Source of the DNA: an uncultured Anaerolineales bacterium
GTDB lineage: Bacteria > Chloroflexota > Anaerolineae > Epilineales > JAANWY01
DNA length: 29,736 nt
Assembly: GCA_964474265.1 (NCBI GenBank)
Contig: CAYYSH010000002.1
Coordinates: 1 to 29,736, forward strand
Direction of reading: 5' to 3'
Shown: positions 1 through 29,736 of the stretch, piece after piece
How positions within the stretch are numbered: the stretch's first letter is position 1
How the letters are laid out: each line of letters begins with the position of its first letter
Made by a program: the position numbers and the translations under genes
Notes under the pieces: generated by a model
What the model was told of the DNA's origin: nothing
Database searches by the model: none
The model's input: the letters and a program-made list of their open reading frames with translations, nothing else

Positions 1-2
1 TG

Positions 3-3000
3 CGCGATGCTTACCGCTCGACGTCCTCTCAGCCTGGCGAAGTGACGATGACCGAATCTGTTTTGCGCGCCGGCCACCCCCTGGTGGCCGAAGACGTGTT
101 CAACACACCCTACCTCAGCCCACATATTGCCGCCCAGTTCCCGGCTCGCTCGTTGCTTGGCCTGCCCCTCATCGCCGACGGCCAGAAGCTGGGTGCGGCC
201 CTCATTGCCTTCAACCAGCCTCATCAGTTCACACCGGACGAGATCGCCAGGGGAGAGCAGGCAGCCCGGCAGGTCGCTCTGGCTATCGCCAAAGCCCGTG
301 CGCTGGAGGCAGAACGCCGGCGCGCTGACGAACTGGACGCGCTGCGAGGCATCATCGCCGACATCCTGACAGAACACGAATTGCCGAAATTGCTTCGCAC
401 GCTCCTGGAGCGGGCTGTCGCGCTACTGAATGCGACCGGGGGCGACCTGGGGCTGTACGACGAGGAGGCCCAGGAATTAGTGATTATTGTGAGCCATAAC
501 ATGGGCAAAGACTACGCCGGCACGCGCATGGCGTTGGGTGAGGGCGCGATGGGACAGGTGATGCAGACCGGCAAACCCGTGCTCATCGACGACTACATCA
601 CGTGGGAGCATCGCTCGCCCCAATACGCCGACGGTCCCTGGCACGCCGTCATGGCTGCACCGCTCATATCCGGAGAGCGGCTGATCGGCGCTCTTGGCAT
701 TGTGGACTCTGACCCACAGCGGCGGTTCACCCCCGACGACCTGCACCTGCTGAGTCTCCTGGCCAACCAGGCAGCTATCGTGGTCGAGAAAGCCCGCCTG
801 CTCAAAGAGGCGCAGGTCCGGGCACGCCGGCAGGCAGCCCTGGTTCAACTCAGTGTGGATCTTGCGGCCACCCTTGATGAAGAGGAGATTTGCCATCGCG
901 TGGTGCAAAGGCTGCATGATACACTCGGCTATGCCTACCAGGGCATCTTTCTGGTGGACGAATCCACCGGCGACCGCGTGCTGTGTGCCGGCATTGGCTG
1001 GCCAGATGCTCCCGCCGACTGGCGCATTCCGCCCGGCCAGGGCGTGAGTGAGCGTGCCATCCTGGATGGCCAGCTCCACTACACGCCGGATGTGACGAAG
1101 GAGCCCAACTACGTTCCCGGCCTGAACAGCGGCGCAGAGGTGGACGTGCCAATCTATGCTAGTGGCAAGGTGGTAGGAGTCCTGGTTGTTGAGAGTCAGG
1201 AGCCCAACGCCTTCGGCCCGAATGACTTTGAACTCCTGGAGGCCGTGGCGAACCAGGCCGGCATTGCCATGAGCAACGCCCGGCTGCTGCAGGAATCGCA
1301 GCGCCGGGCCGAAGAAGCAGAGACGCTGCGTCGGGCCGGCGCTGTTGTCGCCGCCGCACTCGAGCAAGACGAGGCCATCCAGCGTATCCTGGAGCAACTC
1401 GAGCTGGTGGTACCGTACGACAGCGCTTCGGTGCAGTTGCTACGCGAGGGGTACGTGGAAATTGTTGGCGGGCGCGGCTGGGCGGATCCAGCGACCGTAG
1501 TCGGGCTGCGTTTTCCGGTGCCCGGGGACAACCCCAACACCGTGGTCATCCAGGAGCGCCGGCCCTACATCCTGAACGACGCGCCGGCTGCTCATGCCCC
1601 CTTCCGCGAAGACCCTCATAGCCACATTCGATCGTGGCTGGGCGTGCCGCTGATCGTGGGAGACCGGGTCATCGGCATGCTGACCGTGGACAGCAAGCAG
1701 CCAGGCCACTTTACACCCGATCACGCCCGGTTGGTCACGGCCTTCGCCAACCAGGTAGCCATCACGTTGGAGAACGCCCGGCTCTTTGCTGAGGTCGAGC
1801 AGCGAGTCATGGAGTTGTCCATCATGCTCGAAACAGCCAGGGTGGTCTCGTCCACACTCCACCTCGAAGAGGTGCTTCCCATCATTGCCCGGCAAATGGC
1901 GCAGGCCATCGGCGTCTCTGGCTGTACTCTCTCGCAGTGGGACCGAGAGGCTGACGCCGTGGTGACGTGGATCGAGTGGCGTAGAGACTGGGGTGAGTAT
2001 AGCAGCGAACCGGGCACTGCTTATTCCTTGAAAGAGTATCCGGCTACCCGGGCGGTCCTTGAGAAACGCCACCCCGTTGTCATCCGGGTTTCAGACCCGG
2101 AGGCCGATCCTGCGGAGGTTGCTCTGATGCGAGAACAGAACATTTTAACCCTACTTATGCTACCGCTTGCCATCGGTGACAGGGTCATCGGCCTGGTCGA
2201 ATTGGACGATGAGGTGAGGGAACGAGAATTTACAAGCGACCAAATCCGTCTATCCCAGGCACTTGCGGATCACGCGGCCATAGCCATTGAGAACGCTCGC
2301 CTGTTCGAGGCAGAACGCAAACATAGCCAGGAGCTTGAAGCGCTGCACGAGGCCAGCCTGCGCCTCACTTCGAAGTTAGAATTGCAATCCGTGCTGGAAG
2401 CTATCCTGGATTACGCACTGAGACTGGCAGCGGCCACTGATGCTCACATCTTCCTCTACGATGGTGAACGGCTTTCCTTCGGCGCTGCCCTGTGGGCGAA
2501 TGGGCAGGAAGAGTCACCGTACATTGAACCCCGGCCCGAGGGGCTGACTTACACCGTAGCTCGCACCGGGAAACGTATCGTGGTGGACAATGTCAACCGT
2601 CACCCCCTGTTCAAAGACTGGCCCTGGGGCGGTGCTATCGCCGGCCTGCCCCTGCGCATTGGTGGTCAGGTGTGTGGAGTGATGAATGTCGCTTTTGACA
2701 AACCGCACACTTTTGAGGAAGACGAACTGCGCGTGCTGGAGCTCCTGGCCGACCAGGCCGCCATTGCCATTCGCAATGCCCAGCTCCATGCCGAAGTTCA
2801 GGCGCTGGCTATCACCGATTCCCTCACCGGCTTCTACAACCGGCGTGGCCTGTTTGAGCTGGGCCGGCGTGAGGTCGAGCGCGCCCGGCGCTTTGGCCGG
2901 CCTCTTTCCGCCCTCATGCTGGATCTGGATCACTTCAAGCTTGTGAATGACACCTATGGCCATCACATCGGCGACCAGGTGCTGGCCGAGCTAGCCGCCT

Positions 3001-3320
3001 GTTGCCGGCAGGTTCTGCGCGACGTGGACCTGTTGGGGCGGTACGGCGGCGAGGAGTTCGTATTTCTCCTGCCCGAAACTGGCGTCGCCGCTGCTGAGCC
3101 GGTGGCCGAAAGACTGCGCCGGCATGTGGAGCGCTCACTCATGAACACAGATCGCGGCCCGATATCCATCACCATCAGCCTGGGGGTCGCTCAGTTAGAC
3201 GAGACCTGCCCTGACCTGGAGACCCTGCTCGAACATGCCGACCAGGCCCTGTACGTCGCCAAGCGATCAGGGCGGAACCAGGCCCGCGTCTGGCAGGCAA
3301 ATGACCAGGACGTCCCGTAA
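3..3320 (+). CDS. Multi-GAF diguanylate cyclase (at least 6 GAF + GGDEF), 5'-partial
   Basis: The frame is open from base 3 (RDAYRSTSSQPGEV...), so the track's GTG at 42 is internal. Six GAF-ending motifs (e.g. LANQAAIVVEKARL, FANQVAITLENARL, LADQAAIAIRNAQL). C-terminal DSLTGFYNRR, LDLDHFKLVNDTYGHHIGD, RDVD I-site (3018-3029), GGEEF A-site (3045-3059), ADQALYVAKRSGRN. Confidence 0.95.
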   Translation, partial: RDAYRSTSSQPGEVTMTESVLRAGHPLVAEDVFNTPYLSPHIAAQFPARSLLGLPLIADGQKLGAALIAFNQPHQFTPDEIARGEQAARQVALAIAKARALEAERRRADELDALRGIIADILTEHELPKLLRTLLERAVALLNATGGDLGLYDEEAQELVIIVSHNMGKDYAGTRMALGEGAMGQVMQTGKPVLIDDYITWEHRSPQYADGPWHAVMAAPLISGERLIGALGIVDSDPQRRFTPDDLHLLSLLANQAAIVVEKARLLKEAQVRARRQAALVQLSVDLAATLDEEEICHRVVQRLHDTLGYAYQGIFLVDESTGDRVLCAGIGWPDAPADWRIPPGQGVSERAILDGQLHYTPDVTKEPNYVPGLNSGAEVDVPIYASGKVVGVLVVESQEPNAFGPNDFELLEAVANQAGIAMSNARLLQESQRRAEEAETLRRAGAVVAAALEQDEAIQRILEQLELVVPYDSASVQLLREGYVEIVGGRGWADPATVVGLRFPVPGDNPNTVVIQERRPYILNDAPAAHAPFREDPHSHIRSWLGVPLIVGDRVIGMLTVDSKQPGHFTPDHARLVTAFANQVAITLENARLFAEVEQRVMELSIMLETARVVSSTLHLEEVLPIIARQMAQAIGVSGCTLSQWDREADAVVTWIEWRRDWGEYSSEPGTAYSLKEYPATRAVLEKRHPVVIRVSDPEADPAEVALMREQNILTLLMLPLAIGDRVIGLVELDDEVREREFTSDQIRLSQALADHAAIAIENARLFEAERKHSQELEALHEASLRLTSKLELQSVLEAILDYALRLAAATDAHIFLYDGERLSFGAALWANGQEESPYIEPRPEGLTYTVARTGKRIVVDNVNRHPLFKDWPWGGAIAGLPLRIGGQVCGVMNVAFDKPHTFEEDELRVLELLADQAAIAIRNAQLHAEVQALAITDSLTGFYNRRGLFELGRREVERARRFGRPLSALMLDLDHFKLVNDTYGHHIGDQVLAELAACCRQVLRDVDLLGRYGGEEFVFLLPETGVAAAEPVAERLRRHVERSLMNTDRGPISITISLGVAQLDETCPDLETLLEHADQALYVAKRSGRNQARVWQANDQDVP

Positions 3321-3342
3321 ACAGTTCGCCTATGAGGAGAAA

Positions 3343-4971
3343 ATGCAACCTGCAAACCACATGAAACTCGACCAATTGCTGGATTCGCGACAACTGGAAC
3401 AATTTCTGCACGCCCTCGTTGAGCTCGTACCAGTGACCCTGCACGTGGAGGGTTCAAACGGCAAGTTGCTGGCACAGGCGCGGCCAACAGGAGTGAGGAG
3501 CAACACTGCGTCCCCGCCTCTGGAGCACCTGCACAGGACAACCCGGGCAGAGGCACGTGTGCCTGTCGAAATCCACGGCGAGCGAATTGGACAGGTCGTC
3601 GCTGTCGCCGCCGATCCCGAACAGGGCATGGCTCCCCTGGTCGAGTCTGCGGCGCGGCTGGTGGCTCACATTGTGGCCGATCAGGCATACAAAGAGCACG
3701 AACTGAACAGCCTGTCAACCGAACTGCTGGATAAGTACGAAGAGATTACCTTGCTGTACGACCTCAGCCAGGCGTTGGGCTCCATCTTTGACATTTCTGC
3801 CCTGTGCAACATTGCGCTGGAGAAAGCCGCGCAGGCTGTGCCGGCTGCCAAGGGCTTCGTGATGCTCAAAGATAAGGACTCACAGAACCTCACCGTGGTG
3901 GCCGCTCGCGTGGACGGGCTGGTGGGGTGGAAAACGCCGGTTGGTGTGGGCATCAGCGGGCGCGTGGCCGAGTCCGGGAAGCCGATTCTATTGCTGGAGG
4001 GCGAACAGCTTCCCTCGCGCAAGCCGGAAGAGCAGGGGCCGCGCGATGCAGTGCTCTCGGTGCCGCTCGTGTTATCTGCTGCCGAGGATGAGGAAGTGCT
4101 GGGCGTGATCACGCTGGCCGGCAAGCCTCGTGGCGAGATGTTCACAGCCGGCGATGCAAAGCTGCTACGAACAATCGCCACGCAACTGGCTATCGCCATC
4201 CACAACAGCCGGCTGCTCCAGGCCCAGCGGGAAGCCGAGCGCGTGCGGCAAGAGATGGAAATTGCGGCCCGCATCCAGCGCAACCTGTTGCCCAATCGGC
4301 CACCGGACCTGCCAGGCATCGAGGTCGCTGGGCGGTGCCTCCCGGCGACCAACGTGGGGGGCGACTACTACGACTACCTGGTGGACCAGGAAGGCCGGCT
4401 AAACCTGATCATCGCCGACGTCTCCGGCCACAACATCGGCGCAGCCCTGATGATGGTCATGGCCCGCAGCATCCTGCGACGCGAGATCGGCGAGGGGAAA
4501 TCGCCGGCCAGCGTCCTGGCCCGCACCAACACCGCTCTGTTACACGATCTGACCAACGCCGAATTGTTCATCACCATGTTCTGCGCACGCTACGACCCCG
4601 CCACCCGTTGTCTGACCTTCGCCAACGGGGGGCACAATCCGCCGTTGCTGCGGCGCTCAAGCGATGCACAGATCGTGGAACTCGACGGAGATGGTATGAT
4701 CGTGGGCATTCTGGAAGATGTGTCGTTTCAAGAGCAAACTATCACGCTGGAGCCAGGCGACCTCCTGCTCCTGTACACCGACGGTATCGTCGAGGCACGC
4801 AACGCCGAGGGTGAGCAGTTCGGTGATGGCCGGCTGCGAAAACTTCTGATCGATGGCGGTGCATTGCCTCCCGACATGCTGGCGGACCGAATTCACGCGG
4901 CTGTTCGTGAGCACAGTCGAGACAGCGCCCAGCAAGACGATGTTACGCTGCTGATTCTGAAAGTCGAGTGA
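3343..4971 (+). CDS. GAF-containing PP2C/SpoIIE (RsbU-like) serine phosphatase, 542 aa
   Basis: GAGGAG SD at 3334-3339 precedes ATG 3343 (the track start at 3235 overlaps the previous gene). PP2C motifs VGGDYYD, IADVSGH, LLYTDGIVEA and QQDDVTL are all intact. A GAF domain and coiled coil lie upstream. Confidence 0.93.
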   Translation: MQPANHMKLDQLLDSRQLEQFLHALVELVPVTLHVEGSNGKLLAQARPTGVRSNTASPPLEHLHRTTRAEARVPVEIHGERIGQVVAVAADPEQGMAPLVESAARLVAHIVADQAYKEHELNSLSTELLDKYEEITLLYDLSQALGSIFDISALCNIALEKAAQAVPAAKGFVMLKDKDSQNLTVVAARVDGLVGWKTPVGVGISGRVAESGKPILLLEGEQLPSRKPEEQGPRDAVLSVPLVLSAAEDEEVLGVITLAGKPRGEMFTAGDAKLLRTIATQLAIAIHNSRLLQAQREAERVRQEMEIAARIQRNLLPNRPPDLPGIEVAGRCLPATNVGGDYYDYLVDQEGRLNLIIADVSGHNIGAALMMVMARSILRREIGEGKSPASVLARTNTALLHDLTNAELFITMFCARYDPATRCLTFANGGHNPPLLRRSSDAQIVELDGDGMIVGILEDVSFQEQTITLEPGDLLLLYTDGIVEARNAEGEQFGDGRLRKLLIDGGALPPDMLADRIHAAVREHSRDSAQQDDVTLLILKVE

Positions 4972-5007
4972 CGGTGATCAGGGAGCAGTGACTTGGGAGG
5001 AATGACG

Positions 5008-5364
5008 ATGGAGAATACGATTCTGGTGGTAGATGATTCACCATTTATGGTGCGCACGCTGAGCTTCATTCTGGAGAAGGCCGGCTATACTGTCGCCACC
5101 GCCGGCAGCGGGACAGAGGCCCTGGCCCAGGCCCGGGCTACACAGCCCCGGCTGATCCTTCTGGATTCGGTGATGCCGGGCATGGATGGCCGCCAGGTGC
5201 TGGAGTCGATCCGGCAAGACCCCTCGCTCCAGAAAGCGCGAGTGGTGATGGTGAGCGGCTCGGACGCCGATGACCTGCCGGAGGCAGACGGCTTCGTCGC
5301 CAAACCGTTCACGCCGGACAAAGTGCTTGAGACAGTCGCCCGCCTGATCGAGGCGGGGAGTTAG
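5008..5364 (+). CDS. Single-domain response regulator (REC), 118 aa
   Basis: ILVVDD acidic pocket, LILLDSVMPGMDG phospho-Asp, VVMVS, FVAKPF. GGAGG SD at 4996-5000 favours ATG 5008. Confidence 0.92.
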   Translation: MENTILVVDDSPFMVRTLSFILEKAGYTVATAGSGTEALAQARATQPRLILLDSVMPGMDGRQVLESIRQDPSLQKARVVMVSGSDADDLPEADGFVAKPFTPDKVLETVARLIEAGS

Positions 5365-5380
5365 CAACTGGAGGCCGGCC

Positions 5381-6484
5381 ATGACCCCCAAACATGTGGA
5401 CTCAGTGAAGCAACAACTGGCGCTGATCAGCACCGTCAGCCGGCAGATTACCTCTATCCTGGATCGCGATGACCTGCTGGATGTTGTGGTCGCGTCGATT
5501 CACGAGATGCTCGGCTACGATGTGGTCCACCTGTTCTTGCTTGACGCCGCCAGCGGGGACCTGGTGTTTCAGGCCGGAACAGCGCCGGCAGGGCCGGCGC
5601 TGAAGGCACAGGCGTTCCGCATTGCCGGGGATCGGCAAAGCATCATCGCCTGGGTGGCCCGTCACGGCGAGCCCTTGCTGGTCAACGACGTCAGCCAGGA
5701 ACCCCGCTATCTGGCCCACGAGTTGCTGCCGGACACCCGCTCCGAGCTGGCGCTGCCGCTCAAAATGGGTGGCCGCGTGCTCGGGGTGCTGGATGTGCAG
5801 AGTGATCAGGTCAACGCGTTCACTGACGACGACCGGTTTGTGCTCGCTACCCTCGCGGATCAGGTGGCCGTTGCTGTGGAGAACGCGCATCTCTTCGACT
5901 CGCTGCGGGAGAAAGAACGTCAACTGGCTTATCAGATCGAGCGGGCCAACGATGCTATCTTCAACATTGATCTGGCCGGCTGTTTTACCTCATTCAACAA
6001 CGCTGCTGAGGAAATCTCGGGCTATCGCCGGCAGGAGGTGTTAGGCCGGCCCTTCACCGATCTGCTGTGTCCCGAGTACCACGCCGAGATGCTGCGCCGG
6101 CTGCGCGACGGCGTGGAGCAACATCCGGGCCAGACGTACGAGGTGGCGTTCTTCCACAAACTGGGCCACCGCGTGCCCATTGAGATCAGCATCACGGCAC
6201 TGCGACGGGATGGCCGGCCAGCCGGCGCCCTGGTCATCGCCCGCGACATCCGGCAGCGCAAACGCCTGGAGCGAGAGATCCTGGACTTCATCTCACAGAT
6301 TTCCCACGACCTGCGCACGCCGCTGGCAACTATCCTCTCCTCCTCTGAGATTTTGCTGAGTTATGACGAGGAGCCCGAAACTCGACGCGAGTTTCTGGAG
6401 ATGATCCACCACGAAGCGCGGCGGCTGGCAGAGATGATCGACGAGATCGTGGACCTGCGCAGCAAGATGGATACAGGAGGTTAG
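5381..6484 (+). CDS. GAF-PAS-HisKA(DHp) protein lacking the HATPase_c domain
   Basis: GAF (...LADQVAVAVENAHLF), PAS (NDAIFNIDLAGCFTSFNNAAEEISGY...ARDI), H-box ISHDLRTPL (His codon 6305-6307). The stop follows directly after the second DHp helix. GGAGG SD at 5370-5374. Confidence 0.88.
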   Translation: MTPKHVDSVKQQLALISTVSRQITSILDRDDLLDVVVASIHEMLGYDVVHLFLLDAASGDLVFQAGTAPAGPALKAQAFRIAGDRQSIIAWVARHGEPLLVNDVSQEPRYLAHELLPDTRSELALPLKMGGRVLGVLDVQSDQVNAFTDDDRFVLATLADQVAVAVENAHLFDSLREKERQLAYQIERANDAIFNIDLAGCFTSFNNAAEEISGYRRQEVLGRPFTDLLCPEYHAEMLRRLRDGVEQHPGQTYEVAFFHKLGHRVPIEISITALRRDGRPAGALVIARDIRQRKRLEREILDFISQISHDLRTPLATILSSSEILLSYDEEPETRREFLEMIHHEARRLAEMIDEIVDLRSKMDTGG

Positions 6485-6560
6485 AGAGGGCCGCTAGACT
6501 GAAGGCCGAGGGATGGTCAGCTATCGTGGAAATAGCTGCAGTACTGGTGAGGAGAAATAC

Positions 6561-6938
6561 ATGTCCAACAGCAAGATTTTAGTCGTTGATGACGAACCAT
6601 TCATCCTGCGCACGCTGACTTTCGTGTTGAAAAAGGAGGGTTATGACATCGCTACGGCTGTGAACGGGGAGGAAGCCCTGGCCCAGATTCGAGCGTCGGA
6701 GCCATCTCTGGTTTTCGTGGATGCCATGATGCCCAAGAAAGACGGCTACCAGGTTGCACAAGAGGTGCGCGACGACCCGACTCTCAAGCGGCAGCCGTAC
6801 ATCATCATGCTGACAGCCCGGGGCCAGGAGTCCGACCGCGAGAAGGCCGAGAGAGTGGGTATCAATGAGTTCATGACCAAACCCTTCAGCCCATCAAAGG
6901 TGGCAGCACGGGTTCGAGAGATTCTGGAACGTACATAA
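6561..6938 (+). CDS. Single-domain response regulator (REC), 125 aa
   Basis: ILVVDDE, LVFVDAMMPKKDG, IIMLTA, FMTKPF. GAGGAG SD upstream of ATG 6561 (the track start at 6513 is probably too early). Confidence 0.93.
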   Translation: MSNSKILVVDDEPFILRTLTFVLKKEGYDIATAVNGEEALAQIRASEPSLVFVDAMMPKKDGYQVAQEVRDDPTLKRQPYIIMLTARGQESDREKAERVGINEFMTKPFSPSKVAARVREILERT

Positions 6939-6952
6939 AAGGAGGTTTTTCC

Positions 6953-7288
6953 ATGGAGATTCAGGTCGAACGAAACGGAACGGTGGCTGTAGTGGCTGTC
7001 GCCGGCCAGGTAGAGGCAGCAACAGCCCCCCAGCTCAGAGAACAGTTCGATGGCCTGCTCGGTGATGGCGAGCAAAATTTCGTCATCGACCTGTCGGGGG
7101 TGACGTTTATGGACAGTTCCGGCCTGGCCACGTTGGTCCAGCTCTTCAAACGCGTTCGCATTGGCCATGGCGACGTCCGGTTATGCGGCCTGCAACCCGA
7201 AGTGCAACGCATTTTCGAACTGACGCGGCTCGACCGCGTGTTCGATCTCTTCCCGGACCGCGTCGAAGCTGTGGCCAGCTTCCACTGA
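6953..7288 (+). CDS. STAS anti-sigma-factor antagonist (RsbV/SpoIIAA family) #1
   Basis: 111 aa with IDLSGVTFMDSSGL phosphorylation-loop motif. AGGAGG SD. Confidence 0.93.
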   Translation: MEIQVERNGTVAVVAVAGQVEAATAPQLREQFDGLLGDGEQNFVIDLSGVTFMDSSGLATLVQLFKRVRIGHGDVRLCGLQPEVQRIFELTRLDRVFDLFPDRVEAVASFH

Positions 7289-7295
7289 TGCAGCC

Positions 7296-7724
7296 ATGGC
7301 CGAAACGACTCACGAAACTTTAGTTATTCACAGCCGGCTGGCTGCAGTCGCCGAGGCGCGCCGCTGGGCATCTGACCACGTTCGTGCAGCCGGGTTCGAC
7401 AACGACGTAGTTTTCGCCGTGGAACTTGCCCTCAGCGAGGCGCTCACCAACGTCATCGAGCATGCCTATGCCGGAGATGAAACGCAAGAGATCCGCCTGT
7501 CCCTGGCTATCGACGATGAGAAACTACGTCTGACGATCCGGGACTTCGGTCGGAAGTTCGACCTGTCGAGCTACCAGTCACCGAACCTGGATGTGCCAGC
7601 GGAGGGAGGTTATGGCGTGTACCTGATCCACCAACTGATGGATGAGGTTAACTACGACACGTCGCCGGCGCAAGGGACACGGCTCAGCCTGGTTAAGTAT
7701 CGAGTAGGAGGAACTCATGCATGA
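7296..7724 (+). CDS. RsbW/SpoIIAB-type anti-sigma serine kinase (HATPase_c_2)
   Basis: N-box ELALSEALTNVIEHAY, G1 IRDFG, G2 EGGYGVYLIHQLMDEV. Adjacent to a STAS gene. Confidence 0.92.
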   Translation: MAETTHETLVIHSRLAAVAEARRWASDHVRAAGFDNDVVFAVELALSEALTNVIEHAYAGDETQEIRLSLAIDDEKLRLTIRDFGRKFDLSSYQSPNLDVPAEGGYGVYLIHQLMDEVNYDTSPAQGTRLSLVKYRVGGTHA

Positions 7725-9018
7725 CGTCTGCCTGATTCTGGAAGGCACCTATCCATATATCACCGGTGGCGTGTCAGCCTGGGTGCAGGCTCTGCTCGCC
7801 GGCCTGCCCGACCTGGATTTCGCCCTCGTTCATCTGAGCGCTGGTAATGGCCGGAAGCCTCCAAGCCGGTATGCACCGCCGGCCAACCTGACCGAGTTCA
7901 TCGAGTGGCCTCTGGACGTTGGGGAGGTCAGGGTGCGGAGAAGCCAGCAGTTGGTGGGAAGAAGGTGGGATCCTCACCTCACTCCCGCCTCGCTGCCCAA
8001 AGCACGAGTGTACCACGCTCTGTCCACTGGGTTCGCCGGCCTGCTGGGCTGTCAGGTGAAACTGGCCACAGGTCGCCCCCTCATCCTGACGGAGCACGGC
8101 ATCTACTGGCGTGAAGTGCAGGCCGGTGCCGGCGAACTGGAGTGTGGCTTCCGGGTCGTGCCAGATGGGAACGATTGCATCAGCCTGCATGTGGTGCGAA
8201 ATCACTGGACGGTGGCTCTCCAGGAGGCGGCACGCCAGGCCTACGCTCAGGCGGACGTCATCACCACCGTGTGTCGGGCCAATGCCCGACTGCAATTCGC
8301 TCTTGGCGCACCCCCTTCGCGGTGCCAGGTCATCCACAACGGCGTGGATTGGCCGGCACTGGCGCCCAACGGCGCTCGCTCGCCGGCCACCGACGGCATC
8401 TACCGCATCGGCTTCGTCGGTCGAGTCGTGTCAATCAAAGACGTTGCCACATTCCTCAAGGCATGCCAGTTGGTGGCCGGCGAGCTGCCCACCGCCCACT
8501 TCTACGTCATCGGGCCACTGGATCACGATCCGCCCTACGCGGCCTATTGCCAGAGCCTGGCCGCCGGGCTGGGCCTGGAAGACCGCGTGACCTTCACGGG
8601 CGAAACCGATCCTGTGCCCTGGTACCGCCGGCTGGATGTTGTCGCGTTGACGAGTGTCAGCGAAGGACAGCCGCTGGCCCTGTTGGAGGCGATGGCTGCC
8701 GGCGTGCCGGTCGTCGCCACGGCCGTAGGCGGGTGCCCGGAGCTGATCCTGGGAGCCACGCCGCAGGACCGAGACCTGGGGCCGGCCGGGCTCCTGACGC
8801 CGGTCCGTGATCCCCAGGCCACGGCCCATGCCATTTTGGCGCTATGCCATGATGTGGACCGGTGGCGCCGGGCATCGTGGGCCGGCCAGCATCGGGTGCG
8901 CCAGTTCTACTCGATCGAGCATCTATGTCAGGCCTATCGAGCTCTGTACCTTGGCATGCTCGGACGGACCAATGTCGAACCTGCGTACGCGCAAAGTGTT
9001 AACGGGAGAGTGCTATGA
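7717..9018 (+). CDS. pelF: PelF-like GT4 glycosyltransferase (DUF3492-type N-terminus) #1
   Basis: DVCLILEGTYPYITGGVSAW, LILTEHGIYWRE, VIHNGVD, FVGRVVSIKD and the E-x7-E motif SEGQPLALLE are all PelF hallmarks. Confidence 0.85.
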   Translation: MHDVCLILEGTYPYITGGVSAWVQALLAGLPDLDFALVHLSAGNGRKPPSRYAPPANLTEFIEWPLDVGEVRVRRSQQLVGRRWDPHLTPASLPKARVYHALSTGFAGLLGCQVKLATGRPLILTEHGIYWREVQAGAGELECGFRVVPDGNDCISLHVVRNHWTVALQEAARQAYAQADVITTVCRANARLQFALGAPPSRCQVIHNGVDWPALAPNGARSPATDGIYRIGFVGRVVSIKDVATFLKACQLVAGELPTAHFYVIGPLDHDPPYAAYCQSLAAGLGLEDRVTFTGETDPVPWYRRLDVVALTSVSEGQPLALLEAMAAGVPVVATAVGGCPELILGATPQDRDLGPAGLLTPVRDPQATAHAILALCHDVDRWRRASWAGQHRVRQFYSIEHLCQAYRALYLGMLGRTNVEPAYAQSVNGRVL

Positions 9019-9728
9019 GGATTGGAATACTTCACCAATACAGCCTGCTTAGCTCCGGTAGCGGGGTGTACACAGTGCACGTGACTCAGCGATTGCTGCG
9101 GCGCGGCCACCAGGTATGCCTTGTGTGCCGGGATTTCGAGTTGGATCGCCATATCTTTATCGACGAAGCCTTCATCCACGAAGGGCAGCACACGCAACGG
9201 GTGTTTCGGCGTCGTCGCGAGCCGGCGTGCAGTGCTCACGCGCTACACAGCAAGGTTATGCCTGTGGCCTATCCGCGTGCGGAGACGCCCAATGGCCGGC
9301 TGTTCACGGACCTGACCGACGAGGAGATTCGCGAGTACGTGGCGTATCACGTGGATCGGGTCGCCTACATTGCCCGCCGGCACCGCCTGCAGGTACTCCA
9401 CGCCAACCACGTCGTGCTCATGCCTTACATCGCACTGCAGGTGAAGCGCCAGTTGGGCCTGCCCTACGTGGTAACTGTCCATGGCAGCACGATTGAGTTC
9501 GTGGTGAACCAGGATGAGCGTTATCGGCAGCACGCTGTGGCCGGCCTGCGCGGCGCAGATCGAGTGATTGCGCTAAACCCGGAAGTGCGGGACCGTGTCC
9601 TCCAGATCTGTCCCGACCTTGGAGGCCGGCTGACCAGCATTTCGGTCGGCGTGGACACAAGAGTGTTTCGACCGGTGTACGTGAGACCGCTGGAGGTCAC
9701 CAGCCATGTCGTATCAGCATACGGGTAG
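9015..9728 (+). CDS. GT4 glycosyltransferase, N-terminal Rossmann half
   Basis: SGSGVYTVHVTQRLLRRGHQV, LHANH, PYVVTVHGS, ADRVIA, VGVDTRVFRP, then a stop. ATGA overlap with the pelF stop. Confidence 0.85.
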   Translation: MRIGILHQYSLLSSGSGVYTVHVTQRLLRRGHQVCLVCRDFELDRHIFIDEAFIHEGQHTQRVFRRRREPACSAHALHSKVMPVAYPRAETPNGRLFTDLTDEEIREYVAYHVDRVAYIARRHRLQVLHANHVVLMPYIALQVKRQLGLPYVVTVHGSTIEFVVNQDERYRQHAVAGLRGADRVIALNPEVRDRVLQICPDLGGRLTSISVGVDTRVFRPVYVRPLEVTSHVVSAYG

Positions 9729-10599
9729 GCAGCCGTCTGTCTATCGCACTCCATCCTTCTCCGGCAACGGCAGTACGCCTGCGTCGGCAGGTCCCCCCGG
9801 AGGGGGATTGACCAGGGGAGGCCGGCGGGGGACACGAACCGTGGCCTTCGTCGGCAAGCTCTCGCTGGAGAAGGGCGTGCACTGCCTGATCGCAGCATTG
9901 CCGGCCATTGTGGCCGCGTTTCCTGACGCGCATTTGCTGCTCATCGGTGACGGGGTAGCCAGAGGCTCCCTGGAGAGGATGTTGCTTGCGCTGGATCGCG
10001 GGGACCTGCATGCGGCCACTCAGGCCCTGGCGGAAGCGCCAACCACCGCCCAGGAAGAAGCGTGGATTACGCCTGTGACCCTGTTTTGGGAACATGTGGA
10101 CCGGGTCACATACCAGGCGGCGGCCCGCGCAGCCGACCTGGTCAGCCATGTGACTTTCACTGGCTATCTGCCGCATACGGAGATTGCCGGCATCTTGCCA
10201 GACGCCGACCTGTTGGTGATCCCGTCTCTGGTCAAAGAGGCCTTCCCGCTGGTATCTCTGGAGGCTCTGGCGTGCGGGGTGCCGCCGGCCGGCCCGTATC
10301 GCGGCGGACTCATCCCAATCCTGGACGAAATCGCGGCCGCGCTTGGCCCGGTGGCTGATCTAATCCGGCTTGACCCACACCCCGAAGCGTTCGTAGCAGA
10401 TTTAGCCCACAAGGTGCCAGAGCTGTTGGAATACCTCTCCTGGCCGGACATTCGAGAAGATGTGGCCCGGCAATGTTGGGCGATCGCAGCGGGTAAGTAC
10501 GACTGGGACCGCGTTGTGGATCGGGTAGAAAGCGTGTATCGCGACGTGTTGTCCCAAGCACGTCCGGCTGATCGAAGAACACACCTGCCCAGTTCGTAG
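9706..10599 (+). CDS. GT4 glycosyltransferase, C-terminal nucleotide-sugar-binding half
   Basis: VAFVGKLSLEKGVHCLIAA, VTFTGYLP, E-x7-E motif PSLVKEAFPLVSLEALACG, YDWDRVVDRVESVY. GGAGGT SD at 9692-9697. Confidence 0.85.
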   Translation: MSYQHTGRQPSVYRTPSFSGNGSTPASAGPPGGGLTRGGRRGTRTVAFVGKLSLEKGVHCLIAALPAIVAAFPDAHLLLIGDGVARGSLERMLLALDRGDLHAATQALAEAPTTAQEEAWITPVTLFWEHVDRVTYQAAARAADLVSHVTFTGYLPHTEIAGILPDADLLVIPSLVKEAFPLVSLEALACGVPPAGPYRGGLIPILDEIAAALGPVADLIRLDPHPEAFVADLAHKVPELLEYLSWPDIREDVARQCWAIAAGKYDWDRVVDRVESVYRDVLSQARPADRRTHLPSS

Positions 10600-10697
10600 T
10601 GAGGCACGCAGCGCAGTGCCGTCACGGAAGGCTACCTTCCGACGTAGACAGAGGAAGGCAACGCGTAAAGTTCAAACCATGATTAGGAGGAAATGCC

Positions 10698-11525
10698 ATG
10701 CGTGAGACGAAAGCTGTCATTCTGGCTGCGGGCAAAGGGACTCGCATGAAATCCGAGCTGCCCAAGGTGCTCCACACCGTCGAAGGCCGGCCCATGGTGC
10801 AACACAGCATCGAACGGGCGCGGGCTGCCGGCATTGGAGACGTCATCATCGTCGTCGGCTATCGACGGGACCTGGTGATGGAGGCTCTGGAGGGCTGGGA
10901 CATCCAGTTTGCCATTCAAGAAGAACAGCGCGGAACCGGCCACGCCGTAGCCCAGGCACGAGAGTACCTGGAAGGCTTCGACGGTAACGTGGTCGTGCTG
11001 TACGGCGACATGCCCCTCCTCAGCGAGGACACCATTCGCAGCCTGATCCAACGGCGCGACAGGCTGGATGCTGCCGGCGTCATCTTGACCATCGTCCTGG
11101 ACAATCCGCCGGACTTCGGACGCATTGTGCGGGACCGGCAAGGGCGTGTACTCCGAGTTGTGGAGGCGAAAGACGCCTCGCCGGAGGAACTGGCGATCCG
11201 GGAGGTAAATGTCGGGGCCTACTGCTTTGATTGCCAGGCGCTGCTGCCAGCGCTGGACCAACTGAGAGACGACAATCAGCAAGGCGAGTACTATCTCACG
11301 GACGTGGTAGAGATCTTAGCCCGGGATGGCCATCAGGTGGAGACAGTTGTGACGCCCAACCTGGAAGAGGCGTTGGGGATCAACGACCCGGTGCACCTGG
11401 CTTTCGCCGAGAAGCTGGGCGACATCCGTTACGCCGAGAGTCTTTACGAGCTGATTGACGCCACACTGGCCATGAGTCGGGCGCGCAGCGTGGCCGGCAC
11501 GCCCCAAACCCATCCCCTGGCGTAA
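10698..11525 (+). CDS. GlmU-like sugar-1-phosphate uridylyltransferase, N-terminal domain only
   Basis: VILAAGKGTRMKSELPKVLH, QRGTGHAV, YGDMPL, EVNVGAYCF, QQGEYYLTDVV, GIND. No hexapeptide-repeat acetyltransferase domain follows. AGGAGG SD. Confidence 0.88.
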   Translation: MRETKAVILAAGKGTRMKSELPKVLHTVEGRPMVQHSIERARAAGIGDVIIVVGYRRDLVMEALEGWDIQFAIQEEQRGTGHAVAQAREYLEGFDGNVVVLYGDMPLLSEDTIRSLIQRRDRLDAAGVILTIVLDNPPDFGRIVRDRQGRVLRVVEAKDASPEELAIREVNVGAYCFDCQALLPALDQLRDDNQQGEYYLTDVVEILARDGHQVETVVTPNLEEALGINDPVHLAFAEKLGDIRYAESLYELIDATLAMSRARSVAGTPQTHPLA

Positions 11526-11570
11526 AGGCCAGCCCAGCAGGTCTCAAGAAACGCAGATGGAGGCGACGTG

Positions 11571-13850
11571 ATGGGCGGATTCAGGCGGGCTCTTCAGAGT
11601 CTGGCGCAGCGGCTGGTGGATGGTTGGTCCAGCCTGCGCGGCCGGGTTCTGGCCGGCCTGGAGGCCACGGCAAGGGTAGCACGCTCGTTCCTCATGCTTG
11701 CAACTGAGGCCGGCTTCTGGCTTGCCCGGCAAATCTGGCAGGCCAGAAGCCGGCGTCAGGCGCACAACCAAGCCGTATCAGCCAGAACCTGGCTCCTGCG
11801 CCTTTTGCAGGCGGTGCTCTTTATGCCGCTACTTCTGGTTGCATACCGGGTCATGACCCAGGAGCCGGCCTTGCCCCAGGCTCCGGCTTACGCCAGCGCC
11901 CGCCAGCAGCGCATCCTGGTAGTGCACAACACGGCAGACAGCTATGGGGAGCAGGCCTACGCTAACGCGCTCCGCGCCCTGGACTATGCCCGGTTAAATT
12001 ACGAGAGTCTCGACCTCGCCAACTTTGAAGGGTGGCCAGATCTGGAGCAATACAGCTCACTGCTCTTCGTCACCGAGATGTTGGACGGCATCGACGAAGC
12101 CCAGTCTCAGCAAATTGCCGACTATGTGGCCGGCGGTGGCGGACTGGCTGTTGTTTATCGTGGCTGGAATCCCTACCTGGCGTCTCTCTTCGGGATGAAG
12201 GCCGGCGCGGAGTACCCTGAGTTGATCGAAGGTGAGGGAGGGCTGAACTTTCAAGCGGATCTTTTCCCTGGAGTCAAGGGGCTCGTTCTGAGCGAAAAGA
12301 CCATCCCCGACCTCTCGGCATTCGATGTAAGCCTGCAGCGAGAGGCTCAGGTCCTGGCCAGTTCCGGTTCAGGCCGGCCCATCGTCTGGCTCTACCGTCA
12401 CGGCCAGGGCCGGGTGATTTACTGGAACACGGTTTTCCTGACGGAGAAAGAAGCGCGCGGCTTCATCGTCCAGTCGGTGCTGGGCGCCCAGGGGGTGGGG
12501 GTGTTGCCCATTGCCAACTTTGCCACCTTCCAGATAGACGATTTCCCGGCCTCGATCTCCACCAAGAAACTCGAGCCCCTGGCAACTGAATATGACCTGA
12601 CTCTGGTCGAGTTCTACCACAAGGTCTGGTTCCCAGACATGATGGAGATCGCTCACCGTTACGGGTTAGTATACACCTTTCTGATTCCTTTCAACTACAA
12701 CGATCGGGTTGAGCCCCCATTTGGATTTCGCGAATGGGAGCATGCGAGTGTGCAGGAAGACAACCAGCCTGTCTTCTACTCCATCTACGTCTCTCATCTG
12801 GCTGCTCAGCAGCACGAGCTGGGCCTCCATGGCTATAACCATATCTCGCTCACCCTGGAAAACTGGCCCAGCGAGGAGAACATGGTGCTGGCGTTGCAGG
12901 AGGCTTCCAGGCGCTGGGATGCGGATAACCTGGGACCCCAGCCGGTCACTTACGTGCCGCCGAACAACATTTTCGATGAGGCCGGCGCGCGAGCCTTGAC
13001 CAGGAGCTTTCCATCGTTGAGAATCCTGGCGAGTATCTACACGGGGCGCTTTGAGAAAGGTGGCAATCGGGAATTCGAGCCAGAGCCCTGGAACCCGAAA
13101 CTATTCGACATCCCACGACTGACTGACGGGTATCATTTGGATCCGTACATGCGGTATGTCATGATTTCCGAACTCGGCATGATGGGTATCTGGACGCACT
13201 TTATTCACCCCGATGACGTTGTCCATACGCCGGCCAACTACCCCGATGCCCCGTATCATCGCAACCCGAATTACTGGCCCTGGCGCGGAGACAACACCGG
13301 CGAGAGAAACGGGTTCTACTATCGCCTTCTACACTGGCTGGACTTCGCCAAGACGTTCTATCCATGGTTGCGCTATATCCGCACCGCCGACTCACTTGAT
13401 ATTCTGCGCTCGCATCTGGAGAACCAGGTGTCAGTTGAACTCAAGCCCTTTGAGGTGATCTTGCACACAACCACCCCAACGTACTTCCAGGTACGCATCA
13501 ATGACAGGCGACGCCTCTTCTTCAACGACATGTCGGGTGCCCAATTTGTCCATGCATATTATGGGGAAGGATATACTCTCTACACCTTGCGCGGCCTGAA
13601 GAAGGAAGTTCGTCTGAGCTTGATCATTCCAGCATCTGAACCAGGCACGACTCCGGGCGCACAGCCCGGCAACCTGTTCGCGCCCGTTGGAGACCATGAG
13701 GAGCTAGGGCCAAAGGACCTGCAAGACGAAACGCTCTGGCAGCCGGCGAGTGTCCCGGGATCAGCATCTGAGACCCCGCCGGCCTCTGCCCCCCCTCCGC
13801 GCATGGATGCCCTGCCGGTGAGCACACCGACGCTTCGGAGGCGACCGTGA
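11571..13850 (+). CDS. DUF2194-type / PelA(DA)-like membrane-anchored polysaccharide deacetylase (CE4-like)
   Basis: One hydrophobic segment (LLRLLQAVLFMPLLLVAY), then an alpha/beta domain. CE4-like motifs FQIDDFP, HELGLHGYNH, YVPPNN, THFIHPDD. Pro-rich tail. GGAGG SD at 11559-11563 favours ATG 11571. Confidence 0.75.
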   Translation: MGGFRRALQSLAQRLVDGWSSLRGRVLAGLEATARVARSFLMLATEAGFWLARQIWQARSRRQAHNQAVSARTWLLRLLQAVLFMPLLLVAYRVMTQEPALPQAPAYASARQQRILVVHNTADSYGEQAYANALRALDYARLNYESLDLANFEGWPDLEQYSSLLFVTEMLDGIDEAQSQQIADYVAGGGGLAVVYRGWNPYLASLFGMKAGAEYPELIEGEGGLNFQADLFPGVKGLVLSEKTIPDLSAFDVSLQREAQVLASSGSGRPIVWLYRHGQGRVIYWNTVFLTEKEARGFIVQSVLGAQGVGVLPIANFATFQIDDFPASISTKKLEPLATEYDLTLVEFYHKVWFPDMMEIAHRYGLVYTFLIPFNYNDRVEPPFGFREWEHASVQEDNQPVFYSIYVSHLAAQQHELGLHGYNHISLTLENWPSEENMVLALQEASRRWDADNLGPQPVTYVPPNNIFDEAGARALTRSFPSLRILASIYTGRFEKGGNREFEPEPWNPKLFDIPRLTDGYHLDPYMRYVMISELGMMGIWTHFIHPDDVVHTPANYPDAPYHRNPNYWPWRGDNTGERNGFYYRLLHWLDFAKTFYPWLRYIRTADSLDILRSHLENQVSVELKPFEVILHTTTPTYFQVRINDRRRLFFNDMSGAQFVHAYYGEGYTLYTLRGLKKEVRLSLIIPASEPGTTPGAQPGNLFAPVGDHEELGPKDLQDETLWQPASVPGSASETPPASAPPPRMDALPVSTPTLRRRP

Positions 13851-13865
13851 CCTGCGAGATCGACG

Positions 13866-15863
13866 ATGAAGTATCACACCCAGGCGCTGATAGCTATCTC
13901 GAAGCTTGTGGGCTGGTTCGTGGTGCTGTTCGTCTGGCTCCCGCGTTGGCTTTTCCCACGCCCGGCAGTACCCGGGAGCGGCGCGCGGTTTTTCGCCAAC
14001 CTGGCCCGCATGGTTCTGGCAACAGCAATCATCATACAGGGGCTGGTACTGTTGCACCTGTTCGACTTCTTCTCCCTGGTGGCCAGCTACCTGGTGCTGG
14101 GAGCCGGGATTGCCAGCCTGCGTCGGGGCCGGCTGCCCATCGCCGAGCTGGATCAGGCCGTCACGCAGTTGGAGGCAACGATCATCGACATGCTGGAGGG
14201 GAACTTCCCTTACCACACGTGGCTCAACCGGGCGGGGCAGCGGTTTCAACGCTGGGTTCTTACCTGGCAGCCAGACAGAGACACCATTGCCTGGGGGATG
14301 GTGTTGGGCATGGTGTTGCTTATCAGCGCCGGCCTCCGGCTGGCTGGTGTGCCGACCAGGGCTGCGCCCGGCGACCCGGGCACCTACCTGCACATGGCCT
14401 GGACCCGCTTACTGGCCAGCAACACCATCTGGCCCAACGGTGCCTATCCGTTGGGTGCCCACAGTTGGATCCAGACCATCGCACAGTTCGCCCGGGTGGA
14501 CGAAGCGCTGCTCGTTCGAACGGCAGGGGGGCTGGTGGGGCTCCTGCTGACGCTAGCGGTCTACGTATCCGTTCGCTGGGCCGGCGCCGGACAGGGAGCG
14601 GCGGTGGTGGCGACAGCCACGTATGGCATGTTCATTTTCGCGGGTGTGCTGCCCGCCGGCGCATCTCGCCAACAAGAGTTGCATCCGTTCGAATTCGGGC
14701 TCGTGTTCTTGCTACCATCGTTGATGTTCATCTCCGAATCCCTGGACTCCTTTCAATGGCCACTCTTCCTGCTGGCCGGCGAATGCCTGGCGGCCGCCTC
14801 TGTCCTGCACCCGGTGGCCGGCCTGTTCGGGCTGCTCGGATTGGTGGCGGTGTTGGCAGTTCAAGCAGTGAGCGGGCGCAGAGCGTTCCGCTGGATCGGG
14901 TGGGCTGTGGCTGCCGGCGGCCTCGCCACCTTACTCGGCAATTTGTTCTTGCTGGTGGCACGTCTGATGGGCCGGCCCCGCCACCAGGGCGTGCTGGACA
15001 TCGTCGTCACCTTCTTTGCGCCCGGGCGGCCGGACCCGGCGTGGCAATCGCTGGTGTGGGGGTTGGCAGCACTGGGAGCTGGTCTGCTGTTGTCGCCACC
15101 CCATCACCGGGCGCTGTTTCGACGGAGTACCGGGCTCTTCCTGGGATTGCTGGTGGCCCTCTTCATGGGGTATCCGGCCCTTCTGGCTCCCGACAAGGTG
15201 GGAATTCCGCTGTCTCTGGTGGCCGCCGTGGGGCTGGGGGTGGAGTTGGACATTGTGCTGACGGCGCTTCGGCAGCTCATTGGCCGGCTGGGAATGCCGC
15301 GCCTGCACCCGTCTATCGGATTGACGGCCGGCCTGGTCGCCCTCGCCATTGCCGGCGTGACCGTGATATCACCGCCGCTGCAGGCGGACCCTGGTCCGCC
15401 CCAGGAGCCGGAGTCCCTGGCGCGGGCTCTCTACCAGATCAAAACCGATCATCTGGCCTATACCTGGACTGTGGTTGGATACCCGGAGGCATTGCCACAG
15501 GTGCTGGGGCGCGGCTATTTCCTGTCGTGGAAGGATTTCCTGGCGAAGTACGATCCGGTCGCGTATCGTTTCGATCCGCGAGATCCGGATCTGGCGATCC
15601 CAACTCGCTACGTGTTTATCATGGTTGAAAAGCAGGTGTTCGTCGGTCCCAACGATCTGGCCGCAGATACATTGGAAAGAGCCAAACTACAGGTGGCTCT
15701 CCAGGACTGGGTCGCGCGCTATCAACAGTACCACGACGATATGAGCATTTACTACGAGGATAGTTCAGTTGCTGTCTACCAGATTTATCGGTCGCCGGAG
15801 ATTGAGCGACAGATCATTGAAGAATACGAGGCGGAACAGTTCCAGCGGAGGAAACAGCGATGA
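13866..15863 (+). CDS. Multi-pass integral membrane protein (possibly GT-C/PMT-like), function unknown
   Basis: 665 aa with many hydrophobic segments, an early loop GDPGTYLH...YPLGAH and a soluble C-terminal domain. Lies between the deacetylase and the HD protein. Confidence 0.8.
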   Translation: MKYHTQALIAISKLVGWFVVLFVWLPRWLFPRPAVPGSGARFFANLARMVLATAIIIQGLVLLHLFDFFSLVASYLVLGAGIASLRRGRLPIAELDQAVTQLEATIIDMLEGNFPYHTWLNRAGQRFQRWVLTWQPDRDTIAWGMVLGMVLLISAGLRLAGVPTRAAPGDPGTYLHMAWTRLLASNTIWPNGAYPLGAHSWIQTIAQFARVDEALLVRTAGGLVGLLLTLAVYVSVRWAGAGQGAAVVATATYGMFIFAGVLPAGASRQQELHPFEFGLVFLLPSLMFISESLDSFQWPLFLLAGECLAAASVLHPVAGLFGLLGLVAVLAVQAVSGRRAFRWIGWAVAAGGLATLLGNLFLLVARLMGRPRHQGVLDIVVTFFAPGRPDPAWQSLVWGLAALGAGLLLSPPHHRALFRRSTGLFLGLLVALFMGYPALLAPDKVGIPLSLVAAVGLGVELDIVLTALRQLIGRLGMPRLHPSIGLTAGLVALAIAGVTVISPPLQADPGPPQEPESLARALYQIKTDHLAYTWTVVGYPEALPQVLGRGYFLSWKDFLAKYDPVAYRFDPRDPDLAIPTRYVFIMVEKQVFVGPNDLAADTLERAKLQVALQDWVARYQQYHDDMSIYYEDSSVAVYQIYRSPEIERQIIEEYEAEQFQRRKQR

Positions 15864-17731
15864 CAATGTCCAACGAGGCTCGACCGGGCTTTGCCTTCGG
15901 ACGACCGCCGGCCCCCGACTGGTCTGACTTCTTCGGGGCATTGGCAGAACACACCGACTACCAGGCACGGCTGGATGCGCTGCTGGAACTGACGGCCAGG
16001 GCCACCAAGCTGCCTGTGGTTGCCCTCTACCTGGCGGACAGCCCCGAAAGCCGGCCCCACCTGGTGCGCCTCCGCTTCCCCAAGCCGGCGCGAGCCACCT
16101 CGGCCGGTGCTGAAACGGGCTCCCGCGTCCCATTCCTGGGCGGTTCTCTGGGTCGCTGGAGACGTGAGACGTTGGACGCCGAGACTTTCGATGTGGACGA
16201 AGCCTTTTACTCCGACAGCGTCGTGTCCGTCAGCTCAGGAGTGCCCCTTGATTTGCCACGTGACGAGAGGTATACGACTTCATCCATTGTTGCGACCCCT
16301 GTCGGCGCGCTCTATTCTGTGCCGCTACACCGCCGGGGAGAGCAAATCGGGGTTGTGCAGGTCGGGCCTGTGTCTGAGCAGCCCGGCCGCCGGCTACGCA
16401 AGGCAATGGAGTCGATCGCTAGCCCGCTGGCCCACGCTGTTGCTCTGGCCCGTGAGCAGAGCCGGCTACAGGAGCAACTCGCGGAGTATGAGACCCGCGC
16501 CGATGTCAGCCGACAGATGCTGCGCTCCGCCTTCGAGCTGGACGAGTTTCTGCATCTGCTGCTCGAACTGGCGGTGAAGGCGAGCGGAACCCAGGCCGGC
16601 TTCATCGCGCTCGCCGACACTTCCGGGGCGATCCGGCTGCACACGGCTGTGGACCTGCCCGACGGACTGCTCGATGGCGTGGATCTCACCCCCGGTGCCG
16701 GCTTTCTGGAGTGGCTGGACGAGGCAGAGCGGGCCCTCTACGTCGCCGACTTTGCACGGGCAGCCGAACTCGGGATTCAGGTGATTCTGGCCGTTCCCCT
16801 GGCAGATGAAGAGCGCGTGCTGGGCGTGTTGGGTTTGATGAATCTGGAGGGAGGCCGGCCACCGGCTGAGCACAGCCTGAACCTGCTGGCCATCTTTGCC
16901 GAGCAGATTCAGTTGGTGTTGGGCAACGTGCGGCTGTTTGAGGCTTTTAACCGGCAGTTTGTGGACACCATTCACGCCCTGGCTCGGGCGCTGGATGCCC
17001 GCTACCCCTACAGCGAGGGCCACCACCGACGCGTCACCGACTGGGCCATGACCATCGGTCACGAGTTGGGGTTGAGTGAGGGCCAGTTGGAGGCTCTGTG
17101 GGTGGCCGGCATGGGACACGACGTGGGCATGTGCGGGATCGTGGAGGTCGAACACGGCTTCCAGGCCGACTTCCATCACCCTACCATCGGCGCTTCCATG
17201 TTCGACGTGCTCCCCAATGGCCAGGCCGCCAGCGAAATCGTGGCCACACATCATGAGTGGTTCGACGGCTGGGGCTTCCCGGCCGGCCTGAAAGGGGAGG
17301 AGATCCCAGTCGGCGGTCGAATCCTGGCGCTGGCAGAGTACATCGTAGAGAGCACGACGGCCGACTCCATCCAGACGGCCATGCCACCGTCGAAACTTTT
17401 CGAGGAGATCGAGATCCGGCGGGGCCGGCAGTTCGATCCAGCAGTGGTAGATGCCTGGCGTGCGGCCTTCGAGCGACAGCGCCGGGCGTCAGCGTTGGGC
17501 ACTCCATTTCGCCCCTGCCACACGTTCAAGGGTGAGCCCGAAGCCGCCTGTACCACCTGTCCGGCTCGCACGGTGGCCGCACCCTGCTGGACAATCCCGG
17601 ACGTGCGCTGCATTTACCACGGAGACCCAGATTGCAGGGGGTGTTTTGTCTATCTGGAAGCAGTTGAGCGAGCGACAGATGCGGGCACAGACGTGCCGGC
17701 GCCAGCCCCGCGGGGCGTAGAAGAGGTCTAG
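15860..17731 (+). CDS. GAF-GAF-HD-GYP-like (degenerate) protein with Cys-rich C-terminal motif
   Basis: Two GAF-like regions. EGHHRRV, GHDVG, HHPTIG, HHEWFDGWGFPAGLKGEEIP, QFDPAVV. ATGA overlap with the upstream stop. Confidence 0.85.
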   Translation: MTMSNEARPGFAFGRPPAPDWSDFFGALAEHTDYQARLDALLELTARATKLPVVALYLADSPESRPHLVRLRFPKPARATSAGAETGSRVPFLGGSLGRWRRETLDAETFDVDEAFYSDSVVSVSSGVPLDLPRDERYTTSSIVATPVGALYSVPLHRRGEQIGVVQVGPVSEQPGRRLRKAMESIASPLAHAVALAREQSRLQEQLAEYETRADVSRQMLRSAFELDEFLHLLLELAVKASGTQAGFIALADTSGAIRLHTAVDLPDGLLDGVDLTPGAGFLEWLDEAERALYVADFARAAELGIQVILAVPLADEERVLGVLGLMNLEGGRPPAEHSLNLLAIFAEQIQLVLGNVRLFEAFNRQFVDTIHALARALDARYPYSEGHHRRVTDWAMTIGHELGLSEGQLEALWVAGMGHDVGMCGIVEVEHGFQADFHHPTIGASMFDVLPNGQAASEIVATHHEWFDGWGFPAGLKGEEIPVGGRILALAEYIVESTTADSIQTAMPPSKLFEEIEIRRGRQFDPAVVDAWRAAFERQRRASALGTPFRPCHTFKGEPEAACTTCPARTVAAPCWTIPDVRCIYHGDPDCRGCFVYLEAVERATDAGTDVPAPAPRGVEEV

Positions 17732-17829
17732 AGATGGATGTTAGCTGAGGGATCACCTGGCCGGCCAGAGACCGGGTCGTTCCCCAATAATCTGCGTAGA
17801 GCCGACTTTCTGAAGTCAGGAGGTACACG

Positions 17830-18171
17830 ATGGAATATCAGATTCACACGGACGGTTCGATTAACATTGTAGAACTGGCCGGCGACCTGGACGTGAGCGG
17901 TGCGCCGGCCCTGCAAGAGGCCCTGCAACAGATCATCGACAACGGCGGGCAACAGGTCGTGGTAAACCTGGGAGAGGTTCCTTTCATGGATAGCTCCGGT
18001 TTGGGCGTACTTGTGGCCGCGTACCGCCGGATGGCGGCTGTTGGCGGCCAGATCGCCCTGGCCAGCCCGCGGCCGACTTTGCAGAAGGTCTTCAAGCTCA
18101 CGCGCACCGACCGACTGTTTAAGACATTCGATCAGGTCAATGACGCCGTCGCACACATGCGAGACATGTGA
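17830..18171 (+). CDS. STAS anti-sigma-factor antagonist (RsbV/SpoIIAA family) #2
   Basis: 113 aa with VNLGEVPFMDSSGL motif. AGGAGGT SD. Confidence 0.92.
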   Translation: MEYQIHTDGSINIVELAGDLDVSGAPALQEALQQIIDNGGQQVVVNLGEVPFMDSSGLGVLVAAYRRMAAVGGQIALASPRPTLQKVFKLTRTDRLFKTFDQVNDAVAHMRDM

Positions 18172-18207
18172 TGCGCTGAGCGTGACAGGTGCCTTGAGGA
18201 GGTTTCA

Positions 18208-18942
18208 ATGCAAGCTATCGTTCTGGCAGCCGGCAAAGGCAAACGGCTGCGTCCCATCACCGAGTGGGTGCCCAAACCGCTGCTGCCCATCAATGGCCGG
18301 CCCATCCTGGAGACGCTACTTACCAACCTGCGCCGGTCTGGCATCACGGAGGCCATCATCGTCTACGGTCATCTGGGTGACAGGCTACGTCAGTTTCTGG
18401 GCGACGGCTCGCGCTACGGCCTGAGGCTGATCTATCGCGAGCAGCGAGAGCGGCTGGGTACCGCTCACGCCGTGATGCAGGCGGCCGACGTCATGGCCAG
18501 AGACGAGGAGATCATGGTGCTGGCCGGCGACACCGCCTTCAGCTTCGATCACATCGATGGGTTGATTCGATTCCACCGGGCCTCTGGGGCCGATGTGAGC
18601 CTGAGCCTCAAGCGATTGCCAGTGGAGCGCCTGGCAGCAACCAGTTCAGTGGCCGTGGATGAGGCCGGCCGGATCACGCGGATTGTCGAGAAGCCGGCGC
18701 CCGACACGGCCCCCAGCGACATCGCTTGCGCACCGCTGCACATCTACCCGCCGGTGTTGCGCGACTACGTGGCAAATGTGCAACCGTCTGCCCGAGGTGA
18801 GTATGAACTGACCGACGCGATTGCCATGATGATCGAAGACGGATACCGGGTGCTGGGCCAGATCGCGCCAGAAGCGCCTAACCTGACCGATCAGCGCGAC
18901 TTGCTCAGGCTGAACTTCCCGTATCTGAGGGCGTGGCTGTAG
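18208..18942 (+). CDS. Sugar-phosphate nucleotidyltransferase (NTP_transferase family)
   Basis: AIVLAAGKGKRLRPIT..PKPLLPI, RLGTAHAV, LAGD, IVEKP, SARGEYELTDAI. Confidence 0.9.
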   Translation: MQAIVLAAGKGKRLRPITEWVPKPLLPINGRPILETLLTNLRRSGITEAIIVYGHLGDRLRQFLGDGSRYGLRLIYREQRERLGTAHAVMQAADVMARDEEIMVLAGDTAFSFDHIDGLIRFHRASGADVSLSLKRLPVERLAATSSVAVDEAGRITRIVEKPAPDTAPSDIACAPLHIYPPVLRDYVANVQPSARGEYELTDAIAMMIEDGYRVLGQIAPEAPNLTDQRDLLRLNFPYLRAWL

Positions 18943-18954
18943 TTAGAGCGAGCT

Positions 18955-20832
18955 ATGAGAGAGCGCATCTCCGTTCTCTTCGAGACAGAAGGCACCTACC
19001 CATTTGTTGGAGGGGGTGTTTCGACCTGGTGCAAAATCCTGGTGGAGGAATTGCCACAGATTGACTACCTCATTTTTGCCGTGACGGGGACCCCGCAGGT
19101 CAGGACCAAGTACCCGATTGATGACAAGGAGAACATCAAGCGGGTCATCCAGGTGCCGATGTGGGGGGCGGAAGAGCCGGCGGAGTGGATTCTGCCGTTT
19201 CGCGCGCCACCGCACATCCCTTTCTCCGAGCTTTTCTTGCGCAAAAAGGCAACCACAGAAGAGGTCATTCGCGAGAAATTCGTCCCCCTCTTCCGGCACT
19301 TCCTGCGCGGCTTCGAAGAGCCTGGCTCGGACGTGCTGGTGTATGGTCCCACCGTGTGGGCGATCTTCCGCTACTTTCAAGAGTACGATTACAACCTGAC
19401 CTTCAAATCCCGGCCTGTGTGGGAGGCATTCAAGGACGAGATGCTCCGCCCCTACCGAGAACACCCGGACCGTTTCCTGCCGAATGAATATCCGAACCTC
19501 TTCGACCTGACCACCTGCCTGCGTTGGTTATACAACATGCTCATGGCTTTCACTGCTCCGGTGCCAGAGACGGACGTCAGCCACGCGACCATTGCCGCTG
19601 CCTGCGGGCTGGCCAGCATCTACGCCAAATTCGAGTACGGTACCCCGTTTATCATCACTGACCATGGCGTGTACGCTCGCGAGCGCTACATCGCTGTCTC
19701 AGCCACCGATTTCACCTTCTTTTCTAAGCGGTTTCTGATCAACCTGGCTACCTTCGTGTCCAAGCTCAACTACGTCTACGCCGATCAACTGTCGCCGTGT
19801 GCCAACTTCAACCAACGTTGGGAGATACCGTTTGGCGGTGACCCAAGGCGGGTTGCCACAATTTACAACGGCGTCAATCCTGACGTATTCGTCCCCGGGC
19901 CGAAGCCAGAGGAATTCAGGAACTATCCCACCTGTGTCGCAGCGGCGCGCATCTTCCCGCTGAAGGATCTGATAACGATGATAAAGGGGGTGGCAGTAGC
20001 ACACAAAAGCATTCCTAACTTGAAGGTGATCGTCCACGGATCGCTGAAAGCAGATCCACCTTACGTGAAAAAGTGTCGCGATCTTGTCCGAGAACTGGGG
20101 CTGGGCCCCGGGACGGGTGATGAAACTGGTGACGATGGGGCTGAAGATATCGAAAGCTGGACTTTTCGCTTCGGTGGCTTTCACAATCAGCCCTCCAAGA
20201 TCTTCACCATCGGCGACATCAGCCTGCTCTCCAGCATCTCAGAAGGATTTCCCTTCACAGTGCTGGAAAGCATGTCATGCGGCACTCCGGTAGTGGGGAC
20301 AGACGTGGGGGGCGTTAAGGAGGCGCTGGAAGGTCACGGGGTGGTTGTACCGCCCCGCGACCCTGAAGCGTTTGGGGCCGGCATCGTTAAACTGTTGACT
20401 GACCACGATCTGCGCCAGCGGCTTTCCCGCAAGTGTCGGGAGACCATCCTGGCCAAGTTCACCACCTCCACTTCCGTGGACGGGTACCGGGAGAGCTACG
20501 AGAAATGGGCCGCGTACAAGCACGAGCACCTGGACGACATTCGCGCAGAGAATGCCAAAATCATCGCAGCCTGGGAAAGGGAAATCGAGGCCATTCGGCA
20601 GGAAGCGCCGGCCACCTCCCCAGACGACGATGCAGCGCTACTCCGGTCGAGCCCTGCGCCTGAAGGGCGACACACGATTCCGCCGTGGCGCGTGCTCCGT
20701 GAGTGGCACGGCATGCTTTGGCACCGTTTCCGCAACGGCGATGTGCGCGGGAACCACCGCGATCGCCACAACGGCAGCCTGGCAGCGCCCGACGTTGAAC
20801 ACAGCCGGCGGGGAGAGGGACATGACGGCTGA
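18955..20832 (+). CDS. pelF: PelF-like GT4 glycosyltransferase (DUF3492-type N-terminus) #2
   Basis: ETEGTYPFVGGGVSTWC, IITDHGVYARER, TIYNGV, ARIFPLKD and E-x7-E motif SISEGFPFTVLESM. Long C-terminal tail. Confidence 0.85.
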   Translation: MRERISVLFETEGTYPFVGGGVSTWCKILVEELPQIDYLIFAVTGTPQVRTKYPIDDKENIKRVIQVPMWGAEEPAEWILPFRAPPHIPFSELFLRKKATTEEVIREKFVPLFRHFLRGFEEPGSDVLVYGPTVWAIFRYFQEYDYNLTFKSRPVWEAFKDEMLRPYREHPDRFLPNEYPNLFDLTTCLRWLYNMLMAFTAPVPETDVSHATIAAACGLASIYAKFEYGTPFIITDHGVYARERYIAVSATDFTFFSKRFLINLATFVSKLNYVYADQLSPCANFNQRWEIPFGGDPRRVATIYNGVNPDVFVPGPKPEEFRNYPTCVAAARIFPLKDLITMIKGVAVAHKSIPNLKVIVHGSLKADPPYVKKCRDLVRELGLGPGTGDETGDDGAEDIESWTFRFGGFHNQPSKIFTIGDISLLSSISEGFPFTVLESMSCGTPVVGTDVGGVKEALEGHGVVVPPRDPEAFGAGIVKLLTDHDLRQRLSRKCRETILAKFTTSTSVDGYRESYEKWAAYKHEHLDDIRAENAKIIAAWEREIEAIRQEAPATSPDDDAALLRSSPAPEGRHTIPPWRVLREWHGMLWHRFRNGDVRGNHRDRHNGSLAAPDVEHSRRGEGHDG

Positions 20833-22621
20833 GCTTCTGGCAGAGCCGCGGACAGCGGGTGTTCAAGAAGTACCAGTGGATGAAGGACAAGCTGCTGGCG
20901 CTGTGGCGGAGGCCGGCGGGCCTCTGGGGGGCTTCGAGCCCCCGGCAGACCCGGCGTTCACCCCTGACCCGGAAATCCTCGACCCAGATCCACTAGCGGC
21001 GGATAAGGAAGAACTGGTGGACTTCATCCTGGAAACCTGCGGCAGCCCAGTCGATTTCTGGGCCGTAGCAGCAACGCTGGAAAGTCGGGGAATGCGCGAC
21101 GTAGATGCCGAAGAGAAGTTCGGCATCCAACCCCTGGTGCGGTGGGTTGAGCCCAAGTCGGGGTACGTGGTCAAGGGATCCATTATGGTCCTGGCCAAGG
21201 ACATTTATGCCCGCTGTCGGAAGCGCCTGGAGAGTCAGCCTCAGGAGGAAACCCGTGAACCTGAACTGGCCTGGTGGCATAAAATGGCGCGGTTCATCAA
21301 GTTTTACCTGCAGGGCACTCTCTTCGCCCTCCCCATGACCGGGCAGATTATCTCCGTTCTGGCCCTGCGCTACTCCCTCTGGGCCTTTCTCGAATTCACC
21401 GAGGAACGAGCGACGGTGGTTGCCATCGGGACTGTCATGAGCTTCATCGTCACCGGAGGATTCGTACAGGCCATCGGTCGCAAGGGCATGTCCTATTCGG
21501 AGGCAGGGAGCCATATTCTGGCCAAAGAGGTCTGTTATGGGCTGATTAAGCTGGGCACCGGCCTGGTCCTCGCGGTGGCGCTGGCTTTTTACCTGCTGAA
21601 CCTGATTATCCCCTTCTTCACGCAGGAGATGGTCTGGATCAGCCTGATGTACTTCGTGCTGCTGTCAGAGTTGTGGCTGTTCATTTCGATCCTGTATGTG
21701 CTGACGCAGCGTGCAGCCATCCTGTTGAGCACACTGGCCGGCGTGGGTATCGTGCACGTAGTGATGACCTACACCAACTGGGGCATTCACGCCGCTCACG
21801 GGTTGGGCCTGCTGGGCACCAACCTGATTGTTGGGCTCTACGGCTACCACCTGCTGGACAAGGCAGCCAAATCCGTCACAGGTGATCTGAAGGATGCACG
21901 ACTGCCGGCCTGGTCCATCCTGTACTACTCCTTACGACTCTACTTCCTTTATGGCATGTTCTACTTCGGCTATCTCTACCTGGATCGGCTCGTGGGATGG
22001 TCCGCTTCTGAGCAACCGCTGCCGTATATCATATGGTTCCGCACGCCGTATGAGTTGGGGATGGACTGGGCATTGATTTCGCTCATCTTTAGCATCGCGC
22101 TGCTTGAGTACACCATCAACGAGTTTGCCTCGATCATCATTCCGACCCAGAAGCGATTCAGCGCATTTGACATTGAAGGGCACAATCGGTATTTCACCCG
22201 CTTTTATGTGCGGCAACTCATTCTGCTAATCCTCATTGCTATCGCCAGCATCATCGCAACTTACCATGCGGTCACCTGGCTGCGGCGTTTCGAGGAAATC
22301 AAGCTGGTGCGGGACTTCTTCAAGAGCCCGATCACTTTCTTCGTCTACTGGACCGCCGCTGTGGGCTACAACCTGATGGTGATAGGGCTTTTCAATGGCG
22401 TTTTCTTCTTCTCGCTGTCGCGCCCGGTTCCGGTGCTGCGAGCGATTGTGCCGGCCACGGTGGTTAATGCCCTTGTCGGCTACGTGCTCAGTCGGACGAT
22501 CGGCTACCAGTATAGCGCAGTCGGCATGACCATCGGATCACTGGTCTTTGCGCTCCTGGCCACCCGAAACGCGCTACGCATGATGAGCAATCTGGATTAC
22601 TTCTACTACTCGGCGTATTAG
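20822..22621 (+). CDS. PelG-like polysaccharide exporter (multi-TM) with ~160-aa N-terminal soluble extension, 599 aa
   Basis: GGAGAGGG SD upstream of ATG 20822 (the track start at 20552 overlaps pelF#2 by 281 nt). About 12 hydrophobic segments and an aromatic C-terminus LDYFYYSAY. Directly follows a pelF-like gene. The PelG assignment rests on context and topology. Confidence 0.6.
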   Translation: MTAELLAEPRTAGVQEVPVDEGQAAGAVAEAGGPLGGFEPPADPAFTPDPEILDPDPLAADKEELVDFILETCGSPVDFWAVAATLESRGMRDVDAEEKFGIQPLVRWVEPKSGYVVKGSIMVLAKDIYARCRKRLESQPQEETREPELAWWHKMARFIKFYLQGTLFALPMTGQIISVLALRYSLWAFLEFTEERATVVAIGTVMSFIVTGGFVQAIGRKGMSYSEAGSHILAKEVCYGLIKLGTGLVLAVALAFYLLNLIIPFFTQEMVWISLMYFVLLSELWLFISILYVLTQRAAILLSTLAGVGIVHVVMTYTNWGIHAAHGLGLLGTNLIVGLYGYHLLDKAAKSVTGDLKDARLPAWSILYYSLRLYFLYGMFYFGYLYLDRLVGWSASEQPLPYIIWFRTPYELGMDWALISLIFSIALLEYTINEFASIIIPTQKRFSAFDIEGHNRYFTRFYVRQLILLILIAIASIIATYHAVTWLRRFEEIKLVRDFFKSPITFFVYWTAAVGYNLMVIGLFNGVFFFSLSRPVPVLRAIVPATVVNALVGYVLSRTIGYQYSAVGMTIGSLVFALLATRNALRMMSNLDYFYYSAY

Positions 22622-22651
22622 CCAGGACCACTCCTGAGGAGGCAATACCAC

Positions 22652-23476
22652 ATGCTGCAACAAAGGACAATCGATAACGACCCGGCATTTGAGTCGCTGT
22701 TACGCAAGATACGCCGCGAGCGCGGACTGGATTGCAATCAGTACAAGTCTGCCTTCTTGCAGCGCCGGCTGGCAGTGCGTCTGCGCGCGCGAGGCGTAAA
22801 ATCGTATCGGGCATACACCCGCCTGCTTGATGATGAGGAGTATGATCAACTGTTTGATGCGTTGACCATCAACTTGACCCACTTTTTCCGGGATGCGACC
22901 ACGTTCGTCGCTCTACGAGATCGGGTACTGCGGCCCATGCTGAGTCTCAAGGCACAACAGGGCCGGCGGCAATTCCGGGCATGGAGCGCCGGCTGCGCCA
23001 GCGGGGAGGAGCCTTACTCCCTGGCCATTCTCCTGCACCAGATGCTGGGCGCCCAGATTGAAGAATGGCAAATCCGCATCCTGGCAACAGACCTGGATCA
23101 ACGGAGGCTGGAACAGGCACAGGCCGGCGTCTACGGCCCCTTCAGCTTCCGCGGGACGCAATGGCCGGACATGGATCGTTTTTTCGTGACAACCAGGGAT
23201 GGACACACCGTTGTTCCTCAGGTCAAGCGCCTCGTTCGCTTCCGCCGGCACGACCTCATCGGTGAAGAGCCACCTGGTCGGTTTGACCTGATCTTGTGTC
23301 GCAATGTCCTGATCTATTTTACACGACTGCAGCAAGTGCGGCTGTGCCGTGCTTTCCACAGCGCTCTGATGCCCGATGGCGTCCTCGTTCTGGGCAAGAC
23401 GGAGATATTGCCGGGGGAGGTCGCCGGTCTGTTCGAACCCGTCGATCTGCGAGAGCATATCTATCGCAGCCAATAA
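22652..23476 (+). CDS. cheR: Chemotaxis protein methyltransferase CheR
   Basis: LTINLTHFFRD, RAWSAGCASGEEPYSLA, ILATDLD, FDLILCRNVLIYF, LVLGKTE. Confidence 0.95.
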   Translation: MLQQRTIDNDPAFESLLRKIRRERGLDCNQYKSAFLQRRLAVRLRARGVKSYRAYTRLLDDEEYDQLFDALTINLTHFFRDATTFVALRDRVLRPMLSLKAQQGRRQFRAWSAGCASGEEPYSLAILLHQMLGAQIEEWQIRILATDLDQRRLEQAQAGVYGPFSFRGTQWPDMDRFFVTTRDGHTVVPQVKRLVRFRRHDLIGEEPPGRFDLILCRNVLIYFTRLQQVRLCRAFHSALMPDGVLVLGKTEILPGEVAGLFEPVDLREHIYRSQ

Positions 23477-23543
23477 TGCGTGGTCAGGTGCTAAGCGCGA
23501 GCATGTAAGGAACGGCACCTGACTGGCGTGGAGGAGAGAAACT

Positions 23544-25598
23544 ATGTTCAAACGAATCGTGTCCCGGATTCAATTCCGGTTAACAGTCGCTTTCATCCTG
23601 ATGACTTTCATCCCCCTCCTGGCAACTGGCATCTACAGTGCACAGACGGCCTCCGATGCATTGCGCCGGCAGGCTCTGCAGGCTGAGTCCGGCCGTGTGG
23701 CCAATCTGGCAGCCAACATTCAGGACTTCTTACGCGGTGCCTCAGACGATGCCACCTTCCTGGCCAGGTCCGCAACGTTGGCGCAACTTCTGGAAGCGAT
23801 CAGCGCCGGCGACCCAGCGGCTTTTGCGGAAGCGCGCCGGCAGTTAGCCGACGAATTCATTGCCCTCGCCCGCACACGGCAGACCTACTTCAAGATCCGC
23901 TACATCGATGCCACAGGCCAGGAAGTTGTGGAAGTCGCGGCCGATGGCAACGTCTTCCATGTGAGCGAAGGGGAAGAACTGCAAAATGAGAGCAAAGACG
24001 AGTACTTCATCAACGGCATGAGCCTGGAAGAAGGGCAGGTGTACGCCACTCGTCTGCGGCTGGAGACCCAGGGAGGCATCATCGTCACCCCCCACATCCC
24101 AGGCATTCGGTACGCGGCCCCCGTCTTCTACAACGGTGAACGACGAGGCGTCATCGTCACGAATCTTGACGCACGGGGATTTCTGGACCTCCTGGAGACA
24201 GCAGCCAAGGGAGAGGACGAGCAGTTGTTCCTCGTCGATGCTGAGGGATTCTACCTCTGGCACCCGGACGAGACCAGGCGGTGGGGAGGGCCGGCTGACC
24301 TGGATACAGGCGAGCGCCTGCAACGCGACTTCCCGGACCTGGCCCCGAACCTCTTGAGCGGCCAGGCTGGGGCTGTTCTGGTCGGAGATCAAATGATTGC
24401 CTTTGCCCCCGTAGACTCAACGGCTCAACAAGCTGACCGCTGGACCGTGATAGAAGTGGAGCCCACGGAGCAAGTTCTCGCATCCGTGGGGGAGTTTAGG
24501 AAAGTGTTTCTGCTGCTCACAGCCCTGGCGACGATTCTGGCCATTGGCCTGGGGGCTTATCTGGCGCGGGCCATCACCTGGCCTATCGTGGAACTCAGCC
24601 GCGTCGCCGGCCAGGTCAGCCAGGGTGATCTGACTCCGCAAATCCCTGTCAACAGCAGCGACGAGGTGGGCATTTTATCTCGAGCCTTTGGCAAGATGAC
24701 GTGTCATCTGCGGGACCTGATCGAACAAATCGCCGTCGCATCAAACCGCATGGCGACAGAGGCTGAAGAACTGTCGGCCATGACGGAGGAAATCAATGCC
24801 TCCGCAGGACAGGTCTCTGCCGCAGTCCAGCAGGTCGCCCAGGGCGCTGCCGCCCAGGCTATCCAGGCCGAACAGAGTTCTCGGGCTATTGAGAGCCTGG
24901 CAATGGCCACCGACCAGATCGCGGAGAATGCCCAACAGGTGGAACAGGCCTCGGAACAGGCCCGGGGGATGGTGAACCACCTGGCAGAGATGATGGAGAC
25001 CCTCCAGCGCCGCTCAGAGGACATCAGCAACATGGCGCGCACCGTGAAGCGCTTCGCTGATCAAACCAATCTGCTGGCCCTGAACGCCGCCATCGAAGCC
25101 GCCCGGGCCGGTGAGCACGGCAAGAGCTTCGCAGTCGTGGCCGACGAGGTGCGCCGGCTGGCAGAGAGTTCGCGCCAGACCGTGGAGGAGATCACAGCGC
25201 TGAACGACCAGGTCCAGGCGGAGCTTCAACAGGTCCTGGCTGGCATGCAGGACATCGTCGCTGCGGTGAATCGGGCTGCTGCGCTGGCCCGTCAGAACGC
25301 GGATGCAACAGCCCGACAGCGCAAAGAGTCAAACACCGTGGTGCAGGCAGTCAACGAGATGGCCTCAGTGACTGAGGAACAGGCTGCCGGCGCTGAGGAA
25401 ATGGCCGCGGCTGTTGAGCAGCAGATGGTATCCACGGGCCAACTGGCCGCCGCGACTCAGGAACTATCCAGCATGGCGACCGAGTTGCACGAATTGGTAG
25501 CCCGGTTCCGTCTTTCTCCCGAAGCTGGACCGATGGACACCGTTTCCATCGACGATGTCGCGCCCCCCAATGGCCGGCCACAGACCGTTGAAATCTGA
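23544..25598 (+). CDS. Methyl-accepting chemotaxis protein (TM-dCache-like-TM-HAMP-MA)
   Basis: Two TM segments flank a ~280-aa extracellular region. HAMP ([17 protein letters not shown]...[10 protein letters not shown]). Signalling tip [34 protein letters not shown]. Confidence 0.95.
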
Positions 25599-25672
25599 AG
25601 GGGGCGGAGTCCGAGGCCTGACACATGGCAACCTGGCGGACTGCGCCTGTAGCATTGGGAATGAGGGAGGCT

Positions 25673-26161
25673 ATGCAACACGCTGAGCAACACCTGGAAG
25701 AAGCACTTCACCAGTTCATTATCTTTCGCCTGGACAGGACAGAATTCGCTGTCCCGATTGAACAGGTGACGCGCATCCTGCGCCCGGTGAAATGTACCCG
25801 CGTCCCCCGAGCGCCGGCCTTTTTGGAGGGCATCATCAATCTCCACGGCGATATCGTGCCGGTTATTGATCTGGCAAAACGCCTGCAAATGGCAGCCATA
25901 CCGCGCGATGACGAAGCCCGCATCATTGTGGCTGAAGTAGACAATCAGAGAGTGGGCATGGTGGTTGATTCTGTAACGGAAATCCTATCGCTGCCGCAGG
26001 CGGCCATAGAGCCGCCGCCTGGTATCATTGCCGAAATCAGCGATGTGTACCTGACTGGCGTGGCGGTCCACGACGACCGCCTGTTCGTAATCCTGGACCT
26101 GGACCGTGTGCTTACGACAGAAGAAATGGCGGAGCTGCATGAGCTACAAACTGCAACCTGA
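25673..26161 (+). CDS. cheW: Chemotaxis coupling protein CheW
   Basis: FIIFRL..EFAVPI, TRVPRAPAFLEGIINLHGDIVPVIDL, RVGMVVDSV. Start uncertain (25625, 25661 or 25673; purine-rich GAGGGAGG precedes 25673). Confidence 0.93.
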   Translation: MQHAEQHLEEALHQFIIFRLDRTEFAVPIEQVTRILRPVKCTRVPRAPAFLEGIINLHGDIVPVIDLAKRLQMAAIPRDDEARIIVAEVDNQRVGMVVDSVTEILSLPQAAIEPPPGIIAEISDVYLTGVAVHDDRLFVILDLDRVLTTEEMAELHELQTAT

Positions 26162-26261
26162 AGCGCGGAGTACACCATGCATTGCCTGACAACGATCCAA
26201 AGGCAGTTGCACGTCACACCTCAGCTTCGGTCTTCGCGATCCTCAATCCGGGGGGGTCAGT

Positions 26262-27320
26262 ATGCCCGTTAAGCTGCAGGTGCTGGTAGTAGATGACTCG
26301 GCCTTGATGCGGAAGCTCATCTCAAACCTGCTGACATCGGATCCCGGGATCGAGGTCGTGGATACGGCACAGGATGGCCTGGAAGCTGTCCAGAAAGTGG
26401 CCGATCTTCGCCCAGACGTGGTGACGCTGGACGTGGAGATGCCACGACTCAGTGGGCTGGAGGCCCTCAGCCAGATCATGCAGCACAACCCAACCCCGGT
26501 AGTGATGCTGACCGGCCTCGATAACCCGGACATTGCTCTGGAAGCGCTACAGCGAGGGGCTGTAGACTTCGTCCTCAAGCCATCAGGAACGATCTCCGTC
26601 GATCTGTACAAGATACGCGAGGAATTGATCCACAAAGTCAGACTGGCCCGCCTGGTGAATCTGCGGAAGTTGACCGACCTCCCGGAGTCACACGCTTCTG
26701 CGCTCTCTTCGGTGTCCCCACGCCATGGGAGAAGGCCCGGCCGCCGCATCGTGGTCATCGGCGCGTCAACAGGCGGGCCACGGGCGGTAGAATATGTCCT
26801 GGCCGGCCTGCCTGGCGACCTGCCGATTTCGGTGTTGGTGGTGCAGCACATGCCGGCGGGCTTCACTCGCTCCTTCGCCCAGCGACTGAACAGGCAAAGC
26901 GCTCTGCACGTGGAAGAGGCTGAGGACGACCGCCGGCTGTCTCCGGGCCGTGTTTTTGTCGCCGCCGGCGGCTACCACATGCGTATCCACCCCGGCGGTG
27001 TCATTCGGCTGGACCAGTCCCCCCCGGTCAATGGTCTCCGGCCGGCTGCTGATCTGACGATGATTGACGTGGCCAGAGTATACGGCCCGCGCAGCATCGG
27101 AGTCGTGCTCACCGGGATGGGCTCCGACGGCGCCCAGGGCGCTCAGGCCATAAAGGCTGCCGGCGGCCTCGTCGTTGCCCAGGATCAGGCGACCAGCGTT
27201 GTGTATGGCATGCCCCGTGCTGCGGCCAGAGCCGGCGCTGTGGACCGAATCTTGCCGCTCACCGATATCCCCGCTGCCATCGTGGAGGCAGTAGCCGGGG
27301 AACCGGAACACCAACCATGA
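26262..27320 (+). CDS. cheB: Chemotaxis response regulator protein-glutamate methylesterase CheB
   Basis: N-terminal REC (VVDDS, TLDVEMP, VLKP). Esterase Ser-His-Asp triad in GASTGGP, QHMP, LTGMGSDG. Confidence 0.96.
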   Translation: MPVKLQVLVVDDSALMRKLISNLLTSDPGIEVVDTAQDGLEAVQKVADLRPDVVTLDVEMPRLSGLEALSQIMQHNPTPVVMLTGLDNPDIALEALQRGAVDFVLKPSGTISVDLYKIREELIHKVRLARLVNLRKLTDLPESHASALSSVSPRHGRRPGRRIVVIGASTGGPRAVEYVLAGLPGDLPISVLVVQHMPAGFTRSFAQRLNRQSALHVEEAEDDRRLSPGRVFVAAGGYHMRIHPGGVIRLDQSPPVNGLRPAADLTMIDVARVYGPRSIGVVLTGMGSDGAQGAQAIKAAGGLVVAQDQATSVVYGMPRAAARAGAVDRILPLTDIPAAIVEAVAGEPEHQP

Positions 27321-28957
27321 TCGATCTTACAGAGTACAAGGACCTGTTTGCCAGTGAGGCCCAGGAACACCTGGAGACCATGAACAGCGGGTTGCTCATC
27401 CTGGAACGGAATCCGGAGGACACCCTGACCCTGGAAGCCATCTTTCGAGCAGCCCACTCGCTCAAAGGCATGGCCGCCACCATGGGCTACCAGGACATGG
27501 CCCACGTCGCCCACGCCCTGGAGGATTTGCTGGACGAACTGCGAAGGGGCAATCAGCGACTCACGCCGGCCCTGGCAGATGTGGTGCTTTCCGGCGTCGA
27601 TGCGCTCACAACCCTTCTGGCAGACGCCCTGGCGGGCAGGCCGGCCAGCCTGGACATTGGAACTCTTACCGACAACCTTAAAACCGGAGCAGTCACCGCC
27701 GCTGAAAACAGACATCCACCTGCCGATGTGCCCTCTCGCGACATCACAGCCGTGGTCGAGCCAGATAGGCCCGTGCAATCCACCATTGCGCTCCAGACAC
27801 CGGAACTTCCCCAGACGATCCGCGTCAAAGCCCAAACCCTGGATTCGCTGCTCAACCTGGTGGCGGAACTGGTGATCAGCCGTAGCCGGCTGTGGCGCAT
27901 CCAGCGCAGGCACAACCTGCCGGACCTGGAGGAAGCCCTGGAGGAACACGACCGCTTGCTGACCGACCTGCGAAATGCTGTGCTCCAGGCCCGCATGGTG
28001 CCGGTGGCCCAGGTCTTCAACCGCTTTCCCCGCATGGTTCGCGACCTGTTGAAGGAGCGGGGGAAAGAGGCCGATTTTCGGATCGAGGGGAGCGACATCG
28101 AGTTAGATCGCACGGTCCTGGAACGGGTGACCGACCCACTCATGCACCTGCTACGCAACGCAGTGGATCACGGCATCGAACCGCCAGAGGAACGCCGGCG
28201 AAATGGCAAGGAGCCGCGCGGGACCATCCAGCTCATTGCCCGGCGTGAGCGTGAATCCGCTGTTCTGGAGGTGACCGACGATGGCGCCGGCCTGAACCGG
28301 GAGCAGATCGTGGAAACGGCCATCCGGCGTGGGCTGATCAGCCGCTCCGAGGCCGAAGAACTGCCATACCAGCAAGCACTCATGCTCATTTGTCACCCTG
28401 GCTTCTCTACGGCTGAACGGGTCACTGAGATTTCAGGACGTGGCGTCGGCATGGACGTGGTCCGACGACAGGTAGAGTTGCTCCAGGGGAGCCTTCACAT
28501 CGAGACCCGGCCTGGAGCGGGCACCACCTTCCGCCTGCGTCTCCCACTGACACTGGCTATCACTCAGGCTTTGCTGGTGGGGGTGGGAGGCGAGACCTAT
28601 GCCATCCCCCTGAGCCAGGTCGAGCGCACGCTGGAGATCGAGCCCGGACAGGTGAGGCGGGTTCAACGGCGGCAGGTGCTCGCCCGCGGGAATTTGCACG
28701 CTCTACCACTGGTTGACCTGCGAGAGGTGCTTGGTGTACCTGGCGACGCTCCGGGGCGCGCCGGCCCCGGCTATGCCGTAGTCGTAGGTGAGAACCGCGA
28801 CCGGATCGGGTTGGTGGCCGACAATCTTCTGTATCAGGAAGAGATCGTCATTCGCCCGCTGCCGCAAGCCATTGGAAGTATCCCCGGCCTGGCTGGCGCT
28901 ACCATCCTCGGTGAGGGCCAGGTGGTTCTCGTTCTGGACGCCCCGAATTTGGTGTAA
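27317..28957 (+). CDS. cheA: Chemotaxis histidine kinase CheA (Hpt, dimerisation, HATPase, CheW-like; no obvious P2 domain)
   Basis: FRAAHSLKGMA, IRVKAQTLDSLLNLVAELVI, HLLRNAVDHGIE, DDGAGL, GRGVGMDVV, LPLTLAI, GATILGEGQVVLVLD. ATGA overlap with the cheB stop. Confidence 0.96.
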   Translation: MIDLTEYKDLFASEAQEHLETMNSGLLILERNPEDTLTLEAIFRAAHSLKGMAATMGYQDMAHVAHALEDLLDELRRGNQRLTPALADVVLSGVDALTTLLADALAGRPASLDIGTLTDNLKTGAVTAAENRHPPADVPSRDITAVVEPDRPVQSTIALQTPELPQTIRVKAQTLDSLLNLVAELVISRSRLWRIQRRHNLPDLEEALEEHDRLLTDLRNAVLQARMVPVAQVFNRFPRMVRDLLKERGKEADFRIEGSDIELDRTVLERVTDPLMHLLRNAVDHGIEPPEERRRNGKEPRGTIQLIARRERESAVLEVTDDGAGLNREQIVETAIRRGLISRSEAEELPYQQALMLICHPGFSTAERVTEISGRGVGMDVVRRQVELLQGSLHIETRPGAGTTFRLRLPLTLAITQALLVGVGGETYAIPLSQVERTLEIEPGQVRRVQRRQVLARGNLHALPLVDLREVLGVPGDAPGRAGPGYAVVVGENRDRIGLVADNLLYQEEIVIRPLPQAIGSIPGLAGATILGEGQVVLVLDAPNLV

Positions 28958-28992
28958 CCACAAGCCTTTCGGAGCGTGGCCGGCACTCCGGG

Positions 28993-29022
28993 TTCGCACA
29001 GCGCGTCCTTTTGGGCTATAAT
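28993..29022 (+). promoter_or_regulatory. Putative sigma70-type promoter for the downstream regulator
   Basis: Perfect TATAAT at 29017-29022 within the only strongly AT-rich patch of the window. TTCGCA (4/6 match to TTGACA) at 28993-28998, 18-nt spacer. Confidence 0.55.
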
Positions 29023-29074
29023 TAAAATAACCTTCCCCTCAAGCGCCGATTCGTTCAGTCCTGGCAGGCCGGCA

Positions 29075-29736
29075 GTGGACGAAATACTGCAACTCTTCAC
29101 CCACACAGGAGATGGTGTCTGGGCCGTAGACGCAGACCATCGCATCGTGCTGTGGAGCCCCGTTGCGGAAGAGATCCTGGGCTACGCCGGCGAGGAGGCT
29201 CTGGGCCAACTCTGCTACGAGCTCCTGGCCGGCCACGACCTGGAGGGCCGGCCTTTCTGTCACGCCCGTTGCAGTGTCATGGAACACGCCCGGCGGGGAG
29301 AGCCAGTACGCTCCTTTGACCTGCTGGCCCACGGACGCGATGGCAGCGTGCACCACGTCAACGTCAGCATCCTGGCAGTTCCTCAGGAATCGGCGCCCGA
29401 GAAGCCGATCGCGCTGGTCCACCTCTTTCGCCGGGTGGGAAGCAGCAACCCGGGGCCACCACCCCTTCGCATTTACCTCCTCGGCGACACGATGGTCCAG
29501 CGGGCAAGTGGCTCGATAGTCGGTGGTCCTCTCTGGCGCCGGGCAAAGGTGCGAGCGCTGCTCGCCTATCTGTCGCTTCAGCGCGGCCAGGCCGTACACC
29601 GCAATGCACTCATTGATGCCCTGTGGCCGGACCTGGAATATCCGGCAGCCCTGCACAATCTCAACACCACTGTTTACAACTTGCGCCGCAGTCTGGAGCC
29701 CACCCTCAAACGCGGTGCTGACTCCAGCTACATCCA
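29075..29736 (+). CDS. PAS-domain SARP-family (winged-helix/BTAD-type) transcriptional regulator, 3'-partial
   Basis: My own translation from GTG 29075 is open to the window end: MDEILQLFTHTGDGVWAVDADHRIVLWSPVAEEILGY (PAS) ... LRIYLLGD..V.....WRRAKVRALLAYL.LQRGQAVHRNALIDALWPD....AALHNLNTTVYNLRRSLEP (SARP/OmpR-type wHTH). It is absent from the track because there is no stop in the window. Confidence 0.88.
   Translation, partial: MDEILQLFTHTGDGVWAVDADHRIVLWSPVAEEILGYAGEEALGQLCYELLAGHDLEGRPFCHARCSVMEHARRGEPVRSFDLLAHGRDGSVHHVNVSILAVPQESAPEKPIALVHLFRRVGSSNPGPPPLRIYLLGDTMVQRASGSIVGGPLWRRAKVRALLAYLSLQRGQAVHRNALIDALWPDLEYPAALHNLNTTVYNLRRSLEPTLKRGADSSYI

Follow-up and report, generated by a model that had tools for sequence, protein, structure and literature searches.

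The window, that is, the whole 29,736-nt stretch of DNA analysed, is an entire contig (G000:C2) of a hot-spring Anaerolineae MAG. ORF listing together with Pfam and NCBIfam scans found 24 + strand ORFs occupying positions 3-29734, of which g01 and g24 are truncated by the contig ends. The longest ORF of g02 opens at 3235, while its relatives align from residue 41, and the likely start is 3343; with this start and that of g18 (20822) refined, on which the range rests, spacers run from −23 to +100 nt, including six overlaps and three spacers of about 100 nt. The tight one-strand run with overlaps described in an earlier note is thus borne out, as is its observation that signalling genes are interleaved with polysaccharide genes, g14 and g15 being placed amid the latter. 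Promoter- and terminator-like sites in the window did not exceed the shuffled expectation, and none fell in a spacer. All domain calls of that note hold in the scans, the PelG-like one only indirectly. The genes and features are as follows:

3-3320, + strand: g01, 6xGAF-GGDEF diguanylate cyclase, 5′ end truncated (GGDEF, 149 bits)
3343-4971, + strand: g02, GAF-PP2C serine phosphatase of the SpoIIE/RsbU type (SpoIIE, 196 bits)
4993-5364, + strand: g03, single-domain CheY-like receiver (Response_reg, 80 bits)
5381-6484, + strand: g04, GAF-PAS-HisKA protein without an ATPase domain (H-box HDLRT)
6513-6938, + strand: g05, single-domain receiver (Response_reg, 97 bits)
6953-7288, + strand: g06, STAS protein with a DSSG phospho-serine motif (STAS, 89 bits)
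7296-7724, + strand: g07, RsbW-type GHKL serine kinase (HATPase_c_2, 111 bits)
7717-9018, + strand: g08, PelF paralogue 1, GT4 with DUF3492 (NF038011 PelF, 328 bits; cut-off 100 bits)
9015-10599, + strand: g09 and g10, split GT4, as an N-domain gene (9015-9728) and a C-domain gene (9706-10599)
10698-11525, + strand: g11, GlmU N-domain-like sugar-1-P uridylyltransferase (NF010934, 284 bits)
11568-13850, + strand: g12, PelA_DA-type de-N-acetylase, DUF2194 (PF09960, 277 bits); start likely near 11694
13866-15863, + strand: g13, 665-aa GT-C-fold polytopic membrane protein with a C-terminal soluble domain
15860-17731, + strand: g14, GAF-HD-GYP-family protein (HD_5, 81 bits)
17830-18171, + strand: g15, STAS protein (STAS, 80 bits)
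18208-18942, + strand: g16, RmlA/AglF-like sugar-1-phosphate nucleotidylyltransferase (NTP_transferase, 132 bits)
18955-20832, + strand: g17, PelF paralogue 2, 625 aa with a C-terminal extension (NF038011, 127 bits)
20822-22621, + strand: g18, divergent PelG-family MOP-fold membrane protein with an extra N-terminal cytoplasmic domain
22652-28957, + strand: g19-g23, CheR, dCache-HAMP MCP, CheW, CheB and P2-less CheA
28976-29734, + strand: g24, PAS/winged-helix (Trans_reg_C) protein, 3′ truncated

The last gene is probably a separate unit outside the system: a promoter-like site lies at 28993-29022, and no g24 orthologue was found 3′ of cheA in the relative G002.

Several lines of evidence count for the Pel identity of the polysaccharide genes. 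Beyond the PelF scores, the de-N-acetylase g12 matched the B. cereus PelA_DA structure (PDB 9zau) with an E value of 1.7e-50, retained all of its catalytic motifs (DD, HxxxH, P, R and HPDD), and carries a single N-terminal TM helix at residues 74-95. For g18, a direct search gave no match to the PelG Pfam family PF16933, whereas 13 of 48 members of its family matched PelG (best E 1e-10) and its AF2 model (pLDDT 89) adopts a WzxE/MATE/MurJ-type fold, and thus membership of the PelG family is supported at the level of family and predicted fold. No Pfam match was found for g13, whose AF2 model (pLDDT 86) matched AglB (Z 20.7) and ArnT (Z 18.2) and also PglB, PMT and AftA; an attempt to assign its catalytic acid yielded none. 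This GT-C gene co-travels with PelF2 and the PelG-like gene across cassettes, and the latter two form one in-frame fusion in locus L018. The core cassette, consisting of two PelF, the PelG-like MOP protein, the GT-C protein and the PelA_DA-type de-N-acetylase, recurs in many phyla. The scans detected no sigma factor, PelD, PelE, PelB or PelC in the window, and the earlier description of a non-canonical Pel-like locus without PelD/E stands. Among the accessory genes, g11 covers NF010934 profile positions 2-235 of 447 and is without the acetyltransferase domain, and the GT4 is also split in the same-family genome G003, at another frame offset, and occurs as an unsplit 554-aa form in L029.

Intact motifs in the signalling genes include the DSSG serines, the receiver Asp/Lys (both retained in g03), PP2C, RsbW, and the GGEEF and RxxD I-site of g01. 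The kinase gene g07 overlaps the PelF1 gene by 8 nt, and RsbW likewise adjoins PelF1 in L017, L024, L029, L036, L048 and many metagenome loci. The g14 protein matched 4mcw with an E value of 3.7e-19 and bears a conserved 7-Cys tail in the family alignment. Its HD-GYP family deviates from the canonical HDxGK and RPY motifs, and c-di-GMP activity or binding, which cannot be read from such a sequence, is putative only. By alignment, g15 is an orthologue of the STAS domain with which the HD-GYP protein of other phyla is fused. Complex prediction for g14 with g15 gave a score of 0.39 against 0.00 for the best control, a value in the "weak" band that was attained by 58 of 80 solved complexes and 2 of 110 mismatched pairs; the predicted interface places the g14 GAF domain against the DSSG loop of the STAS protein.

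To evaluate the linkage between regulators and cassette, a reciprocal scan was made, which found 70 metagenome loci with the GAF-HD-GYP protein. A STAS domain was adjacent or fused to HD-GYP in 60 of 62 judgeable loci (48 following, 12 fused), a PelF or DUF2194 gene lay ≤4 kb downstream of the HD-GYP gene in 28/28, and a GAF-PP2C gene ≤1.5 kb upstream in 22/28. GAF-HD_5-STAS fusions occurred in three lineages. The HD-GYP/STAS module was found within the cassette in Chloroflexota, Calditrichota, Bacteroidota/Kryptonia and KSB1, and the order PelF2, PelG-like, GT-C, PP2C, REC, HD-GYP, STAS, DUF2194 recurred in Calditrichota, Bacteroidota, Kryptonia and KSB1, where the receiver between PP2C and HD-GYP is orthologous to g05, the conserved REC of the module. 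An RsbW-type kinase often, not always, accompanies the module, and fused HD-GYP-STAS loci frequently have no kinase gene nearby. Judged from gene neighbourhoods, the GAF-HD-GYP protein is dedicated to Pel-like loci and the regulators are not accidental neighbours of the cassette.

Other parts come and go. Same-family relatives differ in whether they carry the DHp protein, one of the RECs, the split GT4 and the two NTP transferases: g03 is missing from G003, and g04 from both G002 and G003. The ATPase-less architecture of g04 is located between PP2C and REC in L131 and L179. In G002 and G003 the g01 orthologue lies 5′ of the PP2C gene. Every signalling gene is missing from many cassettes, as in Rubricoccaceae, Flavobacteriia and several Anaerolineae. 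Linkage between Che genes and the cassette extends to L017, L018, L026, L040, L121 and L179, spanning several Chloroflexota lineages in varied arrangements: the cassette is followed by CheR-MCP in L017 and L018, DUF2194 by MCP-CheW in G004, CheB-CheA lies directly 5′ of PelF2 in L040, and CheA directly 5′ of PP2C-REC-HD-GYP-STAS-RsbW-PelF1 in L121. Not all lineages share this linkage; in G003 (91% completeness) no Che genes were found next to the cassette, nor any CheA orthologue. Accordingly, the coupling of signalling to exopolysaccharide genes that the earlier note proposed holds for PP2C, REC, HD-GYP, STAS and RsbW, and its tie between a sigma-less partner switch and a c-di-GMP-type domain protein at Pel-like genes is conserved across phyla, with fusion in three lineages. 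Its chemosensory coupling is upheld in part, and a single fixed system of all 23 genes is not supported, given the genes that vary within the family, G003 without the downstream Che genes, and distant cassettes without signalling genes. The neighbourhood comparison that it called for leaves a conserved core module. The GGDEF cyclase, the DHp protein without an ATPase and the chemosensory genes are variable additions to it, and the 23 genes form a mosaic.

This variability raises the question of whether only the Pel-like genes and the PP2C/REC/HD-GYP/STAS/RsbW set belong together, with the Che block, and perhaps the GGDEF protein, serving another output, which we regard as unlikely. The Che output might then be a type IV pilus or gliding motility, sharing the strand and perhaps the transcript without controlling the polymer, and to this version we give a similarly low probability. 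It would fit the missing Che genes beside the cassette in G003 and most loci outside Chloroflexota, the second CheA of G002, the distance of >15 kb between cheA and the candidate CheY-like receivers of the window, and the PilB/PilT-family ATPases encoded elsewhere in the window's genome. However, at least four different arrangements place Che genes right next to the cassette, PP2C-REC in L121 comes immediately after CheA, the Che block itself encodes no CheY, and no further Che gene or CheW domain and no flagellin were found in this 75%-complete genome. A chance run of unrelated co-directional signalling and sugar genes is far less probable still: Chloroflexota genomes encode many GAF/PAS/REC proteins and a high GC content yields many long ORFs, but such a reading is already contradicted by the comparative data, because synteny is kept across genera at 63-85% protein identity, gene order recurs across phyla, and domain fusions oppose it.

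The nature of the product can also be questioned. It is conceivable, though improbable in our judgement, that a cell-bound glycan or glycoconjugate (sheath, wall polymer, protein-linked glycan or motility slime) is made instead of a free matrix polymer; a GT-C protein that transfers or ligates on the outer face in an OST/ArnT-like manner, with Che input steering gliding or filament aggregation, seems to us a comparably doubtful extension. The fold of g13, nearest to the AglB/PglB/STT3 oligosaccharyltransferases and ArnT, speaks for this, as do the obligate partnership of its gene with PelF2 and the PelG-like gene when canonical Pel has no GT-C, the hot-spring mat origin of the host, and the control of Nostoc hormogonium motility and polysaccharide by chemotaxis-like and partner-switching systems (PMC13555669, PMC6495340). 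Against it, secreted Pel is typified by PelA_DA-type deacetylation (PMC13254593), no catalytic acid could be assigned in the GT-C protein, and the scans detected in the window neither a priming transferase for a lipid carrier nor Wzy nor a polyprenyl-phosphate GT2.

Among known systems, the Wsp chemosensory pathway and the HsbR/HsbA/HsbD and SiaABCD switches of Pseudomonas act through a Che-type array or a partner switch on c-di-GMP and thereby on Pel/Psl, as may be the case here. There, GGDEF cyclases are targeted (as with SiaC-SiaD; PMC8457831), acting via PelD and unlinked to the pel operon, whereas the present locus holds every part together, has no PelD and pairs the switch with an HD-GYP protein. 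The Gram-positive pelDEA_DAFG system of Bacillus cereus ATCC 10987 (PMC7112168, PMC7890745, PMC13254593) shares the GT4 PelF with DUF3492, a PelG-family MOP protein, a DUF2194/CE-domain de-N-acetylase that is TM-anchored and has the same catalytic motifs, and a monoderm host without outer-membrane export parts; a retrieved Bacillus locus has the canonical gene order. In the locus studied here PelD and PelE are missing, PelF is present as two paralogues, a GT-C-fold protein is obligatory, PelG has diverged beyond the reach of PF16933 and carries an additional N-terminal domain, and a phospho-switch with an HD-GYP module is built in. In the Vibrio fischeri syp locus, SypA (STAS) and SypE (RsbW-kinase-REC-PP2C) likewise form a sigma-less partner switch inside an exopolysaccharide locus, in which a receiver governs the kinase/phosphatase balance on the STAS serine post-transcriptionally (PMC4517449, PMC10120452); here kinase, REC and PP2C are separate proteins, STAS is paired or fused with an HD-GYP protein, and the pathway is Pel-type. 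In Anabaena HenR/All4160/Alr3423, a PP2C and a Ser kinase determine whether a STAS domain is phosphorylated, and this domain acts directly on a polysaccharide biosynthetic protein (PMC13555669), and domain fusion revealed the target in both cases, although STAS is fused to a glycosyltransferase there and fused or adjacent to the GAF-HD-GYP protein here. No description of the core cassette was found in the literature, yet the earlier suggestion of an undescribed combination was overstated, since SypA/SypE (PMC4517449) and HenR/All4160 (PMC13555669) precede it as partner switches in exopolysaccharide loci.

Taken together, we consider it fairly probable that the locus encodes synthase-dependent exopolysaccharide machinery of the Pel type in a variant form without PelD and PelE, with a built-in switch, in a monoderm filamentous hot-spring Chloroflexota bacterium. 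UDP-HexNAc-type precursors, provided with the aid of the GlmU-N-like and RmlA-like enzymes, would be polymerised by PelF1/PelF2 at the PelG-like protein, and the polymer would be partly de-N-acetylated by g12 outside the membrane. The GT-C protein may modify or anchor the polymer. The RsbW kinase would phosphorylate STAS and the PP2C, tuned by its own GAF domain and by a phosphorylated receiver, would dephosphorylate it. The receiver or receivers may in this family be fed by the dedicated MCP-CheW-CheA array, adapted by CheR/CheB, with the ATPase-less DHp protein as a putative phosphatase or phosphotransferase. The multi-GAF GGDEF cyclase would provide c-di-GMP, and the phospho-serine face of STAS would dock on the GAF domain of the HD-GYP protein, which may hydrolyse or sense c-di-GMP and so replace PelD.

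The window carries 24 + strand ORFs (g01–g24) that fill it from base 3 to the contig end, with spacers of −23 to +100 nt computed after refinement of two gene starts (g02, encoding GAF-PP2C, to 3343; g18, PelG-like, to 20822), and the co-directional gene run described in the earlier note is thereby confirmed. The window is the whole of contig C2 of the host MAG, which is 2.57 Mb and 75% complete, and a sequencing-run search recovered near-identical DNA in a hot-spring metagenome and a partial match in a microbial-mat metagenome; all runs recovered were of DNA, none of RNA. Base composition was even along the window, and meaningful DNA repeats or a repeat family were not found in it. The Rfam search of the window returned neither a riboswitch nor any other RNA family. 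Promoter- and terminator-like sites did not exceed the level expected from shuffling, and these scans gave no operon boundaries.

Gene order was then compared among relatives. At 63–85% protein identity, family members (G002/L017 and G003) share the order GGDEF, PP2C, REC(s), STAS, RsbW, PelF1, further genes, DUF2194, GT-C, HD-GYP, STAS, PelF2 and PelG-like. Scanning GTDB genomes with the DUF2194 profile gave 79 loci, which were annotated with the window's proteins, and an ordered set comprising PelF2, PelG-like, GT-C, GAF-PP2C, REC, GAF-HD-GYP, STAS and DUF2194 was found repeated in Calditrichota, Bacteroidota, Kryptonia and KSB1. Two layouts occur, with the regulators either 5′ of RsbW-PelF1 or between the GT-C gene and DUF2194, and in the window's family the former layout is seen in rearranged form. 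Only in diderm versions is DUF2194 followed by a TPR protein; this multi-TPR protein of 650 aa (L043, 6138–8138; L053, 11722–13665) could represent a PelB/PelE-like component for export or scaffolding, absent from the monoderm Chloroflexota version. The cassette of L049, from a MAG labelled Actinomycetota, is almost identical in protein to that of L043, from a Calditrichota MAG, which suggests misbinning or recent transfer, and the two were therefore counted as one lineage.

Other parts of the locus vary. Each of the following is absent from one or other family member: the single-domain receiver g03, the ATPase-less GAF-PAS-HisKA protein g04, the split GT4 and the two NTP transferases, although an ATPase-less DHp protein lies again between PP2C and REC in two further loci (L131 and L179). 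Several Anaerolineae cassettes, and all of those in Rubricoccaceae and Flavobacteriia, have no signalling genes nearby. Where one 23-gene system had been proposed, there is a conserved core whose inputs are lineage-specific.

Within the core, g08 and g17 are PelF-type GT4 enzymes, having NF038011 scores of 328 and 127 bits, respectively (cut-off 100 bits), and matches to PF11997. The de-N-acetylase g12, with one N-terminal TM helix, matched PF09960 with 277 bits and aligned to the crystal structure of B. cereus PelA_DA (PDB 9zau) with an E-value of 1.7e-50; the MT1 DD, HxxxH, MT3 Pro, base-activating Arg and HPDD motifs, a set taken from PMC13254593, are all kept. DUF2194 is part of this Gram-positive PelA variant (PMC7890745). 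By itself, it is no marker of the cassette, because it is solitary among unrelated genes in a 985-kb contig (that of P0049) and occurs in many Alpha- and Gammaproteobacteria loci without PelF2, PelG-like or GT-C genes. Tandem DUF2194 (PelA_DA-like) gene pairs were also seen in Chloroflexota cassettes (L019, L027, L030, L034–L036 and L040). Directly 3′ of the probable g12 start (ATG 11694) sits a very stable hairpin (11699–11764; 28-nt arms, −53.5 kcal/mol, z −5.9 versus shuffles, no T-run), which may act in mRNA processing, mRNA stability or the control of translation; unrelated hairpins lie in the spacer preceding the DUF2194 gene in L017 (9838–9885 and 9893–9946), L023 and L025.

The PelG-like protein g18 was not matched by PF16933 (PelG, 12-TM MOP superfamily) even at E 10, and for both g18 and the GT-C protein g13 direct searches of Pfam and NCBIfam returned nothing at that threshold. 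The g18 family, however, comprises 537 representative clusters, and 13 of 48 sampled members did match PF16933 (best E 1e-10), with the orthologue in L019 marked, weakly, as PelG. The AF2 model (pLDDT 89) shows a Wzx/MATE/MurJ-type MOP fold after a small extra cytoplasmic domain. Comparison of the family profile with one Bacillus PelG by hhalign gave a probability of 4.8%, a value that is uninformative on homology with a single-sequence template. In a related metagenome contig (L018, 17575–21336), PelF2 and the PelG-like protein share one 1253-aa open frame, and this in-frame fusion supports a putative physical PelF-PelG synthase complex.

Further sugar genes encode a GlmU-N-domain-like uridylyltransferase, a second sugar-1-P nucleotidylyltransferase and a GT4 that is split in the window (9015–10599). 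The break falls between the two Rossmann domains, the enzyme is also split, with a different frame offset, in G003 from another genus (L014, 920–2517), and a distant Chloroflexota MAG has it as a single 554-aa ORF (L029, 2568–4229); the split is a genuine, recurrent gene fission and not a sequencing frameshift. Together with the conserved deacetylase site, the GlmU-N-like enzyme lends indirect support to a product that would be a partially de-N-acetylated α-1,4 GalNAc/GalN polymer.

The absence of recognisable PelD and PelE, as claimed in the earlier note, held: none of the 24 ORFs is a TM-GAF-degenerate GGDEF c-di-GMP receptor of the PelD type, a TPR protein or a PelE-like small TM/TPR inner-membrane protein, and searching the 75%-complete genome with PF16963 (PelD_GGDEF) gave nothing above the E 0.3 mark.

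For g13, the AF2 model (pLDDT 86) is polytopic with an extracytoplasmic C-terminal domain and was assigned to the GT-C fold with a Foldseek probability of 1.0. Structural matches were AglB (Z 20.7), OST-B (19.9), ArnT (18.2) and PglB (17.1), and also PMT and AftA. Comparison with 19 homologues left D67 as the sole nearly invariant candidate catalytic acid and no DxD motif was recognised; a donor-making GT2 (polyprenyl-phosphate sugar) was not found in the window. Decoration, ligation and scaffolding are candidate roles for g13. A 593-aa alternative-frame ORF over g13 (13847–15628) was most likely a high-GC shadow ORF, because it has no family matches and conservation among relatives runs in the g13 frame. 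Flavobacterium DUF2194 proteins of ~1290 aa were considered as DUF2194::GT-C fusions and rejected, BLASTP of one of them (P0089) against g13 giving nothing.

Embedded among these genes is a partner switch of the RsbU/RsbV/RsbW type, with SpoIIE (196 bits), two STAS (89 and 80 bits) and HATPase_c_2 (111 bits) domains. The motifs of the switch are all intact: in STAS the DSSG serines, in REC the Asp and Lys, in PP2C the Asp motifs, in RsbW the N and G boxes, in the cyclase GGEEF and its I-site, in CheA the Hpt His and in g04 the H-box HDLRT. No sigma factor domain was present in the 24 ORFs or in related loci, in line with the sigma-less switch that had been read from the sequence. In L017 (1–5101), the closest relative, the orthologue of the cyclase g01 has 1569 aa, carries a 7TM (HisKA_7TM) sensor region at its N-terminus and lies behind a 2217-aa paralogue; since the orthologue begins in this way, g01, truncated by the contig end, probably encodes a sensor cyclase anchored in the membrane.

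A further regulator is the GAF-HD-GYP protein g14. In its family, the HD_5 metal ligands H388, H420-D421, H440 and H464-H465 are strictly or almost strictly conserved, a near-invariant Glu493 takes the place of the last ligand Asp, GYP appears as G[FY]P, HDxGK is the family-wide HDVGMCG, and RPYK is not kept. Because these deviations, already remarked in the earlier note, are conserved across phyla, they are best read as selected features and not as decay. The HD-GYP domain is followed by a 7-Cys module (CW..C..C...CW...C..HGD..C..CF; window 17516–17653, + strand, columns ~585–645 of family alignment A4), whose conservation reaches from Chloroflexota to KSB1 and Kryptonia. This module is missing in three shorter homologues and may provide an input through Fe-S, Zn or redox chemistry. 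In KSB1, Cytophagia and Kryptonia, GAF, HD_5 and STAS form a single polypeptide, with the 7-Cys module between HD-GYP and STAS in the fused proteins, and the separate STAS protein g15 is the orthologue of the fused STAS (41% identity, invariant DS motif).

A reciprocal scan, in which signature peptides of the HD-GYP family itself were run against metagenome contigs, yielded 70 loci with a strong match. STAS was adjacent (48) or fused (12) to HD-GYP in 60 of the 62 loci that could be judged; PelF or DUF2194 lay within 4 kb downstream in 28/28, and PP2C within 1.5 kb upstream in 22/28 and farther upstream in four more. On this basis, the g14 family is a dedicated cassette component. The HD-GYP-STAS fusions made a g14-g15 pairing likely beforehand, and complex prediction, in which the STAS DSSG face is set against the g14 GAF domain, gave it weak support: the score was 0.39 versus 0.00 for the best control, with the mark reached by 58/80 solved complexes and 2/110 mismatched pairs, and passes this low counting as weak. 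Linkage of Che genes to the cassette was seen only in Chloroflexota-type loci.

The Che block (g19–g23) comprises MCP, CheW and CheA with CheR/CheB adaptation, and its CheW domains are the only ones found in the 75%-complete genome, in which flagellin was not found. The window CheA combines Hpt, dimerisation, ATPase and CheW domains but lacks P2, and no cognate CheY-type receiver lies within the block; candidate CheA targets are the single-domain receivers g03 and g05, and in L121 CheA adjoins PP2C-REC. In the Wsp system, c-di-GMP and Pel are known to be under Che-type control. The arrangement relative to the cassette differs among loci, as follows.

Arrangements of Che genes in Chloroflexota-type cassette loci
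Che downstream of the PelG-like gene: the window, L017 and L018 (CheR-MCP in L017 and L018)
MCP-CheW directly after DUF2194: G004
CheB-CheA directly 5′ of PelF2: L040
P2-less CheA directly 5′ of PP2C-REC-HD-GYP-STAS-RsbW-PelF1: L121

In G002, CheW, CheB and CheA continue on another contig and are followed by unrelated genes; downstream of the G003 cassette there are no Che genes, and a CheA orthologue was not found in G003. On a G004 contig (L107, G004:C291, 416–3260), the cheB and cheA orthologues each occupy two overlapping frames, which are frameshifts or assembly errors. The PAS/winged-helix ORF g24 (28976–29734, + strand), which follows cheA in the window, is not conserved in G002. A sigma-70-like site (28993–29022, 10/12 match) falls within the nominal 5′ end of g24, whose PAS match starts at residue 39; g24 probably starts later than annotated and forms a separate unit.

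The closest known system is the Gram-positive pelDEA_DAFG, from which the window locus differs in that PelD and PelE are absent, PelF occurs as two paralogues, and a GT-C protein and the switch are present in addition. The Bacillus locus used for comparison showed the canonical order of two unannotated ORFs (at the PelD and PelE positions), DUF2194, PelF, PelG and GH114. Key Pel surveys make no mention of Chloroflexota, anti-sigma or embedded HD-GYP variants, and no publication linking PelF/PelG to STAS or SpoIIE emerged from the literature search. The undescribed combination proposed earlier is overstated: partner switches in EPS control are known from the sigma-less SypA/SypE within the syp locus (PMC4517449), HenR/All4160 with a STAS fused to a glycosyltransferase (PMC13555669), and the sigma-less SiaC-SiaD (PMC8457831). 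The locus is a real and conserved Pel variant that has apparently not been described before. Its new elements are the evidence for the HD-GYP protein as a dedicated STAS partner and, in Anaerolineae, the addition of Che, DHp and cyclase genes.

As to wiring, the phosphorylation state of STAS would be set by RsbW and PP2C, with a receiver tuning PP2C and CheA feeding the receiver where the Che block is present; STAS would in turn act on the HD-GYP protein, for which c-di-GMP degradation, sensing or both are candidate activities. The route drawn in the earlier note from MCP/CheA through REC, STAS and c-di-GMP to the polymer is a plausible hypothesis. A further-reaching reading, which we regard as speculative and rather unlikely, is that GAF-HD-GYP(-STAS) is a new effector replacing PelD, which would read c-di-GMP, redox state (through the 7-Cys tail) and the phospho-Ser switch and physically gate a synthase of PelF1, PelF2, PelG-like and GT-C; the gate would, in filamentous Chloroflexota, be under the control of a chemoreceptor array dedicated to it, so that polymer secretion itself would be the output of a chemotaxis-like pathway, with directed aggregation or gliding within mats as the result.

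What activates Pel-type synthases in the absence of PelD is a question raised in the Pel literature for streptococci (PMC7890745), and the cassette offers a concrete, widespread and testable answer. By gene order and domain fusion, it couples a Ser phospho-switch to an HD-GYP-family protein inside a synthase locus, and it adds to a synthase-dependent pathway a GT-C-fold protein that is not in the current Pel model. In mat-forming Chloroflexota, it would also link the production of matrix or slime to a chemoreceptor array; these organisms are ecologically important and barely tractable, so that gene-level hypotheses on their aggregation are scarce.

Follow-up and report, generated by a model that had tools for sequence, protein, structure and literature searches.

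We describe an RsbU/RsbV/RsbW-type phospho-switch, probably a genuine one, that forms an integral part of a distinct Pel-like exopolysaccharide cluster and may gate the synthase at the protein level, without a sigma factor; on the sequence evidence, we put the probability of this reading at about 0.5. A single GAF-PP2C phosphatase and a single GHKL serine kinase make up the switch together with two STAS proteins, all encoded on the + strand, and the cluster comprises a short PelF1, a long PelF2, and a PelG-like protein. The DNA analyzed (29,736 nucleotides, referred to here as the window) is the whole contig of an Anaerolineae metagenome-assembled genome (MAG) that is 75% complete. The synthase itself, rather than transcription, is most likely what is controlled, because in three phyla, 22 of the 23 related loci carry the kinase gene directly 5' of a short PelF1 gene. 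The relevant features of the window are as follows.

3..3320, +, diguanylate cyclase, 6xGAF-GGDEF (Pfam); 5' end cut by the contig end
3343..4971, +, RsbU/SpoIIE-type PP2C serine phosphatase, 542 aa (PF07228, GAF_2)
4993..5364, +, REC1, stand-alone receiver (PF00072, 1.4e-22)
5381..6484, +, GAF-PAS-HisKA protein without an ATPase (CA) domain (Pfam, translation)
6513..6938, +, REC2, stand-alone OmpR-family-like receiver without an output domain (PF00072, 8.7e-28; NCBIfam)
6953..7288, +, STAS1, SpoIIAA/RsbV-type, 111 aa (TIGR00377)
7296..7724, +, RsbW/SpoIIAB-like GHKL serine kinase, 142 aa (PF13581)
7717..9018, +, PelF1, short PelF-type GT4 glycosyltransferase, 433 aa (NF038011, PF11997 plus GT1)
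15860..17731, +, GAF-HD-GYP protein (PF13487, 7.7e-23)
17830..18171, +, STAS2, SpoIIAA-type, 113 aa (TIGR00377, 91.1 bits)
18955..20832, +, PelF2, long PelF-type GT4 glycosyltransferase, 625 aa (NF038011, 127 bits; cutoff, 100)
20840..22621, +, PelG-like polytopic membrane protein (no Pfam match of its own; start placed 3' of the PelF2 stop)
22652..28957, +, chemosensory genes cheR, MCP, cheW, cheB, and cheA (Pfam; context)

The phosphatase has an N-terminal region, a GAF sensor domain (GAF_2, 3e-16), and a PF07228 domain (5e-58, profile positions 2-191 of 192) with the metal-binding motifs GGDYYD, DVSGH, YTDG, and DDVT. STAS1 scores 91.5 bits on TIGR00377 (cutoff, 53.45), has its best solved-structure matches in TM1442 and SpoIIAA, and carries an FMDSSG motif with a phosphorylatable-type Ser55; the same motif occurs in STAS2, which is encoded 3' of the GAF-HD-GYP gene and was aligned to SpoIIAA (1th8_B). 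In the kinase (HATPase_c_2, PF13581, 5.5e-32), alignment to solved RsbW (6m36) and SpoIIAB (1th8) placed an intact set of ATP-binding motifs: an N-box (E48/N52/H56), a G1 box (D83-x-G85), and a G2 box (G104-G-Y-G107). The NCBIfam equivalog models for RsbW and SpoIIAB both match the kinase, at scores below their cutoffs, and the closest solved structures to the switch are RsbW/RsbV and SpoIIAB/SpoIIAA. These profile matches and alignments bear out an earlier note on this DNA, which had reported a phosphatase, a STAS protein, and a serine kinase with intact motifs, preceded by a diguanylate cyclase. Its description of a complete switch holds in that all parts are present, but they are not contiguous: REC1, HisKA, and REC2 genes lie between the phosphatase and STAS1. 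Likewise, the STAS protein, kinase, and phosphatase that it listed are all there, but the second STAS gene was overlooked. The STAS, PP2C, and small RsbW-like genes of the window are the only ones found in its assembly.

Several further genes may feed signals into the switch. REC1 has the DD, D, S, and K residues of a receiver and an uncertain start (TTG at 4993 or ATG at 5002 or 5008); it is an accessory part, absent from related locus G003 and from the compact operons described below. The CA-less HisKA protein, with the H-box SHDLRTPL, is an accessory input part as well; G403 and G038 have it, and G002, G003, and the compact operons lack it. REC2, encoded directly 5' of STAS1, is 80 to 82% identical in family relatives. 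The chemosensory gene set, from which cheY is absent, is a probable upstream input acting via the stand-alone receivers; in G403, a CheA gene lies directly 5' of the PP2C gene, and a Solirubrobacterales cluster has CheR/CheA alongside. The upstream cyclase shows a GGEEF active site and an RxxD I-site on motif inspection, and its position upstream of the PP2C gene is conserved in G002 and G003.

The glycosyltransferase that the earlier note placed directly 3' of the kinase proved to be PelF1, which scores 328 bits on NF038011 (cutoff, 100). The pelF1 ATG, with an AGGAGG upstream, overlaps the kinase stop by 8 nt (ATGCATGA). PelF2 is encoded directly 3' of PelF1 in the compact operons. The PelG-like protein shows no BLASTP similarity to canonical PelG; it is 34% identical over its full length (E value, 2e-106) to a protein of locus L167 that does match PelG (PF16933). 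The cluster resembles canonical Pel systems (pelABCDEFG; in Gram-positive bacteria, pelDEADAFG) in its PelF-type GT4 enzymes with a DUF3492 N-terminal region, its PelG-like membrane protein, and the sugar-nucleotide genes and c-di-GMP enzymes nearby. It differs in having two PelF paralogues, short and long, and a partner switch; no PelD, PelE, or PelA was recognized in the window, and a DUF2194 protein and an unassigned 665-aa membrane protein are found instead. A published survey of pel operons makes no mention of a partner switch (PMC7112194).

The coupling of kinase and PelF1 extends well beyond this lineage. An RsbW-like gene lies directly 5' of the short PelF1-type gene in 14/14 Anaerolineae and metagenome loci and in 8/9 further loci reached via PelF1 homologues, the exception being L167, which has a short PelF1 gene and no kinase. 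The 22 loci belong to Chloroflexota, Actinomycetota, and Bacteroidota/Ignavibacteriales; wherever measured, the two genes usually overlap by 4 to 8 nt and are otherwise at most about 20 nt apart. Seventeen also have a STAS gene 5' of the kinase. A compact operon recurs, in the order PP2C–HD-GYP–STAS(1-2)–kinase–PelF1–PelF2–PelG-like; in other Anaerolineae families, it reads PP2C-HD-GYP-STAS2-STAS1-kinase-PelF1-PelF2-PelG-like. The partial order STAS2-STAS1-kinase is seen in G090, G044, G052, L137, and L165. The compact order is also found in a Solirubrobacterales MAG and in a Conexibacter MAG, although the stretch shown of the latter has no PP2C gene. Loci of the Bacteroidota/Ignavibacteriales type retain the kinase beside PelF1, with neither STAS nor PP2C nearby; in one such MAG, the kinase forms a fusion with a polysaccharide enzyme, a GH114 glycoside hydrolase. 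Since an Ignavibacteriales genome of this kind carries seven stand-alone STAS genes elsewhere, the missing neighbor does not imply independence from STAS. As a point against direct gating of the synthase, no STAS-PelF or kinase-PelF fusion occurs among the 120 closest PelF1 homologues; the kinase-less locus L167 is another. The catalytic motifs are kept in 20 STAS proteins, 14 kinases, and 10 PP2C phosphatases of divergent loci: FMDSSG is present in 20/20 STAS copies, and the kinase motifs are invariant across phyla, including the Actinomycetota and Bacteroidota-type loci. Conservation of the gene order and of the catalytic motifs extends to all the related loci examined, and the arrangement is not a matter of chance. 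In addition, the kinase tree unites the PelF-adjacent kinases with support (SH-aLRT, 97), apart from the two kinases encoded 5' of a sigma gene.

In sigB- and sigF-type loci, the sigma gene normally follows the anti-sigma gene, a textbook premise from which the earlier note correctly argued, and its observation that no sigma factor stands alongside the switch is upheld: the contig contains no match to sigma-70 region 2 or SigBFG. A missing sigma gene is not in itself unusual, since one adjoins only 3 of the 80 nearest kinase relatives and sigma-less modules are therefore common. The kinase could still act as a classical anti-sigma factor on a distant sigma factor (an RpoD-like paralogue, an ECF factor, or one encoded in the quarter of the genome missing from the assembly) that would transcribe the cluster. 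Its best solved and curated matches are indeed RsbW and SpoIIAB, six RpoD-like and at least twelve ECF sigma genes are present in the genome of the window, and with that genome only 75% complete, a target may be encoded elsewhere. A partner switch acting on a nonadjacent group 2 sigma factor is also known from Shewanella, where CrsR/CrsA acts on RpoS. Nevertheless, none of the related loci contains a sigma gene, no sigma factor in ten module-bearing Anaerolineae genomes exceeds the SigB/F/G cutoff, and the only group 3 sigma factors seen are FliA/WhiG-type, in three relatives, none beside a partner-switch module. The kinase also falls under both equivalog cutoffs, and a distant sigma factor leaves the cross-phylum coupling of kinase and PelF1 unexplained. 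We therefore regard this explanation as improbable. The relatives carry further partner-switch modules, with which there could be cross-talk.

The comparative evidence thus favors the first of the two options in the earlier note, a nontranscriptional output (cyclase, HD protein, or synthase) over a distant sigma factor, and within it the kinase-PelF1 adjacency favors the synthase. The chief competitor is an output through c-di-GMP, in which unphosphorylated STAS, especially STAS2, would bind the GAF-HD-GYP protein or the GAF-GGDEF cyclase and so act on the synthase through c-di-GMP turnover or sensing; the kinase would only set the STAS phosphorylation state, a logic like that of HsbA-HsbD or SiaC-SiaD in Pseudomonas. 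The GAF-HD-GYP gene lies directly 5' of a STAS gene in the window and in G002, G003, G090, G044, G052, G053, L137, L164, L165, L166, and L169. The protein keeps its HD, HHE, and GFP motifs and has a Cys-rich C terminus, and as a conserved neighbor of STAS, it remains a candidate, either as a c-di-GMP input or as an alternative target of the switch. The adjacency fits a c-di-GMP output equally well. Also in its favor are the lack of a recognizable PelD in the window, the GGEEF cyclase upstream, and the REC-GGDEF genes that flank two actinobacterial loci. Activation of a cyclase by a STAS-like protein is documented for SiaC-SiaD (PMC8457831). What a c-di-GMP output does not explain is that the kinase, not STAS, is the constant, translationally coupled neighbor of PelF1, and that this pair persists in Bacteroidota-type loci without an adjoining HD-GYP or STAS gene; we judge it a minority possibility, slightly ahead of a distant sigma factor. 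Far less probable is a split histidine kinase, in which the RsbW-like protein would serve as a detachable CA domain for the GAF-PAS-HisKA protein and feed REC2, with STAS as a competitor. RsbW-type kinases have the GHKL fold in common with CA domains, a CA-less HisKA gene is found repeatedly next to this kinase clade (in the window, G403, and G038), and an Acidobacteriota locus has a PAS-HisKA gene directly 3' of the kinase. However, G002, G003, the compact Anaerolineae operons, and every actinobacterial or Bacteroidota-type locus keep the kinase but lack the CA-less gene, and a REC-HisKA-REC phosphotransfer relay accounts for the CA-less protein more simply.

If the switch gates the synthase, as we prefer, the kinase would bind PelF1, whose gene occupies the slot of the sigma gene in rsbV-rsbW-sigB and spoIIAA-spoIIAB-sigF operons. 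Unphosphorylated STAS1 or STAS2 would compete for the kinase, and the PelF1/PelF2/PelG-like synthase would be freed or otherwise activated; phosphorylation of Ser55 in FMDSSG by the kinase would reset the switch. Once signals arrive, the GAF-PP2C phosphatase would remove the phosphate from STAS. Likely signals would enter through the GAF domain of the phosphatase and, in this lineage, also through a relay from CheA to REC proteins (plus the CA-less HisKA protein). The GAF-HD-GYP protein and the upstream cyclase may add a c-di-GMP layer, with no PelD found in the cluster. The parts, their intact catalytic motifs, and a gene order conserved across three phyla are observed directly. Gene adjacency is not binding, however, and we infer from gene order which proteins bind one another, which of them is switched, and whether regulation is positive or negative.

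Among switches with a sigma target, RsbU-RsbV-RsbW-SigB and SpoIIE-SpoIIAA-SpoIIAB-SigF of Bacillus share with the present one the three protein families, their motifs, and the STAS-kinase gene order. They differ in that pelF1, not a sigma gene, lies 3' of the kinase here, in that the genomes searched contain no SigB/F/G-class sigma factor, and in the subcutoff equivalog scores of the kinase. In Pseudomonas aeruginosa, HsbR/HsbA-HsbD is reportedly a sigma-independent STAS phospho-switch that feeds c-di-GMP and biofilm polysaccharide. SiaABCD of the same species is likewise a sigma-independent, STAS-like phospho-switch leading to c-di-GMP and biofilm polysaccharide (SiaC-SiaD, PMC8457831). The Hsb and Sia switches act on a diguanylate cyclase whose gene accompanies them, and neither belongs to a synthase operon, whereas here the switch sits in the synthase cluster; moreover, SiaC is a DUF1987 protein, not a SpoIIAA-type STAS, and the conserved c-di-GMP neighbor here is an HD-GYP protein.

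The nearest precedents are SypE/SypA of Vibrio and HenR/Alr3423/All4160 of Anabaena, and they support the preferred reading because in both, a STAS switch acts after transcription on polysaccharide synthesis. In Vibrio fischeri, the STAS protein SypA, with a phosphorylatable serine, is encoded inside the syp polysaccharide locus. Control of SypA lies with an RsbW-like kinase and a PP2C phosphatase that receive input from a receiver domain; SypA acts posttranscriptionally, nothing points to a sigma target, and its unphosphorylated form is the active one (PMC4517449). The locus described here likewise combines a STAS gene in a polysaccharide locus with an RsbW-like kinase, a PP2C phosphatase, and receiver input. 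SypE, however, is a single polypeptide (kinase-REC-PP2C), whereas the kinase, receivers, and GAF-PP2C phosphatase are separate genes here; syp is not a PelF/PelG cluster, whereas ours is PelF/PelG-like with two STAS genes; and in our locus, translational coupling links the kinase gene to that of a glycosyltransferase. SypA itself has no known target. In Anabaena PCC 7120, the phosphorylation state of a STAS serine, determined by a SpoIIE-type phosphatase together with an RsbW-like kinase, directly controls a polysaccharide glycosyltransferase, not a sigma factor (PMC13555669; Mol Microbiol 2026). The STAS domain there is part of the enzyme, a Bac_transf priming transferase, in a fusion that the authors call largely cyanobacteria specific, and the genes are scattered. 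In our cluster, STAS is a protein of its own, a PelF-type GT4 is the enzyme, and a single operon, present in three other phyla, contains all the parts. What is new is the comparative kinase-PelF1 result, in 22 of 23 loci; if the switch behaves as SypA and All4160 do, unphosphorylated STAS would turn polysaccharide synthesis on.

The window is the entire contig C2 of a 2.57-Mb, 287-contig, 75%-complete MAG, and it carries a free-standing three-part partner switch with two STAS proteins inside a two-PelF Pel-like operon of a type found widely among uncultured Chloroflexota and Actinomycetota. Gene products were assigned using Pfam and NCBIfam. The nearest public loci are labeled Anaerolineae or Anaerolineales, Chloroflexota. 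The genes of interest, all on the plus strand and separated by short gaps or overlaps, are as follows.

Genes of the window (coordinates, strand, product)
3-3320, +, cyclase with six GAF domains and a GGDEF domain (GGEEF and RxxD motifs)
3343-4971, +, GAF-PP2C phosphatase
4993-5364, +, receiver REC1
5381-6484, +, GAF-PAS-HisKA protein without an ATPase (CA) domain
6513-6938, +, REC2, OmpR-family-like receiver lacking an output domain
6953-7288, +, STAS1
7296-7724, +, RsbW-like kinase
7717-9018, +, PelF1
9015-10599, +, split GT4
10698-11525, +, GlmU-N-like nucleotidyltransferase
11568-13850, +, DUF2194 protein
13866-15863, +, 665-aa membrane protein
15860-17731, +, GAF-HD-GYP protein
17830-18171, +, STAS2
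18208-18942, +, second nucleotidyltransferase
18955-20832, +, PelF2
20840-22621, +, PelG-like protein
22652-28957, +, cheR, MCP, cheW, cheB, and cheA
28976-29734, PAS protein with an OmpR-type winged helix (Trans_reg_C) and no receiver domain, truncated by the contig end

The phosphatase matches the SpoIIE/PP2C model PF07228 (196.6 bits, 5e-58, profile positions 2-191 of 192) and keeps the metal-binding motifs GGDYYD, DVSGH, YTDG, and DDVT. STAS1 and STAS2 score 91.5 and 91.1 bits on the anti-sigma-antagonist model TIGR00377 (cutoff, 53.45), and both carry FMDSSG, which is identical to the SpoIIAA phosphorylation loop when aligned to 1th8_B. The kinase is a single-domain GHKL protein of about 140 aa (PF13581, HATPase_c_2; 110.9 bits versus a cutoff of 27.4) with the N-box (E, N, H), G1 (DxG), and G2 (GxG) motifs conserved relative to the solved RsbW (6m36) and SpoIIAB (1th8). 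It falls below the RsbW/SpoIIAB equivalog cutoffs (NF003144, 71.5 versus 145 bits; TIGR01924, 59.8 versus 155; TIGR01925, 51.9 versus 135) and is a member of the superfamily, not an RsbW or SpoIIAB equivalog. The earlier note, which had described a complete PP2C-STAS-kinase set with intact motifs, is borne out by these profile scores, motifs, and alignments to 6m36 and 1th8; it was also correct in placing a diguanylate cyclase upstream (the GGEEF cyclase at 3-3320) and a glycosyltransferase directly after the kinase (pelF1, in overlapping genes). Its inventory of parts stands, but it missed the three signaling genes between the phosphatase and STAS1, as well as the second STAS. In REC1 and REC2 alike, the receiver residues (acidic pocket, phospho-acceptor Asp, Ser/Thr, and Lys) are in place. 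The kinase stop codon overlaps the pelF1 start (ATGCATGA), and AGGAGG lies within the 3' end of the kinase gene. The GT4 gene after pelF1 is present as two overlapping frames (9015-9728 and 9706-10599); its homologue in G038, a genome from another Anaerolineae family, is a single 554-aa frame (L033:699-2363).

Kinase, STAS, and PP2C share one operon in the window and are also encoded together in Anaerolineae, Thermoflexia-like, and Solirubrobacterales loci. MAGs of the same family have the order DGC-PP2C-(REC1)-REC2-STAS1-kinase-PelF1...HD-GYP-STAS2-PelF2, with 60-85% identity. The PelF1 type occurs in 10 of 401 sampled Anaerolineae genomes, drawn from at least six families, and wherever upstream sequence is available in these genomes the order is (HD-GYP)-STAS(1-2)-kinase-PelF1. 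Two of the genomes compared (G090 and G044) contain a compact operon, PP2C-HD-GYP-STAS2-STAS1-kinase-PelF1-PelF2-PelG-like-membrane protein-DUF2194, and a third (G052) has this order from PP2C through PelF2. Since STAS1 and STAS2 stand together in such compact operons, they constitute one module, and the split arrangement in the window's family is the derived state. Another genome (G053) has HD-GYP-STAS1-kinase-PelF1, while G403 resembles the window with CheA-PP2C-REC-HisKA(no CA)-REC-STAS-kinase-PelF1; metagenome contigs with 46-52% PelF1 identity are arranged alike. Across related loci, F-x-D-S-[ST]-G is kept in 20 of 20 STAS copies, the three ATP-binding motifs in 14 of 14 kinases, and all four phosphatase motifs in 9 of 10 PP2C proteins, the copy at locus L137 lacking the last one. 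In G038, an STAS gene sits between a GT4 gene, whose end it overlaps, and a cellulose-synthase-like GT2 gene, whose start it overlaps (L033:2360-4878); an RsbW-like kinase was not found in this genome (91% complete), and its contig breaks within pelF1.

A search for PelF1 homologues at E values of ≤1e-40 returned 1873 proteins. The best 120 of these all have the plain PelF architecture, and none is joined to STAS or HATPase_c_2 in a Rosetta-stone fusion. The neighborhoods of ten PelF1 homologues, picked for long contigs or named taxa, were examined.

Neighborhoods of ten PelF1 homologues (locus or protein, source, gene order)
L164, Solirubrobacterales MAG: REC-PP2C / GAF-HD-GYP / STAS / kinase / PelF1 / PelF2 / ~540-aa protein
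L169, JGI contig: order as in L164, plus REC-GGDEF upstream
L166, Conexibacter MAG: order as in L164 from HD-GYP onward
L165, JGI contig (protein labeled Thermoflexia by NCBI): SpoIIE...HD-GYP / STAS / STAS / kinase / PelF1
L163, Ignavibacteriales MAG: GH114+kinase fusion / PelF1 / epimerase / PelF2; no STAS or PP2C nearby
P0108, Bacteroidota MAG: GH114 / kinase / PelF1 / epimerase / PelF2; no STAS or PP2C nearby
P0089, ENA contig: order as in P0108
L168, JGI contig: kinase / PelF1 / epimerase / PelF2, without GH114; REC-PAS-HD-GYP further upstream
L167, NCBI MAG: PelF1 / PelF2 / PelG / TPR; no kinase
L170, Logan contig: full-length single PelF, then PelG; no kinase

In all, a kinase gene lies immediately 5' of a short pelF1 in 22 of 23 loci, and STAS precedes the kinase in 17 of the 22. 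The ATP-binding motifs of the kinase are invariant in every lineage compared, including those beyond Chloroflexota. Bacteroidota-type loci have a reduced, kinase-only form. The Ignavibacteriales genome encodes seven stand-alone STAS proteins elsewhere, so its locus makes no case for a kinase that is independent of STAS. At this locus (L163:4853-6004, JAPLFQ010000024), GH114 and HATPase_c_2 occupy one 383-aa frame directly before pelF1, while two Bacteroidota-type contigs have them as separate adjacent genes; the frame, the sole fusion found in the Rosetta-stone search, could be genuine or an assembly frameshift.

The synthase genes depart from the canonical set. On the PelF model NF038011 (cutoff, 100 bits), PelF1 scores 328 bits and PelF2 127 bits. 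The PelG-like protein (20840-22621) has no Pfam or NCBIfam match and no BLASTP similarity to canonical PelG, and shares 34% identity from end to end with a PF16933-matching protein. PelD (TM-GAF-degenerate GGDEF), PelE, and the PelA hydrolase/deacetylase were not recognized among the window proteins with Pfam and NCBIfam; in their place, the window has the GAF-HD-GYP protein, the DUF2194 protein, and the 665-aa membrane protein. A short PelF (about 380-440 aa) is paired with a long one (about 500-625 aa) in the window and in loci L158, L159, L164, L166, and L169, and the next gene after the pair encodes a relative of a PelG-annotated protein, about 540-590 aa long. This pairing looks like a distinct two-PelF Pel subtype present in several phyla. 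The long PelF of one further genome (G011) has an unassigned C-terminal part as its sole fusion partner and adjoins an Agd3-like deacetylase, with no switch.

Partner switches are classic regulators of sigma factors, and the sigma gene usually follows the kinase gene. The kinase-PelF1 pair, near-constant and translationally coupled across phyla, puts PelF1 where classical operons have sigB or sigF. That no sigma gene lies beside the switch, as had been read from the sequence, was confirmed: neither sigma-70 region 2 nor SigBFG gave a match on the window contig, and none of the related loci contains a sigma match. A survey of the 80 nearest kinase relatives in species-representative genomes found a group-1-to-3 sigma gene adjoining the kinase in only 3 and a PelF neighbor in only the five closest; the majority have STAS-kinase...PP2C and no sigma. 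As such sigma-less modules are common, the missing sigma gene alone is unremarkable. The informative point is the kinase-PelF1 coupling across phyla, which favors a model in which the kinase would bind PelF1 or a PelF1/PelF2/PelG-like complex, a partner proposed solely from gene order. The main rival is an output via c-di-GMP, for which the conserved adjacency of HD-GYP and STAS counts.

A distant RpoD-like or ECF sigma factor is a possible target of the kinase. The window's own assembly (only 2.6 Mb) encodes six RpoD-like proteins, each about 390-409 aa long (contigs C85, C182, C161, C175, C53, and C237), and at least 12 ECF sigmas, and relatives have similar numbers; a group-3 sigma is absent from this 75%-complete assembly. 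Sigmas of about 260 aa do occur in three same-family relatives (G002, G003, and G005). Four of these, taken from G002 and G003, were tested and proved FliA/WhiG-like (three over the FliA/WhiG cutoff), and no switch module adjoins any of the sigmas of this size. A group-3 target was rejected on the FliA/WhiG type of these sigmas and the lack of any in the window's assembly; no sigma in ten module-bearing genomes passed the SigB/F/G cutoff. An iterative search of the six-frame translation found no further STAS, PP2C, or small RsbW-like genes in the window's assembly. The proposal that this is the only partner switch of the genome family is true for that incomplete assembly but false for relatives, four same-family MAGs (89-95% complete) having further partner-switch modules.

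In a tree based on a short alignment, whose deeper forks are unreliable, the PelF-adjacent kinases group together with one Acidobacteriota sequence (SH-aLRT of 97), apart from the two kinases whose genes precede a sigma gene. The gene order at the Acidobacteriota locus is PP2C-REC-HK-kinase-[PAS-HisKA without CA]-STAS. Such CA-less HisKA (DHp) proteins recur near the kinase clade (window 5381-6484, L162:3325-4374, L131:10485-11171, and L042:8416-9363). The window and G403 have the gene flanked by a receiver on either side, in G038 it precedes REC2, and in the Acidobacteriota MAG it is the next gene after the kinase. Lineage specificity is ruled out by their presence in G403, G038, and the Acidobacteriota locus; their absence from most loci marks them as accessory. 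They may serve in a phosphotransfer relay of the REC-His-REC kind or be part of a split histidine kinase. Chemosensory genes also recur beside the module (window 22652-28957, L162:2-655, and L164:10335-13161): CheA immediately precedes PP2C in G403, and CheR and CheA-REC adjoin the Solirubrobacterales cluster. These recurring neighbors suggest a Che-type input to the switch.

In the mechanism that we propose, the kinase would hold PelF1 (or the PelF1/PelF2/PelG-like complex), unphosphorylated STAS would compete for the kinase, and the GAF-PP2C phosphatase would set the state of the switch, fed by Che and receiver inputs in the window's lineage. Tentatively, with a probability of about 0.4, the kinase may be a dedicated "anti-synthase" in at least three phyla, pairing with PelF1 as RsbW does with SigB; STAS would take the kinase off the enzyme and thereby release a polysaccharide synthase subunit, and the same reading would define a two-PelF Pel-like system with the kinase as its signature gene. 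The nearest functional analogue is SypE/SypA of Vibrio fischeri, a post-transcriptional STAS switch encoded within a polysaccharide locus, for which the SypA target has not been identified (PMC4517449). SypE combines kinase, receiver, and PP2C in one polypeptide, whereas the window encodes them separately; in the actinobacterial loci, REC and PP2C are fused, yet the kinase is separate. In Anabaena, a SpoIIE-type phosphatase and an RsbW-like kinase were reported in 2026 to control an STAS-fused glycosyltransferase, a design that the authors see as largely cyanobacterial (PMC13555669); the switch here, in contrast, is free-standing. A survey of pel operons does not mention STAS or anti-sigma genes (PMC7112194). 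No paper in the searchable literature has pelF, pelG, and RsbW together, and the sole co-occurrence of PelF and "anti-sigma factor antagonist" in the literature searched is an unrelated Pseudomonas aeruginosa infection study.

How sigma-less switches act is mostly unknown in the field, and PelF1 at this locus is a candidate target explicit enough to be tested, with proteins considered small and soluble enough for direct assay. The translational coupling of kinase and short PelF spans Chloroflexota, Actinomycetota, and Bacteroidota loci. If the kinase binds PelF1, this would explain in molecular terms how a Pel-type synthase is gated post-translationally, account for how such clusters manage without PelD, and define a widespread, undescribed two-PelF Pel variant in floc- or biofilm-forming environmental bacteria, such as the Anaerolineae of sludge and sediments.

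Follow-up and report, generated by a model that had tools for sequence, protein, structure and literature searches.

The window, by which we mean the whole 29,736-nucleotide stretch of DNA that was analyzed, encodes a GAF-PAS-DHp protein of 367 amino acids that has no catalytic ATPase (CA) domain. Comparison with its relatives indicates that it is a real, conserved signaling protein of uncultured Anaerolineae and that its natural truncation is ancient and under selection. Judged from sequence, the DHp protein probably moves phosphate on, or removes it from, two neighboring receivers, and the cassette to which it belongs probably links a chemotaxis-type kinase to the control of exopolysaccharide production.

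Architecture of the DHp Protein

The DHp protein gene (5381–6484, + strand), assigned from Pfam, an AlphaFold2 model, the family alignment, and a common end point, specifies a modular chain comprising a GAF domain (5462–5881, + strand; residues 28–167, Pfam E 2e-21), a PAS domain (5933–6253, + strand; residues 185–291, Pfam E 1e-14), and a DHp hairpin (6251–6472, + strand). The hairpin matches the Pfam family HisKA (PF00512) over residues 302–359 with 54.6 bits against a cut-off of 26.9. Its H-box, ISHDLRTPL, contains the core H309-D-L-R-T313 (6305–6319, + strand), with His309 as the phospho-acceptor, Asp310 at the kinase-specific position, and Thr313 at the phosphatase-specific position. In the AlphaFold2 model (pLDDT 82.9), DHp helix 1 spans residues 291–327 and helix 2 spans residues 332–364. 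The chain ends at residue 367, three residues past helix 2, leaving 58 residues after the His compared with a median of 224 in ordinary hits, and a Pfam scan of the 367-residue protein gave no HATPase_c match. The Pfam assignments and the model thus agree with the original prediction of a GAF-PAS-DHp protein that keeps its H-box and terminates just after DHp.

The gene stops at a TAG codon (6482–6484), and a TGA codon would follow five codons on if this stop were read through. A spacer of 76 nt separates the DHp gene from the ATG of the next gene, REC2 (6561), which is preceded by a GAGGAG ribosome-binding site. Because a CA domain comprises about 110–150 residues, this spacer is much too short to hold one, and no CA domain is present around the DHp gene in any frame. 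A CA domain hidden behind a frameshift or stop read-through is ruled out by the spacer and the second stop, just as had been predicted for the 76-nt gap. The Pfam scan, the end point, and the spacer together show that the protein, missing its C-terminal CA (HATPase_c) domain, is not a classical sensor histidine kinase.

By sequence, the DHp domain matches the DHp domains of WalK, HK853, and VicK in the PDB, and its best NCBIfam matches are PnpS/PhoR/WalK; the DHp domain of RetS is also among the sequence matches to the protein. A Foldseek search of the PDB with the DHp protein returned generic GAF, PAS, and kinase matches only. Within the PAS domain, Cys230 and His234 are invariant. The heme-PAS proteins DosP and EcDOS give only weak matches (E 2e-5 to 8e-4), and heme binding by this domain is not claimed.

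Conservation of the Truncated Architecture

Relatives of the DHp protein in NCBI, ENA, JGI, and Logan assemblies form a family of 29 protein clusters, made at 90% identity, that are 57–100% identical in PAS-DHp; outside these clusters, identity drops from 57% to 33%. The original prediction had turned on whether homologues end at the same point or are instead full-length kinases. HATPase_c is absent from all 29 clusters, and every one of them ends 58–69 residues past the His. The close relatives are thus not full-length kinases, and the prediction withstood this check. Overall identity within the family falls as low as 45%, with helix 2 conserved. In a tree rebuilt without P0274, P0275, P0051, and the fragment P0272 (P0274 had formed a very long branch, 3.07, inside the family in the first tree), the family is one clade with support of 100/98, separate from the nearest full-length kinases. 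Just outside this clade lie the full-length multi-GAF kinases G071 and G019, which are found in unrelated gene contexts. These two are non-family proteins that serve as outgroups and make up two of the four matches that a class-level genome search gave beyond the window's own genome. Since the family is monophyletic and full-length kinases lie just outside it, a single ancient loss of the CA domain is indicated.

A frameshift-broken related copy at locus L099 of genome G004 is the kind of observation that would be expected if the missing domain reflected a recent truncation, a pseudogene, or an assembly artifact. Such an origin is, however, extremely improbable given the common end point of all 29 clusters across assembly sources, the retention of helix 2 at identities down to 45%, and the monophyly of the family, and it is refuted as far as sequence evidence reaches.

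Two further searches bear on the distribution of the family. A profile search of a 1.84-billion representative library was swamped by giant multi-GAF proteins, for which the scores of repeated GAF domains are summed; it found P0011 as the sole family member and is unusable as a census. A scan of genome contigs with a generic H-box peptide gave, among the matches listed, no family member but ordinary kinases, with identities of up to 48% over short segments and up to 26% over their full length.

Active-Site Residues of the DHp Domain

Both His309 and the Thr at H+4, Thr313, are kept in 29 of 29 clusters. The residue at H+1 is more variable: Asp in 13 clusters, as in the window protein, Asn in 14, and Glu in two, compared with 33 Glu, two Asp, and no Asn in 35 ordinary HisKA hits. 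Asn at this position is found in three separate lineages of the family. In HisKA proteins, the acid at H+1 is needed only for autokinase activity, and the Thr/Asn at H+4 is essential for, and required only for, phosphatase activity (PMC3510030). An invariant H+4 Thr with a relaxed H+1 position therefore speaks against an autokinase and fits a relay as well as a phosphatase. The original prediction had offered a relay, a phosphatase, and a dominant-negative partner as mechanisms; sequence does not separate the three, but these residues fit the first two and leave the third the weakest.

A non-catalytic role could take the form of a RetS-like dominant-negative heterodimer with a full-length GAF-PAS kinase or of a scaffold that sequesters receivers. 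Consistent with either, the DHp domain is a dimerization module, the DHp domain of RetS is among the matches noted above, and PhyT also sequesters PhyR (PMC5898713). However, the cassette has no conserved full-length paralogue, the closest kinase to the DHp protein in its own genome is just 35% identical in PAS-DHp, and the strict conservation of the His, the Thr, a Pro, and the α1 docking face points to catalysis on a receiver. A purely non-catalytic modulator is consequently improbable.

The same residues bear on a second alternative, in which the DHp protein is purely a sensor-gated receiver phosphatase: the P1 domain of CheA or another Hpt domain would phosphorylate REC2, and perhaps REC1, directly, and the CA-less DHp protein would only speed dephosphorylation, providing a reset and a second, GAF/PAS input. 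The text of PMC7005713, citing PMC5727384, describes phosphatase activity for an HK853 construct lacking the CA domain. Because the invariant H+4 Thr is a phosphatase-only residue and the isolated HK853 DHp domain is already a phosphatase, phosphatase activity alone could explain the observed conservation. Less readily explained is the invariance of His309, since some HisKA kinases, EnvZ among them, can act as phosphatases without their His.

The Two Receivers

REC1 (5008–5364, + strand; Response_reg E 1e-22 in Pfam) and REC2 (6561–6938, + strand; Pfam E 9e-28) are stand-alone receivers that flank the DHp gene. Pfam and the alignments show that each retains the DD pair, the phospho-acceptor Asp, the Ser/Thr, and the Lys, in line with the original prediction for the Asp and Lys.

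REC2 has a PhoB/RpaB-like REC domain, its best NCBIfam hits being the REC domains of RpaB/PhoB/YycF. Its highly conserved orthologues are always located directly 3′ of the DHp gene, and in four of six related lineages (loci L001, L003–006, L100, and L104) the two genes overlap. REC2 is thus the probable cognate partner of the DHp protein, and the combination of a PnpS/PhoR/WalK-like DHp domain with an RpaB/PhoB/YycF-like receiver fits a former cognate kinase–regulator pair. The REC2 active site is PhoB-like, with Met at D+2 and Arg at T+2. According to the literature on receiver autodephosphorylation, a phospho-Asp in such a site should be long-lived and depend on a phosphatase for its removal, which favors the phosphatase reading.

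REC1 is more variable, and the lack of conservation of its type and of its position across related loci likewise favors the phosphatase reading. In the window, the α1 helix of REC1 is almost identical to that of REC2, and the α4 region carries a 6-residue deletion. This α1 docking helix is common to REC2 and REC1 in the window, L102, L100, and L104. The α4 region is shortened in REC1 of the window and L102, a feature that has been described for intermediary receivers (PMC9981736). The REC1 equivalents of L003, L006, and P0008 have a different α1 helix and may not dock on DHp. In P0008 and P0010, a receiver is fused to the N terminus of the DHp protein. If the protein were purely a phosphatase, the retention of another receiver that shares the docking helix, whether adjacent or fused, and the degenerate α4 of this receiver in one subclade would go unexplained. 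We consider this reading possible but somewhat doubtful.

Gene Cassette, Candidate Donor Kinase, and Likely Output

Synteny reveals one cassette common to seven loci: an Hpt-bearing donor kinase, a GAF-PP2C phosphatase, REC1, the GAF-PAS-DHp protein, REC2, often a GAF-HD-GYP protein, a STAS protein, an RsbW-like kinase, and PelF-like glycosyltransferases. In the window, a multi-GAF diguanylate cyclase that is cut by the contig start (42–3320, + strand; six GAF stretches and GGDEF in Pfam) is followed by the GAF-PP2C phosphatase of the SpoIIE/RsbU type (3343–4971, + strand; Pfam SpoIIE E 5e-58, GAF). At all related loci, the PP2C gene precedes the DHp gene; the two are directly adjacent in three lineages and separated by REC1 in the window and the other three. 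Downstream of REC2 are an anti-sigma-antagonist-type STAS protein with an FMDSSGL motif (6953–7288, + strand; Pfam E 2e-25; NCBIfam ant_ant_sig 91.5 bits, above cut-off) and an RsbW/SpoIIAB-like serine kinase of the HATPase_c_2 family (7296–7724, + strand; Pfam E 5e-32; NCBIfam best hits RsbW and SpoIIAB, below the equivalog cut-offs). The first gene of a polysaccharide block comes next and encodes a PelF-like glycosyltransferase (7717–9018, + strand; DUF3492 and GT1 in Pfam); this gene also follows the RsbW-like gene in L001, L003, L006, L102, and L104. The GAF-HD-GYP-type protein (15860–17731, + strand; Pfam HD_5, GAF) is encoded farther downstream in the window and directly 3′ of REC2 in other loci.

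The co-encoded PP2C phosphatase, STAS protein with a phosphorylatable Ser motif, and HATPase_c_2 kinase constitute an RsbU/RsbV/RsbW-type partner-switching module, and no sigma-70-family domain was found among the window ORFs scanned, which include all those flanking the module. In the window, glycosyltransferases come after the module, as they do at every related locus apart from L100, whose module has no RsbW-like gene. The partner switch and the PelF-like exopolysaccharide genes, which the original prediction left out, are the likely output of the cassette.

The RsbW-like protein is the sole stand-alone GHKL ATPase of the cassette, located 0.8 kb downstream and present in six of seven related lineages, and it is the local candidate for a split histidine kinase in which a separately encoded ATPase would phosphorylate His309 in trans. 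A precedent is HK1/HK2-TcrA of Mycobacterium tuberculosis, which is counted among the known two-component systems made up of three proteins (PMC9321153). The ATPase is, however, a canonical HATPase_c_2/RsbW-type serine kinase whose gene abuts or overlaps the STAS gene, and the STAS product, with its DSSG phospho-serine motif, is the expected substrate. The absence of the ATPase from L100, the replacement of the autophosphorylation acid at H+1 by Asn in about half of the clusters, and the finding of no intact orphan CA-only gene in the window's own genome (75% complete; its two short HATPase_c frames run off the ends of contigs) also weigh against a split kinase, which we judge hardly likely.

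The candidate phosphodonor is the receiver-less CheA (27317–28957, + strand), which contains Hpt, dimerization, HATPase_c, and CheW domains by Pfam and lies in a cheR-MCP-cheW-cheB-cheA block (22652–28957). In the window, CheA is not adjacent to the cassette but 20 kb downstream, and the contig begins just upstream of the cassette. An equivalent CheA is found immediately upstream of the cassette in five other lineages (L001, L003, L006, L100, and L104), and a CHASE hybrid kinase ending in Hpt takes its place in a sixth. The predicted link to a CheY-less CheA thus gains strong support from synteny. Because an Hpt donor can phosphorylate receivers directly, a second His step would not be needed, which argues against a relay. 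Furthermore, the presence of an Hpt-type donor kinase in every locus is in keeping with a dedicated phosphatase, as Hpt-type donors have, to our knowledge, no DHp phosphatase activity.

Proposed Mechanism and Its Implications

In the mechanism that we propose, the DHp protein would be a functional dimeric DHp module, unable to self-phosphorylate from ATP, in which the hairpin adopts a state dictated by the GAF and PAS domains and acts on both stand-alone receivers in the manner of the bifunctional phosphotransferase PhyT. Phosphoryl groups would enter from an Hpt domain, that is, CheA P1 here and in most relatives and the Hpt domain of the hybrid kinase in one lineage. We infer a path from Hpt to REC1, then reversibly to His309, and on to the cognate PhoB-like REC2. 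Phosphorylated REC2 would be drained by Thr313-dependent phosphatase activity and would bias the co-encoded PP2C/STAS/RsbW switch, possibly the HD-GYP protein as well, and the switch would in turn control the PelF-like polysaccharide machinery. We put this PhyT-like, sensor-gated His step between receivers, combined with phosphatase activity on REC2, at a little below an even chance, with a pure phosphatase as the chief alternative; a split kinase and a decoy dimer partner are less likely than either.

Tentatively, a DHp-only protein with its own GAF/PAS sensors could be a second, independent signal gate in a chemosensory pathway. It might represent a new class of CheY-type receiver phosphatase, or it might provide the His step in a longer relay, which would run His-Asp-His-Asp when fed by CheA and comprise six steps when fed by the hybrid kinase. 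Che-/Hpt-type kinases would in this way be connected to a sigma-less partner switch with direct control over the synthesis of Pel-like polysaccharide in Anaerolineae. The kinase-dead HK-like proteins Spo0B, ChpT, and PhyT showed that a DHp fold can take on a new role in phosphotransfer; as far as we know, every such protein studied keeps a pseudo-ATPase domain and none has sensors. The present family suggests that a PhoR/WalK-like kinase can be reduced to sensor and DHp domains, and its regulator to a bare receiver, with both retained for a long time in a larger circuit. Should phosphotransfer or phosphatase activity be gated by its GAF and PAS domains, the protein would be a compact means of feeding a second signal into a chemosensory or Hpt pathway, and it would offer a natural test case for sensor control of DHp conformation without a CA domain. 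For the Anaerolineae, a group abundant in sediment and in the sludge of bioreactors, the loci also outline an entire regulatory cassette for making exopolysaccharide that is open to testing.

Comparison with Known Systems

The window family can be likened to PhyT (PhyP) of Sphingomonas melonis and PhyK of Caulobacter, which act with SdrG/MrrA (PMC5898713, PMC5964349). These HK-like proteins do not autophosphorylate; a single-domain receiver donates phosphate to their conserved His, from which it moves on to another receiver, whose phosphatase they were once assumed to be, and the pathway ends in a partner switch (PMC5898713, PMC5964349). Pak-SdrG-PhyT-PhyR is such a relay through a kinase-dead HK-like protein (PMC5898713). 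The resemblance is functional only. The window protein has HisKA (PF00512) rather than HisKA_2 and no CA remnant, and no PhyR, NepR, or EcfG gene was found among the window ORFs scanned. PhyT is a membrane-bound protein of the HisKA_2/HWE type in which a degenerate CA domain persists, whereas members of the window family are soluble or N-terminally anchored and combine GAF and PAS sensors with a canonical HisKA domain. The partner switch is of the RsbU/V/W type here and PhyR-NepR-EcfG there.

Spo0B of Bacillus and ChpT of Caulobacter share with the window family a DHp-type hairpin dimer that bears a His and stands between two receivers, in their case in a His-Asp-His-Asp relay. Neither is known to have sensor domains or a canonical HisKA H-box. 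Both keep a C-terminal α/β pseudo-ATPase domain, whereas the window chain ends at helix 2 with no degenerate α/β (Bergerat-like) domain, and a Pfam scan of the window protein matched neither family. The original prediction was incorrect in citing Spo0B and ChpT as DHp-only proteins, as ChpT has a degenerate ATPase-fold domain at its C terminus (PMC3433190).

Like the window family, HK1/HK2-TcrA includes a DHp protein that bears the His but has no ATPase domain itself. There, the mechanism is split, and an adjacent gene encodes the ATP-binding half. Here, no separate CA-only protein is encoded beside the DHp gene, and the only nearby ATPase is the RsbW-type serine kinase that is paired with STAS and absent at one locus.

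On the output side, SypE-SypA of Vibrio fischeri, HptB-HsbR-HsbA of Pseudomonas aeruginosa, and HenR-All4160 of Anabaena are like the proposed cassette in that receiver phosphorylation controls a sigma-less PP2C/RsbW-like/STAS switch that acts on polysaccharide or biofilm. SypE and HsbR belong to receiver-controlled partner switches governing polysaccharide or biofilm, and in all three systems the receiver is fused to the PP2C domain or to the kinase; we know of none with a CA-less DHp protein. Two-component control of such a switch is described for HenR-All4160 (bioRxiv 10.64898/2026.04.08.717354).

Lastly, HK853, EnvZ domain A, and CrdS, as isolated DHp domains or in phosphatase mode, contain the same domain and the same H-[DE]-x-x-T H-box as the window family. 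DHp alone is described as able to dephosphorylate a cognate receiver in the accounts of these kinases (PMC3510030, PMC7005713). Those proteins are laboratory truncations of bifunctional kinases, whereas the truncation of the window family is natural.

Architecture of the DHp protein

The protein encoded at 5381-6484 (+) is 367 residues long and comprises three Pfam domains: GAF (residues 28-167), PAS (185-291), and HisKA (302-359; 54.6 bits against a cut-off of 26.9), which constitutes the phospho-histidine helical hairpin, or DHp. No Pfam match to HATPase_c, the catalytic ATPase (CA) domain, is found in the protein. In an AlphaFold2 model with the family alignment as input (pLDDT 82.9), the GAF domain is followed by a long connecting helix, the PAS domain, and DHp helices 1 (291-327) and 2 (332-364), with the C terminus at residue 367. 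The gene ends with TAG at 6482-6484, the next stop is five codons on, and the following receiver gene, REC2, starts with ATG at 6561, preceded by a GAGGAG site. The two stops and the 76-nt spacer therefore leave no catalytic domain hidden between the genes, and the original prediction of an ATPase-less "kinase" whose chain stops after the DHp, with nothing concealed in the 76-nt gap, is borne out.

The PAS domain carries an LLCPEYH motif (residues 230-234, window 6068-6082), in which Cys230, Glu232, Tyr233, and His234 are invariant in 16/16 aligned members. The motif lies where, in PAS domains of the FixL/DosP type, the helix with the heme ligand begins. Sequence similarity to DosP and EcDOS, both heme-PAS proteins, is weak, and the site may bind a cofactor or be redox-active.

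A conserved family without the catalytic domain

Whether homologues end at the same point had been put forward as a check. About 25 clusters, 45-79% identical to the query, came out of a whole-protein search; they share its Pfam domains, lack HATPase_c, and all have an identical end point in the alignment. With the PAS-DHp region alone, 28 clusters at 57-100% identity were found, all CA-less, before matches fall to 33%. The phospho-acceptor His and a Thr four residues after it (H+4) are present in 29/29 family sequences, with 58-69 residues after the His; the median for the 35 ordinary HisKA hits of the same search is 224. The closest relatives that retain a CA domain are multi-GAF-PAS-HisKA-HATPase_c kinases from two other Anaerolineae-class genomes (51-53% identity in PAS-DHp), located in unrelated contexts. 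When the PAS-DHp region was analysed by maximum likelihood, without P0274, P0275, P0051, and the fragment P0272 (homologue clusters), the CA-less proteins formed one clade (100/98) of two well-supported subclades, with the CA-bearing kinases just outside. This topology implies a single loss of the catalytic domain that predates the diversification of the family. Judged from alignment and tree, the CA-less proteins are a conserved family and not a broken kinase, and, to the extent that sequences can show, a pseudogene is ruled out, leaving it a negligible chance.

The family is rare (3/301 sampled genomes of the class, with one of the three copies frameshifted), and members from other assemblies are labelled Anaerolineae. 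In a related Anaerolineae-class genome (G004, contig C15), the REC-GAF-PAS-DHp gene at L099:9088-10228 is disrupted by deletions and an in-gene TAA, so that its parts fall into four or more frames, between an intact upstream PP2C gene and an intact downstream REC2; it is either a decaying copy or the product of assembly errors.

Of the residues near the His of HisKA kinases, the acidic one directly following it (H+1) is required for kinase activity only, and Thr/Asn at H+4 for phosphatase activity only (PMC3510030). Across the family clusters, H+1 is occupied by Asn (14), Asp (13), or Glu (2), with Asn occurring in three separate parts of the tree; in the 35 ordinary hits it is Glu (33) or Asp (2) and never Asn. 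The H+4 Thr, the Pro after it, and most of helix 1 are invariant. This pattern indicates that selection on autokinase chemistry is relaxed and still acts on the His, the phosphatase residue, and the receiver-docking face.

Gene organization and the conserved cassette

The window is contig C2, whole, of a 2.57-Mb metagenome-assembled genome that is 75% complete. The relevant genes (42-29734) are tightly packed on the + strand, with no convincing interrupting promoter or terminator seen in 3000-9200. A multi-GAF diguanylate cyclase (42-3320), truncated by the contig start, is followed by a GAF-PP2C phosphatase (3343-4971), the receiver REC1 (5008-5364), the DHp gene, REC2 (6561-6938), STAS (6953-7288), an RsbW-like HATPase_c_2 kinase (7296-7724), and a PelF-like glycosyltransferase (7717-9018). 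More glycosyltransferases, nucleotidyl transferases, and one DUF2194 protein precede a GAF-HD-GYP gene (15860-17731), another STAS gene (17830-18171), another PelF-like gene (18955-20832), and a cheR-MCP-cheW-cheB-cheA block (22652-28957). The CheA encoded there combines Hpt, dimerisation, HATPase_c, and CheW domains and lacks a receiver. The large DUF2194 protein (11568-13850; also L104:16037-18169) gives weak ThuA-like and DUF2334 matches and is conserved in the polysaccharide blocks of both the window and related loci. A GT4 glycosyltransferase (9015-10599) is split into overlapping reading frames, Glyco_transf_4 (9015-9728) and Glycos_transf_1 (9706-10599); its equivalent in related loci is a single product of 530-555 residues, and L102 may have a similar split (a 237-residue product with Glyco_transf_4 only).

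A common cassette is found in seven lineages with long contigs: an Hpt-bearing kinase, GAF-PP2C, a first receiver, GAF-PAS-DHp, REC2, STAS, and an RsbW-like kinase, often with a GAF-HD-GYP gene after REC2, and ending in a PelF-like glycosyltransferase and more polysaccharide genes. The Hpt-bearing kinase of five lineages is a CheA that lacks a receiver and is preceded by cheW and cheB. In the lineage nearest the window among those with long contigs (L102; DHp cluster P0004, 75% identity), CheA is replaced by a CHASE-PAS-HisKA-HATPase-REC-Hpt hybrid kinase of 1178 residues (L102:4419-7955), whose gene stops 5 nt short of the PP2C gene. Different kinases can serve as donor, but each has an Hpt, at the end or inside, and this constant feature is the likely phosphodonor. 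For a decoy dimer or scaffold there is no conserved partner kinase, and this role is improbable.

An H-NOX-like (HNOB) and V4R gene between cheB and cheA (L001:3341-3874, L104:5585-6118) suggests a gas (NO/O2) input to CheA in those two loci; the window che block has no H-NOX-like gene.

The RsbW-like ATPase might act on the DHp protein as the other half of a split kinase. It is, however, a canonical serine kinase paired with STAS and is missing from one locus (L100:11486-13258, where STAS leads directly to the glycosyltransferase), the H+1 acid is often lost, and in the window's own 75%-complete genome no intact orphan CA gene was found; we regard a split kinase as unlikely.

The receivers

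The acidic pair, phospho-acceptor Asp, Ser/Thr, and Lys are retained in both REC1 and REC2, in agreement with the earlier statement that the flanking receivers keep Asp and Lys. REC2 is very conserved among cassettes and always directly follows the DHp gene, overlapping it by 8-26 nt in 4/6 related lineages and separated by 61 nt in L102. In NCBIfam, the DHp protein gives its best partial matches to PnpS, PhoR, and WalK, and REC2 matches RpaB, PhoB, and YycF best, in their receiver domains; all of these scores stay below the family cut-offs. The two proteins resemble what remains of a kinase-regulator pair of the PhoR/PhoB or WalK/WalR type, the kinase minus its ATPase and the regulator minus its DNA-binding domain.

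The first receiver lies directly upstream of the DHp gene in the window, L102, L100, and L104, with an α1 helix almost the same as that of REC2; in L003 and L006 it precedes the PP2C gene and has a different α1. In clusters P0008 and P0010, a receiver is fused to the N terminus of the DHp protein. In REC1 of the window and L102, the α4 region (window 5248-5290, after Ser83) is six residues shorter than in REC2 and other receivers, recalling the degenerate α4 of intermediary receivers such as CckA-Rec and Sma0114; a shortened α4 is a reported trait of such receivers (PMC9981736).

Proposed mechanism and output

With no CA domain, the DHp protein makes no phosphoryl groups, and its possible roles are limited to accepting, transferring, or hydrolysing those carried by receivers. 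We tentatively prefer a PhyT-like phosphotransfer with a REC2 drain, set by the sensors. An Hpt donor would phosphorylate a receiver, whose phosphate would equilibrate with REC2 via His309; Thr313-dependent phosphatase activity would drain it, and the GAF and PAS domains would set the balance. The invariant His, a second receiver with a REC2-like docking helix, the shortened α4 of REC1, and the natural receiver fusion count in its favor, as does the precedent of PhyT, which likewise feeds a partner switch (PMC5898713). A protein that only dephosphorylates receivers is a somewhat doubtful but serious alternative: the H+4 Thr is invariant with H+1 relaxed, Hpt donors have no phosphatase activity, the REC2 active site is PhoB-like, and the first receiver is inconsistent across loci; in addition, the DHp of HK853 is a phosphatase in isolation (PMC7005713).

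REC2 probably acts on the PP2C phosphatase, the RsbW-like kinase, or the HD-GYP protein, whose gene follows REC2 in most loci. No sigma factor is found beside the PP2C, STAS, and RsbW-like genes, and PelF-like glycosyltransferases directly follow these partner-switch genes. SypE-SypA, HptB-HsbR-HsbA, and HmpUVW are sigma-less partner switches for polysaccharide. Another that controls polysaccharide synthesis is HenR-All4160 of Anabaena (bioRxiv 10.64898/2026.04.08.717354).

Comparison with known systems

In the literature searched, no natural HisKA protein like this one, with sensors but no CA domain, is described, and look-up of six clusters returned one database name, "PAS domain S-box protein". 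The gene context of the family is unusually informative. The DHp protein does not belong to the Spo0B/ChpT or PhyT families, whose defining features it does not share: it lacks a pseudo-CA domain, is of HisKA type, and carries its own sensors; the resemblance to Spo0B/ChpT and PhyT is therefore functional.

Follow-up and report, generated by a model that had tools for sequence, protein, structure and literature searches.

What controls a Pel-type polysaccharide synthase whose gene cluster shows no PelD, and what is an HD-GYP-like protein with altered motifs doing among the synthase genes? Pel is among the most widespread biofilm polysaccharides, and its known control point is the binding of c-di-GMP to PelD. 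How regulation works for PelD variants unable to bind c-di-GMP, and for clusters without a receptor, is left open in reviews of Gram-positive pel clusters (PMC7890745). Both questions are raised by a stretch of DNA of 29,736 nucleotides from an uncultured Anaerolineales bacterium (contig CAYYSH010000002.1), which we refer to as the window. An earlier note, made from the letters alone, had described there a degenerate GAF-GAF-HD-GYP protein and had proposed that it is probably a weak or inactive phosphodiesterase serving as a regulatory subunit of the synthase or as a metal/redox sensor. All genes of the window discussed here lie on the + strand.

The HD gene and its domain layout

The HD gene, P0001, is an intact ORF of 623 aa at 15860..17731, as read from the ORF list and its translation, and its layout of GAF-GAF-HD(GYP-like)-Cys module is supported by Pfam and by full-length orthologues with 60-78% identity. 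The earlier note had ended the gene at 17470, which cut off an 88-aa Cys-rich tail. The start codon, an ATG at 15860 with GGAGG 9 nt upstream, overlaps the stop codon of the preceding gene as ATGA. This preceding gene (13866..15863), translationally coupled to the HD gene through the overlap, encodes a 665-aa polytopic membrane protein of unassigned family, which has an orthologue in a related locus, L004, and gave no Pfam or NCBIfam match.

The first GAF domain (GAF-A, residues 33-196, 15956..16447) is divergent, with a weak match of 23.8 bits to PF01590 when scanned alone, and was assigned also from its AF2 fold and from tandem-GAF Foldseek matches; a disordered insert occupies about residues 77-125. 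The second (GAF-B, residues 226-352, 16535..16915) matched Pfam GAF_2 (3.6e-15) and GAF (1.3e-12). The HD-GYP-fold domain (residues 374-529, 16979..17446) matched Pfam HD_5 at 7.7e-23, with 81.5 bits against a cut-off of 27.2 and positions 3-170 of the 170 in the profile covered, and is further delimited by alignments to PmGH and to paralogues and by family conservation. Compared with Pfam HD_5 and PROSITE PS51832, it has the helical fold of the HD superfamily plus two extra C-terminal helices. The AF2 model of P0001 has a pLDDT of 83, and its Foldseek matches are tandem-GAF structures, PmGH, PA4781, DvhD, V-cGAP3 and Bd1817. Neither Pfam nor the AF2 model yielded a TM region or a GGDEF or PelD_GGDEF match, and the candidate identification of P0001 as PelD was rejected for want of a TM region and a GGDEF domain.

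The tail contains a Cys-rich module (residues 549-606, 17504..17677; pLDDT 84-96), defined by the family alignment and a profile search, with seven Cys in P0001, and with five Cys and one His invariant family-wide. A profile of the module matched 117 cluster representatives, nearly all of them C-terminal to HD-GYP-type domains; this uncatalogued Cys/His module specifically accompanies domains of that type. The module has no Pfam or NCBIfam match, and its identification as a known domain was rejected, as nothing came from these databases, from the literature on the 'two-CW domain', or as a usable ESM Atlas feature match.

Active-site residues kept and lost

We read the motifs of the HD domain from a HMMER alignment to PmGH (4mcw) and from a second one, made by MAFFT, to five canonical HD-GYP paralogues encoded elsewhere in the same genome, and the motif statements of the earlier note all hold in both. 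Where canonical HD-GYPs have HDxGK, P0001 has HDVGM, with Met424 in place of the Lys equivalent to PmGH K225. The loop is exactly 9 aa shorter than in the canonical paralogues, and the deletion removes the KPG motif. HHExxDGxGYP reads HHEWFDGWGFP, in which the backbone of the motif is kept and Tyr is replaced by Phe (F or Y family-wide). AxxDxxDA is ALAEYIVE, with E and V for the two Asp of DxxDA and V496 as the equivalent of PmGH D308, and TADSIQ stands in place of SDRPYR, with loss of RxY[K/R]. Residues H388, H420/D421, H440 and H464/H465/E466 are kept in both alignments. All seven dimetal ligands are kept (H388, H420, D421, H440, H464, H465 and E493), the last being Glu493 instead of Asp, a change fixed across the P0001 family. 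The equivalents of PmGH D183 and E185, which had gone unmentioned, are Tyr382 and Tyr384.

In PmGH, the substitutions D183A, K225A and D308A each abolish activity, and R314A, K317A and Y285A barely lower it in vitro (PMC4159591); because of the latter, the loss of RPY alone is no proof of inactivity. The guanine-binding elements of HD-GYP domains are KPG, which contacts Gua2, and RxY[K/R], which contacts Gua1 (Galperin and Chou, 10.1101/2021.11.05.467447). P0001 has Y382, M424 and V496 at the positions of D183, K225 and D308, and both guanine-binding elements are gone. Judged from these residues, P0001 is unlikely to be a canonical c-di-GMP phosphodiesterase, which agrees with the weak or inactive enzyme that had been proposed. 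The five canonical paralogues make the ordinary phosphodiesterase capacity of the genome independent of P0001. A regex motif scan of 90 tail-bearing proteins found HDxGM also in relatives whose motifs are otherwise canonical.

A conserved clade spanning several phyla

On sequence comparison, P0001 belongs to a conserved clade that stands apart within the HD-GYP superfamily; its members are built as GAF-GAF-HD, often with the Cys-rich module after the HD domain. The clade holds 50 species from at least five phyla (SH-aLRT support 96-98%), and all family members come from uncultured organisms. The motifs HDVGM/L, HHEW[FY]DGWG[FY]P and AE[FY]xxE are fixed in about 120 homologues. Invariant and near-invariant columns cluster in the HD pocket, which is conserved better than any other part of the protein and includes the family-specific invariant residues W467, W471, E497, D437 and R520; among these, Trp467, Trp471 and Arg520 could form a non-canonical nucleotide site. 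Because the substitutions are invariant clade-wide and the pocket is the region best conserved, the altered motifs point to a changed function rather than to decay, and the label 'degenerate' was mistaken. Our literature search, which covered HD-GYP proteins with STAS or partner switching, PelF with DUF2194, and PelF/PelG with an anti-sigma antagonist, brought up no account of this module, and the clade is undescribed.

A Pel-type cluster in which no PelD was found

The window contains two PelF proteins, a PelG-like protein and a DUF2194 PelA-like protein. PelF#1 (DUF3492 plus GT4, 7717..9018) and PelF#2 (18955..20832) score 328 and 127 bits against the NCBIfam PelF model, the cut-off of which is 100. 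The PelG-like membrane protein (20552..22621) is recognized through its orthologue in L004, which has a weak PF16933 match and to which it is 48% identical from residue 117 on; the true start of this gene is probably well downstream of 20552. The DUF2194 protein (11568..13850; PF09960, 4e-82) carries a domain of the Gram-positive-type PelA (PMC7890745). The first gene of the operon that holds the HD gene encodes a 6xGAF-GGDEF diguanylate cyclase (3..3320) with, per Pfam and a motif scan, intact GGEEF and RxxD I-site. Related loci of at least 14 kb number 32, with PelF in 31, the kinase in 29, the PP2C phosphatase in 28 and the PelG-like gene in 27, and the same gene order occurs in Chloroflexota, Actinomycetota, Bacteroidota and Kryptonia.

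As the earlier note had stated, no PelD is seen in the window: PelD_GGDEF (PF16963) found no match there. The same model found none in the genome, which is 75%-complete, and none in five other genomes carrying the P0001 family, a weak negative given a search without a positive control. Within the window and five related contexts, neither PelD nor PelE turned up, at a sensitivity that is limited for divergent PelD/PelE.

A linked STAS protein and the components of a partner switch

Downstream of the HD gene and linked to it lies STAS#2 (17830..18171; Pfam STAS, 9.6e-23), a protein of the phosphorylatable anti-sigma-antagonist type (FMDSSG). Across 49 evaluable loci, one species each and all different, a STAS is adjacent to or fused with the HD protein in 48 (directly downstream in 37, as a C-terminal fusion in 11). 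The natural fusions read GAF-GAF-HD-Cys-STAS, and the DSS phospho-Ser motif is invariant across the partner STAS proteins. In the sole exception, the orthologous locus L014, the next 8.7 kb downstream contain no STAS; a STAS-sized ORF found there was rejected as a STAS, having no similarity to STAS#2. An AF2 model of a natural fusion gave confident domains, but at its pTM of 0.58 we claim no interface between them.

The window also encodes a GAF-PP2C (SpoIIE) phosphatase (3235..4971; Pfam, 5.1e-58), a kinase-associated paralogue, STAS#1 (6953..7288; Pfam), which groups with the second STAS of loci L002 and L004, and an RsbW-like Ser kinase (HATPase_c_2, 7296..7724; Pfam, 5.5e-32), which overlaps the start of PelF#1. 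In 32 of 33 loci, such a kinase gene immediately precedes PelF. The components of an RsbU/V/W-type partner switch, i.e., PP2C, DSS-bearing STAS and HATPase_c_2 kinase, occur together here and in most of the 32 long loci. In a Conexibacter locus, the phosphatase itself carries a GGDEF and a second HD_5 domain.

Because the conserved partner is the STAS, adjacent or fused in all but one of the 49 loci, we place P0001 provisionally inside the partner switch rather than as a direct subunit of the synthase. The earlier idea of a regulatory subunit stands in its tie to the synthase cluster and probably needs correcting in its direct-subunit placing.

Comparison with known systems

The best sequence and fold match of P0001 is PmGH, a GAF-HD-GYP c-di-GMP phosphodiesterase of Persephonella marina (PDB 4MCW/4MDZ; 3.7e-19; Foldseek, 8e-16). 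The two share the order GAF, then HD-GYP, the metal ligands H..HD..H..HH..acidic, and the HHExxDGxG.P loop. P0001 differs in its second GAF, in Tyr for the third-metal Glu (E185), in Y, M and V for D183, K225 and D308, in Glu for D305, in the deleted KPG loop and absent RxxK, in the extra C-terminal Cys-rich module, and in its obligate STAS neighbour. DvhD of Desulfovibrio vulgaris, a PAS-HD-GYP c-di-GMP receptor (PDB 9RBZ/9RC0), offers a parallel in that its HD-GYP fold regulates a biofilm function, not bulk c-di-GMP turnover, as that of P0001 may do. The pattern of kept and lost residues is the opposite, however: DvhD retains KPG, GYP and RxYR, its contacts to c-di-GMP, but no longer has the HD and HH metal ligands, whereas in the P0001 family the metals are retained and the contacts are gone. 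PelD (DUF4118 TM, GAF, degenerate GGDEF), the c-di-GMP receptor of Pel synthases, is like P0001 a GAF regulatory protein inside a pel-type cluster, but P0001 has no membrane domain, GGDEF or I-site and no homology to it beyond the GAF fold.

In the switches SiaABCD and HptB-HsbR-HsbA-HsbD of P. aeruginosa and BgrSTUWV-BgrR of S. meliloti, as here, a PP2C is found together with a Ser kinase and a protein of the STAS or STAS-like type, and a sigma factor is absent. What they control is an enzyme linked to c-di-GMP and, in the case of Bgr, also exopolysaccharide. Their partner is a diguanylate cyclase, in contrast to the HD-GYP-clade protein without canonical c-di-GMP residues found here; they differ also in that some lineages of the P0001 family have the STAS in the same polypeptide and that the kinase gene here is next to that of the glycosyltransferase PelF. 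Partner switching onto c-di-GMP enzymes or glycosyltransferases has precedents in SiaC-SiaD, HsbA-HsbD, BgrV-BgrR and All4160. STAS phosphorylation governs polysaccharide synthesis at the post-translational level in HenR/All4160/Alr3423 of Anabaena PCC 7120 and in SypE/SypA of Vibrio fischeri, but neither system has an HD domain or Pel-type genes. All4160 has its STAS fused to the regulated protein, a glycosyltransferase; the fused relatives of P0001 join STAS to the GAF-HD protein. RsbR-type stressosome proteins, which work with an RsbT/RsbW-type kinase, have an N-terminal sensor and a C-terminal STAS, and the fused relatives are similarly built, with a large sensory part at the N-terminus ahead of a phosphorylatable STAS. 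The sensor, however, is GAF-GAF-HD-Cys here and a globin-like domain in RsbR, there is no sign of stressosome assembly, and the STAS of the window is a separate gene.

Proposed mechanism and alternatives

The reading we favor, at a probability of about 50%, is that P0001 is a signal-integrating partner of a STAS switch that gates a PelD-less Pel-type synthase and is not a canonical c-di-GMP phosphodiesterase. P0001 would be the dedicated partner of the phosphorylatable STAS protein and would form with it, the GAF-PP2C phosphatase and the RsbW-like kinase a partner switch that has no sigma factor and lies within a Pel cluster of the monoderm type without PelD (two PelF, PelG-like, DUF2194 PelA-like). 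The tandem GAFs, the dimetal centre and the Cys/His module may integrate intracellular signals such as a small ligand, a metal or the redox state, and these would decide if the STAS, be it attached or adjacent, is able to engage the kinase. Since its gene abuts pelF, we propose that the kinase holds PelF or modifies it. The outcome would be post-translational control of polysaccharide synthesis without PelD. We infer in this scheme a physical HD-STAS contact, the sensor role of P0001, and the control of PelF by the kinase.

For the conserved pocket with its full dimetal set, an active enzyme is no worse an explanation than a sensor. A serious rival, if a somewhat unlikely one, is that P0001 is an active metal-dependent phosphodiesterase with altered substrate recognition, acting perhaps on c-di-GMP bound differently, on pGpG, on cGAMP, on some other nucleotide or even on phospho-STAS. 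The adjacent or fused STAS would switch this activity through its phospho-state, which would mirror SiaC-SiaD and HsbA-HsbD on the degrading side. This rival would account for the seven kept ligands and the strongly conserved pocket with its five invariant residues (W467, W471, E497, D437 and R520), and it draws on known cases of STAS proteins regulating c-di-GMP enzymes. The operon also begins with a diguanylate cyclase with intact GGEEF and I-site, and 4 of 50 related loci have GGDEF genes close by, but such linkage is sporadic. Further against it, the residues essential in PmGH are replaced and the guanine contacts gone, the genome already has five canonical HD-GYPs, and most loci already have a PP2C phosphatase for the STAS.

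Quite improbable, in our view, is that P0001 replaces PelD as a non-catalytic c-di-GMP receptor, binding the messenger made by the operon's cyclase and directly activating the PelF/PelG-like synthase. The position of the HD gene among synthase genes would suit such a role, as would the cyclase of the operon and the failure to find PelD in window, genome and five relatives, but the genome's incompleteness and the uncontrolled search of the relatives make those negatives weak. HD-GYP domains can act as c-di-GMP receptors, DvhD being an example, yet the P0001 family has the opposite pattern of kept and lost residues; P0001 also has no membrane anchor, and its invariant neighbour is the STAS, not PelF or PelG. 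That P0001 is a decaying, functionless remnant of an HD-GYP phosphodiesterase is hardly credible: several canonical motifs are missing, but the ORF is intact with full-length orthologues, identical substitutions are fixed across several phyla, and the variant pocket and the synteny are conserved. Simple decay or a pseudogene was rejected on this clade-wide conservation.

Significance

To the question left open for receptor-less pel clusters, this type of locus offers a testable answer, namely a PP2C/kinase/STAS switch with a variant HD-GYP protein as its constant fourth member. An HD-GYP clade that keeps the metal centre without the c-di-GMP contacts is the reverse of a DvhD-type receptor and widens the possible roles of the fold. 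A broader proposition, which we consider rather unlikely, is that PelD-less Pel synthases in at least five phyla are gated by a partner switch in which a repurposed HD-GYP dimetal domain, accompanied by a Cys/His metal module and no longer recognizing c-di-GMP canonically, reads or controls the STAS. The repurposed pocket might then dock or hydrolyse the phospho-Ser of the STAS, or sense a metal, redox or gas state. If true, the HD-GYP fold would gain a new output logic, and exopolysaccharide synthesis a new type of post-translational control.

Domain layout and motif changes of P0001

The HD-GYP-clade protein P0001 is encoded by a single ORF of 623 aa on the + strand (15860..17731 in the ORF list and its translation), and its start ATG, with a GGAGG 9 nt upstream, shares the sequence ATGA with the stop of the preceding gene. 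That gene (13866-15863) encodes a 665-aa polytopic membrane protein without a family assignment and is coupled translationally to the HD gene through this ATGA. An earlier note on this DNA had ended the P0001 gene at 17470, where the HD domain ends, so that an 88-aa Cys-rich tail was left out. The source genome is a 2.57-Mb MAG of 287 contigs, 75% complete, of which the window is the entire contig C2, and the nearest P0001 orthologues are found in Anaerolineae and Caldilineae MAGs.

Pfam assigned residues 374-529 to HD_5 (7.7e-23), residues 226-352 to GAF and, when the N-terminal 225 residues were scanned alone, residues 33-196 to a weak GAF (23.8 bits against a cut-off of 22.4). An AlphaFold2 model built from 82 homologues (mean pLDDT 83) was matched by Foldseek to PmGH, the GAF-HD-GYP c-di-GMP phosphodiesterase of Persephonella marina (4mcw, 8e-16), to PA4781 and DvhD, and to the tandem-GAF regulatory segments of PDE2A, PDE5 and PDE6. 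Together, these matches confirm the GAF-GAF-HD layout, with a GYP fold, that had been proposed.

We read the motifs of P0001 from alignments with PmGH and with the five other HD_5 proteins of its own genome (127-147 bits). Compared with both, P0001 has HDVGM where the canonical motif is HDxGK, GFP where it is GYP, TADSIQ where it is SDRPYR, and ALAEYIVE for AxxDxxDA (PmGH D305 becomes E493 and D308 becomes V496), and its loop is shorter by exactly 9 residues, a deletion that removes the KPG motif. All the deviations listed earlier (Lys to Met, the shorter loop, GFP, ALAEYIV and DSIQ) are thus present in both alignments, and we add to them Tyr382 and Tyr384, which stand at the equivalents of PmGH D183 and E185. 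The metal ligands H388, H420, D421, H440, H464 and H465 are retained. In PmGH, the substitutions D183A, K225A and D308A abolish activity as metal-ligand mutations do, and Y285A, R314A and K317A have little in vitro effect (PMC4159591); Galperin and Chou attribute guanine-2 binding to KPG, and guanine-1 binding plus c-di-GMP specificity to RxY[K/R]. By these mutants and assigned roles, P0001 lacks three residues that are essential for catalysis in PmGH, its best-studied relative, as well as both guanine-recognition elements.

P0001 belongs to a conserved clade

A homologue search over 5.8 billion proteins gave 207 matches at E <= 1e-5, and among the best 120 of the 207, which we analysed, are full-length orthologues that are 60-78% identical and a lower tier at 35-45%. 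Throughout this P0001 family (~120 sequences, the best of the 207), HDVG[ML][CA]G, a loop of 32-34 residues, HHEW[FY]DGWG[FY]P and LAxAE[FY]xxE are fixed, and RxY[K/R] is absent. The invariant and near-invariant columns of an 82-sequence alignment (R381, H388, H420, D421, D437, H440, P441, H464, H465, E466, W467, D469-G472, P474, E493, E497 and R520) cluster in the HD pocket. In a maximum-likelihood tree of 207 HD domains, drawn from the P0001 family, other Cys-tail HD-GYPs and the five paralogues, the family forms one clade (SH-aLRT 96-98%) separate from the canonical paralogues. The label "degenerate" previously given to the protein is therefore not borne out, since the features behind it are fixed in ~120 homologues of one well-supported clade; judged by its sequences, the clade is conserved and re-specialised, not a degenerate copy.

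A scan for the pattern EW[FY]DGWG[FY], with one genome per GTDB species, found it in 50 species, from Chloroflexota, Actinomycetota (Solirubrobacterales, Conexibacter, Gaiellaceae and Acidimicrobiales), Bacteroidota/Kryptonia/Ignavibacteria, Calditrichota and KSB1, plus a single Desulfobacterales and a single Acidobacteriota genome. None of these species is cultured; almost all are represented by MAGs, together with a few uncultured candidatus assemblies.

The tail of P0001 contains a Cys/His module with 7 Cys (residues 549-606, window 17504-17677), which no Pfam or NCBIfam model matched. Family-wide, the module keeps five Cys and one His without exception, in the arrangement C-x22-C-x7-C-x2-H-x4-C-x2-C, a candidate Fe-S or Zn site. 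When 1.84 billion representatives were searched with a profile, the module turned up in 117 clusters, at the C-terminus in nearly all, in proteins of ~570-650 aa that a motif scan identified as HD-GYP-type, many with HHERxDGxGYP and RxYR retained. This C-terminal placement on HD-GYP-type proteins marks the module as a specific accessory of such domains. One large module-bearing group (within P0121-P0234) has lost the HD dyad and retains HHERxDGxGYP and RxYR, with the consensus CWEMxCxPxxIC..CPAY..CWE..C..HG..C.TCFVYTE.

STAS partnership and locus context

Gene contexts of the family, viewed in four phyla, share a recurring block: a GAF-PP2C (SpoIIE) protein, sometimes followed by a receiver domain, the HD protein, one or two STAS proteins, an RsbW-like HATPase_c_2 kinase, two PelF proteins, a PelG-like protein, a ~600-680-aa protein and DUF2194, the last with a GH114 hydrolase in two contexts (L005 and L006). 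Linkage was counted over the 50 species loci, 49 of them evaluable. A STAS gene lies 0-198 nt downstream of the HD gene or overlaps its stop in 37/49, and in another 11 the C-terminus of the HD protein continues in frame into STAS, in the order GAF-GAF-HD-Cys module-STAS. In the sole exception, L014, a STAS downstream of the HD gene was not found. This orthologous locus (8787-17482, 71% identity) has a window-like upstream gene order, and its operon appears to end, or to be rearranged, after the HD gene.

The STAS proteins, free or fused, keep the F-x-D-S-S-G phosphorylation motif. In the window, STAS#2 (17830..18171) clusters with the HD-adjacent STAS proteins of other loci, and STAS#1 (6953..7288) with the kinase-adjacent ones. 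The kinase gene is directly 5' of PelF or overlaps it in 32/33 loci (L012-L056 set), and in the window it (7296-7724) overlaps PelF#1 (7717-9018); this position suggests that the kinase acts on PelF itself. Among loci of at least 14 kb, PelF is present in 31/32, the kinase in 29/32, PP2C in 28/32 and the PelG-like gene in 27/32; only 4 of the 50 loci have GGDEF genes nearby, and almost none has chemotaxis genes. Going by this linkage, the conserved partner of P0001 is the STAS switch, which corrects the earlier interpretation. In a Conexibacter context (P0095), the switch phosphatase (gene 7429-9876) is an 815-aa GGDEF-HD_5-REC-SpoIIE fusion, with c-di-GMP-making and c-di-GMP-breaking domains on one chain with PP2C.

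The Pel-type cluster in the window

PelF#1 and PelF#2 (18955..20832) score 328 and 127 bits against an NCBIfam PelF cut-off of 100. The PelG-like ORF of 689 aa (20552-22621) had no direct match to the PelG Pfam model and is, from residue 117 on, 48% identical to a protein with a weak match to that model. As listed, it overlaps PelF#2 by ~280 nt; because similarity to the orthologue begins at residue 117, its true start is probably downstream. DUF2194, found in the recurring block, is a domain of Gram-positive-type PelA (PMC7890745). In line with the earlier note, no PelD was detected in the window, and the genome search it had proposed also came back empty: PelD_GGDEF had no match in the window, the 75%-complete genome, the five displayed contexts or five other family-bearing genomes. 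The reach of these negatives is limited: the genome is incomplete, monoderm PelD is known to be divergent, and the control set likewise gave no match.

At the operon start, a cyclase gene with an open 5' end (3-3320) encodes six GAF domains and a GGDEF domain whose GGEEF is intact and whose RxxD I-site is spaced much as in PleD, and the operon probably makes c-di-GMP. No recognised c-di-GMP receptor is encoded near this cyclase. The 665-aa membrane protein, conserved in 15 of the 50 related loci and sharing 33% identity with a protein of locus L004, is a candidate replacement for PelD/PelE, the membrane components that are missing here. A GT4 is divided into separate N-domain and C-domain genes (9015-9728 and 9706-10599), as it is in a 61%-identical relative, L002 (14482-15192 and 15490-16200, 236 + 236 aa), and so looks like a conserved split, not a frameshift. 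A GAF-PAS-HisKA protein (5381-6484), in which Pfam found no HATPase domain, has one stand-alone receiver gene on each side.

Possible roles of P0001

The kept dimetal site and the high conservation of the pocket argue that the pocket still has some specific role. With the counterparts of K225, D183 and D308 lost, along with KPG and RxY[K/R], that role would be other than canonical c-di-GMP hydrolysis, and P0001 is probably not a canonical c-di-GMP phosphodiesterase. Ordinary c-di-GMP turnover would be independent of it, given the five canonical HD-GYPs in the genome and the GGDEF/HD_5 phosphatase of Conexibacter. Of the interpretation offered before, a probable regulatory role and the improbable canonical phosphodiesterase activity stand; the degenerate copy does not, the clade being conserved, and the partner becomes the STAS switch.

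We favour, with a probability of about one half, the reading of P0001 as a signal-integrating regulator: GAF ligands, metal/redox state and the Cys module would govern how far STAS is available to the kinase, and the kinase, given its fixed position before pelF, would probably control the synthase directly. The main rival, which we hold more tentatively, is a hydrolase that is regulated by STAS and acts on an altered substrate. That P0001 is a PelD-like c-di-GMP receptor is conceivable and rather unlikely; in DvhD, a known HD-GYP-type c-di-GMP receptor, the contacts are kept and the metals lost, whereas the P0001 family is the reverse.

In the literature that we searched, we found no account of a Pel-linked HD-GYP/STAS module like that of the window, nor of any partner switch with an HD-GYP-clade protein at its core. 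All4160, a glycosyltransferase fused to a STAS, has been described previously. The SiaC-SiaD and HsbA-HsbD partner switches control diguanylate cyclases, as does BgrV-BgrR, for beta-glucan; in contrast, the switch described here is built around an HD-GYP-clade protein. As far as gene order and domain content indicate, the data place P0001 inside a sigma-factor-free partner switch, in which it constantly adjoins the STAS component or is fused to it.
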